Shown: positions 1-64,000, counted from the stretch's first letter. The stretch is DNA of 64,000 bases from Eledone cirrhosa (GCA_964016885.1 OZ024741.1:315022001-315086000), one strand, 5' to 3'. Numbers and translations are program-made. The notes: generated by a model from the sequence alone, not told the origin.

Positions 1-760
1 GAAGAGGAGACCTCAAAAAGGCTACAGAAGGAATGCTAATGGCTGCGCAGGAGCAGGCCCTCAAAACGAAGTGGTTGAAGCACCATATCTACAAGGAGGA
101 GGCTAGCCCACTGTGCAGGATCTGTGGAGAGAGAGAGGAGACTGTGGCTCACATTGTGTCCGAGTGTAAACACCTAGCCCAGACCCACTATAAGGGCTGG
201 AGACACGATGTGATGGGCAGGGTGATCCACTGGCACCTGTGCAAAGTAAACAATCTACCACATTCTGAGAAATGGTATGAGCATAGGCCAGAGGCGGTGA
301 TGGAGAACAGTCAGGTGAAGGTGCTGTGGGATTTTAGGATACAGACGGACAAAAAACTGGAACACAATAGACCTGACCTGGTGGTTGTGGACAAAGAAAA
401 AAGATCGTGCCTGATTGTGGATGTGGCCTGCCCGTTCGACACGAGAGTGCAAGAGAAGGAGAGGGAGAAAATTAACCGATACCAGGACCTAAAGTGGGAG
501 GTGAAAAGGATTTGGAACTGCCATGAAGTCAAAGTGATCCCGATTGTCATAGGCGCACTGGGGACTATCTCCAAAGGTTTCCAGGGATGGTTAAAGAAAA
601 TCGGCCCCTTCACGCTTTTTGGAACGCTTCAAAAGGCATGCTTGCTTGGAACGGCAAGAACCCTCCGATACGTCCTGAATATCTGAGGCTGCAGGTAGTG
701 GCTTGATATTCAATCCAACGGACTTTCCAGTTAACCAACATCAATGACTGAGATTCAAGG
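1..760 (+). mobile_element. R4/Dong-clade RLE non-LTR retrotransposon, family B, copy 1 (3' part; 5' part lies outside the window)
   Basis: Encodes CCHC knuckle (CRIC...HIVSEC), RHD motif and PD..D..K endonuclease (RPDLVV..IVDVACP..EKINRY). A ~75 nt 3' UTR shared with copies ending at ~10650, ~12953 and ~32838 runs into (AAT)n. Confidence 0.9.
33..686 (+). CDS. C-terminal part of RLE retrotransposon ORF (zinc knuckle + restriction-like endonuclease), 5' partial
   Basis: ORF track 217 aa with intact CCHC, RHD and PD-D motifs; frame is open to the window edge. Confidence 0.85.
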   Translation: MLMAAQEQALKTKWLKHHIYKEEASPLCRICGEREETVAHIVSECKHLAQTHYKGWRHDVMGRVIHWHLCKVNNLPHSEKWYEHRPEAVMENSQVKVLWDFRIQTDKKLEHNRPDLVVVDKEKRSCLIVDVACPFDTRVQEKEREKINRYQDLKWEVKRIWNCHEVKVIPIVIGALGTISKGFQGWLKKIGPFTLFGTLQKACLLGTARTLRYVLNI

Positions 761-801
761 AATAACAATAACAATAATAATAATAATAATAATAATAATA
801 A
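761..801 (+). repeat. (AAT)n microsatellite tail/target
   Basis: aataacaataacaataataataat... directly after the family B 3' UTR. Confidence 0.95.
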
Positions 802-1480
802 GGGAAGAAGACGCACGAAGTGGTAGAACGTCACGAAATTGCTCCCGTAAGTTTTTTGATTTTTAACATATTTAAATCAATTGTGAAAGAACAATTCTTA
901 GCACAAATGTTGCATAAAGGCACCGAATGAGGTCCCATAAAGTTTCGGATCCATATTATATTGTTGTATCGCTCAAATATTCAATTTTGTATTATATATT
1001 TTGTATTCAAAAAAAGAAAATGGTTATAAATGGAACAAAACACCCTCTGTCTACACTATATAGAACAGCGGCAATTTCAATTTCACCAACACCAGAAACT
1101 TGATACACTACCTATCCCATCACACTAAATATAACGGCAACTTCACCGGCATCATAATAATAATTACTATTATTATTGTCTCAAATTTTAAAAAATGTTT
1201 AATTCAAATTTTACGGGAATATGTCAACACAAAATATAATGAAAATATATATTAAACATACGAACACAAACTCATAGATACTATATCAGTAACCACAACA
1301 CCACCGCTGCCACCACCCCACCACATCCATCATCGCCGCCACCACTCATTCAATGCTACTGACACTATTCCCCTGTTAACTTGAGAGAGAAAAGGGAAGG
1401 TGGTGGTAGCACTAGACAAGAGAGAGGCTAGCAAAAGATATAAATAGATTGACTTGGTGACCTTGCCACGGACAAACGTC
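802..1480 (+). repeat. Repeated unit, homologous to 5726-6570
   Basis: Both begin aagggaagaagac..gctcccgtaagtttt and share cggatccat, ctcaaatattcaattttgtatta, aaaagaaaatggttat and ctctgtctacactatatagaacag. Confidence 0.85.
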
Positions 1481-1589
1481 TACATCAACAATTATGGGAC
1501 TGCTGGCTCACCCCTTCCTCACCAACAATATAAAAAGCCCCGGCACCACCACCGACATAGCCAGCAGCAATAACAGCCAACTACAACAA

Positions 1590-1660
1590 AAAGTATATTA
1601 TATTATTGTAATGCACTGGGTGATTGCTGGCCTTGTCCCTGGAGTGGAGACAATTATTAA
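1590..1660 (+). mobile_element. 3' fragment of the tRNA-derived SINE
   Basis: gtaatgcactgggtgattgctggccttgtccctggagtggagacaattatt matches the SINE 3' end seen elsewhere in the window. Confidence 0.7.
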
Positions 1661-1724
1661 TAATTTCATTCTTAAGCCACGCAATGCTCACATTAAGGAA
1701 CCACTCATGATAATAACAATTTAA

Positions 1725-4700
1725 AAAAACAACAAAAAGAAAACCCCGTGACCAAGAAATACCGGGATGGCGGCCGGCGGGGAATAGCCGTGTCTCTAGG
1801 GGAGAACGACCCCTCTAGTCTTGGTTGACACTCGTTCTAGAAGTGGTAACACGAAAAGATTACCTCTTGGCGGATAAGGATAAAACGCGACAAAATAAAG
1901 TAGATGTCTAATGATGAAATCTCATACCGGATCGGCCGTCACCCGGGTAAAAAAGGGCCGCGTCCCTCAGAGAGGAACCAGACTGGGGTCGAAAAATCAG
2001 CTAATGGTTCAAACCTTCCCATCACTTCGGAGCTGGAGACCTCCCATAACCGGAATACTCCTACTGTTGGCCCTCCATGCTCACCACCAAGAAATCCAAA
2101 GAAAAAGAGAGAAAAATGGTCAAGGGAAGATAATAAAGAAGTCCTTGAGGCTTTCTACACTGCCATGTACTACCCATCAAATACATCGAATACAGAGCAA
2201 ACATATATCAACTGGAAAAAGAAACATCCCGAAAACAGAGGCTATATTGACAGTAACAAACTAGCCAATATACGAAGAAATATTGTAAGAAAAAAGTTAC
2301 TAACTGATATAGAAATTGATCAGATCAAGCTAGTAGCACAAAGTCAGCGAAGGGAAAATGAAGCATGTGTCAGTGAAAACGAGGTAAACTGTAACACTTC
2401 GAATCCCAGAGTTGGGGCGGAATCACTGGCAACAGAACAAATTAAAGAAAGGAGCGAAAAAGTGGAGGGAGTGCATGCTCAGGATGAAACTCCAAATGAA
2501 AATAATGAGATCGTAAATGATAAAGAAATGAATGAGAATGAACTTGCCAACTTGAAGGATGAAATTATGATCGAATGGATGAAAATGAAAGAATCTGACA
2601 TGGGGGAACGAGACACCCTCCCTAAGATCCAGAACTCCAAACAGAACCAAAAGATAATACACAAGACTAACATAATTCTCAAAAACATTATCATCACAAA
2701 CAAAATAAACATTACTGACTTAAATCATCTCTATTATGCATCGGCTAAAGTCACCACTCACTTATGTGGAGTGAAGATGAAAAAACAAAGGAATTCCCAC
2801 AAGAAATCTACTTGGCAAGAGAACATCAATCGCCAAATAAACCTTCTCCGATCTGACATAGAAATTTTAACAAACTATAAAGTAGGTGAACATGTTAAAC
2901 AAACTAAACTTAGAAAATTTTAAAAAAAGTACAGTATAAAATCAACATGTGACATAGACATGCTGATAGAAATAATCAAGCAAAAAGTGTCGGCCAAAGC
3001 TGCTCGTATAAGGCGCTTTGAAAAACGATCTAGATTCTATAAGCACAATAATATGTTCAAAAACAACCAAAGAAACTTCTACAGAAAAATTGGTAAGCCA
3101 ACAATAACTGCTAAATCAATACCACCCAAGGAGGAAGTGCAAGAATTCTGGGAAAAGATCTGGGCCGAAGAAAAAGTTCATAACATACATGCCCCATGGA
3201 TAGACAGACAAATGAAAGATATGGCTCACCTTGAGGAACAAACATGGGAAAATATAACAGTTGAACAGTTACGCCTGGCTCTAAGAAAAACCAGCAAATG
3301 GAAATCCCCAGGAAAAGACAAAATACAAAACTTTTGGATAAATGCCTTCACAGAGTCTCATGAGCTGTTAGCCCAACTTTACAATGAAATAGTTAAGGAG
3401 CCAGAAAAGATACCTTCATCGCTAGTTAACGGCATTACATTCCTGCTTCCGAAGAATGATGAGACAAACAATCCCAAAAATTACAGACCGATAACTTGGT
3501 TGACCACAATGTATAAAAGTTTAACATCAGTCCTAACTGAATACACATATGACCACCTGATAACAAATTACCTATTTCCCATTGAGCAGAAAGGGTGTAA
3601 ACGAGGCTCATATGGCTGTAAGGATCAGCTTCTGGTTAACAAAATGATACTGGAAGATTGCCATAATAGACACAAAAATCTATCGATTGCTTGGATAGAT
3701 TATAAAAAAGCATTTGATAGTTTGCCACACAGTTGGATTGAAAAATGTTTAGAGATTTTCAAAGTATCCCCCGTTGTCAGGAGGTTTTTGTCATTCAGTA
3801 TGAAGACATGGAAAACGACACTCCTTTTGAATAGTGAAACAAAATCACTGGAAGCTGGAGAAGTTAATATTAAGTGTGGAATTTTTAAGGGTGACTCTTT
3901 ATCACCGCTTTTATTCTGCATCGCACTTATACCATTAAGTAAAATGCTCAATGAAACAAATCATGGATATAAAGTCTATGACAAAACCATTAATCACCTG
4001 TTCTACATGGATGACCTGAAACTATTTGCAAAAAATGATGAACAATTGCAAGGGCTATTATCCACTGTGAAGCAGTTCAGTGATGACATTAAAATGGAGT
4101 TTGGACTAGATAAATGCGCCAAAGCAACGTTCACCAGAGGAAAGCTGCTGAAGAGTTCAGACATTAATCTTGATCGGGGGAACGTGATAAGAGAACTTGA
4201 TCAAGAAAAATCTTACAAATATCTAGGTGTTTGTGAAGGAGACGGAAGCAAGAACTCGACAATGAGGGAAAGGATAAGGAAGGAATGTTACCGCAGAGTG
4301 AGAGCAATCTTAAAAACGGAATTGAATGCAAGGAATAGGATCGATGCCATAAACACGCTTGCCATACCAGTAGTAACCTACAGTTACAATGTCATCAACT
4401 GGTCAAGCACAGAGATCCGTAGGCTCGATACAAAAATTCGAAAATTCTTAACCATCCACAGAATGCATCACTCTAAAGCAGATATAGATAGAATATATCT
4501 CCCTAGGAAAGAAGGAGGACGTGGGTTAATCCAGTTAGACATTGCGTTGAAAACTGCAACAATTGGATTATCTACATATCTAAGGGAATCACATGATTGG
4601 ATGATCAAACTCGTTTTGAAACACGAAAGCATCAAAAGATCACATTCCATTACAAAAGATGCACAAAGATACAGTAATGGACTACAAATTTCAGAAGTCC

Positions 4701-5699
4701 CATTTACTGCTGAAATGGAAAACACAGAAAAAGCAAAGCAGGTAAAAGTAACTGCAAAGAAAGAACTGCTACAGAAACTGGCTAAGAAATGGCAAGAAAA
4801 GCCTCTGTATGGAAAATACCCAGAGCGAGCTAACAATCCTGATGTTTACAAAACTTTAACCCATCAGTGGTTGGCATCCTCTGGACTGAAATCGGAGACT
4901 GAAGGACTGATTATATCCGCACAAGATCAGTGTCTGCCAACAAAAAATTACCAAGCCAACATAATAAAAAATGGGTGCAGCCCATTATGCCGTGTATGCA
5001 AAAAACAACCAGAGACCATTGACCATATAATTTCAATGTGCAGTCCTATAGCTCCAACCGAATACCTAAACAGGCATGACAGAGCTGCACAATACATACA
5101 TTGGATAATGTGTAAGCATTTTGACCTGCCCCATCAAAAGAATTGGTGGGAGCATCAACCACCTCCCATACTTGAAAAAGATCACATCTCAATCTTGTGG
5201 AACTTTAGCATCCAAACAGACCGAAAAATAGATGCAAACAGACCTAATATAATATTGAAAGACTTTCAAAAGAGGGTATGCCTGCTAATTGATATGTCTG
5301 TTCCAATAGACAAGAATGTATCTATAAAAACATTTGAAAAATTGAGCAAGTATAAGGACCTGGAGATAGAAATTGGAAAAATGTGGAAATTGAAAACTAA
5401 AACAATACCAGTGGTTGTAGGCGCTCTGGGAATGATACCTAAGGGGTCTAATGATTACATATCGCAAATCCCAGGAAACCCGCGTATAGGAGAAATACAA
5501 AAGATAGTACTAATGGGAACTGCCCATATACTAAGGAAGATTCTGTCAATATAAGTACATCACAAGTCTAAACACTAAAGATGCATGTGTGAATATGTAT
5601 GTTCTTTCTTGAACATGGCGGACCTTGTTGTCTCTTGAGGTCACTGGTTGTGACTTGGTGATCACTTGTATGAAACATAAAGCAAGATAAATGCAACTG
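1725..5699 (+). mobile_element. R4/Dong-clade RLE non-LTR retrotransposon, family A, apparently full length
   Basis: Structured 5' leader, single long ORF with KWSREDN Myb-like N-terminus, RT (YMDD), CCHC and RLE; flanked by ataataacaat (5') and (AAT)n at 5700-5722 (3'). Confidence 0.92.
1904..5554 (+). pseudogene. Family A RT-RLE ORF (~1216 codons) with one in-frame TAA at 2921-2923
   Basis: ORFs 1904..2923 and 2960..5554 are in the same frame. Motifs KSPGKD, YRPIT, DYKKAFDS, GDSLSP, FYMDDLK, CRVC..H..C, RHD; the catalytic PD is altered to PN (ANRPNII). Confidence 0.9.
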
Positions 5700-5725
5700 T
5701 AATAATAATAATAATAATAATAGAA

Positions 5726-7030
5726 TAAGGGAAGAAGACACACATGGTGGATAGAAGGTCGATACATCGCTCCCGTAAGTTTTGATTTTTTAACATATTT
5801 CAATCAATTGTGAAATAACAATTCTTAGTACAAATGTTGCATAAAACATCCGGCTTGAGTCCCAAAAAATTCGGATCCATAATATATTGTTATATTGCTC
5901 AAATATTCAATTTTGTATTATACATTTTATATTCAAAAAAGAAAATGGTTATACATGGAAGAAAACCCCCTCTGTCTACACTATATAGAACAGCCAAATA
6001 ACAGCAATGTCACCAACATCAGAAACTAAATACACCACCTAACCCATCACCCCTCTCTGTAAACTAAACACAGCAGCCAGATAACGGCAATTTCACCACC
6101 ACCACCACCAATCTCAGCATAATAATAATAATTACTATTACTATTGCCTCAAGTTTTAGTTTTAACAAAATATTTAATTCCAATATTAAGAAAATATGTC
6201 AACACATATACGCGACTAATGATAATTTCACTAAAGATAATTTCACCACCAATACCACCACCACTACCACGATGAAAATTCTGGTCAAGTCGACTCAAAT
6301 TTCTACTTCTATTTCTACTCCAACTTCAACACCATCACTACAGTAATACGACCACATCACCACCACCGCTGCCTCATTATCGCTACCGCCGCTATTCTCT
6401 CCCACTACCTCCTGCTAGTTGCTGCTAGCACAGCACCGCCACCACTACCGCCGCCGCTGCCTCAATATCACTACTGCCGCTATTCTCTCCCGCTACCCCC
6501 CGCTACATTGTAGAATTCCCACTAAAAGAGGAAAACATCAAAATATATAAATAGACTGAATTGATGACCCGGTCAAAATAAAAAAAAAACAAAAATAAAA
6601 ATCAAGTTTTAGTTTTAACAAAATGTTTAATTCCAATATTAAGAAAAATATGTCAACACATATACGCGACTAATGATAATTTCACTAAAGATAATTTACC
6701 ACCAGTGCCACCACCACTGCCACGATGAAAACTCTGGTCAAGTCGACTCAAATTTCTACTCCATCTTCAACACCATCGCTACACTAATACGACCACATCG
6801 CCACCGCCGCTGCCTCATTATCGCTACCGCCGCTATTCTCTCCCACTACCTCCTGCTAGTTGCTGCTGGCACAGCACCGCCACCGCCGCCGCTGCCTTAT
6901 TGTCATTACCGCCGCTATTCTCTCCCGCTAGCCCCTGCTACATGGTAGAATTCTCACTAAAACAGGAAGGCATCAAAATATATAAATAGACTGAATTGAT
7001 GACCCGGTCAAAATCAAAAAAAAAAAATCA
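5726..7030 (+). repeat. Second copy of the 802-1480 unit, with an internal ~450 bp tandem duplication (~6150-6600 vs ~6603-7030)
   Basis: caagttttagttttaacaaaat...gacccggtcaaaat occurs twice in tandem. Confidence 0.85.
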
Positions 7031-7214
7031 AAATCAAAGCAGCACAGCGACAACGAAAAACATAAAGGAAATAAAAATGAAGAGAAAAACAAACGGACGG
7101 ACAGAGAAGGGAAGGGAAAAACTAAGTCAGACATTCAAACACTACATTACAATGAAATTATGCTTATTCATTTTGGGGTTTTTTTCTGCCTGTTTGTTTG
7201 TTTGTTTATTTGGG

Positions 7215-10200
7215 TTCGTCTACAGCGGGATAATGCCACACAAAAGTCACGTGGAGTGACGAAACCACCGGAGACGGTGAATCCACAGGTGGTTATGTAA
7301 CCATACATTCGCCAATCCTCGATAGGAGTGTTTAAATGTCGAACCTAAACAGTTCGAATAACGGTGAAATGGAGACTAGAATGTCATGTGACAGACTCTC
7401 ACCCAACAGGTGCTCCCTGGCTCAGCAGCAGGGACCTGGCTGTCAACCAAATACTGCTGGTGTCGGAGGAAGAAGAAGAAGGAAAGGGACCAGAACCAAC
7501 TTGACGAAAGAATTGAATAGAACTGTTATGCAATGTTATCTGAAGAGTAACCCGAAGGAGAAAGGCTATAGGAAAAGGATGCATAACATCTGGAACGAGA
7601 TTGGTCTATTTAAATTAGATGAACAAAAACTGGCCGGGCAGGCTCGGGTAATAAGAACTAATGGGTGGATAAGCGAGCTGGAACTGGAAGAACAGAGTAG
7701 AGAGATTAGCTTGGAGATGGAGGGTGGAGTATGCCAGGCAAACGAGCCAGTGGGAAATGAAGGTGAAGAGGTCGAGAGAACGGAGCAACCACCCGAAGCA
7801 GACAATGATCTGAATGCTGAGATAAATAATACCTGGAACAGAGATACGGCCACTGAGGAGATGAATGCTGACGGGCTAGGATAAGATTTGGTTGATATCC
7901 TAAACTTAGTGGTAGATGAATTGAACAATGATAGTGGGAGACCTATGAACCTAAGATTTGTAGACAGGAAAAAGTTAAAAGAAACAACAGCTAAGGTAAA
8001 CAAAGTCATCCCATACCTTGAGGCGAGGAGCCTTCACCAGTGCAACAATATCCTCAAAGCAACAGCAAATACGGTGAGGAAACTACTTGGTATAAAAGCG
8101 AGAAGAAACAAGAGACAAGAAAGAGCAGAGCCTTGGTGGAAGAAACGACTGAGTGGTCAAATCAGGGAACTGAGAAATGACATTGGAAAGCTTGAGTCCC
8201 TACTGAATGGGACACTAAAAAACATAGACACTAAAAATAGACTGGAAATAAAGTACAAAACTAGGAGGAAAAACTAAATATTATCATAGAGGAACTGAAG
8301 CAACGCATTGTAGCAAAGAGTGCCAAAATCAGGCGATACGAGAACAGAGTCAGTCAGTATAGACAGAACCGCATGTTCGACAACAACCAGAAGATGCTGT
8401 TTGGACAGCTTGAAGGGAAAGAAAGAGGCAACGACTTGATCCCTGAGGCGGAACAAACTAAAACATTCTGGAGAGGAATATGGGAGCAGGATGTTAAACA
8501 TAATGACCAGGCGGTGTGAATTGAGACAGTACAGAAGGAGATCAGTGAACAGGCACACCAACAAAGTGATTTGAGTATCACAGTTGAAACTTTTAAGGGG
8601 CAGGCCAAAAAACTAACCAACTGGAAATCACCTGGCCCAGATGGTGTGCAGGGGTATTGGATTAAAAACATAACATCCCTCCCCCCGAAACTGACAACCA
8701 TGTTCAATGACTGCTTGATGTCAGGTGAGGTACCAGAGTGGTTGACAAAAGGTACCACAGTTCGGATAATGAAAGACCGAATCAAGGGTAATGATGTTAC
8801 CAACTATAGACCTCTCACATGTCTGTCCGTAATGTGGAAACTGTTGACAAGCATTATGTCTGAGAAAATCTACCATCATCTCCACACAAACAACTTGTTA
8901 CCGGACGAACAGAAAGGATGCCGAAAGAAGTCACATGGTACAACAGATCAGTTACTTATTGATAAGATGGTAATGAGGAATTGCAAGAGAGGACACACTG
9001 GTCTTGCCATGGGATGGATAGACTACAAAAAGGCATTTGACATGGTGCCTCATTCTTGGATCACCAAAAGCCTGGAGATCTTCAAGGTGGCAGATAACAT
9101 CAGACAGTTGTTGAGCAAAGTATGAAGTCCTGGGAAACAGAGTTAACATCAACTGGAGAATCCTTGGGAAGCGTGAAGATCAAGAGAGGTATCATCCAGG
9201 GAGATAGTCTGTCCCCTCTGTTGTTTGTCCTTGCCCGGATGCCCCTGACCAGTGTACTGCGAAAAGTGAGAGCAGGATGCAGGTTGGGAAAGGGAGGGCT
9301 TACCATCAATGACCTCCTCTTCATGGACGATCTTAAGCTCTTCGGGAAGAGTGAGAAGGAGTTGGATGTGCTTGTTGACACTGTCCGTATTTTCAGCAAT
9401 GATATATGTATGCAATTTGGTATTAGTAAGTGTGGAGTCATTGTGATGTGGAGGGGTAAGTTGAGCAGAAGTAACGGAATCCAGATACCAACAGGTGAGA
9501 TGATAAAGGAAATTGACTCTGAGGAAGGATACAAGTATTTGGGCGTTCTGGAGGCTGATGACATCAAGGACAAAAAAATGAAGGAATTGATAAGAACTGA
9601 ATACATTCGGAGAGTAAGGAGCGCATTAAAGTCACATCTGAACAGTAGGAATGCCATAAGTGCAGTAAATTGCCGAGCTGTGTCTATTATTAGGTACAGT
9701 GCGGGAATTCTGAGATGGAATGTTGCCGAACAAAAAGAAATGGATAGGAAGACTAGGAAGCAATTGACTATCTACAATATGTTCCACAAGAGGAGTGATG
9801 TCGATAGACTCTACTTAAGGAGATCTGAAGGTGGAAGAGGTCTTATCAGCATAGAGGACTGTGTTCAGATGGAGAAAAACAACCTACACAAATACGTGAC
9901 TGATAGTAAGGAGCCAATGCTCATAACTGTACTGAAGGAGGGGACAATAGGCCAGGGGATGTCCAAGGAGGAAATAACATCAAGGAGAAAGAGCAGCCTT
10001 CAGGAAAAATCCCTTCATAGTACCTTCTTTGAGAAAACTGAATTTAGAGATCCACAGACATGGAACTGGTTGAAAAGAGGAGACCTTAAAAAGGCTACAG
10101 GAGGAATGTTAATGGCTGCACAGGAGCAGGCCCTCAAAACGAAGTGGTTGAAACACCACATTTACAAGGAGGAGGCTATCCCACTGTGCAGGATCTGTGG

Positions 10201-10650
10201 AGAGAGAGAAGAGACTGTGGCTCACATTGTATCCGATTGTAAACACCTAGCCCAGACTCACTATAAGGGTGGTTTTGGACAAAGAAAAAAGATCGTGCCT
10301 GATTGTGGATGTGGCCTGCCCATTCGACACGAGAGTGCAAGAGAAGGAGAGGGAGAAAATTAACCGATACCAGGACTTAAAGTGGGAGGTAAAAAGGATT
10401 TGGAACTGCCATGAAGTCAAAGTGATCCCGATTGTCATAGGCGCACTAGGGACTATCTCAAAAAGTTTCCAGGGATGGTTAAAGAAAATTGACCCCTTCA
10501 CGCTTTTTGGAACGCTTCAAAAGGCATGCTTGCTGGGAACAGCAAGAACCCTCCGATACGTCCTGAATATCTGAGGCTGCAGGTAGTGGCTTGATATTCA
10601 TTTCAACAAACTTTCCAGTTAACTAACATCAATGACTGAGACTCAAAGAG
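7215..10650 (+). mobile_element. R4/Dong-clade family B, copy 2, near full length, degenerate
   Basis: Structured leader, ORF fragments with KSPGPD, YRPLTCL, QGDSLSP, FMDDLK, CRIC; same 3' UTR as copy 1; (AAT)n tail at 10651-10681. Confidence 0.92.
7336..10574 (+). pseudogene. Family B RT-RLE ORF with stops, frameshifts and a ~185 nt deletion near 10269
   Basis: ORF pieces 7336..7884, 7888..8277, 8571..9125, 9122..10363, 10269..10574; relative to copy 1 the RHD and PD motifs are deleted. Confidence 0.9.
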
Positions 10651-10681
10651 TAATAACAACAATAATAATAATAATAATAAT

Positions 10682-12038
10682 GATTTCTTTATTAGCCACA
10701 AGGGCTGACGTCAAGAAAAACATTACAGACGGCACAGAACGGTACAGGACGGTACGATGTGGGTTTTGAGCGTGTAAATATTTTTATTATTTATATAAGA
10801 AAATAAAAAAAAGGACATAGAAACATATATATATATAAACAATAAAAAGGAAAATTGAAACAATGAAAAATTCCCTAATAGTGGGGAAAACTCCGAGGGT
10901 TACTCGTGGCGAAAACCACACAAAAGACCACGGCCACCCTGACCATCAGGGCAAGCGCCCTCTCTCAATTTTTCCATTTCTCAAACTACAGACGTATATT
11001 CAGACCATTCTCGCTACATTCACCTTTCAACAAACTTGCTAGAAGGCAGCACTCGCCTCTACACCCTGATTTTCCTCTTCAAGTGAAATTTGAAAAAGTT
11101 AATTAGGGATTCGCCGAAGAGGAAAGTGTCTGTCTTTAATCCTTTTAACCTTGTGCACCACACAATCTCTTTCGCCATGGCCACCAGGCAGATGAAAACC
11201 GCCTGCCCTTCCTCCTCGAAGGAAGACGGTGAGACAATCTGCACAATGGACTCAGTCGACAACCGGATCAGTCCTACACGCGACAGCAACTGTTTGACAT
11301 AGCTCCACAAGTCAGCAATGCTCGGGCACTGAACGAGTGCGTGCACGACGGTTTCGTCGCTCTGCGCGCATCTCGGACAGGCTCGGCTGACAGCAGTTCC
11401 GTGCTTGTAGAGCTTATCTCGAACTGGCAGCGCTCCCCGGTAGCGCTGCCAATTCAGGGATTTTTGGAAGTTATCCATAGCCCCTGGGCTGAAAGTTCTC
11501 GGGAAGATAGCAAACAGCTGATCTTCTTCGACGCCGAGGATCTCTCCGAGAACGTCGTCACTCTTCCCCTCCACTACTCCGCTATAGAACGCCGAGGTGG
11601 ATGTTCCACCGATACTGGTGCCCAGCTGGCAGAGGGCAGTGAGCGCCTTGAGACATTCCAGTTTCCAAGCGCTATCCCTCAGTGTTTTTCTGACCCAGGA
11701 CAGCAGCTCCGTCAAGGAGACGAGCTGTGGGAAAACGTGTCTGGCGAACGGCGACCACACCTGTTCACCGTCAAGGAAGCACCAGAGATGTCGCAGCCTC
11801 AGCGCATGTTTGCGCATCATCAGCCATGGCATGCCCAGTCCTCCACGCAACGGGTGTTGACAGCAAATGGATCGTTTGACCATGGTGAGAGTTGAGCCGA
11901 AGCAAGGGACGGCGGTGAGGCGGTAGCAGATGACGGATGCGATGTACGCATTCGACACCTCCGCCCGGCCTTTCAGGGACGGCTTCCTCTCGGCCCATTT
12001 CTGGGTGAGTAGGCCACCTTGCTCGTCACCTTGCTCGT
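10682..12038 (-). mobile_element. Tx1/L1-clade retrotransposon T1, 5'-truncated
   Basis: ORF2 C-terminus (GGLGMP, ALPVRDKL, CPRC..ETVVHALVQC); 3' end ...gtggctaataaagaaatc then (ATT)n on the - strand. Confidence 0.9.
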
Positions 12039-12039
12039 C

Positions 12040-12953
12040 ACCATGCTCAGAGCTGTACTGAAGGAGAGGACAATAGACCAGGAGGAAATAACAACAAGGA
12101 GAAAGAGCAACCTTCATGAAAGATCCCTTCATAGTACCTTCTTTGAGAAAACTGAATTCAGAGATCCACAGACATGGAACTGGTTAAAAAGAGGAGACCT
12201 TAAAAAGGCTACAGAAGGAATGCAAATGGCTGTGCAAGAGCAGGCCCTCAAAACGAAGTGGCTGAAACACCATATTTACAAGGAGGAGGCTAGCCCACTG
12301 TGCAGGATCTGTGGAGAGAGAGAGAGGAGACTGTGGCTCACATTGTATCCGAGTGTAAACACCTAGCCCAGACTCACTATAAAGGCTGGAGACATGATGT
12401 GATGGGCAGGGTGATCCACTGGCACCTATGCAAAGTAAACAATTTACCACATTCTGAGAAGTGGTATGAGCATAAACCAGAGTCGGTGATAGAAAACAAT
12501 CAGGTGAAGGTGCTGTGGGATTTTAGGATACAGACGCACAAGAAACTGGAACACAATAGACCTGACCTGGTGGTTTTGGACAAGGAAAAAAGATCGTGCC
12601 TGATTGTGGATGTGGCCTGCCCATTCGATACGAGAGGCCAAGAGAAGGAGAGGGAGAAAATTAGCCGATACCAGGACTTAAAGTGGGAGGTAAAAAGGAT
12701 TTGGAACTGCCATGAAGTCAAAGTGGTCCCGATTCTCATAGGCGCACTAGGTACTATCTCAAAGAGTTTCCAGGGATGGTTAAAGAAAATTGGCCCCGCC
12801 CCGCTTTTTGGAACACTTCAAAAGGCATGCTTGCTGGGAACAGCAAGAACCCTCCGATAGAACCTTCCAATATCTGATGCTGCAGGTAGTGGCTTGATAT
12901 TCATACTAACAAACTTTCCAGTTAACCAACATCAATGACTGAGACTCAAAGAA
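12040..12953 (+). mobile_element. R4/Dong family B, copy 3, 5'-truncated
   Basis: Matches 9913-10650 and 1-760; frameshift in a GA run at ~12320; (AAT)n tail to 12969. Confidence 0.92.
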
Positions 12954-12969
12954 CAATAATAATAATAAT

Positions 12970-15900
12970 GCTTTCTTTATTAACCAAAAGGGTTTACATA
13001 AAGTAGACATTAAGGACAGTACAGGACAATACAGGACGGTACAAATGGGCATTTCTGCGTGTAAAAAAGCAAAAACAGAGGATGTAATAAAAATAACAAC
13101 GAAAAATTCCCCAATAGGGGGGAGACTTCAGAGGGACATTTGTGGAGAAAGCCCATTGAAAGGCCACAATGACACTAACTGCCAGGGCAAGTGCCCTCTC
13201 CCAGTTTTCCACCTTTAATTTACAGACACATACTCAGAGTAGGCCCATTCACTCGGGCCATTCTTGCCTCTCTCACCCATCTTTCAACAAAATGCTGGGA
13301 AGAGAGCACTTCCCTCTCTACCGTGATTTTTCATTTTTAAATGAAATTTGAAAAAGTCAATCAGGGCATCACCGAAGAGGCAAGTGCTCGTCTTCTGCCC
13401 TTTCAAACGTGTCCACCATTCTATCTCTTTCACCATGGACACCGCACGTATAAAAAATGCCTGCCATTCCCAGCTAAAGGAGAGTCAATACGTACAAGAA
13501 GGACGAGAGGGGACATCCTTGGCGGACCGAGCACATGATGTTGAACGGTTCCGAAAGGTGACCGTTCACTCTCACCACAGAGCAGATGTCGCTGTGCATG
13601 GCAGCAATCCAGCCTCTGAAGAAGGGCTCAAAGCCAGCCGCCCTCAGCACTGCCGCCAGGTATCGATGGTTGACCCTATCGAAAGCTTTCGACTGATCTA
13701 AATTGATCAAGGACCCACCCGTGCCTGGTTCCCTAGCTACCAGTTCTACGAAGTATCGCATGAGGTGGAGGTTGTCATGGATGCATCTGTCGAGAATGGT
13801 GCATGTCTGCGCCTCTCATACCAGACCACCAACGACAAGCGCCAACCTCTTTGCTAGCACCTTGGCCAAAATCTTGAACTCTATGTTTAGCAGAGTTATG
13901 GGCTTGAAATTATCTATGTTATCCCCATTGTTCGAATCCTTTTTCAGAAGCGCCACCGCTCCTCGGCTCACAGAGCTCGAATTCTCCCGTTCTGTTGCCA
14001 GTTGCAGTAGACGTCCGCCAAGAGGCCTCCGAATAAGTCCGGCATATGTACGTAAAGTTCATAGGGCAGAGCATCCAAATCAGGTGATTTACCCCTTGTG
14101 CAGCCAGTCATTGCCTCCCGTACTTCAGCTGTTGTTATCGGCTTTTCGCAACACTGCGCCTCAGTGGCCGAGAGCCGCAGCAGTCTGTCGAGGTAGACAT
14201 TAACGTCCATCCCTCGATCCGGCCCGCCGCTGCCCCCGAACATCTGAGCGAAATGTCGCTGAAAAGTTTCACACATTTGCCCGGGATTGAGTAGCATGCG
14301 CCCATCGTGGTCCACCAAAGACCGGATCGTGGCTTTGTTGCCACGACGCGCTTCCGCCACTCGGGCCCATTGAACGGCTTTAGTCCCCTCATGTCTGAGA
14401 GCACGCACCCTATCTTTGACAACGCAGCCTTCGTGCTTTGCATTGAAGAATTGGTTAAGGGCCAATTTCGCCGCAAGTACGTCGGTCGCGATGCCTTTGC
14501 TAAGCGCCTCGTCTAATTTTCTAACTAGTTCTCCCTCTGCTCTATTTTTCTCTATTGCTAAAGTTTTAATAAACCTAATGGACTCTGTTCTAATCACACT
14601 TTTCAGAGAAAACCACCACTTGTTGTTGACGATGGCCCCCGTCAACGCCCACTTAACTAGTTCGCTAATCCGGTCTCTGTAGGCCTTACGCGCTGGTAAG
14701 GACGCGTTTAGCTTCCAGTAGCCGGGTCTTTGTCTATGAAGCCTATCTAAGTCAACAACACAGATCAGGAATTTGTGGTCCGTGTAGCTGACTATCTTGA
14801 ATTGTGGACAGCCTATGCTAGACCTATCTATTTCCCTACAAAATACTCTATCTAGATATCATCTGGATGACCCGATACGGTTTGTCCAAGTCCACATTGG
14901 CACATTCGGGAAATCAAATTGGTACCTGTCAGACAGTTCAAAACGCCTGAGCAGGTTGGTGAGGCTCTTGCAGCCTCCTCCCCTATCCGCTAATCCCACA
15001 CAGTCCCAGCGTGCATCTAAGATCCCGTTCCAGTCGCCCACTAACGCTAAAGAACTAGACGTTCCAAGAAAGGTCTCCAGACACCGGAAGAAATCAGGCC
15101 GCTCTGCTCCTGTCGGGGCATAGACGGCCACTAGCCTGAAAGGTTGCCCGTCTCCGCTGGTCACGTTCAACACCACCAACTTACCTTCTGGGTCCAGGAA
15201 GATGGCCCGTATGGCGAGATCCAAAGCTCTCCGAAAAAGCACAGCAACTCCTCATCCCCCCCCCCCGATCCAGGACGGCTTCGAGATGCGTACACATCGT
15301 AACCGCCGAAGATCGGTGCGGAGGCCCGTGCTTGGGAGATTCTGGTCTCGCTTATGGCCACCACATCTATGTTTAGCGACCCGAGATCGTTCAGCAAGTG
15401 CCCCTGCTTCCAACACGACCCCAGGCCACGTACATTTATGCTACCTATTTTTAGAGTAGCCATGTTGGCTAGGATAGGAGGAAAACAAGTGAGAGGGGAG
15501 AGGTACAAAAAAATTACATGTGGCTCTTCTTTAGGAAGCGGGTGGTTGATCCATCCCTCCGACCATTGGTGGGTTTCTCCACGAGAATATCCGTGATTAT
15601 TCTTTTGTTGATGTTCCCTCGGTAGTCTCCAATTGATGTGGGGGAACATTTTTTTCAATGTTATGTAATTTTTTTGTGTGATTTCTATTATTTGTATGTG
15701 TGTGGGGGGTGGTGCAATTTTGGTGGTTTGTACGTAGTTTGTTTCTGTGATGTTGGTGTGCTCTTGAATGTAATTTAAGAACTTTGTGTTGTCTGTGTCT
15801 ATGGCTGTGTATTGTGTCTGCTGTTTGGGTGTTGGTGTTTTCTGTGTTTGCTGTCGTGTTGTTGGATGTGACGGTAGGGTGGGTGGTGGTGGCGGTGGTG

Positions 15901-17540
15901 GTGTCGGTGGTGTTGGTGTTGTTGTTGGTGGTGGTGATGGTGTAGGTGGTTGTGAGGGTGTGGGTGTTGATGGATGTGGAGCAGGTGGGGTAGTTTTCAT
16001 TTTCATTTTTTTAAGGTTATTTCTTCCTCTTTATTTTTTTTTGGGGGGGGGGGGGGGGGGGGAGTTCTTACTTTCGCACTCTTTGTCCGATTTGGCTATA
16101 TCAGGAAGGGGTATGTTTTCCATTGGTTTTGTGGGTGGTGGAAGAGAAGGTGTTTTTGTTGTTGGGGATGGTGATTTCTCTTCTGCCACTGTGTTCTTTG
16201 TTTGTTTGTTTACTCCAGTTGCGGGGCACGGCGTGGGGAGAAGGGGTGGGCGCGTGCCTGTTTTGGTAATTTGGGGGCAGAATGCCTTAAGGTGCGTCTT
16301 GTCACCGCATCCATGACACCTTGGGCACCTACCTTCGACAGTCACGGGTATACGGCTGCCATCGTCCATGTCTATTACATCGGGGATGGCGTCAACGCCT
16401 TCGTGGTTTGCTTGGATGATTAGCTCCATTCCCGACCCTGTCCAATTTTTCTGTCTTATTCGTATGACGTTGAGTTAGGTTGTTTAATCTTCCACGTCAG
16501 CGAGGACGGCTGCCGTCAACCACGCCATCTCCACTGAGGGTGGAACCTGGCCTACTCGAACCCTCACGACTCTCTGGCCGCAATATGTGGGCATCATTGT
16601 GATTTCGTCGCTGCGGAGTGGAGCAATGGCGTGTGCTCTGGCTTCCTCTGTTTTAGCGAAGAGCACAACCACAGTGCCATATCTCGATCCCCGGGCTATA
16701 TATGTTTTCTGTGCCCAGACGGCACCCATAGCGCTTTGGATCTGTGACTCCGTTACCCGTTCAACTCGCCTGGATTTTGATCCGATCGTGCGATAACTGA
16801 CCGAACACAAGAGTTTGTTTCTTATTATCTCAGCTGGGCGGGTGAGACTTACTCTGTGGCCGGTTTTTTTTACCAAGACCTTTGCTTGTTTTATCTCTTC
16901 GTTAGTGATGTTTATTTGTTCAAACTTGTTGGTCGCTTTCGCGAAAGACGTGTTTGTTTTGATTTGTATTGACACGTCGCTAGTTTTGTCTTTTTTGCCG
17001 TCGCCCGTGTTTGTGTTTGTTTCTTTTTCCTCTGTGTTGCTGCTGTTATAGTTGTTGTTCTTTGGGTTCTTTGTGGTTGTTGCTGTTGTTATTGTTGTTA
17101 TTGGGATGGTAGTGGTGTTAGATTTCTGTAACGCAGGAAATTTTTCGTTATAATTTTCACTACTGCTACTACAGTTCCAGTGCCAGCTGCTGCTGATATC
17201 ATTATCACTGTCGCTGTCGTTGCTGCTGCTGTTTCTCTTGTTTTTTATTTTGCCTTGTGATTGGGTGGAAATGGCTGTTCCACCCTCTGAACAACTCGCT
17301 GTTCCTCCCTGTGGACAATTTTCTTTGTCCGCCATGTTTTTGTTTTTTTTTAATTTTGGCGTTATGATTGTAAATAAAAGTAAATTTAGCCCTCAAGGGC
17401 ACGAGATACAGTTAATAAACCCACCTCCTTTGACAGAGGGGTTCTTTAACTACACACCGATGTAAAAAATATATTATTAGAACTTTCAATAACTCATAAA
17501 AATTCAACCAACTTACTCCGCCGTAGTTACCACCGTTTTG
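12970..17540 (-). mobile_element. Tx1 retrotransposon T2, both ends present, ~1.2 kb internal deletion at ~13480
   Basis: ORF1 from 17335 (CHGCGDKTHLKAFC knuckle), ORF2 from 15463 (INVRG, SETRI, GDWNG, DQSKAFD, QGCPLS); 5' end shared with T5; both flanks (AAT)n. Confidence 0.92.
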
Positions 17541-20500
17541 TAATGATAACCAATAATAATAATAATAATAATAATAATGATTTCTTTATTGGCCACAAGG
17601 GCTGACACCAAGAAAAACATTACAGACGGCACAGGACGGTACAGGTCGGTACGATGTGGGTTTTGTGCGTGTAACGATTTTTATTATTTATATAAGAATC
17701 GAAAAAGAAAAAAAAAGACAGAAACATATATATATATATAAACAATAAAAATTAAAATTCAAACAATGAAAAATTCCCCAATAGGGGGTAGACCTCCGAG
17801 GGTTACTCGTGGCGAAAACCACACGAAAGACTACGTCCACCCTGACCATCAGGGCATGCGCGCTCTCTCAATTTTTCCACTGCTCAAACTACAAGCATGT
17901 ATTCAGAGCGGTCCCGTTCACTCGGACCATTCTCGCTACATTCACCCACCGTTCAACAAACGTGCTAGAAGGCAGCCTTGCCTCTCCACCCTGATGTTCC
18001 TCTGCAAGTGAAACTTGAAAAAGTTACTTAGGTATTCGCTGAAGAGGAAAGTGTCTGTTGTTAACCCTTTCTACTTTGTCCACCACACAATCTCTTTCGC
18101 CAGGGCCACCAAGCAGATGAAAACCGCCTGCCCTTCCTCCTCAAAGGAAGACGGCGAGACCATCTGCTCAATAGACTCAATTCATAACCGGATCGGTTTT
18201 ACACACGACAGCAGCTGTTCGACATAGCTCCACAATTCAGCAATCCTCGGGCACTGAACGAGTGCGTGCAGGACGGTCTCGTCGGCCTGCGCACATCTCG
18301 GACAGGCTCGGCTGACAGCACCCCCGTGCCTGTAGAGCTTATCCCGAAGCGGCAACGCTCCCCGGTAGCGAAGTTGTCCAAAGGCCCCGGTCTGAAAGTT
18401 CTCTTGAAGAGAGAGAACAGCTGATTGTCTTCGACACCCAGGGTCTCTCCGAGAACGTCGTCACTCTTTCCCTCCACTAGCCCTCTATAGAACGCCGAGG
18501 TGGATGTTCCACCGATACTAGTGCACAGCTAGTGAGCGCTTGGACATATTCCAGCTTCCAAGCGTTATCATTCGGTTTTTCCTGATCCAGGACTGCAGCT
18601 CCGTCAAGGAGAGAAGCTGGGAAAAAGCGCGTCTGGCAAAAAGCGACCATACATGTTCACCATCAAGGAAGCACCAGAGATGTCGCAGCCTCAGTGCATG
18701 ATTGCGCATCATCAGACACGGCATGCCTAGTCCTCCACATAACGGGTGTTTACAGCAAATGGATCGTCTGACCATGGGAACATGTCCCTTCCACAAAAAG
18801 CGGAAGAGTAGGCGCTCCATTTTGATCAGAGTTGGGGGTAGGTCAAGGTACGACGGTCAGTCTGTAGCAGATGATGGACGCTATGTACGCATTCGCCACC
18901 TCCGCCCGACCTTTCAGAGACAGCCTCCTCTCGGCCCATTTCTGGGTGAGAGAGGCCACCCTGCTCGTCACCTCGCTCCAGTTTTTCTCCATCTGAAGGC
19001 CCGGACCGAACCAGACTCCGAGCAATTTAACCGGTCCTAACGTCCAGCGCCGGCGACGCTATCGGACGGCATGGGATTGCCTCTCCAGGTGCCGAGTTGC
19101 AAGCTCACCGACTTTCCTTGGTTTATCTTTGCTCCTGTCACCACTTCGTATTCCTTGAGAGCGGTGCCGAGCATCTTGACGTGTTTGTAGCTCGACACCA
19201 TCACGGTGACGTCGTCGACGTAAGCTGACACGGATTTCCCGCATCCCAGTTCGCGTGGGACCGCCCCTCTTCGTCTCCAATGTGTGCAGTAACGGCTCGA
19301 AGGCCAGTACGTACAAGAGGGACGAGAAAGGGCAACCCTGGTGGCCGAGCGCATGATGTTGAAAGGCTGCGACAGGTGACCATTCAACCTCACAATCGAG
19401 CAGATGTCCCTGTGTATCGCAGCGATCCAGCCCTAAAAACGCGCCCGAAGCCGACCGCCTCGAGGACCGCAGCCAGGTTCCGATGGTTGACCATATCAAA
19501 TGCTTTAGATTGATCCAAGTTGATCAGGGCCCTACTAGTGACAAGTTCCTTAACCACCCTCTCTATGATGTATCGCATGAGATGGAGGTTGTCGTGGATG
19601 GATCTGTCCGTGATGGTGCATGTCTGCGACAACAAGCGCCAGTCTCCTTGCTAACAGCTTGGCCAAAATTTTAAACTCTGAGTTTAACAGAGTTATGGGC
19701 CTGAAGTTGTCTATAACGTCCTCCTTGTTCGGGTCTTTTCCTAGCAGCGCCACCGCTCCCCGACTCACAAAACTGGGAATGCTCCCGTTTTGCTGCCAGT
19801 TGCAGTAGACATCTGCCAAGAGATCGCCGAACAAGTCTGGCATATACGCATAAATCTCGTAGGGCAGACCATCCAAACCTGGCGATTTACCTCTCGTGCA
19901 GTCAGACATCGCTTCCCGTATTTCACCTGCTGTTATCGGCTTTTCGCAGCACTACTCTTCGGTCGTCGAGAGCCGCAGCAGTCCGTCGAGGTATGCACCG
20001 AAGTTCATACTCCGATCCGGCCCGCCGCCGCTCCCGAACAATTGAACAAAGTGCTGTTGAAAAGCCGCACGCATCTGCTCGGGTTCGAGCAACATGCGCC
20101 TATTTTAGTCAGGCAAAGACCGAATTGTGACTTGTTGCCACGTCGCGCCTCCACCACCCGGGGCCATTGAATAGCTTTCGTCTCCTCGTGTCTTAGAGCA
20201 CGCACTCTAGCTCAGACAACGCAGCCTTCATGCTTTGCGTTGAAGAATTGGTCGAGTTTCAATCTCGCCGCAAGCACGTCAGTTGCGATGCCTGTCCTAA
20301 ACGCCTCTTCTAGCTTTCTAACTAACTCTCCCTCTACTCTATTTTCCTCTATAACTACTTCTTTGTTAAACTTTATCGATTCTACTCTAATAGCCGTTTT
20401 CAGGTTAAACCACCACCTGTTGTTGACGATCGCACCCGTCAACGCACAATATACTAATTCGCTAATCTGGTCTCTGTAAGCTTTGCGCGCCAGGAACGAC

Positions 20501-20801
20501 GCGTTCAGCTTCCAGTAGCCGGGCCCTTGCCTATGGAGTCGATCTAAGTCGACTTCACAGATCACACATTTGTGATCCGTGTAGTCGACTACTTTAAATT
20601 GTGGACAACCTACACTATCCTTATCTGTTTCCCTACAGAATACCCTGTCTAAATACGATCTGGATGACCGGATGCGGTTTGCCCATGTCCACATTGGCAC
20701 ATTCGGACAATCCAGACTATAACTGTTTAGAGAGTTCAAAACGTCTGAGCAAGTTGGTGAGGCTTTTACACCCTCCTGCCCTGTTTACTAGCCCACATAA
20801 T

Positions 20802-20904
20802 TGTTTCTACTTTAGGCACAAGGCCAGCAATTACTCAGTGTATTACTGGTACTTTATTTTATCGACCCCGTAAGGATGAAAGGCAAAGTTAACCTCGGCG
20901 GGAT
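20802..20904 (-). mobile_element. 5'-truncated SINE with 13 bp target-site duplication
   Basis: TAGCCCACATAAT at 20789-20801 and 20905-20917 flanks the SINE body inside the T3 APE domain. Confidence 0.93.
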
Positions 20905-23226
20905 TAGCCCACATAATCCCAGCGTGCATCTAAGATACCGTTTCAATTGCCCGCTAATGCTAAAGAGCGGGCCGTTCCAAGAAAGGTCTCTAGACGTCTG
21001 AAGAAATCTGGCCGTCCAGCCCCTGAAACCATTGCCTTCGCTGCCGGTCACGTCCTGCACCACCGACTTACTTTCTGCGTCCAGGAAAATGGCCCGTATG
21101 GCGAGATCCAAGCTTCTCCGAAAAAGCACGGCAACTCCCCGTGATCCTGGACGGTTGGGAGATGCGTATACATCGTAGCCGCTGAAGATCGGTGCGAAGG
21201 TTCGTGCTTCGGAGATTCTGGTCTCGCTGATGGCCACCACATCTATGTTTAGTGACCTGAAGTCGTTGAGAAGCTGACCATGCTTCCAAGATGACCCCAG
21301 GCCACGTACATTTATACTGCCTATTCTAAGTACGGCCATGTTGGATGAGAAACGGGGTAAGTGAGAAAGGATCACTTACCTTGATCGTGTGGTGAAGGGA
21401 GAGTAGAACCGTCCCTTTCGCTGGTCATGGGTGGTTCCAAGAGGATTCGATGTATATCCTCTTGGTAACCGACCCTCTGAAGTCTCCAACTGAGTTTGGG
21501 AATTTTTATTTTAAAAGTTTGTACTGTTCTATTTTGATTTCAATGATGTTTATGTTTTTGGGGAGAGTTCTTGGTGTTGGTGGGGTGTATTAATTTTTTT
21601 CTGTGACGTCTGTGTGCTGCTTTATATGTTGCAAGAGTTCTTTATTTGCCATCTTTATGGCTGTGAACTTTTTGAGGGGAGGGGTGATTTTGTTGCTGTT
21701 TGCTTGTTGTTGCTGTTGGGTGTGTATGTTTTGTTGTGTTTGCGATGTTGGTGTTTTTGGTGATGATGGTGGTGGTGTGGTTGTTGTGATCGCTTTGGGA
21801 GGGTGAAGCTAAGGGGTTTTTCCTTTTTTTATTTTTTCTGGGAGAATGTTTGCCACTTCCCTCCCGTCTCATACTCCATGTCGGATTCCGTGGCGTCTGG
21901 GAGGGGTATGAGCTCCACTGCTGTTGGTGGTGGTAGTGGAGACCGCTCCGGCGATTTTGCGCCGGTGTAGCTACTGCGACTGTTGGAGTTTCCGCCACCT
22001 CTGCCGCTGTTTTAGTTGTCCGTGGCCTTGGTAGGGGTGCCACGGACGTTGCCCTCTTACTCACCATGGAAGGGTCTTCTTCTTCTGTTGCCTGCCCTGC
22101 TCTTGGTAACAACGGATCAGGCGTCGGAAGGAGGGGAGGGGCTCTTCTTGGCTGTCTTCTGCGGGCAGACGGCCCTGAGGTGACCTTTCTGCCCACAGAG
22201 ATAGCACTTTGGGCGCCTTCCTTCCACGCTTATAAGGAGCTGGAGTCCTTCTTCGAGGTCTATGATATATGGGATGGCCTCGATGCACTCCTGGTCAGTG
22301 TGATTTAGCATTTGCATACCTATTCCTGACCAGTTCTGTCTTCCCATTCTCTGTATTTGCAGTATGGTGGTCTTCTCCTCGATTCCAACCAGTACAGACG
22401 CTGCCAACCAAGGTATGGGCACGTCAGGCGGGACCTGGGTCATTTTGACCCTCACAATTTTCTGACCGTAGTAGGAGGGCACCAAGACTATCTCTTCACT
22501 CTTGAGGGTTTCCAAAGAGTGAGACTTCGCCTCTTGGGGGGGTGGCGAAAAGTAGGTCTACCCTGGCGTACTTTTTGCCTCGGGTGATGTGGGTTTTGTG
22601 CGCCCAGAACCACCCCAAGGCCTTTGGGATTTGAGCCTCCGTGGCTCTCTCCACCCGATGTGACATGTTGTTAACGGTGCGGTAAGTCACCGTGCGCAGC
22701 TCCTGGTCTTTGAAGAAATAGGGTGGAGGTTTCAGGGAAACTCTATTTTCATTCCTTGTCACCATGGCTCTTGCGACTGCCATCTCCTCCTCCGTGACTA
22801 GCACTGTTTCGATATTTCGAGCCTGCAAAAGAAGTGGCTCCTTTTTCAGTGGCACCTCTATTGCTGCCGCTACTGGTCTTACTGGTGGTGCTGAGATCGC
22901 TGTTACTGGTATTGATGTCATTGTTGTTGTTTTCGTTGGTACTGTTGTTGTTGTTATTGTTGTCATTGTTGTTCTTTTCGTTGATACTGTTGCTGCTGTT
23001 ATTGTTATTGTGGCTGTTGTTATTATTGTTGTTTTTGTTGATGTTGTTCCAACTATTATTGTTGTTGTGGCTGTTGTTATTGTCATTGTTATTGTCTTTC
23101 TCGACCTTATCGCTGTTATTTTTGTTGTGGCTGTTGTTATTGTCTTTGTTATTGTTAGTGTTATTGTTGGTGTTGTTTGTGTTAGTAATATTTGGTAATT
23201 TTCAATCTGAAAAAATATCATTATAT

Positions 23227-23331
23227 TGCCGAGGTTAACTTTGCCTTCCATCCTTATGGGGTCGATAAAATAAAGTACCAGTAATACGCTGCTGTGATAA
23301 TTGCTGGCCTTGTGCCAAAAGTAGAAACAAA
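23227..23331 (+). mobile_element. 5'-truncated SINE in T3 ORF1
   Basis: gccgaggttaactttgccttccatccttatggggtcgataaaataaagtaccag...gccttgtgccaaaagtagaaac. Confidence 0.9.
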
Positions 23332-23448
23332 TATATATGATATTGTTCCTCTTTTCCTTCGTAATATTTTCTTTTGTAATTTACCTTCGCTAGAACGCTG
23401 TCTTGCTGACATGTTGACAAAATCCCCCTCTCTCTGTGTTGTCTGACA

Positions 23449-23494
<46 letters not shown>

Positions 23495-23689
23495 GTGTTA
23501 TCCATGTTGAAAGAAATTTTTTTTCAAATAATTTTTACATAATACGACACCCCATAAAGGGGTGCTGTATTATTTACGAGTAAACCCCTGTATTAGGGGT
23601 GTCACTTCTAAATTTTATCAAGTCTAAAATTTGAATAAAACGTTATGAATGGTTGCAATCGAGGTATACTTTTGAAAAATAATAATAAT

Positions 23690-23862
23690 TGTTTCTACTT
23701 TAGGCACAAGGCCAGCAATTACCCAGTACATTACTGGTACTTTATTTTATCGACCCCGTAAGGATGAAAGGCAAAGTTAACCTCGGCGGGATTTGAACTC
23801 AGACTGTAAAGGGATGTAACTATGCTAGAAAACATGGCGTCCAACCCTCTACCGATACTGCC
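23690..23862 (-). mobile_element. tRNA-derived SINE, near full length
   Basis: On - strand: A box tggcagtatcgg, B box gagttcaaatccc, central gcctttcatccttacggggtcgataaa, (ATT)n tail. Confidence 0.9.
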
Positions 23863-23868
23863 AATAAT

Positions 23869-26248
23869 GGTTTCTTTATTGGCCAGAAGCGCTAACATGA
23901 AGAAAAACATTACAGACGGCACAGAGCGGTACAGGAGGATACAAAGTGGATTTTGGCCGTGTAAAAAGGTTATAACAAGATAGAAATATGTAAAAACAAA
24001 TTAAAAAATTCAAAGAACATAAATTCTCCAAAAATGGGGAAGCTTCCGAGGGTCACTCGTGGCGAAAACCACACAAAAGTCCACGGCCACCCTGTCCACC
24101 AGGGCAAGCGCCCTCTCTCAGTTTTGCCACTCTTCAGTGTACAGGCGCATACTCAGAGCGGGCCCGTTCACTCGTACCAGACACGTCACTTTCCCCCACC
24201 TTTCAACAAACTTACTAGAAGACAGCACTTGCTTCTCCACCCTGATTTTCCTCTTCAAGTGAAACTTGAAAAAGTTAATCAGGTATTGGCTGGAGAGGAA
24301 ATGTCCGTCTTCAACCCTTTCTATCTTGTCCACCACACAATCTCTTTCGCCATGGCCACAGGGCAGATGAAAACTGCCTGCCCTTCCTCCTCTTTAAAGG
24401 AGGATGGCGGAGCCATCTGCACAATGGACTCAGTCGATAACCGGATCTGTCACCCAGCACGCATCTCGGACAGGCTCGGCTGACAGCACCTCCATGTCTG
24501 TAGAGATTATCGCGAACCGGCAACGCTCCCCGGTGGCACTACCAGGCCACGGATTTCTGGAAATTGTCCGTAGGCCCCGGTTTGAAAGTTCTCTTGAAGA
24601 GAGCGAAGAGCTGATCGTATTCGACGCCCAGGGTCTCTCCGAGAACATCGTCGCTCTTCTCCTCCACTAGCCCTCTATAGAACGCCGAGGTGGATGTTCC
24701 ATCGATATCAGTGTCCAGCTGGCAGAGCGCGCTGAGCGCTTAGAGACATCCCAGCTTCCAAGCGCTATACCTCGGCCTTTTCCTGATCCAGGAATGCAGC
24801 TCCGTCAAGGAGACGAGCTGGGGAAAAGCGCGCCTAGCAAACGGTGACCACAACTATTCACCGTCAAGGAAGCACCAGGGATGTCGCAGCCTCTGCGCAT
24901 GTTTGCGCCTCATCATCGACGGCATGCCCAGTCCTCCATGTAACGGCTGCTGACAGCAGATGGATCGTCTGAACATGGGAGCACGTCCCTTCCACAAAAA
25001 ACTTAAAGAGATGGCACTCCATTTTGGTCAGAGTTGGACGGGGGCAAGGTACGACGGTCAGGCGGTAGCAACTGACGGGTGCTATGTATGCATTCGCCAC
25101 CTCCGCCCGACCTTTCAGAGGAGACAGCCTCCTCTTGGTCCACTTCTGTCATAATGTTATTGGGTAATGTTCTCTGTGTAGGAGGGGTGTTGTATTTTGA
25201 GTCTGGAATATCGAAATATTGGTGTGCTGCTTTATATGTTCCATTAATCCATTGTGTACAATGTTTATGGCTGTATACTTTTTTTATTGGGGTGGGAGGG
25301 GGCTGTTTTCTTGTTGCTGCTGTTGGGTGTGTGTTCTTTGTTGTGTTTGTCATGTTGCTGTTTGTGGTGATGCTGTGGTGGTGTGGTTGTTGTTGGTGGC
25401 GATGCTTGTGGTGGTGATGGTGGTGTCGTTGCTGCAAGTCGCCTTGCAGCCTTTACCCTTCTTTGTTTGCCCTCGCTTTTGGAGTGCGAACCTAAGGGTT
25501 TCTTTCTTTTTTGTTTTGTTTTTTTGTGGCAGACCTTTTGCAACTTCAATTCCGCCTCATACTCCATGTCGGATTCCGTGGCGTCTGGGAGGGATATGTG
25601 CTCCACTACTGTTCGTGGTGGTAGTGGAGCCCTCTCCGGCGATTTTGTTGCTGGTGCAGCTACTGCAAATGTAGCTACTAGTGTTGCCGCCATTGCTGCC
25701 GCTGTTTTAGTTGTCCGTGGCCTTGGTATGTGTGCCACGGACGTTTCCTTCCTTCTCAGCGTGGAATGGTCTTCTGCCTCTGTTGCCTTCCCTGCTCTTG
25801 GTAGCAGCGGACCAGGCGTCGGAAGGAGAGGGATCCTCTTCTTGGCTGTCTTCTGCGAGCAATAGGCCTTGAGGTGACCCTTTTCCCCACAGCGATCGCA
25901 CTTTGGGCACCTTCCTTCCACGCTTATAAGGAGTTGGACTCCTTATTTGAGGTCTATGAGATCTGGAATGGCCTCGTTACACTCCTGTTTAGGTTCTATT
26001 AGCATTTGCATGCCTATACCTGACCACTTCTCTCTTCCCATTCTCTGTACTTGCAGCATCGTTGTCCTATCCTCGATTCCAGCAAGGGCAGATACAGCCA
26101 GCCAAGGTATGGGCACGTCGGGCGGGACCGGGGTCACTTTGACCCAAACACCTTTTCTGCCCTCAATAGGAGGGCACCAAGACTATCTCCTCACTCTTTA
26201 GGGTTTCCAAAGAGTGAGATGTCGCCTCTTGGGGTGTGGCATACTTTT
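23869..26248 (-). mobile_element. Tx1 retrotransposon T4, APE and RT deleted (junction ~25145), 5'-truncated within ORF1
   Basis: ORF2 C-terminal part joined directly to ORF1 3' part (CDRCGEKGHLKAYC); homologous to T3. Confidence 0.88.
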
Positions 26249-26545
26249 CAGAAATAATATACTCACAGATACTGAAATAACTGCGATCAAGCAAGCTGTG
26301 GCGAATGACATATATATAAATCATGAAAAAACTGAAGATCTCCTGGAGATAGTAACCAGTCACATGTCTTTATCAAAAGACAACCATCTGACCAAATCTC
26401 AAAAGATTTGTAGGAATGAGAAGTGCTATTGAACTTACTGAAAATAGCTAGGAATGGGGCAAAGAAACAGTACTTGAAGACCAAACGTTTTTCTGAAGAA
26501 CACAGAGAATCAATGAAGGAATTGAAACAAAATACTGAATGAGCT
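26249..26545 (+). pseudogene. N-terminal fragment of a third R4/Dong-like family
   Basis: RNNILTDTEITAIKQAV resembles family A RKKLLTDIEIDQIKLVA. Confidence 0.55.
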
Positions 26546-26567
26546 TGCAGTTATAAGACTAGTATAA

Positions 26568-26662
26568 AGTATGTTAGAAAGCATGGCGTCCGACCCTCTG
26601 CCGATACTGCCAATTCACCGCCCTTATATAATTCACCGCTCTTATATAATTCACGCCCTTAT
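26568..26662 (-). mobile_element. SINE 5' head fragment followed by a triplicated ~18-mer
   Basis: gcatggcgtccgaccctctgccgatactgccaattcaccgccctt, with (a)attcaccgcYcttatat repeated three times. Confidence 0.75.
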
Positions 26663-26688
26663 ATAACGACCAATAATAATATTAATAA

Positions 26689-29600
26689 TGATTTTTTATT
26701 AACCACAAGGGTTGACACAAAGTATGACATTAAGGACAACATAGGACAATACAGGACAGTACAAATCGTCATTTTTGCGTGTACAAAAAAACAAAACAAG
26801 ATGTAACAAAAAAAGAAACAAAGAAAACCTCCGAGGTCGCTCGTGGAGAAAGCCCACAAAAGAGCCACGGTTACCCTGACCGCTAGAGCAATGCGCTCTT
26901 CCTGTTTTCCGCCTACGATGCTACAGATACAAGCACAGGGTAGGCCCATTCACATGGGCCATTCTTGCCACTCTAAACCACCTTTCAACTAACTGGCTGG
27001 CAGGCAGCACTTCCCTCTCCACCCTGATTTTCCTTTTCAGGTGAAATCTGAAAAAGTTAATGAGGGCGTCACCGAAGAGGAATGTACCCGTCTTCAACCC
27101 TTTTAGACGTGTCCACCATACGATCTCTTTTACCATGGCCATCGGGCAAATAAAAACTGCCCACTCTTCCTGGCTAAAGGAAGGAGGCGGGGTAATCCTC
27201 ATGATGGACTCAGCTGATAGCCGGATCCGTCCTACACGCGACAGCAAGTGTTCGACATAAACCCGTAAGTCAGCAATGCTCGGACACTGGCCGTGTGCGA
27301 GCAGGACGGTTCCTCCCCTGCGCGCATCTCGGACAGGAACGGCTCACGGCACTTCCATGCCTGTAGAGTTTATCCCGAACTGGCAAAGCTCCTCGGTAGC
27401 ACTGCCAGGCCAGGGATTTCGGGAAGTTTTCCATATGCCCCGGCCTGAAAGTTCTCCCGAAGAGATTGTCTAGTTGATTTTCGTCGACGCCCAGAGTCTC
27501 CCCAAGGATGTCGTCGCTCTTTCCCTCCACTAACCCTCTATAGAACGCCAAGGTGGAGTTCCCACCGATCGCATTGCCCGACTGGTCGAGTGCTGTAAGC
27601 GCCTGAAAACATTACAGTCTCCAAGCGCTCCCTCTCGGTCTTCGCTTGACCCAGGATTGCAGCACCGTCAAGGAGACGAGCAGGGGAAACACGCGTCTAG
27701 CAAACGATAACCATACTGATCACCGTCGAGGAAGAGGTGGAGATGCCGTAGCCTGAGCGCATATCTGCGCATTATCAGCCACGGCACGCCCAGCCCTCCG
27801 CGTAGCGGGTGTTGACAGCAGATGGACCGCCTGACCATCGGAGCACCTCCCTTCCACAAAAAGTGAAAGAGCAAAGACTCCAGCGTAGTCAGGCGAGGCT
27901 TAGGACAAGGTACTACGGTCAGGCGGTAGTAGATGACGGACGCGATGTACGCGTTAGCCACCTCCGTCGACGTTTCAGGTATAGCTTCCTCGCGGCCCAT
28001 TTCTGGGTGAGAGAGGCCACCCTGTTCGTCACCTCGTCCCAGTTTTTGTCCATCTGGAAATCCAGACCGAACCAGACCCCTAGCAATTTAACCGGTCCGT
28101 CGGTCCAGCGCCCGACTACGCTGTTGGATGACATGCACCTGGCTCTCCAGGTGCCGAGCTGCAGGCTCAGCGAATTTTCCTGGTTGATCATTGCTCCTGT
28201 GGCCGCCTCGTATTCTCTTAGTGTGGTGCCGATTGCTTCGATGTGTTTGGCTTTCGGCACTACTACGATGACGTCATCTGCATATGCTGACACGGTTCTT
28301 CCGCATTCCAGTTCGCGCGGGAACCCCGTCAACGTCTTCAGTCGGTGCAGTAATGGCTCGAGAGTCAATACGTATAACAGGGACGAGAGGGGACATCCTT
28401 GGCGTACCGATCGCATGATGTTGAACGCTTCCGAAAGGTTACCGTTCACTCTTACCAGAGAGCAGATGTTGTTCTGCATGGCAGCAATCCAGTCTCTGAA
28501 GACGGGCCGAAGGCCAGTCGCCCTCGGGACTGCCGTCAGATAACGATGGTCGACCCTATCGAAAGCTTTCGACTGATCTAAATTGATCAAGGACCCACCC
28601 GTACCAGGTTCCCTAGCTACCCGCTCCACGATGTATAGTATGAGGTGGAGGTTGTCGTGGATGGATCTGTCTGGAATGGCGCATGTGTGCAACTCTCCCA
28701 CCAGACCTCCAACGACAAGCGCCAACCTCTTTGCTAATACTTTGGACAAAATCTTGAAATCTGTGTTTAGCAGCGTTATGGGCCTAAAATTATTTATGAC
28801 ATCCTCCTTGTCCGGATCCCTTCTCAGCAGCGCCACCGCTCCTCAGCTCACAGAGCTGGGAATTCTCCCGTTCTGCTGCTAGTTGCAGTAGAGGTCCGTC
28901 CACCAAGAGGTCTCATAACAAGTCTGGCATATTTACGTAAAATTCGTAGGGCAAACCATCCAAACCGGCCGATTTACCCATTTCGCAGCCAATTATTCAC
29001 TCCCGTACTTCAGCGCTGTTATCGACTTTTCGCAACAGTGGCCAAGTGCCGCGGCAGTCCGTCGAGGTAGGCACTATAGTACATCCCGTGATACGGCCCG
29101 CCGCTGCTCCAGAACGGCTGAGCAAAGTATCGCTGAAAAGCCGTACACATTTTCCCGGGTTCGAGTAGCATGTGCCCCTCGTGGTCTTCCAAAGACAGGA
29201 TCGTGGGTCTGTTGCCACGACGCGCCTCCGCCACTCGGGTCATCGAACGGCTTTCGCCCCCTCGTGTCTGAGGGCATGCACCCTAGCTCTGACAACGCAG
29301 CCTTCGTGCTTAGAGTTTAAAAATTGGTTGAGGGCCAATTTCGACGCAAGCACGTCGGTCGCGATGCCTTTAGTAAGCGCCCCGTCAAATTTTCTAACTA
29401 GTTCTCCCTCTGCTCTATTTTTCTCTATTACTAACGCTCTACTAAACCTAATGGAATCTATTCTAATCGCTCCTTTCAGGGCCAACCCCCATTTCTTGTT
29501 GACGATGGCTCCCGTCAACGCCCGCCAACGCACGCTTAACTAATTCACTACTCCGGTCTCTATAAACTTTTTGCGCCGGAACGACGCGTGTAGCTTCCAG

Positions 29601-32336
29601 TAACCGGGTCCCTGTCTATGAAGACTATCTAAGTGAACGACACAGATCACAATTTGTGGTCCCTGTAGTCGACTATCTTGAATTGTGGACAGCCTATGCT
29701 AGACCTATCTATTTCCCTATCTAGATATGATCTGGATGACCCAATGCGGTTTGTCCAAGTCCACATTGGCACATTCGGAAATCCAACCGGTACCTGTCAG
29801 AAAGGTGAAAACGTCTGTGCAAGTTTGTGAGGCTTTTACACCCTCCTCCCCTATCCGCTAATCCCACACAATCCCAGCGTGCATCTAAGATCCCGTTCCA
29901 GTCGCCCACTAAAACTAAAGAGCGGGACCTTCCAAGAAAGGTCTCCAGACGCTGGAAGAATTCAGGCCGTCCTGCTCCCGTTGGGGCATAGACGGCCACT
30001 AGCCTGAAAGCTTGTCCTTCTTCGTTGGTCACGTCCAGCACCACCAACTTACCTTATGGGTCCAAGAAAACGGCCCGTATCTCGAGATCCAGACTTCTCC
30101 GGAACAACACGCCCCCTCCCCCGATCTGGGATGGCCTGGAAATATGTACACCTCGTAGCCGCCGAAAATGGGTGCCTCGGAGATTCTGGTCTCGCTGATG
30201 GCCACCACATCTATGTTTAGCGTCTTGAGATCGTTCAGCAGATGGCCCTGCTTCCAAGACGAACCCAGGCCACGTACATTTATGCTAACTATTCTGAGAG
30301 AAGCCATGTTGGATAGGATAAGAGGAAAACAAATGAGAGGGGAAAAGTATAAAAATTACCTGTGGCTCTTTTTTAGGAAGGGGATGGGTTATCCATCCCT
30401 CCGACCAGTGGTGGGTTTCTCCCCGAGAATGTTCGTGAATATTCGTTTGGTGATGTTGCCTCGGTAGTCTCCAATTGATGTGGGAACATTTTTTAGATGT
30501 CATGTAATTTTTGTTTGATTTCTATTATTCTTTTGTGTGTGCGGGGTGCAATTTTGGTGGTTTGTACGTAGTTTGTTTCTGTGATGTTGGTGTCGTGTTG
30601 AATGTAATTTAAAAGCTTTGTGTTGTCTGTGTTTATGGCTGTGTATTGTGTCTGTTGTTTGGGTGTTGGTGCTTTTTGTGGTGGTGGTGTTGTTGGTGGT
30701 GGTGGTGATGGTGTAGGTGGTTATGGGGGTGTGGCTTTTCATGGTGGTGTAGGAGGTGGGGTAGTTTTCATTTTCGTTGGGGGGGGGGGGATTATTTATT
30801 TCTCTTCTTGGGGGAGCAAGGTAGGGAGTTCTCCTTTTTTTGTTGGGATAGATCTTCATTCTTCGGCCTCATCGCACTCCTTGTCCGATTTAGTTATATC
30901 AGGAAGGGGAATGCTTTCCATTGGTTCTGTGGGTGGTGGAAGAGATGGTGCTTTTGTTGTTGGGGATGGTGATTCCTCTTCTGCCACTGTGTTATTTGTT
31001 GTTTGTCTGCTCCAGTTGTGAGGCACGGCGTGGGGAGAAGGGGTGGGCGCGTGCCCGTTTTGGTGAGTTTGGAGCAGAAGGCCTTAAGGTGCGTCTTGTC
31101 ACCGCATCCATGACAGCTTGGGTGCCTACCTTCGACAGTCACGGGTAGATGGCTGCCGCCGTCCAGGTCTATTACATCGGGGATGGCCTCGATGCTCTCA
31201 TGGTCTGCTTGGATGATTAGCTCCATCCCCGACCCTGTCTTATTCACATGACTTTGAGTATAATTGTCGAATCCTCAACGTCAGCGAGGACGGCCACCGT
31301 CAACCGCGCCATCTCCACTGAGGGCGGAACCTGGACCACTCGAACCATCAGACTCTCTGGCCGCAGTATGTGGGCATCATTATGATTTCGTTAATGCGGT
31401 GCAATGGAGTGTGCTCTGGCTTATTCTGGTATAGCGCATAGCACAACCACAGTGCCATACCTCGATCTCCGGGCTATGTATGTTTTCTGTGCCCAGACGG
31501 CAGCCATAGCTCTTTGAACCTGTGACTCGGTTGCCCGTTCAACTCGCTGCGATTTTGTTCCGATCGTGCAATAACTGACCGAACACAAAAGCTTGTTTCT
31601 TATTATATCAGCTGGGTGGGTGAGACTTACCTTGTGTCCGGTCATGTTAACCAAGACATTCGCTTGTTTTATTTCTTCATTGGTGATGTGTACTTGTTCA
31701 AAATTGTTTGTCGCTTTAGCGAAAGACGTTTTTGTTTTGATTTGTGTTGATTCATCGCTAGTTTTGTCTTTGTTGTTGTTGCCGTCGCTGGTGTTTTTGT
31801 TTGTTTTTTTCCTCTGTGTTGCTGTTGTTATAGTTGCTGCTCCTTGGGTTCTTTATGGCTGTTGCTGTTGTTATTGTTATTATTGGGGTTGTGGTGGTGT
31901 TTGATTTTTCTAACGTAGGGAAGTTTTTGTTGTAATTTGCACTACTACTGCTACTGTTCCAGTTGCTGTTGCTACTGTTGTCACCACCACTGTCATTGTC
32001 GTTGCTGCTGCTGTTTCTCTTGTTTTTTACTTTGCCTTATGATTGGATGGAATCGGCTGTTTCACCCTCCGAACAACCCACTGTTTCTCCCTGTGGACAA
32101 TTTTTTTTGTCCCCCATGTTTTATTTAAAAAAAACAACAACATTTTGGGGGGTACGATTGTAAATAAATACAAATTCAGCCCTCAAGCGCGCGAGATACA
32201 GTTAAAAAACCACCTCCTTTAAAAGAGGGGTTCTTTAACTACGCACCGATGTAAAAAATACTATATAGAACTTTCGATAAATCATAAAAATTAAACTAAC
32301 TTACTCCGCCGTAGTTACAGCCGTCTCGAGAGATTC
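26689..32336 (-). mobile_element. Tx1 retrotransposon T5, full length, frameshifted; same family as T2
   Basis: ORF1 from ~32118, ORF2 from 30307 to stop at 26921; AYADD and QGCPLS in ORF 27919..28836; (AAT)n on both sides. Confidence 0.92.
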
Positions 32337-32345
32337 AATAATAAT

Positions 32346-32637
32346 TGTTTCTACTTTTTGGCACAAGGCTAGGAATTATCCCAGTGAATTACTGGTACTT
32401 TATTTCATCGACCCCGTAAGGATGAAAAGCAAAGTTAACCTTGGCAGGATTTGAACTCAGACCATAAAGGGCCGTAACTCTTTGCTGCAAAGCATGGCGT
32501 CCGACTCTCTACCGATAGTGCCAATCCACCATAATAATTGTTTCTACTTTAGGCACAAGGCCAGCAATTAACCAGTACATTACTGGTACTTTATTTTATC
32601 GACCCCGTAAGGATGAAAGGTAAAGTTAACCTCGGCG
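32346..32637 (-). mobile_element. Two tandem SINE copies (32346-32530 near full; 32539-32637 5'-truncated)
   Basis: Each starts ataattgtttctactt..ggcacaagg on +. Confidence 0.9.
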
Positions 32638-32661
32638 CCATAATAATGATAATAACAAAGC

Positions 32662-32838
32662 ATGGTTAAAGAAGATTAGTCCATCCCCGCTTTTTGGAAC
32701 ACTTCAAAAGGCATGCTTTCTGGGAACAGCAAGAACCCTCCGATACATCCTGAATGTCTGAGGCTGAAGGTAGTGGCCTGATATTCATTTCAACAAACTT
32801 TCCAGTTAAATAACATCAATAACTGAGACTCAAAGAAC
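32662..32838 (+). mobile_element. R4/Dong family B, copy 4, extreme 3' fragment
   Basis: tggttaaagaagatt...cttcaaaaggcatgc...gagactcaaagaac, between AAT-like tracts. Confidence 0.9.
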
Positions 32839-32856
32839 AAAAATGATAATAATAAT

Positions 32857-33043
32857 TGTTTCTACTTTAGGCACAAGGCTAACAATTACCCAGTGCATTA
32901 GTGGTACTTTATTTTATCGACCCCGTAAGGATGAAAGGCAAAGTCAACCTCAGCGGGATTTGAACTCAGACTGTAAAGGGACGTAACTATGCTAGAGAGC
33001 ATGGCGTCCAACCCTTTACCGATACTGCCAATTCACCGCCCTT
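32857..33043 (-). mobile_element. Full-length tRNA-derived SINE (~187 nt)
   Basis: 5' aagggcggtgaattggcagtatcgg (A box) ... gagttcaaatccc (B box) ... tail; (AAT)n on both sides. Confidence 0.92.
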
Positions 33044-33066
33044 AAAAATGATAATAATAATAATAT

Positions 33067-36000
33067 TGGTTTCATTTATTGGCCACAAGGGCCGTCATAT
33101 TGGGGACGATAGACTAGACAGGGACAGTGGGGCTTTACATAAAAATCGAATAAAAAAAATAGGAAAGCAATAACAAGAAACAAGAAAAATACAACAATGA
33201 AAGATTCCCCAATAGGGGGGGGGTGACCACCCAGGGTTGACTCAAATACCACACCAATCCTGAACCAACCGACGCTTCGAGAGCACCACGGAAGGAAACC
33301 CCTCTCCTCCTCAAATTCACCGACCTACAGGCGCATAATTAGAGTAGGCCCACTCACACGGGCCATTCTCGCCACATTCACCAAACTTGTAGCAAATGTA
33401 TTGGGGGGGGGCAGCACTTCTCTCACCACCCTCACCTTTCTTTTCAAGTGAAACTTGAAAAAGTTGATGAGGGTTTAACCGAAGAGAAAAATGTCTGTCT
33501 TCAGTCCTTTCAACCTGGTCTACCATACAACCTCTTTCACTACTGCCACCAGACAGAGGAAAATTGCCTGCTCTTCCTGGCCAAAAGAAGGCGGCGGGTC
33601 GATCTTCACTATGGACTCGGCCGATATCCGGATCCCTTTACACACGACAACAGCTGTTCGACATAACTCCACAAGACAGCAATGCACGGGAGTGCGTGGA
33701 GAAGGGTTTCGTCGCTCTGCGCGCATTTCGGGCAGGTCAGTCTGACGGCACTTCCGTGCCTGCAGAGTTTATCTTGAATCGGCAGTGGCCCCCGGTAGCA
33801 CTGCCAAGTGAGGGATTTTTGTCAGTTATCCATCGTCTCCGACTCGAAAGTCCTCCGGAACAGACTAGTTAGTTCGACTTTGTCGACGCCCAGAGCCTCT
33901 CCGAGTACGTCGTCGCTCTTGCCCACCATTAATCCTCTATAGAACTCGAGAGTGGAAATTTCACTGACTGCATTGCCCACCTGGTAGAGCGCAGTGAGTA
34001 CCTGGCAACATTCCAGATGCCAGTCACCCAGTCTCGGTCTCTTCTTGACCCAGGACTGCAGCTCAGTCAAAGAGACGAGCTGCGGAAAGGCCCCTCTGAC
34101 AAACGGCGACTATACCTGTTCAGCGTTTAGGCAGAATATCTGGAGATGCCGCAGCCTCAGTGCATGTCTGCGCATCATTAGTTACAGCATGCCCAGCCCT
34201 CCACGTAGAGGGTGCTGGCAGCTGATGGACAGCCCCACCAACGGAACCTGTCCCCTCCACAAGAATTTGAAGTAGAGCTGTTCCAACTTGGCGAGGCGCG
34301 GACGAGGGTAAAGCAAGACTGACAGGCGGTAGTAGATGACGGACCGATGGTCGACCCTATTGATTGCTTTCGATTGATCTAAATTGATCAGAGCCCCCAC
34401 CGAAGCCAGGTTTACACTCTACCCAATTCTATGATGTATCGCATGTGATGGAAGTTGTCGTATATAGACCTGGACGGGATTGCACAAGTTTGCGCATCCC
34501 CAACCAAATCCTCGACGACAAGCGCCAACTTCTTCGTTAATACCTTGGTCAATATTTTAAACTCTCTTTTGAGCAGAGTTATGAGCCGGAAATTATCTAA
34601 TGTGTCCCTCTTGTTCTCGTCTTTCCTTATCAGCGTCACTACGCCCCGGCTTATAGAACTGGGAATACTCCCATTCTGCTTCCAGTTACAGTAGAGCCCT
34701 TCAAAGAGATCGGAGAACAAGTCTGGCATATTTACGTAAAGCTCGTAGGGCAGTCCATCCAAACTGGCTGACTTGCGCCTCATGCAGCCGATAAGGGCAT
34801 CTTGAATCTCGGCTGAAATAATCGGCCTTTCGCAGTGCTCAGCGTCGGCCGTCGAGAGATGCGGCAAGCCATCGAGGTAGAGACTGAAGTCCGTCACCAT
34901 CTCTGACCCGCCACTTTCCCCGAACAACCGAGCAAAATGTTGGCGAAAGGCCTCACACATCCGCTTGGAATCGCTCAGCTCGTGTTCGTCTCGGTCCGTC
35001 AAAGACCGAATCATGGTTTTATTACCGTGCTGCGCCTCTGCCACGCGGGCCCATCGAACAGCTTTGGTTCCCTCGTTTCTCAGAGCACGTGCCTTAGCTC
35101 TGACAATGCAACATTCGTGTTTCGCATTGAAGAAATTATCTAATGCCATTCTCGCCGCTAGCACGTCAGTTGCAATGCCACTACAAATAGCCTCGTCTAA
35201 CTCATCTACCAGCTCTCCCTCCTTTCTATTTTTCTCTAACGCTACTTCTTTGCTAAACTCTATCGACATTACTCTAATTTCTCTTTTGAGAGACCCCACC
35301 ATCTATAGTTGACGACTCCCCCTGTCAACTTTTTCTTAACTAAATTGTTGATCCGCTCATATCGGATACTCCCACACAATCCCAGCGTGCGTCTAAGATG
35401 CCGTTCCAGTCCCCCGCTAACAGTAAAGGATGACTTCGACATCTGCCTGTGCAATTAAAGCTGCCCTCTTGGTTTCTGCTGAGATGCATCTGTAATGCAC
35501 CGTTCTGAGCTCCACTGCTTCAATAGCTTCTACCGGGACAGTAAAGTTTACCCAGGTTTGTTCTTGCTTGATGAGCCTGGGCCAACATTTCTTCTTTGTT
35601 CGAGAGGTCCATGCTGAAGCATGGCCTCTTTTTGGCTGCTGCCGCAGCGAAAGTGTTGCTGTTGTTGTCGTTGGTGCTGTTGTGGTTGTTCTTGTTAGTG
35701 TTGTTGCTGTTATCACTGTTGCAGTTCGTTATATCTTTGGTGCCGCCGGTGTTGTTGTTCTCGGTGCAGTTGGTATTGTTGCTGCTGGTGCTGTCGCTGT
35801 TTATGTTCTTGTTAGTGGTGTTAATTTCGTTGTTGTTTTTGTTGTCATCATCTTTGTTGTCTGTCTTTTGGTTGTCACTGTTACTGCTGAGGTTAGTATT
35901 GTCGTTGTTGTTTTTTAAAGTTTATTGATTTCACTATTGGTGTTGCTGCTGCAGTTGTTAATGCTGCTTTTGGTGGTGCTGCTAAATGTATGCGTAGTAT

Positions 36001-36297
36001 AAATGAATGCGTTTCCCACCTCTCAACATTTAGGTTGCTGCCACACGACAGCAGATTTAAAGTTGGGGGTCGTGGCTCAGCCATGTTTTTTTTTTCGAGA
36101 ATATTTTTAAAAATACAAATAACTTCAAATATTTGGGACTTTTGGTCCAAATATTACACAGTTACCCCTTCACAGAGCAAAGACGCAAGTCTTAAGACCT
36201 TTTTAAAAGAATGCAACAATTATCATAAATGAAAATAAACAGAAAATGTCCTACATTTCCGGAGCTCCAAAAACACATCTTCACTGATCGATAGGCA
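33067..36297 (-). mobile_element. Tx1 retrotransposon T6 (distinct family), both ends present, multiple internal deletions
   Basis: ORF1 start ~36084, ORF2 remnant 34412..35302 (DGLPYELY, FRLITLL); deletion junctions at ~34342 and ~35360-35430; AAT flanks. Confidence 0.87.
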
Positions 36298-36305
36298 ATA
36301 ATAAT

Positions 36306-36477
36306 GATTTCTAGTATAGGTACAAGGCCAGTAATTTGGGAGGGAAGGCAAATCGATTAAATTGACCCCAGTGCATTACTCGTTCTTTATTTTATCGACT
36401 GCGTAAGGATGAAAGCCAAGTTAACCTCGGCGGGATTTGAACTCAGACCATAAAGAGGCGTAATTCTACCGATACTG
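36306..36477 (-). mobile_element. SINE variant with an extra segment near its 3' end; closes the array
   Basis: Same B box and central domain, plus gggagggaaggcaaatcgattaaattgacccc; similar variants at ~42500 and ~59832. Confidence 0.8.
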
Positions 36478-36694
36478 AACTGTTCCCTGAAGCAGAAATA
36501 TTGTAATTATGTTTAGTGTAACAACACCATCTAATATTTGTGCGCCTTTACCAGACTTAAGTCGCTTGGATCTATTCGAGGCATGTCTGGAAAATACATC
36601 GCTACACTTTCTTCCTCTAGGTTTCGTCTACCACGACAGAACTGAAAATTCCAGGATTACTTCTCTTCCCGTTCTGTATAAATAAATAAATAAA

Positions 36695-37942
<1,248 letters not shown>

Positions 37943-38510
37943 ATACATACACATACACGAGCGAGACATGTAAATAAACAAATATGGTATTGCAACGGAA
38001 AGATAGGAAGAGACAAGTACATGATATCTGTAAGCTGAAGCTTGGTGAGATCATGGACGAGAGATACAGACCATCCGACATGGGTGAGATGTGAACGAGA
38101 AAAGGATTTCACACAGGTCAAACGGGAGGAAGTGAGAGAGGGGCAGAAGCAGAGAGTGGGTGAGTGGAAGTGTGAGGAAGACCCAGCTGAGAGAGATTGT
38201 GACTGGCAGAGGGGGTAATAAGACGGTGAGAGATACAGAGAGAGGGGAAGCAGTAAGAAGGAAACAGATAATCGCAGCTGAGGAAAAATATATATATATG
38301 AAAAATGGAGTGCTACGTGGTTGCACATGGGTTACATATGAATAAAATTAGTCCTTCATCAGTGATCTTCCAACCTTCATTGGTATTTCATCGCTTTAAA
38401 AATCATATACCTCTGGTTGGTGCGAGCAATATGTATATTTGTGTGTTTGTGTGTGTGTGTATGTGTGTGTGTGTGTGTGTTTGTGTGTGTTTGTGTGTAC
38501 ATACGTATAT

Positions 38511-38770
38511 GTCATCATCATCATCATTTCACGTCCGCTTTCATCTGCAAGCAAGTGTTGGGTGGGATTACATAGAACAAATTAGTACTGAAGCGTGGCT
38601 ACTGACGTACCAGAGGGGCCAAGGTCCTACCGAGAACTTGTTTTTTGAAAAAGAAAACTGCAGGGTCCTACTCACCCTTTATTTAGTAAGCTTTCTACGG
38701 CGGTATCCCTTTCCTAACACCAACTGCTTTGCAGCGTGTACTGATTGCTTTTATTGTGTAGATCACCATA
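38511..38770 (-). mobile_element. RTE-related SINE/LINE 3' end with (GAT)n tail
   Basis: tcatcatcatcatcatttcacgtccgcttt...tttctacggcggtatccctttcctaacaccaac resembles a common cephalopod repeat (from memory). Confidence 0.55.
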
Positions 38771-39419
38771 ACTAAGGAGGTTGTGTTTTTGAAACAACTA
38801 AAGGGTTATCTCAATTCATTTATGTATGGGATCTACAGCGGGTGAACTTCCACTCACCAACCACTCTGGAGAGGTTGACCATAAATCGAACTGCAAAACC
38901 CTCTCAAATATGGAGAAGGGACAATAAGGGAGGGAGATAAGTATGAAGTTATAGGTATGTGAGTGTATTTGTTTGGCAGGCCAATGAGTAAAGGGTAATA
39001 GTTGCTGATTAGTGTATGGGGTGTAGTGGTGTGAGACATGTGGTCAACATGGTGGAGATATGGGGCGTGATGGAGACATAGGAAGCAGGGTTAGGGATGA
39101 GTAAGGGCTAGTGTACGGGGAGGGGGTGGCGAAGAATGTGGTCGATAGAGATTGGGGTCGTGTTAGAGAGATGAGTATGGGATAGTGAGGGATAAGATTT
39201 GCTAGTAGGGGTGGAGTAGACAATGGGGAGAGAAAGCAGTTACTATTGGCCAATGGGGAAAATATCTAAGGTGTTTAGTGTGTGAATGGTTCTCGAGGGT
39301 GTATGAGTAGTGGATGCCGCATTGGGGTGGACAGATAGGGGGAGTAAAGTAGGAGGGAGTGGGTATCTCATGGATGGGTCAGGTCATATTTTATGATTCT
39401 GTTCGGGTCGTCATTAATA

Positions 39420-40520
39420 CAGCATAGCGCCAGCCCATTCGATCCTTTGTCATCACATGTTTTTGGGGGTCTGCCTTTTCCTCGTGTTCCAGCCACTGCG
39501 ATTGCTCTGCATTTCTTTCTTCAGCTTTTATCTTCCATACGTATCACATATCCATAGCAGAATAATCTCTCCTTTTTATATTACATCCAAATCCTCTGTC
39601 GTCCATGCACATAAGCATTACACATTCATCGGAGCACACTGTCGTCATTTCTCTCCAGCCTTCGGAAGTCTTCTGTAGTTAAGGCCTATGTTTCTCTGCC
39701 ATTTAACATTGCCCTTTGCCCACAGGCATCATACTGTCTACTCTTCACTCCAAGCAAGAAAATGTTTGTTGTTAGCAGAGGTATCAGCTCTCTAAACTTC
39801 TTCCAGCCTGTTCTGATCTTGGTTGTCACACTTTCAGTGTATGCACCACACTTGTGATTACGATCGCCTAAGCAACAAAAGCTGTTGATAACTTCTAAGG
39901 AGCTTCTCTGGAAAGTAACGGAATCTCCTTCACGTAAGTTCTTAGGGCTCCCTTCTTCTATGCATCAGCCATATCTCTTGTGAGTCCATCGATTGCACTC
40001 TGTGCATCTTATAGAACCTCTGCCCACACTTTTCTGGCATATCGAACACAGCCATTTCCCTGATTGTATCAACTTCTTTTCCTCTTTCGTACTTAGCCCT
40101 TTTGCCTTTGATGCGATTAGTTTTAGGATTTTCAACTCTAGGTTCTTGCATGTTTGAAGTTTTGTCCCTTACTCTCCAACGGATTCATTTTAAGTACTAG
40201 GTCATCAGCATATAGTAACGCCCACGGAGTACCAGTTTTAAAATACTCAGTGAAGAACAGTGACAAATAGGAGTGGACTAAGGTCGGAGCCCTGGTGCAC
40301 ATCGAACTGCACTTCATCACTCTACTGGCTTCTATCTTTTTTATACATGGCCCACACTGCTCTCACAAGACATTCATCTACATCTAGCTTCCTAAGTGTC
40401 CACCATACTACAGAGAATGGGACCTTGTCAAAAGCATTCTCCCTATCTACAATATCCAGATACAATGGCTTACACTTTGCTAAGTACTTCTCAAGCAGTT
40501 GTCACACTATAAAGGGGGAA
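39420..40520 (-). pseudogene. Decayed RTE-clade LINE RT fragment
   Basis: GTPWALLYADDLVL in ORF 40138..40320; AFD-like and QGS-like remnants nearby. Confidence 0.75.
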
Positions 40521-40529
40521 TCAATGGCA

Positions 40530-41420
40530 CTCTTCTTCTTCGTCTTCTTCTTCTTCTTCTCCCTCATATTCCTAAAATGGTAGTGGGTGGGGAAGAGTCT
40601 TCAACCATTCCTTCCTGTGGGTTTGTCAGAAGCAACAATCTCCAAATGATCCGGCTGGATCCCCAATCTAGACCAGATCAGCTCATGGATGTTATCCAAA
40701 CATCTTGCGCGGTCTTTGTCTCTGGGCTTCCTACCGTAAAATCATTCTAGCGATTTTTTCAAGAGACATTCTAAACGCATGTATATAGTATCGTATCTGT
40801 AATCTCTCAATTCGGAGAAGTAGCGACTCTCCCTGGAGAGAGACCTGATCTCCAAGCTACGCACCCTAATGAGTAACGTTACTCAAAATACCCTTTGGAG
40901 GAACCCCATCTCTGACGCTTGCATCCACGATCATATTCGTTGGGTCAATACCCAAGATCCATGACCATAATGAGTGTTGACACGAATACCGTACTGAAGT
41001 TAATTAGTTTAGATTTTTCACCTACATCTCTTCTGCTGAATAATTCTTGCACTTAATTCAGCCTCATGAGTTCCATCACTTGTGAACATGACCCCGAGAT
41101 ACCTGAATTTCTCCCCGTGTTTCAGTGGAACTCCATTCATATATAGATTGCACAGCACAAGATTCTTTGAGATGACGAGAGTCTCAGTTTTCACAGCATT
41201 AATTTACATTCCAGCCATGCAGCACTCGACATCAAACCTGCAGAGTGCAATTCGGTAATTACGTCCTGCTGAGTTAAGGAATACCGAGTCGTCTGAAAAT
41301 TCTAGGCGACTGATTTTACACTTGCCAGTCGTAATACAACTTCTAGCCTGACTGCCCATGTCAATCATGTTCATGTAAATAATGAACACAATGTGTGAAA
41401 GACTCATCCTTAGCAGAGTC
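40530..41420 (-). pseudogene. Second decayed RTE-like LINE 3' fragment with (GAA)n tail
   Basis: LSHIVFIIYM..LEFSDD in ORF 41204..41446, FRYLGV-like at ~41100, (TTC)n at 40530-40560. Confidence 0.6.
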
Positions 41421-42084
41421 CGACTCCCACATCGGATGGTTTCCATTTAGCACCATTTATCCAGTGGTAGTCCTGCCTAGCATAAATCCAAGCTGCATCT
41501 TATCTACTTTGATTATCTCCAGAATTAATCATACTATAACATTTTCAACAAATTTCATGACATGGTCCATCAACTTGATGCTTCTGTACTTATTCTCTCT
41601 AGTGCATCTTCATTGCCCTCGTAGAAGTTGAAAATAACTTTGCTACTGCAGTCATTGGGTATGATACCTTTCTTGTACTACTTGATTAACTATATGTCCG
41701 AGTAGCACTTATCCTACAATACATGATGCTTTTAGCCTCTCAACAAATATACCAGATTGTCCAGTGGCCTTCTCTACCTTCATGTCCTTAATTGCTTTAT
41801 CTCTCTCATTGCTTTCAACATCTTAGCTGATCCCTTAGTCAGATCTACATGCGGTAAGCCCTTACTGTCACATTTTTTTCTCTTCGTTCAGTAGTCTCTC
41901 ATAGTAAGTGCTCTATGTCTCCTTCTTTTCGGCATAAGACAGGGTAAGTGTCCCACTACCATTTCGACCATTTCACGATTTTCTCTAGCACACTCTCTTG
42001 CAATCCGATACACTTCCTTCAACTGATCTTCGCGACGAAGAACATGAGCAATTGTTTTTCTCCCTCTGCCCTTGTTAGGTATAC

Positions 42085-42500
42085 CTAATTAAACCTAATT
42101 AAGGAGATAATGGAGGTAAGGGTGGGTTGGAAAGACTGGACAAAAGAAAGAGAGGAGTCAAGCTGTTCATGGGAGAAAAAAGTAGCGCCGATAGAATACT
42201 CGATGTAACAGCCGTATATCTCAGGGGTAGGTGCAGTATACTGGGAGAAAATTTGACCCACGATGTAGCTGACGAACAAGTCGGCGTATTTCGGGCACAT
42301 TCAATTTACCAAGGCTATCCCAGTAATGTGTTGGTAATACTTTCCGGAAAGGGGAAAACCGTTGAGGTTGAGACCGAGCTCAGCAAGGGGATTCGTCGAA
42401 GTGCTAGAAGAGGTGGTGAAACGTAATTCTAGAAAGTATGGGTGGGTGCAGTGGTCTCCAACGTGAGGGATGATGCTGTAGAGAGAGATAATGTCCATGC
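42085..42500 (-). pseudogene. Decayed Penelope-like RT fragment
   Basis: MDIISLYSIIPH, GKYYQHITGIAL and PKYADLFV match PLE RT motifs; bounded by a + strand SINE at ~42500-42628. Confidence 0.7.
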
Positions 42501-44734
42501 TAGCTTTAACTTTCATCCTTACAGGGTCAATAGCATAAATTACCAGTAACGCACTGGGGTCGAATTAATCGACTTTCACCTTCCCCTTGAAATTTCTGTC
42601 TTTGTGCCAAAAATAGACACAAATATTAGTTTTCTTTTTGTTGATTGTCGTCACAGCATTACCGAGCACTATTATGTGCACCTTCGGTATGAACATTTCC
42701 TTGCTGTGCAACTTCCTGAAGGCTGCATCTGATTTTATGTTATAAAGTTTTTGGCTATGTTTCGGTCTATGAGGGTTTTATTATTCCCAGATTATATATT
42801 GAAGGGATTCTTTCTACTTACGTCATCCACATTCAGTTTATTTGCATAATTCCTCCATTTCCTTGGCATACGTCAATTAGTAGGCAATATCCTTTCTTTG
42901 TGTTTTATTTTCGCTATATTATCGGACCAGTTTTCTTTGATCTTAACTTCTGTGTGTATTGGCACACACCAAAATATGTTTGCCTTCTCAAGATCTGCTT
43001 AATTCTTTTGTGAATCTATGTAGTCTTTCTACCAGTGTTTCAAGTTACTTCTGTTTAAAGCATGCAGCTTTAGATTTTCCATTTTACAATGATGTATATA
43101 TTTCTTACCCTACAATTTATATTCAAGTCCAGTCTTATTCAGTATCTCAGTTATTGGTTTCAGTGCTAGATAGAAGAGAAGTGGTGAGTGGGTGTCCCGT
43201 TAAAATATCCTTCTTTTTACTAGGATGGTATCTGTGTATATAAGTACAACTTTCGTATTTATTTGCAGAATTGTTTCTACTTACATGTGATATAGATGAT
43301 GAATGATTTCTATTGTTAGAGTTACTTTATTCATGGCTAATGTGTCCAGTACGCGAATGTAGGTGACCTTGTCAAAATCTCATGGTAATCAATCCATGCC
43401 ATACTTAGATATTCTTCTTTCTTTTTCTGCTGTTATCTCTTATGGCTTGTTGATTAGTAATTGGTATTTAGAGCCTTATGAGCAGTTGCAATATCTTTTA
43501 TTATTTTCTGGAAACATGTTATATCTTTCCGGTTGCTTGGTCTTCTATTATCTATCATCCTTTACTCCTTTCGCACCTATTTTTAATGGACATTTAATAC
43601 TTTAACACGTGTAAAATATCAACATTCAATAAATCTCATCTATGCTACTTACATACATTTAATTTTCTTTACCTTTTTTTAAATTTCGTTTTCATTTATT
43701 GTTTTTATTGTTTATTGTTCGTGGCTTTTAGTCTCTAGGCTCTATAGTGTGGTGGATGTTTTTCAACTGTATGTCGGACAATCCGGCAACATAATTAACA
43801 TTGAAACCCCGACAAACATATTTCAAAACACAATACGTTGCACAACGACTTCCCGTACAATTGGATTAAAAACAAGCGAGATTCAAGACCAGGAGCCTTA
43901 GGCTGCGTGTGGGAGCTAAATACGTACAACAAAGTAGGAAAGTGTTTAGATAAAGTTGATGTGAAAGTTGCAATTGATGGAAAGTTGAAGTTTCCCTTAC
44001 TGAAAAACCTAGAAGGTCATGAGTTACTGCTCGTTCCTTACTTAAGTTGTCTGAAATTAGACCAAATTTGGTTAAAAAAAGTACAGCCTAAAATAGCCAT
44101 ATCATAAACTAATAGCAGTCGTCACGGTAGACACATTGGAGGACATGGGAATCATCAAAGTGTATCAAACTGAAAAGGAGGACAGGACTAGGAAGAGCAT
44201 GATAATCCACATTCAGGCACGCCAAAAAAAGAGTTGACGACCAAATTTATATCTTTGGTAGCATCAATGTACCATAGCAGTGGAGATCGAAAAAGCCAAC
44301 TGCCTCGTTTGAGCTGCATAGACGCACTTAGTCCCATTCTTCTCCTAAAATACATGGTGTGCGGCAAGTCTGAGAAACCTTAGAGATTTACAACTATAAT
44401 CAAACTGAGAAGACGAAAGATTAAAATATGATGATGAATACTCAATTACAGACAACGTGGACAAGAGAAAAGGCCATAGGGAAAAGAAATCACAAAAATA
44501 AATCCAGTTCACCACGGCCACAGACACCAAAAAATTTACCAATACCGTAAACACAGCTAAATTTACAAAATACAACAATAACAAAAAACAAAACCAAACC
44601 TAACAAAAACTAAGGTTAAAAATCTCATGACCATAAGCTCAAAGAAAGCGGACTTAAGGAAAATATAGAACTGCATACAAATATAGAACAAGTATATTTC
44701 ACAACACCCATGTCGCAGAGATTATCCGAATAAA

Positions 44735-44880
44735 TGTTTCTAGTTTTGGCACAAGACCAGCACATTACCCAGTACATTACTGGTACTTTATTTTATCGAC
44801 CGCGTAAGGGTGAAAGGCAAAGTTAACCTTGGGGACATTTGAATTCAGACCGTAAAGGGACGTAACTATGCTGGATACTG
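44735..44880 (-). mobile_element. SINE copy (others at ~47289-47378 -, ~54863-54935 +, ~59832-60037 -, ~60056-60152 -)
   Basis: Same tail, central domain and B box. Confidence 0.85.
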
Positions 44881-45199
44881 CCAGATATTTACACACACCA
44901 AAATCCAAATACCCGAATGAAGTAGGTTATTTACAATGAAATATTACCAAACGTACACTTGGTGATTTGCAAGACATTGCCCGAAGGAAGAACAAGGCAC
45001 CCTTCCACGTAAAAAGAGGTGTGTGCTCTTTATCACTTTTCTTTTTTTTTTCTTAAATCATTGCCTTACTCAGATTAGGTGATGTGAAATATATATGCTG
45101 GGGTTACTTTTGAAGAAGTGTCACCTGTTCGCTAAATATAGACGTAGTTTACAAGGGCTTAATCTGAATGTACGGATCACAAGATTTAATATGCCTTTC

Positions 45200-46400
45200 T
45201 AGTCGTTATGAGGCGTACATATCCCCAAGATGTCCAGAATATCCTCATCAACCAATTCATCTTTCAAGCTGTTCAATCGTTGAAATTGATGGACTTGAAC
45301 CCCCGAAACATTTATCTTATATAGTGTTATTTTAGAAATGAAAGCATTGAAGGCGATTTACAGTTGAAAAGCTTGTTTTACTTTGCATGCAATAAGGTAT
45401 GGAGATAATTTACTTTTGCGAATAAGTCTTTAAGGAAAAATATCACATTTTGAAATAATCAGAGAACTGCATAGTGGAGTGTATTAATAAATATTAAGTC
45501 AAAAAGATCGACAAAATTGACAACACAGTTGCCTTTTGACAACCATCATACTTCAGTATGGTACAAAAGCCTCACATAGTCATCAACCTTATCAAGGCTG
45601 AGTGGACTGACATTTGAACCATACAATTGACTATTGAAACAGGATGACATAGTCCTCGTTTTAAGAGAGAAGAGAAACTTCTATATTTACCTAATGAAAC
45701 ATGCGCTCCCCTCCATCAATTGCACAGTCAGCAATATTGTTCAATGAATGTTATGTTCATTGCAAAATAACTTTGATAAATCTAAAATAGATATGCCTTT
45801 GGGTCAATTAACAATTGATCACTAAACATCATCTACCCAAATGTTTGAACATGTTAATTTAAAAATACGAACATGCATTATAATCAAGCATTGATTTCTT
45901 ACAACAGTTGGTTCGATAATTTGTATGAAAAATTCAGAACTCTGGAGATAATGGATTAGTTGAATTTTGACGTTCGTTGTTATTCACCTATACGAGAAAT
46001 TGCTATCACTAAATGGAAATATCTTAATAATTATGCCTTTGATTTTTTTATGCATTACAGGCGAGAGAACTTCTTCAATAATAGGTAGAAGTAATGTTTT
46101 GCATAAAGTGTGGGACGTCCCAATCTTTGCGGCAAGTAAAGCTGTGTAGTACGACGCAATCGTCACTTTATTTGCTGCTTAGTTAGTTTCTGATTTTACG
46201 CTTTTCGAATGAGGCCTTAAGTTGGCAGAAATATGATAAAGGTTGTTGCATCTGGTTGGCATGATTAGAATATATATGATACTTTATGCGTGAAGGTTTC
46301 TTTGCTTAAAGTTTGGTTGATTGCTCTGTGGTGAAGTCATAACCCCATAAAATAATAATTCTGTATAGGCGACAAATTTTGTTAAATGGCGTTTAAAAAT
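45200..46400 (-). pseudogene. Decayed hAT (Buster/Charlie-type) transposase
   Basis: ASYYTALLAAKIGTSHTLCKTLLLPIIEEVL...FPFSDSNFSYR in ORF 45984..46166 matches the Buster/ZBED5-type ASY..A..IAK..KPHTIGE.L..P...PLS..TV.RR motif; outer limits approximate. Confidence 0.7.
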
Positions 46401-47183
46401 CCTACAATACACTGAAACAATTGGAGAAACAATAGATAAGGAAATGTTCGTTCAATATATTATATTGTTACTGGAAGTCCGTTATCCCTAATCCACAAAT
46501 GCAAGAAGACAAGAGCGTTTTAATCATTTGCCAATCAATATAATCCAACATCAAATGGCTGTCTGTTTATATGAGCATGCGAATTGAGTTATGGATAGTT
46601 ACCGTCTTGGTATTCTGATAGCCTGGTATTGTCGTCTGCATTTCCTTGTCTACAACCTGTCGTCATAGTTCTTAGTGGTCATCGCGTGTGTCAATTTTAT
46701 GTGCGATACCGGTGTTAGCGTTGGCAATTTTCTTCTGAAGTCATTTGGTAATTTTAATTGAAAAGTTATTCTTGGTCTTCCCTTAACTGATTTATATGCG
46801 AAAAAATACATATTTCATCCAAAGAACTATTTGAATGTTAATGAACATTCTTAGAACTATAGAAAATACCAAAATGTCCCTTGTTTTCGGCAATGTTCAC
46901 ATCTTACCTAAGAGTATGTCTCTCATACAGTGTCCGGTTTTGTTAAACGGGTTCTTTGCACATCTCCTTTGAATATTTTTTCTCGGGTAACAAATGTTAA
47001 AACACCATAATACAATAAATTCCAATTCGTGCTCAAAACTTTCCAATTACCTACCATTTTCTGTTCGGTTGCTCACTGCACGTTCAACAGTTGGAATCGC
47101 CCACTGTTGGGCGATATCGCATATGTTGGGAAACATTGGTTTTCATGTCAGAAAGTGCCGTCATCCGAACCTGTCTGAGATAT

Positions 47184-47255
<72 letters not shown>

Positions 47256-48560
47256 GTATATATATATATATATATATAATAATAATAATTGTTTCTACTT
47301 TTGGCAAAAGGCCAGCAATTATCCCAGTGTATTACTGGTACTTTATTTTATCGACCCCGTGAGGATGAAAGGCAAAATTAAAATAATAATAATAATAATT
47401 GATTTGTTGTCGTTAAATGTAAGAATATCAGTGATAAATAACGCAGAAGCTGACAAGTAGTGTAAAAGTTTTAATATTTGTGAATATAATTTTGCTACTT
47501 ATATTGATTGTTAGTTCCATATGGTTTCGGAACATTATATTCAAATATAATCTCTCTATTCCATGTAGTCGTAGTGTATCGATATAATATTCAACAGTCG
47601 TATTCAGTTTCATTCGTTTGTCATAATCTTAAAAATATTAATATGGTATAAATTGTATAATTGTTATCTCATTTTTACCTGTATATACATAATAATACCT
47701 GCAGCATTATTATCTATACTGATAATGTTAGAATGTCTGAGCAGGAAAGTGTGGGTTAGCTTGTAAAGAGACATGTCATTGTATCAACAACATTAACTGT
47801 GATATATATATTTAAGAAAATGAGGTGTATTATTTAAATGCAAAAAAAAAAAAACGAGATGTCCTACCCGAGTGAAAGTATGTGGAAAAGAAGTCGAAAT
47901 TCAACTGGAGTCATTTTAAGAATATTTATTTGTTTCCTTTACCGGTTTCACAGTTCTTATGCTTTTCAAAAGTAGAATTGAGATGGAGGGTTTGTGGTTT
48001 TTCTCGCATCTGGTTGGAGTTCGAATGTTAGTTCTGTTTTATGTGGAAAAATGTGGCTCGAAGCGCTATGTTTTTAAAAAAAATAATTTGGTTGGTTGAT
48101 GACTGTCACGTGAATAAGTATAATAAATTTCGCGCCAGTTCGCGTTACAAAGTTCTTATTGTGTTTGCTTTCAAAAAAGTGACTCAAATTATTTTTCCAT
48201 AAATGTAATTTGGTTGGTTGATGACTGTCTGTGAATAAGTACATTAAATTTCGCGCCAGTTCGTGTTTGGGGTTTCTTTATAGCCGTTTTCACAGTCACA
48301 TGATTTGTCATAGAGTGTTTTGTGCCCCCAAAAAGATAATGGTCAAGAAAGGGGATGGGAAGGAATCCTTCTGGTTCAGTGAGAATGGCTGATGTACTGA
48401 GGTGTCAAAATTCAAAGTTTCTATTGAAATAAATTGAATGTTTGTATCGATAGTGGTGGTGGTGGTGGCGACAGGGTAGAAAATCGAGATATATATTCTT
48501 ATTTGTGTGCGGATGTGTGTGTAAGAAAATGATTCCATTAGTAGAAATGGAGAAAAGAGT

Positions 48561-48597
<37 letters not shown>

Positions 48598-49014
48598 CTG
48601 TGTGTGTATGTGTGTTATGTGTGTGTGGGGGGAGGGTTAGCATGTTAACGTGTTAAAATATTAACGTATGTTAAAGTATATTTAGCTCTGGTCTTTTATT
48701 TTCGAATAATTTGGTTGGTTGCCGACTGTCACGATGTGCTGAGGTGTCAACATTCAGACTTTCTATCGAAGTAAATTGAATGTTTGTATCGATAGTGGTG
48801 GTGGTGGAGACAGGGTAGAAAATAGAGGAATATATTTCTATTTGTGTGCGGATGTGTGTGTGTGTGTGTAGGAAAATGATCCATTAGTAGAAATGGAGAA
48901 GGGAATTATGTGTGTGTGTATGTGTGTGTGGGGGGGTATCTTAAGGTGTTAAAATATTAACGTATGTTAATGTATATTTAGCTCTGGTCTATTTTCGAAT
49001 ATAGAAGAGAGTGT

Positions 49015-49062
<48 letters not shown>

Positions 49063-49149
49063 AGTTTGGATGGTTAGCATGTTATGGTGTTAACATATTA
49101 ATGTATATTAAACTGTATTTAATGCTGGTCTATATTTTTGAATAAACAT

Positions 49150-51460
49150 ATTTTACTTATTTATTCGTATTTGGTCTGTTGTATTGTCAGCGCAAATATA
49201 AAGTGGGAAGACTTAGAATTTGGGTGTCTTATCGCTTGCGCATATGTCTAGATGTGCACTGAGTGGTATCAGTCTTGTTGTAGGGTCTCGTAATTGTTGG
49301 CGATGAATTATCATCCTGTTTCTGAGCTTGAGTTTAGTTTGCCCTATATAATCTGCATTGCATCCTTTACATTTAATGTCATGAACTAAATTTTTTGATG
49401 AGCAAGTTAAGTGATTCTTTACCACAAAATGTTGTCCTGATTGAAATGTATTCATTGTGCCTTCAATGAGGTGAGTGCAACTTCCGCAATTAGAGCGACC
49501 GCATGTTTTGACAGCTGGTTGTGGGTTTTTGGTGGGTAATTTAGCATTGGTGAGTAATGTTTTTAGTGAATTAGGTTATCTTTTGCTTTTGATTATTTTG
49601 TGTGTTTCAAGTGCTTGTTTCATTCTTGGGTCTTGTTTCAATAGTGGGATGTTCTTGTGAATAATGTTGTATGCTGCCGTATTTCCTGGGTTGTGCGTTG
49701 AGATATATGTTAGAATATTGGAAGTATTTGAATTTGTTTCTGTTTTCATAATTCATCAATGCCTATTTCTTTAACCCTTCCTATTCCATTATCTATTAGT
49801 AACGGTGGCTATTGTCTTTCGAGCAGAATTTTCTTTAATTCTTTAAGTCTTTTATTTCGCGTTTCATAATTAGAGACAATTGTGCAAATTCTTCTTGCTA
49901 GATTAAAAGGGTGGTTCGTCTTCGTGTGCTTTGGATGGCTGGAGGTGAATAGCAGGTATTGTTTGGAATTTGTTGGTTTGTTGTGGATGTCAGTTTCATT
50001 ATTTGTGTTTTTTTTTATGATTAAGATGTCCAGAAATGGGAGTTGATCTTGACTGTATTCCATTGTGTATTGGATGTGGTTATTGATGCTGTTAATTAAA
50101 TGTATGAAATCATTTAGCTGGTGGAGTGTGTGAGACCAAAGAATGTGGCAGTCATCCAAGTAGCGTTTCCAATTCTCTGATAAATATTTGTGGAAGTTCA
50201 AGCCGTATTTTGATTTGGAATGTTCATATATCTGGATTTCCAAGTATGCCATGGCTAAGTTAGAGTAAGTTTGGAGCGACTTTTGTACCCATCGCATTCC
50301 CCGGTATTTGTTTGTAAGTGCTGCCATCGAAATCAAAAAAGTTGTTCTGAAAAATAAATTTTAATCCCTCGGTGATGAAGCTTTTTTCTATTCTGTCAGG
50401 TATCGCATTGGGGTATTTTTGTAGCCAGAATCCTATTGTTTCTCTTTCGTATTGGTGTGGGATCGGCATGTATAGATTCACTACATCGAAAGACACAATA
50501 ATAGTGCCGTTGTTGACATGCTTGGGGAGGTGGTTTAAGAGGTCCAGGTCGTCTCTTACGAGGCTTGGTTTGTACTTGAGAATTGGTTTTAGTAGTATGT
50601 CTATAAAGTTGCTCAGTCTGAGTGTTTCACATTGTGGGCTCGCTACTATTGGTCTTAATTTAAGGCCAGTGGGGTGTTGTGTTTACGCAGCTTGAGGCGG
50701 ATTCTTTACAGGCATTGTTAATTATTTTACACTTGTGGATCTTCGGACGTCCGTAAAGGTTGCTGGTTTTGTATTCAAAGCGTGTTAAATAATCGCGTTC
50801 GTTTTTTGTTACGTCTTTCTGATATTGACAAATGAATGCGTTTAATCTCGTCATTGTTTTTGATTGATGGTAGTTGTTTACTCTTTCATAGTAGTTAGTG
50901 TCTTGTAAGAGAGAGAATATAGAATTTTTATACTGTTCAGCATCCATGATGGCAACAGTACTTCCCTTGTCCGCTTCCTTAATTACAATGTCACTATTGT
51001 TTTTTAATTCATGGATAATCTCCCATTCCCTTCGACTCGTGTTGGGTTTGCGTTTAGGTTGTGGTAGTTCATGGTATGGGTAAGTTGATCTGTGGTCACA
51101 AAATTTCCTCAGAACTCTGTTCCTGCCCTTTGTTGGGTTGTAGCTGCTTTTATTCCGTACAATTTATTGATCGTTATTCTCCTTGTCAAACAATTCCTCT
51201 GTTAGCCGTAATTTTCTACAGAAGTATGAGATATCGTCATTCATCTCATTGACGTTAGAGTATTGTGGTGTTGGTGTGAATTTCAGTCCTTTTGAAAGAA
51301 TTTTAATTTGTTGGGCTGAGAAGTTTGTATTTGAAAGATTGTTTATTTTCGGTGTTTCAAAATCGGTTTGTGTCACCGAGTAACGTGGGTCCTGTAGCCT
51401 TGGTCTAAAAAATGATTTTTCTAATTTTTTCATGGGTATTACTATATCGAATGGCATTTC
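49150..51460 (-). pseudogene. PLE ORF: RT, CxxxxCxxC linker, C-terminal GIY-YIG endonuclease; frameshifted
   Basis: LSKGLKFTPTP, LYGRPKIHK, SFDVVNLY, GNAMGTKVAP, RYLDD, FLDILI, CGRSNCGSC (~49475-49505), CSSKNLVH..CKGC..YIGQT. Confidence 0.9.
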
Positions 51461-52152
51461 CCCTGGTATTGTGTGTCCTTGAATAGAAGTTTCGGACTTA
51501 TTGAGGTTCGGCTTGTTGATGGTCCGAATTGTAAATGTTGTTCTTTTGTGTGGGTGGGGATCTACGATTTTGGAACAGGTTCTGTGTGGGTTGGGATCTA
51601 CGGTTTAGAATAGGTTTTGTGTGGGTTGTGATCTGCGTTCCTATCTTGTGTTGGGGGGCATTCGGTTTTTTAGTAGGGTTATTGTTTTGTCTATGGATTC
51701 TGGGATTACCTTCATAGTTTTGCTGAGGGTATGATGAACGTTTTGTTACTTTTTTGTTGTTTTTAAGTGAAAATGAAAATAGAGAACCGTCAAACGCTAA
51801 CTGGCGTGAAAGTTGATGTACTTATTCACGTGACAGTCATCAACCAACCAGATTCCCCTTATATATGAAAAAACAACGATTTGAGCCACTTCTTTAAAAG
51901 GTAAATACCATAAGAACCTTGTAACGCGAACTGGCGCAAAATTTATTATACTTATTCACGTGACAGTCATCAACCAACTAAATTATTCGAAAATAAAAGA
52001 CTAGAGCTAAATAAACTTTAACATACGTTAATATGTTATCACCTTAATATGGTAACCATACCACATACACACACATAAACACAAACATAGCACCCATACA
52101 CACATACACACACATAATTCCCTTCTCCATTTCTACTAGTGGAATCATATTC

Positions 52153-52256
<104 letters not shown>

Positions 52257-52793
52257 CCGCACACAAATAAAAATATATATCTCTATTTTCTAACCTGAAT
52301 TTTTAACCTCAGCACATCAACCACACTCACTGAACCAGAACGACTTCTCCCCATCCATTTTCTCGATCATTATCTTTTGTTTGACACAAACCACTCTATG
52401 ACAAATCATGTGACTGTGAAAACGACTATAAATAACCCCCAAACACGAACTGGCGCGAAGTTTAATGTACTTATTTATATGACAGTCATCAACCAACGAA
52501 ATTTCACTTATATATGAAAAAACAACGATTTATGCCACTTTTTTTTAAGGCAAATACTATAAGAACTTTGTAACGCGAACAGGCGCGAAATTTATTATAC
52601 TTATTTACGTGACAGTCATCAACAAATCAAATTATTTTTTTTAAAAACCTAGCGATTAGAGCCACATTTTTCTACATAACGCAGAAGTAACATTCGAACT
52701 CCAGCCAGATATAAGATAAACCACAAGCCCTCCATCTCAATTGTACTTTTGAAAAGCTTAAGAAATGTGAAACCGGTAAAGGAAACAAATAAA

Positions 52794-53139
52794 TCTATAT
52801 ATCTAAAACAGAGAATGACTGTCTGTCTGTCTGTCTGTCTGACACCCTAAAACTCGAGAACCACCAAACCGACCTTTTTCAGACTTTACACATGTAATAC
52901 TTATGGTCCTGTGAGTGTTTTGAGTAAACAAAATTTCAAATTTTCAATGCCCTAGGGACCGCATTAGGTGATTTAGCGATCTCTCTCTATAATTCTTAAT
53001 CTTTCTTTTTAGATAGATACATAGATAAAACGTTGCGCCGCTTATAATATCTGTCTGTATGTCTGGCTGTCTGCATCACGACATTATGACGCTGTGTGTG
53101 TGTATATATATATGTATATATAGTGTGTATATATATATA

Positions 53140-53205
<66 letters not shown>

Positions 53206-53352
53206 ATATATATATATATATATTGTGTGTGTGTGTGTGTAACGTTTATTCGAAATATTTACTTTTGCGTTCACAGATTGAATTTTTTTTAGTTTCAGAA
53301 GATCCCGTTAAGAGTGAAAGCAGCGATTCTTTGCTTAAACTTTAATCTGTTA

Positions 53353-53418
<66 letters not shown>

Positions 53419-53568
53419 ATCATATATTCGTGTACAGATATTTTTGCATACACAATAACAAAATATAAACAAACTTATTTATTTCACGAGGCTCGATAAG
53501 GATAAATATATATCAAATATATAAGAACCCTAGAGCAAATCCCGAGCAACGCCGGGCCATTCTGCTAG
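52794..53568 (+). mobile_element. Non-autonomous Helitron
   Basis: 5' TC, (CTGT)n near the 5' end, subterminal hairpin cccgagcaacgccggg, 3' CTAG, inserted between A and T with no TSD. Confidence 0.9.
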
Positions 53569-53608
53569 TATTCTTAAAAAGTCTCCAGCTGCATTTTCGA
53601 CTTCTTTT

Positions 53609-53686
<78 letters not shown>

Positions 53687-53899
53687 GTGTGTGTGTGTGT
53701 ATGTGTGTGTAGCTGTGTGTGAGAGTGGGTATCATACCGTTTCAACCATAACATTTTTAAATTACACATACATATAATCAAACACCGACCGGAACACACA
53801 CTCAGACAAGTGCGTGTGTCAGTTTGTGGGTTTTGTGTGTAAATAAGTGTAACACTATTAAAAGAAATGTAACAGTTAAAATTAAACAAAGGGAAATCC

Positions 53900-54385
53900 G
53901 AAATAGGGTGGAGATGTTCGAGGTCTGCTCGTCGAAAATTCCCATAAAACTACGAATACCCTGATCTCTAGGGTGAGTGCTCTGCCTTAGCAGTCCTCCT
54001 CCAAAATGCATTCACTTTCTCTCACCGGGCCCATTCAGACGTGCCATGCTCACATCTTTAACTCACCTTACCATAAACATCTTCGAGGGCAGAACATCTC
54101 ACTCTGACCTGAAATTTCTCTTGGTGTAAAAACCTGAAAATTTAATCAGGGCTTCGTCAGAAGGAATATGCAGATATTCAACCCTTTCAAACGTGTCCAC
54201 CGAGAGGAGCCAGCACATACTGACTATAGGAAGGATGCAGCGTGAACTTCATAGTGGACACAACTGATAGCTGGATTCCTCCAACACACAACAGCATGTG
54301 TTTGATATAAATTTACATTACAGCAATGCTCGGACACAGGAGGTGGCGTGTATGGTGGTTACCTCGACCTGCGCACATCTCGTAC
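53900..54385 (-). pseudogene. Old, diverged Tx1 3' fragment
   Basis: gggcccattca, aatcagggcttcgtcagaagg and aaccctttcaaacgtgtccacc match Tx1 ORF2 C-termini in this window. Confidence 0.65.
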
Positions 54386-55081
54386 ATGCATAGGGAAATT
54401 GGGGACGTAAGTAAAGGGGAGGGTTATGGGAGAGGAGATTGTAGGGTGTGGTGTTGCATACTAGGTATATGCCTTAGTCCGAGAATAATAGGAGGTGCGT
54501 CTTCTGTATTACATCATAGCGCCAGAAGTCACGGTCCTGTGTCATCCCCTTAATGATATCTATTTGAGCAAAGTCAGCTTTTATTATCTCATCTCAAGCC
54601 TTCCTAGACCTGCCTACTCCATTGCTACAATCAACTTTGAACGCTCCGTGCCGTTTTATACAGCTGTCTGCTTCATAAGCATGACTTGCCCACATCAACC
54701 CAATCTCCTCTCCTGCAGACAACATTTGATCCCTCTTATGGCTAATATCTCGCGCAGTTCGTCCATCCTTTGCCGTTCGCGTATGTTGCTATTGCACATC
54801 CATCGAAGGATGGTTGTGCAAAACCAGCCACAACATTACTAGTCCTCCACGCAGCGGATATTGGCCGGGGTTAACTTTGCCTTTCATCCTTTTTAGGTCG
54901 ATAAAAATGAACCAGTCTGGTAGTGGGGTCGATTCATCCTCTCTCTGGAAGAAATCTGCTGTACACAGGTCTGGAGAAGTAAGGGCTCCACCAGGCTTAA
55001 AATGCCTAAGAAACGCTCTATGTCAATACAGCTCCCCTACGACTCTATCAGGAGTACCGGAAACAAAACTCAAAAATAAAT

Positions 55082-55126
<45 letters not shown>

Positions 55127-55605
55127 TTGATTCGTTAAGTAATTATCGTTAAATGTAGGAACAAAAACGATAATAATCGTACGACCAGATTCCTGTTATT
55201 TTCTGATTATATTGTTTTTCTCTTCCATTATGTTTTGTAACATTGATTTTACCGACCATAAAAATCTCTGTATATAATATAGTGTATCGATATAATATTC
55301 AATAAGCTTATTCAGATTCATTGTTTATAACCAAAACATTATTGATATATTATAACATTGTAACTTCCATGTGTTATTGATAACTGCATGTAATAAATAA
55401 TAACTCCAACATTATTCTCTATTTCGAATGTACAGGCACATGTCTTTTTATCAACTCCAATGACAGTTACAATGGATTTGGACATTGTAGTGACGGATGT
55501 TATCCGGGTTTTCAAGGTTTTAAATGCCAACGTGGTATATCCTAAACATGTTACTTATTTACTATATATATATATGTATATATATACATATATAGTAAAT
55601 AATGA

Positions 55606-55813
55606 TGCTAGGGAGAAAACTCTGCATAGTGTTCAAATAGTTGAAACATTTGTAAGGGAATATTTCTGAATAAATTTACGTAAAAGCCCATTATCTTTCA
55701 ATTATATATATATATATTGAAAGATAATGGGCTTTTACATAAATTCATTCGGAAATATTCCATTACAAATGTTTCAACTATTTTGAACATTATGCAGAGT
55801 TTTCTCCCTAGCA
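55606..55813. repeat. ~97 bp inverted repeat with a (TA)n spacer
   Basis: tgctagggagaaaactctgcat...ttatctttcaat / attgaaagataa...atgcagagttttctccctagca. Confidence 0.93.
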
Positions 55814-56341
55814 ACAATCGGGTCTCTTCAGGTGGTCCCCCGAACATTAATCTATCCTCCACCGGTTCCATGAAATGTTATCGATGACTAGTAGGCTGTA
55901 TGTGTGTTGGTGGTGCTTGGGGAACTTCTCTATGATTCTCTTAAGAGGTATTGATTTGATCACCACTTTATAGGGTGGTTGATATTGGAGAGAGAAAAAA
56001 CTGAATATTATCAGCTCCCCTATCTGTGCACACCTGGTTGTCCATAGAACCAGTTGTGGAAAACTAATCTGAAGAGACCAGCTGGATACTAAGGAAACAT
56101 ATGCATAGTCACCTAACCCCTTGAAACACAGGCAATGGAAAATTTCCGGAGAAATTGATGTAAAACTATTTATGCATACTTATTCTTCAATGTATATAGG
56201 CCGCATACCACCTGATGAAATCGAAAATGCTTCGGTTGGGTGCTTATTTCAGGATAATTCGAGAACTGCAGTTCAAGTACTGTTGGTATGTTGGTACAGT
56301 GTCCTAACTGGTCTTCTATCTGCATACAATACTCTCTGTCT

Positions 56342-56704
<363 letters not shown>

Positions 56705-57559
56705 ACTTCTGATTTAGCCTAAGAAAATATCTATATGCGTGTGTAATTTATACAAGCATATATTTATTTTTTTATTTTCAATTGAGTTCTTAAACACGTT
56801 GGATTGATAATGTTTTCATAAAAACTAATTAACCCGCGTGTATATTATTTTTTTTCCTCATTTCGTGGATCGTGGGTTGTCTCCCCTTCCCGCTTCGTGT
56901 CGCTATGATACTTCCTCACTCAAAAACTGCTGGAATTTCAAATTTGGCGGTCATTTGAGGTGAGAAAGAGCAACTTTACGGACATGATTTTTGACAGCGG
57001 TAAGAAATTGTTTTCTTATATCAATGTTTAATGGGCTTCCACTGATGATTTATAAGTGCCCACCTAAATATATTCTTACATGAATATATATTAGGCTTCT
57101 ACATAAACTGGAAACATTCTCCCAAATTTGTAGAAAACTTATAATGAAACAATTGTTTGGAAAGAGAGATGTACTTTAACTTTAATTATATCTCATAAAA
57201 TAATACAACTGGTTTTTCCACATTATACATATTGTTAGCACCCCAAACACTTAAATTGGGTTTATATTTTAATATAACCTAATGTTTCTTGAGTGAGATG
57301 GTTACCAGTCAGAGTTTAGCTTTAAACTATCTCTGTTATTGTATTAAATATATATATGTATATGCATATATGCCTACTAGCCACTACAATATAGATGCCT
57401 AGAGTCCAGCATGGTATACCTATGCACTATCAAGTCTGACAATCTAGCATAGCACTACATATGTCCTACGGCTGGCGAAAAGAGGTACGTGCATCGACAC
57501 CCCATAAAAAAAACGAAAACTCGGTAATACAACAACGTTGGCCAATAAAACTGGCAGTT

Positions 57560-59186
<1,627 letters not shown>

Positions 59187-59413
59187 TTTCTTTTTTCAGT
59201 GTGGTCTATCTCTGGTCGTAGAGTCAGTACCGTAGATAGAACTCAATGTAATCCAGTGAAATCCATAGACAAGTTTTGTGTTTCGCTGTGTTAATTCTAT
59301 GATGCACAGTCAAATATTAGGTATTAAATTAACAATGAAAGTAAAAACAACAAAATAAAAACAACTAAGTTATAAAGTAATTTGACTGTCGTATTTTCAT
59401 TGTTAATTTAATA

Positions 59414-59475
<62 letters not shown>

Positions 59476-59479
<4 letters not shown>

Positions 59480-59715
59480 AGTGTGACAAGAAGCTTCCTT
59501 CCCAACCACATGTTTCCGGGTTCAGTCCCATTGGCCGGGTCGACCAAAGCCCTGTGAGTGGATTTGATAGACTGAAACTAAAAGAAGCTCGTCGTATATA
59601 TGTATATATGTCTGTGTGTGTATTTGCGTTTGTGTTTGCCCTCCCACCAATGCTTGTTGGTTTGTTGACATCCCCATAATATACCAAGTTGATGCTCCAG
59701 CATGGGCGTAGTCCA
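59476..59715 (+). mobile_element. Second tRNA-derived SINE family (octopus-type), internally deleted
   Basis: aagaagcttccttcccaaccacatgtttccgggttcagtccca (B box-like) then ccaaagccctgtgagtggatttg..gaaactaaaagaagc. Confidence 0.7.
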
Positions 59716-59728
59716 GATGTGTCTAGGA

Positions 59729-60219
59729 GAGGGGTCTCAAACTAAAGGACACAAAAGGGCCATTACTTCCTGGAGAAGAGGCACAGTGGTCCAAACGTGA
59801 TGGTGGTTGATGATTTTTCACCAATTATAATCATTTCTACTGTAGGAACAAGGCATGAAATTTGGGGTATAAGGTCCCGTCGTTTACATAGACCCCAATA
59901 CACAACTGGTACTTAATTAATCGACCCCAAAGTGACGAAAAGCAAAGTTGAGATCGACGGAATTTGAACTCAGAACGCCCAAAGTATCGCTAAGCATTTC
60001 GCCAGATGTGCTAACGGTTCCACCAGCTCAATGCCTTATTTCCACCAGTTATAATTGTTTCTACTATTGGCACAAGGCCAGCAATGACCCAGTACATTAC
60101 TGGTACTTTATTTTATCGACCCCGTAAGGATGAAAGGAAAAGTTAACCTCGGCCTGAAATATTACATCTACCACGGGCAATAGAAAAGTAGTTCGCGGGC
60201 CACATGTTTGAACCCCCTG
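59729..60219. mobile_element. hAT-like MITE remnant carrying two SINE insertions
   Basis: Imperfect TIRs aggggtctcaaac / gtttgaaccccctg with a subterminal cgcgggcc; no clean 8 bp TSD. Confidence 0.6.
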
Positions 60220-60246
60220 TTGAATAGATAGATAGCAAGATAGATA

Positions 60247-63200
60247 TATTTCTTTATTAGCCACAGGGGCACAAAGGAAGGGGACAAATACAAAGGGGGA
60301 AGTTTACATACAATAAAAACGTGTAAAATGTTATCACAGATGGAATTTAAAAAGTTAGTCGATTTTCCCCAATAGAGGGAGACAGTTTATATGGGTAACA
60401 CATACCCCCGAAAAAAATGTGCAACCCTCATCTCCAGGAGTACGAAGAGTTTGTACTCCCTTCCTCTCCTCCTCCTTTTCCTCAACCTACAGGCTGATAT
60501 AGAGAGAAGGCCCATTCACTCGGGCTATTTTCGCCACTTTCAACCACCTTTCATAAAACTTGCTGGGGTACAGCACCTCTCTCTCCATCCTGATTCTTCT
60601 TCCAAAGTGGTATTTGAAAAAAAGAATCAGTTGTTGGCCGGAGAGAAAGGTGTCTGACCTCAGCCCTTTCAACCTTGTCCACCATACAACCTCTTTCGCC
60701 ATAGCTATCACACAAAGGAAAACCGCCTCTCCTTCGTTTTTGAAGGAGGGTGGCGGTTTGATCATGACAATGGAATCGGTGGTCAACTGGACTGGTCCCA
60801 CCCGCGACAATAGTCGTTCTACATAGCCCCACAGGTCAGTGACGCCCGGGCAGTGTATGAATGCGTGCGCGACGGTTTCTTCGTCTCGCACGCACCTCGG
60901 ACAGATCTTTTTTGCAGGGTCCCTGCCCGGGCGCCCATGTCTGTAGAGCTTGTCTCGAACTGGTAGAGCTCCTCGGTAGCACTGCCAGGCCAGGGACTTT
61001 TGGAAGTTTTCCATCGGTCCCGGGCGGAAGGTCCTACCGAACAGACTGGCCAGTTCATCTTCCTCTACGCCTAGAGTTTCACCGAGCGCGTCGTCGCACT
61101 TGCTGCGGACTAACCCTCTATAGAATGACGAAGTGGAATCTCCACTGATCTCCGGGTTCGCCTGCCAGAGGGCTGTGAGCGCCTGAGCACATTCGATGTG
61201 CCAGTCGCCCATTTTCCTCGGTCTTTGCTTGACCCAGGACTGCAGTTCGGTCAGCGAGACGAGTCGTGGGAAGGCTCGCCTCACGGACGGGGCCCACACC
61301 GGTTGTCCGGTGAGGAATACGTAGAGATGCCGCAGCCTGAGCGCGTGTTTGCGCATCGTCAACCACGGCATCCCCAGCCCTCCGTTAGAAGGGTGTTGGC
61401 AGCAGATGGATCTTCTCACCAAAGGAGCCCGCCTCTTCCAAAGGAATCGGTAGAGCGCGCGCTCCATTTTGGAGAGCGTTTTGGCTGGACAAGGCACGAC
61501 GGTCAAGCGGTAGTAGATGGCGGACGCTATAAAAGTGTTCGCCACCTCCGCTCGACCTTTCAAGGATAATTTGCACTCGGCCCACTTCTGGGTGAGTGCA
61601 AACACCTTGGCCGTCACTTCGTTCCTGTTCTTCTCCACCTGGAGGTCCGGACCAAACCAGACCCCGAGCAGCTTTACCGGTCCTTCCGTCCAGCGTCCGA
61701 CGACGCCATCGGAAGGCATCGGTCTGCCTCTCCACGATCCGAGTTGCAAACCGATGGACTTATCCCGGTTCAGCTTCGCTCCTGTGAGACTTTCGTATTC
61801 CTTCAGTAAGGTGCCGACTTCCTCGATTTGCGAGGCGCTCGACACCATTACAGTCACGTCGTCGGCGTAGGCCGACGCCGCTTTCCGCAGTCGCGGTTCC
61901 AGAGGGATGCCCTGCAATAGCTCCAGCTTCCGCAGTAGTGGCTCGAGAGTCAGTACGTACAGAAGGGAGGAGAGAGGGCATCCCTGTCGAATGGATCGCG
62001 TAATATGAAACGGCTCCGAGAGGTAGCCGTTCACCTTGACCCTTGAGCAGATGTTGCTGTTGTGCATTGCAGCGATCCAGCCCCTGAACATGGGTCCGAA
62101 GCCTGCCGCCTCGAGCACCGCATCCAGGTAACGATGGTCAACCCTATCGAAAGCCTTAGACTGATCCAAGTTGATCATGGCCCCACCGAAGCCGGGTTTA
62201 CACCCTAACCTCTCTATGATGTATCGCATGAGGTGGAGGTTGTCGTGTATGGACCTGGTCGGGATTGCGCATGTCTGCGCTTCTCCCACCAGGTTCTCGA
62301 CGACACGCGCCAGCCTCTTTGCCAACACCTTGGCCAAAATCTGTAACTCTGTGTTTAGCAGAGTTATGGGCCGGAAGTTGCCTATGTCATCCCCCTTATT
62401 CTCGTCCTTCCTGATTAGTGTGACCACGCCCCCGGCTACAGAACTGGCAATTCTCCCGTTCTGTTGCCAGTTGCAGTAGACCGCTTCCAGGAGACCGGAG
62501 AATAAGTCCGGCATTGCTACGTAAAATTCGTAGGGTAGACCGTCGAGACCTGGAGATTTGCGTTTGCCGCATTGGCTCAGCGCGTCCCCTATCTCAATGG
62601 CTGAAATCGGCTTTTCGCAGAACTTCGCCTCGCTGTCCGAGAGTCGCGGTAGGCCGTCGAGGTATGGACCGAAATCCATAGCACCTCCCGACGCGCCGCT
62701 CCGCCCGAACAGCCGAGCAAAGTGCCGCTGAAAAGCCGCACACATCTGCTTCGGCTCACGTATCACGCGTCCGTTTTGGTCCCTCAAAGACCGAATCGTG
62801 GACTTGTTGCCACTTTTTGCCTCCGTCACTCGGGCCCAGCTAACAGCTTTGGCTCCCTCGTTTCCCAGAGCACGTATTTTGCTTCTGACAACGCAGCCCT
62901 CGTGCTTTGCGTCGAAGAACTGGTCCAAGGCCGTTCTCGTTGCTAGCACGCTGGCTACGTTGCCACTTCTAATTGCCTCTTCTACTTTATCTACCAGTTC
63001 CTTCTCGGTTCTATTTCTATCTAACGCTAATTCTTTACTAAAAACTATCGAGTCTAATCTAACTGCCCTTTTGAGAGAGTACCACCATCTGTTGTTGACA
63101 ATGGTCCCTGTCAAGTGCTGTTTAACTAAAGTGCTAATCCGTCTACTGTAGGCTTTGCTTGTCGGTAACGACAAGTTCAACTTCCAGTAGCCGGGTCCTT

Positions 63201-64000
63201 GTCTATGGGTTCTATCAAGGTTGGCCATGCAGGTCACTAGTTTGTGATCTGAATAGGCAACCATGAACATTTGTGGACAGCTTAACATGTCCCTATCCTT
63301 ATTTCTAACTAGAACCCTATCTAGGTACGATCTAGATGTTCCGCTACGATTACTCCACGTCCACAGTGGCGCAGTCGGAAAATCTAGTCGATATCTATCG
63401 GCCAGGTCAAATCGGTCGATTAACTGTTTGGGGCTGTTACATCCCCCTTTATCGGGACATGCTCCCACATAGTCCCAACGTGCATCTAGGATTCCATTCC
63501 AGTCCCCCACTAAAAGCAAGGAGCGGGAGGTTCCCAGAAAAGTTTCTAGACGTTTGAAGAAGTCTGGCCGCGGTGTCCCGGATGGGGCATATGCGGCCAC
63601 CAGCCTGAAGGCTCCACCTTCACTACCGTCAACATCTAGGACCACCAGTCGACCCTCCGGGTCCAGATGTACCGTCTGTGTTACGAGGCCCAGGTGTTTC
63701 CGCAGCAAAACGGCAACTCCGCCCCCACCCCCCTGTTGACAGAGAGATGCGTAGATCTCAAAGTCATCGAAGATGGGGGCCAGCTGTCGCTCGCCGTGGA
63801 TCCTGGACTCGCAAATGGCTACCACATCCATACTGTGCGACCTGAGCTCGTTTAAGAGTTTGCCCTGTTTCCAGGGCATCCCCAGGCCGCGTACGTTCAC
63901 ACATCCAACTCTTATATTGGCCATGTTGGTGCTGAAAAGTTAAAAGAGGAAAAGAGATCACTCACCCTTCGCCTCCTGGGGACCAGGCCGCACGATTTCC
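60247..64000 (-). mobile_element. Tx1 retrotransposon T7, young; continues beyond the window
   Basis: Intact ORF2, 3' end ...gtggctaataaagaaat, end of ORF1 at the window edge. Confidence 0.95.
60487..63924 (-). CDS. Tx1 ORF2: APE endonuclease + reverse transcriptase + C-terminal CCHC, 1145 aa
   Basis: VNVRG, GDWNG, YLDRV, SDHK, KSPGLDG, FRPITLLN, DQSKAFD, QGCPLS, AYADD, CPRC..ETVAHAFIHC; no stops. Confidence 0.96.
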   Translation of the reverse strand: MANIRVGCVNVRGLGMPWKQGKLLNELRSHSMDVVAICESRIHGERQLAPIFDDFEIYASLCQQGGGGGVAVLLRKHLGLVTQTVHLDPEGRLVVLDVDGSEGGAFRLVAAYAPSGTPRPDFFKRLETFLGTSRSLLLVGDWNGILDARWDYVGACPDKGGCNSPKQLIDRFDLADRYRLDFPTAPLWTWSNRSGTSRSYLDRVLVRNKDRDMLSCPQMFMVAYSDHKLVTCMANLDRTHRQGPGYWKLNLSLPTSKAYSRRISTLVKQHLTGTIVNNRWWYSLKRAVRLDSIVFSKELALDRNRTEKELVDKVEEAIRSGNVASVLATRTALDQFFDAKHEGCVVRSKIRALGNEGAKAVSWARVTEAKSGNKSTIRSLRDQNGRVIREPKQMCAAFQRHFARLFGRSGASGGAMDFGPYLDGLPRLSDSEAKFCEKPISAIEIGDALSQCGKRKSPGLDGLPYEFYVAMPDLFSGLLEAVYCNWQQNGRIASSVAGGVVTLIRKDENKGDDIGNFRPITLLNTELQILAKVLAKRLARVVENLVGEAQTCAIPTRSIHDNLHLMRYIIERLGCKPGFGGAMINLDQSKAFDRVDHRYLDAVLEAAGFGPMFRGWIAAMHNSNICSRVKVNGYLSEPFHITRSIRQGCPLSSLLYVLTLEPLLRKLELLQGIPLEPRLRKAASAYADDVTVMVSSASQIEEVGTLLKEYESLTGAKLNRDKSIGLQLGSWRGRPMPSDGVVGRWTEGPVKLLGVWFGPDLQVEKNRNEVTAKVFALTQKWAECKLSLKGRAEVANTFIASAIYYRLTVVPCPAKTLSKMERALYRFLWKRRAPLVRRSICCQHPSNGGLGMPWLTMRKHALRLRHLYVFLTGQPVWAPSVRRAFPRLVSLTELQSWVKQRPRKMGDWHIECAQALTALWQANPEISGDSTSSFYRGLVRSKCDDALGETLGVEEDELASLFGRTFRPGPMENFQKSLAWQCYRGALPVRDKLYRHGRPGRDPAKKICPRCVRDEETVAHAFIHCPGVTDLWGYVERLLSRVGPVQLTTDSIVMIKPPPSFKNEGEAVFLCVIAMAKEVVWWTRLKGLRSDTFLSGQQLILFFKYHFGRRIRMEREVLYPSKFYERWLKVAKIARVNGPSLYISL

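Follow-up and report, generated by a model that had tools for sequence, protein, structure and literature searches.

A polarised array of RLE-type LINEs, Tx1-like LINEs and a SINE among (AAT)n tracts of a cephalopod-like genome

How do retroelements of different classes come to lie almost end to end, mostly separated by short (AAT)n tracts and ordered by strand, as they do in the 64,000-nt stretch of DNA analysed here (the window)? We consider that RLE LINEs on the AAT strand, and L1-group LINEs together with a SINE on the ATT strand, form a polarised array that has grown by repeated target-primed insertion (probability roughly 0.8).

Composition of the array

By sequence inspection and self-BLAST, positions 1-36480 resolve into 20 pieces, namely five RLE LINEs (+), six APE LINEs (-), six inter-element SINEs (-), two nested SINEs and one fragment of an unrelated repeat (Table 1). 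This bears out the original prediction of about 20 insertions over 36 kb, mostly split by (AAT)n, with every RLE element on + and every Tx1-like element and inter-element SINE on -. The predicted extent (1-36480) holds at the right end (~36478) and fails at the left. The array is ~46 kb long overall with its last 36.5 kb inside the window, starts at window position -9318 and contains two further full-length RLE copies upstream of the window.

All 14 of the AAT tracts predicted earlier are present, at or no more than ~12 nt from the positions given for them. Pure AAT-phase runs occupy 773-799, 5701-5721, 10661-10681, 12955-12969, 17552-17578, 23678-23689, 26672-26680, 32337-32345, 32848-32856, 33053-33064 and 36297-36305; the tracts near 23863, 32531 and 32640 are short or imperfect. 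An AAT-phase run of at least 8 nt was found at 13 of the 17 inter-element junctions and one of 6 nt at another (23863). No tract was present at the remaining three (12042/12043, ~26240 and ~26566), nor at the right array border (~36478). As background, in evenly spaced genomic samples totalling 600 kb a chance ATT-phase run of at least 8 nt occurred in 0.55% of random 26-nt windows and 0.98% of random 40-nt windows. Each inter-element SINE was also expected to end in (ATT)n, which does not extend to the SINE head at 26567-26671. The segments 800-1640 and 5722-7050 do not represent a third element, as they proved to be Dong 5' UTR; in the RLE elements this UTR is long and covers 800-1900 and 5727-7345.

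Table 1 Features of the array, and a separate Tx1-like copy, in window coordinates
Feature	Position	Strand	Remarks
DongA RLE LINE, 3' end of full-length copy	1-772	+	Copy starts at -4241; CCHC, RHD and PD-D-K motifs
(AAT)9 tract	773-799	+	DongA tail and DongB 5' junction
DongB RLE LINE, full length	800-5700	+	5' UTR ~1.1 kb; single ORF 1904-5554 with stop at ~2921; RT, then C-terminal CCHC/RLE; catalytic PD reads PN
(AAT)7 tract	5701-5721	+
DongA, full length	5727-10660	+	Internal 450-bp UTR duplication, one deletion, ORF fragmented
(AAT)7 tract	10661-10681	+	Tail-to-tail, common to DongA and Tx1-like copy
Tx1-like LINE subfamily A, 3' fragment	10682-12042	-	5' junction without tract
DongA 3' fragment	12043-12954	+	Ends in (AAT)5, 12955-12969
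Tx1-like LINE subfamily B	12970-17551	-	Both ends kept, internal deletion
(AAT)9 tract	17552-17578	+	Tx1-A tail and Tx1-B 5' junction
Tx1-like LINE subfamily A, apparently full length	17579-23677	-	APE domain ~20857-21375
Nested 5'-truncated SINE in Tx1-A APE region	20797-20907	-	Non-repeat site; 13-14 bp target duplication, reading ATTAT... on SINE strand
Nested 5'-truncated SINE in Tx1-A 5' UTR	~23228-23340	+	Sole SINE on +
SINE	23690-23862	-	Tail is 23678-23689
Tx1-like LINE (C)	23868-26235	-	Large internal deletions, 5' end lost
Unrelated repeat fragment	26240-26566		No tract on either side; 93% copy ~10 kb upstream of window
SINE head only	26567-26671	-	No tail; 5' junction is Tx1-B tail
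Tx1-like LINE subfamily B	26690-32336	-	Both ends kept
Two tandem SINEs	32346-32637	-	Full 32346-32530, truncated 32539-32637, each with ATT tail
DongA 3' fragment, 188 bp	32655-32842	+	AAT-like tracts on both sides
SINE, full length	32857-33046	-	3' CUUGU-loop hairpin
Tx1-like LINE (D)	33067-36296	-	Internal deletions
Older SINE variant, last array member	36306-36477	-	5' border without tract
Separate Tx1-like copy outside array	60246-64000	-	Open 1146-aa ORF2, 60487-63927; served for classification

The element families

The + strand LINEs have an RLE-type architecture, with a single ORF carrying RT and then a CCHC zinc knuckle, RHD and a PD-(D/E)xK nuclease. RLE motifs were found in both DongA and DongB copies, and locus L235 has a Dong-like ORF of 1216 aa. 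A PDB search with the Dong-like protein matched R2 proteins only, and no Exo_endo_phos (APE) domain was found in these elements by Pfam. We provisionally take them to be R4/Dong-like elements from their architecture, their target and the known features of that clade. DongA and DongB proteins are only ~40% identical, yet the first ~480 nt of the 5' UTR is common to both. Searching the genome with the DongA 3' end gave no matches, probably because its words are too common, and the DongB 3' end was found in only eight places. Contigs of sequencing runs X1, X4 (at low depth), X5, X8 and X9 contain DongB-like sequence and, in those compared with the other families, Tx1-like and SINE sequence; none of the contigs among these runs bridged an empty site.

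The Tx1-like LINEs fit the L1 group, having two ORFs with APE, RT and zf-RVT domains in ORF2 (Pfam). The best PDB match of ORF2 was human L1 ORF2p (E 1e-49, residues 4-858), the APE domain alone gave no PDB match, and ORF1 is 698 aa long with a CCHC knuckle. A quick RT tree, with automatic reference names and row P0045 left out, placed the window copies in a starred clade of 19 rows. Its neighbours are fish elements whose ORF1 is of the ZCCHC3 type and a coral protein bearing the name TX1, the joining branches having SH-aLRT values of 84-85.

The SINE may resemble octopus SINEs of the OR1/OK type; no tRNA match was found in Rfam over 23600-36600. It makes up ~2% of the 600 kb sampled, as measured by our own repeat library alone.

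Target tracts and polarity across the genome

The common target and opposite polarity claimed for Dong and Tx1-like elements hold genome-wide. Among de-duplicated junctions between neighbours at 207 loci, which came from DNA searches and represent best-matching copies rather than a random draw, 202 of 208 conform to the strand rule and six break it; a looser count gave 157/168. Dong and Tx1 lie on opposite strands at 45/45 junctions, whilst Dong-Dong (47/48) and SINE-Tx1 (51/52) neighbours share a strand.

Element heads carry the matching repeat. Exact whole-genome counting found a 7-nt ATT-phase word preceding 1615 of the 1655 heads of the young Tx1-like subfamily G, and a 7-nt AAT-phase word within 1-2 nt of 758 of 1359 Dong heads; the other 601 do not match exactly, in the sample inspected mostly owing to additional bases. 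When the first 30 heads of each by position were inspected, a same-phase run of at least 8 nt lay within 40 nt of 30/30 Tx1-G and 26/30 Dong heads, four Dong heads being without one, and an opposite-phase run at 1/30 and 0/30, respectively (background 0.98%). Median tract length was 59 nt at Dong heads versus 28.5 nt at Tx1-G heads. An ATT run was also present at all 26 full-length Tx1-B heads. Truncated Dong fragments, even one as short as 71 bp, are flanked by tracts at either end; these together with the Dong heads fit the (TAA)n insertion and TAA tail of R4/Dong. The head counts similarly agree with a Tx1-clade-type target preference, which is less marked in old, truncated copies: among 30 Tx1-like copies that appear 5'-truncated, only 15 show an ATT run of at least 8 nt at the junction (hand-filtered from 45 rows by dropping 5 full-length rows and 10 duplicate, gap or library-break rows). 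The other 15 may owe their junctions to deletion after insertion or to insertion off target. In one Tx1-B subfamily an ATT-like 5' leader belongs to the element itself, so a 5' tract can come partly from the element, and the Tx1-G 5' tract could conceivably also be a carried leader in part.

The tracts are targets and not only tails, as had been proposed. At 37 of the 208 junctions a tract lies between Dong and Tx1 or Dong and SINE arranged head-to-head, where it cannot be a tail and is therefore seen as target. The 5'-truncated copies with tracts on both sides point the same way, as does a pair of filled and empty paralogues. In the empty state (L130 and L131) a Tx1-A tail is followed by a SINE head; in the filled paralogue (L132/L231) these flanks are separated by a 6.03-kb Tx1-G, and the tail's ATC variant is present at each end of it, corresponding to insertion into another copy's tail with a target duplication of ~21 nt. 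Tails do provide targets of this kind: among random tracts of at least 10 units, 6/10 are LINE tails by hand count and 5/10 by a script rule. Another array-type member adjoins 26/30 Tx1-G and 18/30 Dong heads. We also considered Tx1-G entering Dong bodies with its own tract, which was ruled out because Dong ends at the adjoining Tx1-G in 6/6 fetched cases.

Tandem or segmental duplication is rejected as the origin of the window array, since distant copies are at least as similar to its members as these are to one another. Identity is 94.0% for the window DongA pair against 97.4-99.0% for the best copies elsewhere, 86.5% against 85.9-91.4% for the Tx1-B pair, and 97.75% against up to 98.1% for the DongB pair. 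The original prediction had named two outcomes that would speak against it, a lack of AAT at the 5' junctions of most copies elsewhere and random orientation genome-wide, which would point to tracts that are only 3' tails or to segmental duplication; both checks came out in its favour. Elsewhere, duplication or co-mobilisation also contributes, because two tandem Tx1-G/Dong repeats lie at C1 55.43-55.46 Mb and a composite of Tx1-A and truncated Tx1-B recurs at three loci. One array on C1 also contains two identical copies of an 813-bp Dong fragment. The mismatch pattern gave no support to an unequal-crossover hybrid as the source of the repeated unit on C1.

The SINE behaves differently from what was predicted. 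Of 56 random copies, only 10 have an ATT run of at least 8 nt upstream and two a run of at least 12 nt, and the proposed (AAT)n specificity does not apply to it. Its target duplications begin with ATTAT in 27 of the 33 detected, compared with 48/579 control pairs; inside array loci the control alone already reaches 274/596. The SINE thus enters a short ATTAT motif, duplicating its target, and is not microsatellite-specific.

A CUUGU-loop hairpin is common to the SINE and Tx1-like 3' ends, with changes on both sides at three of four pairs. The three inner pairs form at 79-81 of the 83 Tx1 ends and at 101 of the 107 SINE ends. Pair 2 differs between the elements, C-G in Tx1 against G-C in the SINE, and pair 3 varies within Tx1 between A-U and G-C. 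With only 3-4 pairs the hairpin is short, and in primary sequence the SINE and Tx1 show modest similarity (p 0.002-0.99 over 20 comparisons). Both elements lie on the same strand with an ATT tail, and duplications starting with ATTAT also occur at Tx1 copies L114, L129 and L146. A common 3' stem-loop and a common integration signature, the two marks of a SINE-LINE partnership, are thus both found, and the compensatory changes suggest that the Tx1-like LINE is likely to mobilise the SINE.

Mechanism, alternatives and known systems

Under target-primed growth, the predicted priming strand of each enzyme is the one complementary to its RNA tail. The Tx1-like APE would nick the AAT strand immediately ahead of the first ATT, at a putative consensus site Y|ATTAT on the element strand with a duplication of 9-21 nt. 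The RLE would nick the ATT strand and prefer longer tracts, and the SINE may borrow the Tx1-like protein in trans via its hairpin, accepting a minimal ATTAT site. Every new tail would become a further target: because each copy ends in a new repeat run, elements likely keep inserting into each other's tails, building ordered arrays.

Alternatively, the target is common and polarity is set by the RNA tail (UAA or AUU repeats) pairing with a complementary nicked end, the nucleases having a loose or two-stranded preference for A/T-rich repeats. This is possible, if on balance doubtful. It predicts identical orientation counts and accommodates a SINE that needs only ATTAT, equal to its own tail, and target-RNA annealing has been proposed for SART1 (in the portion of PMC7265360 covered). 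However, Tx1-G heads always adjoin tracts of at least 15 nt and Dong heads longer ones, which is more than priming needs, and endonuclease swaps transfer specificity in SART/TRAS (same portion of PMC7265360). Such pairing would alter one step only and leave the array model in place.

A host-selected trap or dual-strand piRNA source would suit the presence of both families in sense and antisense over ~46 kb, and piRNA clusters are reported in molluscs (PMC6128900). Similar arrays are common genome-wide, however, so no locus-specific selection is needed and we find this origin improbable. The predicted "sink" is accordingly one of many such arrays and not a special locus, most likely a neutral by-product rather than a host structure. 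Improbable, too, is that the tracts are only 3' tails or carried 5' leaders, with arrays formed by read-through co-mobilisation or local duplication: the Tx1-B leader, the 813-bp fragment and the three-locus composite speak for it, but as main cause it is already contradicted by the head-to-head tracts, by truncated copies that keep junction tracts after losing any leader, by the filled/empty pair and by window members that are not each other's nearest copies.

Beyond target-primed growth itself, we lean slightly towards an undescribed ATT-targeting Tx1-like lineage, the stringent partner of the dominant SINE, that together with opposite-strand Dong makes a self-renewing three-member system in thousands of polarised arrays. 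If so, SINE and LINE tails seed (ATT)n, both nucleases read one repeat on opposite strands, the polarised arrays absorb new insertions, and one protein combines strict microsatellite targeting in cis with pentamer targeting in trans.

These arrays account for a large-scale repeat structure that is common in this cephalopod-like genome, and they name a testable candidate LINE for moving a very abundant SINE. They also offer a natural experiment on target specificity and polarity, in which a single 3-nt repeat is paired with two nuclease folds, and a single enzyme with two templates that differ in stringency. In such a genome the major and recently active classes include Dong-R4, L1-Tx1 and SINEs, whose target sites are undescribed in the parts of the literature covered. 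The literature searched mentioned neither a Tx1 element that targets ATT nor co-nesting of Dong with Tx1; older primary papers and Repbase may hold prior art.

Several known systems are comparable. TRAS1 and SART1 of Bombyx mori belong to the R1 clade. Both are APE elements with mainly telomeric targets, whereas here one RLE and one APE element share a dispersed target; SART1 has a poly(A) tail, which leaves no new target behind, whilst the tails of array elements are the target itself. R1 and R2 are an APE and an RLE LINE at one repeated locus, the 28S rDNA, with sites tens of bases apart, the same orientation and no regeneration of the target by insertion. The array likewise has an APE and an RLE LINE on one repeated target, but in opposite orientation and with the target renewed.

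Dong, DongAg and DongBg (R4 clade) target the TAA microsatellite, also in a mollusc (passages of PMC3812793 covered), and in Octopus vulgaris the Dong-R4 class of LINEs is abundant and has been active recently (part of PMC13282606). The array elements share this target and the single ORF with RT and C-terminal RLE; the opposite-strand APE partner present here is undescribed in the passages covered. Kibi, Koshi and the crocodilian (TTCC)n/(TTTC)n families are Tx1-clade APE LINEs with microsatellite targets (passages of PMC4494074), which are TC, TTC, TTCC or TTTC as opposed to ATT/AAT; the latter was not found for Tx1 families in the text passages covered. For SINEU, mobilisation by Tx1-Mar was inferred from a common target preference, with tandem insertions flanking the TSD (PMC4494074, same passages). 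Similarly, a Tx1-type LINE would move the SINE described here. In that case, going by the passages covered, a DNA transposon serves as target and the evidence comes from target preference and age; in the present case SINE and LINE have a 3' hairpin in common, complete with compensatory changes, and the SINE site is a pentamer. The arrays extend known target-specific retrotransposition (TRAS/SART, Dong, Kibi/Koshi).

Opposite polarity across shared tracts

The original prediction held that Dong-like elements and Tx1-like LINEs share (AAT)n tracts in opposite orientation, and this arrangement is real and genome-wide. We scored polarity by a rule in which Dong lies opposite to Tx1 and SINE, and like lies with like; across 207 loci of 3 kb in the 3.0-Gb assembly, it held at 202 of the 208 distinct tract-spanning junctions. 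Head-to-head junctions (5' end facing 5' end) accounted for 37 of the 208, and at these the tract cannot come from the tail of either neighbour. The six exceptions are of several kinds: in two a SINE lies about 100 nt away from its neighbour, two more are pairs joined tail to tail, and the remaining two are a SINE piece that is fixed within the DongB UTR and a Dong 5' piece in inverted orientation.

Insertion into a tract can be followed in paralogues. In L130 and L131 a Tx1-A tail is followed by (ATT)n and a SINE head; the paralogue L132/L231 shares these flanks and carries a Tx1-G of 6.03 kb inside the tract. The ATC variant opening the host tail recurs after the inserted Tx1-G, which indicates a duplication of about 21 nt starting at the first triplet. 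Truncated Dong fragments were flanked by tracts, and Dong did not resume past the adjoining Tx1-G (6/6).

Within the window, which starts at G000:C2:315,022,001, the predicted tract and element positions were borne out by sequence inspection (see table). An AAT-phase run of at least 8 nt was present at 13 of the 17 inter-element junctions, with 6 nt at one and no tract junction at three. Polarity of the array is local, because the Tx1-like copy and the SINE further upstream are both on the opposite strand to their counterparts within it. The two related downstream stretches, the second adjoining a short Cys-rich exon-like segment, may place the array in or near a host gene, and the upstream SINE series (L155-L153) suggests a local tandem repeat.

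Features of the array, its surroundings and a second locus (window positions unless a contig is named; negative values lie upstream)
Feature	Position	Strand	Details
Upstream part of array	-9318 to 772	+	unique flank, (AAT)20, full DongB, (AAT)22, full DongA ending at 772
Window part of array	1-36,480		RLE LINE copies 5 (+), APE LINE copies 6 (-), inter-element SINEs 6 (-); nested SINEs 2, unrelated fragment 1
Long 5' UTRs of both RLE families	after tracts at 800 and 5727	+	
Common start of DongA and DongB 5' UTRs	800-1280; 5727-6210	+	first ~480 nt, 87%
SINE 3' fragment in DongB 5' UTR	~1605-1660	sense	fixed; hairpin and short ATT tail
RT-like repeat	39500-42100	-	degraded, outside array
Related stretches	47570-47720; 55280-55540		73% over 147 nt
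Tx1-like copy and SINE	10-15 kb beyond array's upstream end	+	one of each
SINE series (L155-L153)	-48000 to -32900	-	11 similar copies, spaced 0.8-2.4 kb
Tx1-G units (L311-L314)	G000:C1 55.43-55.46 Mb		five in tandem

The + elements carry a single ORF (1216 aa in the L235 copy) with RT, CCHC, RHD and PD-D-K motifs, whose PDB relatives are R2 proteins only; DongA and DongB proteins are ~40% identical. The - elements encode an ORF1 with a CCHC knuckle and an ORF2 with APE, RT and zf-RVT, best matched in PDB by L1 ORF2p, and a quick RT tree placed them, with support that was not strong, near fish elements with a ZCCHC3-type ORF1. We keep 'R4/Dong' and 'Tx1' as working names because the evidence shows membership of the group, not of the clade. 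The SINE of the array presumably resembles octopus SINEs. Among the main repeat classes with recent activity are Dong-R4, L1-Tx1 and SINEs, both in Octopus vulgaris (PMC13282606) and across coleoids as a whole (PMC8967140).

LINE target sites and a proposed mechanism

Genome-wide, a 7-nt ATT-phase word preceded 1615 of 1655 exact Tx1-G heads. The first 30 by position all had a tract (15-81 nt), and another member adjoined 26, each time in the predicted orientation. For Tx1-B, an ATT run lay upstream of the element's own leader in 26/26 non-redundant full-length heads, counted without the copy in the window and without three loci that were duplicates. Dong heads matched a strict AAT pattern in 758 of 1359 cases genome-wide; among the first 30, an AAT run of at least 8 nt lay within 40 nt in 26 (background 0.98%) and the opposite phase in none. 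Older, apparently truncated Tx1-like copies gave a weaker signal, with an ATT run in 15/30 versus a background of 0.55% (45 rows, 15 dropped by hand). Some Dong heads (L035, L079, L089, L090, L280, L301) are preceded by (GAA)n, either between AAT tract and element or replacing the tract, and seemingly expanded from the bases with which the element itself begins. One tandem repeat whose unit includes (ATT)4 (L194; 11 copies in 10 kb) is free of insertions.

In target-primed reverse transcription the nick falls in the strand complementary to the RNA. Elements whose RNA ends in AUU would thus use the AAT strand as primer, and those with a UAA end the ATT strand; within any one tract this would give opposite polarity. 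Every insertion would leave a tract on both sides and add one tail, so that the supply of targets would grow. By hand count, LINE tails made up 6/10 long random tracts, and each of the four fetched full-length Dong copies whose 3' end was intact had another member after it. The choice of strand may lie with the nucleases or with RNA-primer pairing.

A short SINE motif and a hairpin shared with Tx1-like LINEs

The SINE had also been predicted to use the (AAT)n microsatellite, and here the prediction failed. In 600 kb of evenly spaced genomic samples, 56 SINEs had kept their 3' end intact, and an upstream ATT run of at least 8 nt was present in only 10 of them. Flanking matches of at least 9 nt occurred at 33/54 (mismatched-pair control, 48/579), four of them (17-29 nt) extending into tandem SINEs; 27 of the 33 began with ATTAT, found in 5% of random 25-nt windows, and C or T preceded 27. 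The SINE therefore inserts at a short motif, not at the microsatellite as such, and enters arrays because tracts are rich in ATTAT. L1 likewise inserts at a short motif, TT|AAAA.

A hairpin with the loop CUUGU, ~15 nt before the tail, is common to the SINE 3' end and all Tx1-like subfamilies examined. Among 13 window ends its stem had changes on both sides at 3/4 pairs, and the inner pairs were kept in 79-81 of 83 Tx1 ends and 101 of 107 SINE ends. Dong 3' ends gave no such similarity (p 0.25-0.996). The hairpin is good evidence for a SINE-Tx1 partnership, though not conclusive, given the shortness of the stem and the non-independence of related copies. It is one of the two most useful new leads, the other being the unequal stringency of LINE and SINE.

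Duplication, probable exchange and known systems

An origin of the window array by segmental duplication, the alternative named in the original prediction, was checked and is ruled out, since for members of one family within it the closest copy lies elsewhere. At other loci there are instances of duplication or co-mobilisation. In the C1 array of Tx1-G units, an 813-bp truncated DongB fragment occurs twice with 0 mismatches, flanking one unit whose mismatch pattern does not support a hybrid origin from the adjacent units; the pair may represent a target duplication of ~0.85 kb lying between two tracts. At three loci (L128, L140, L141) one and the same truncated Tx1-B piece comes after a Tx1-A 3' end; the two were probably mobilised together as a composite (3' transduction).

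The shared 5' UTR start likely reflects 5' end exchange between DongA and DongB, families of the same arrays, and the SINE fragment in the DongB UTR is kept in most of 29 other copies. Several Tx1-like subfamilies (L231, L105, L124, L097) pair related ORF1 sequences with 5' heads that have no relation to one another, amounting to repeated 5' UTR replacement, and the G head was found on a B-type 3' end.

Our literature search, which covered sources other than Repbase, a 2004 survey and one supplement, returned no report of such a system. The available portions of PMC4640811, PMC5786205, PMC3747384, PMC4824008 and PMC9115989 contain no ATT-specific Tx1, Tx1-related octopus SINE tail or such arrays. 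The phenomenon is real and combines known behaviours in a new way. A role of the array as a piRNA source, raised in the original prediction, is hypothetical. TRAS1 and SART1 insert into one repeat in opposite directions (PMC7265360), as in the Dong/Tx1-like arrays; Dong targets TAA (PMC3812793), as do the + elements of the array; and both microsatellite targeting and SINE mobilisation are known from Tx1 families (PMC4494074).
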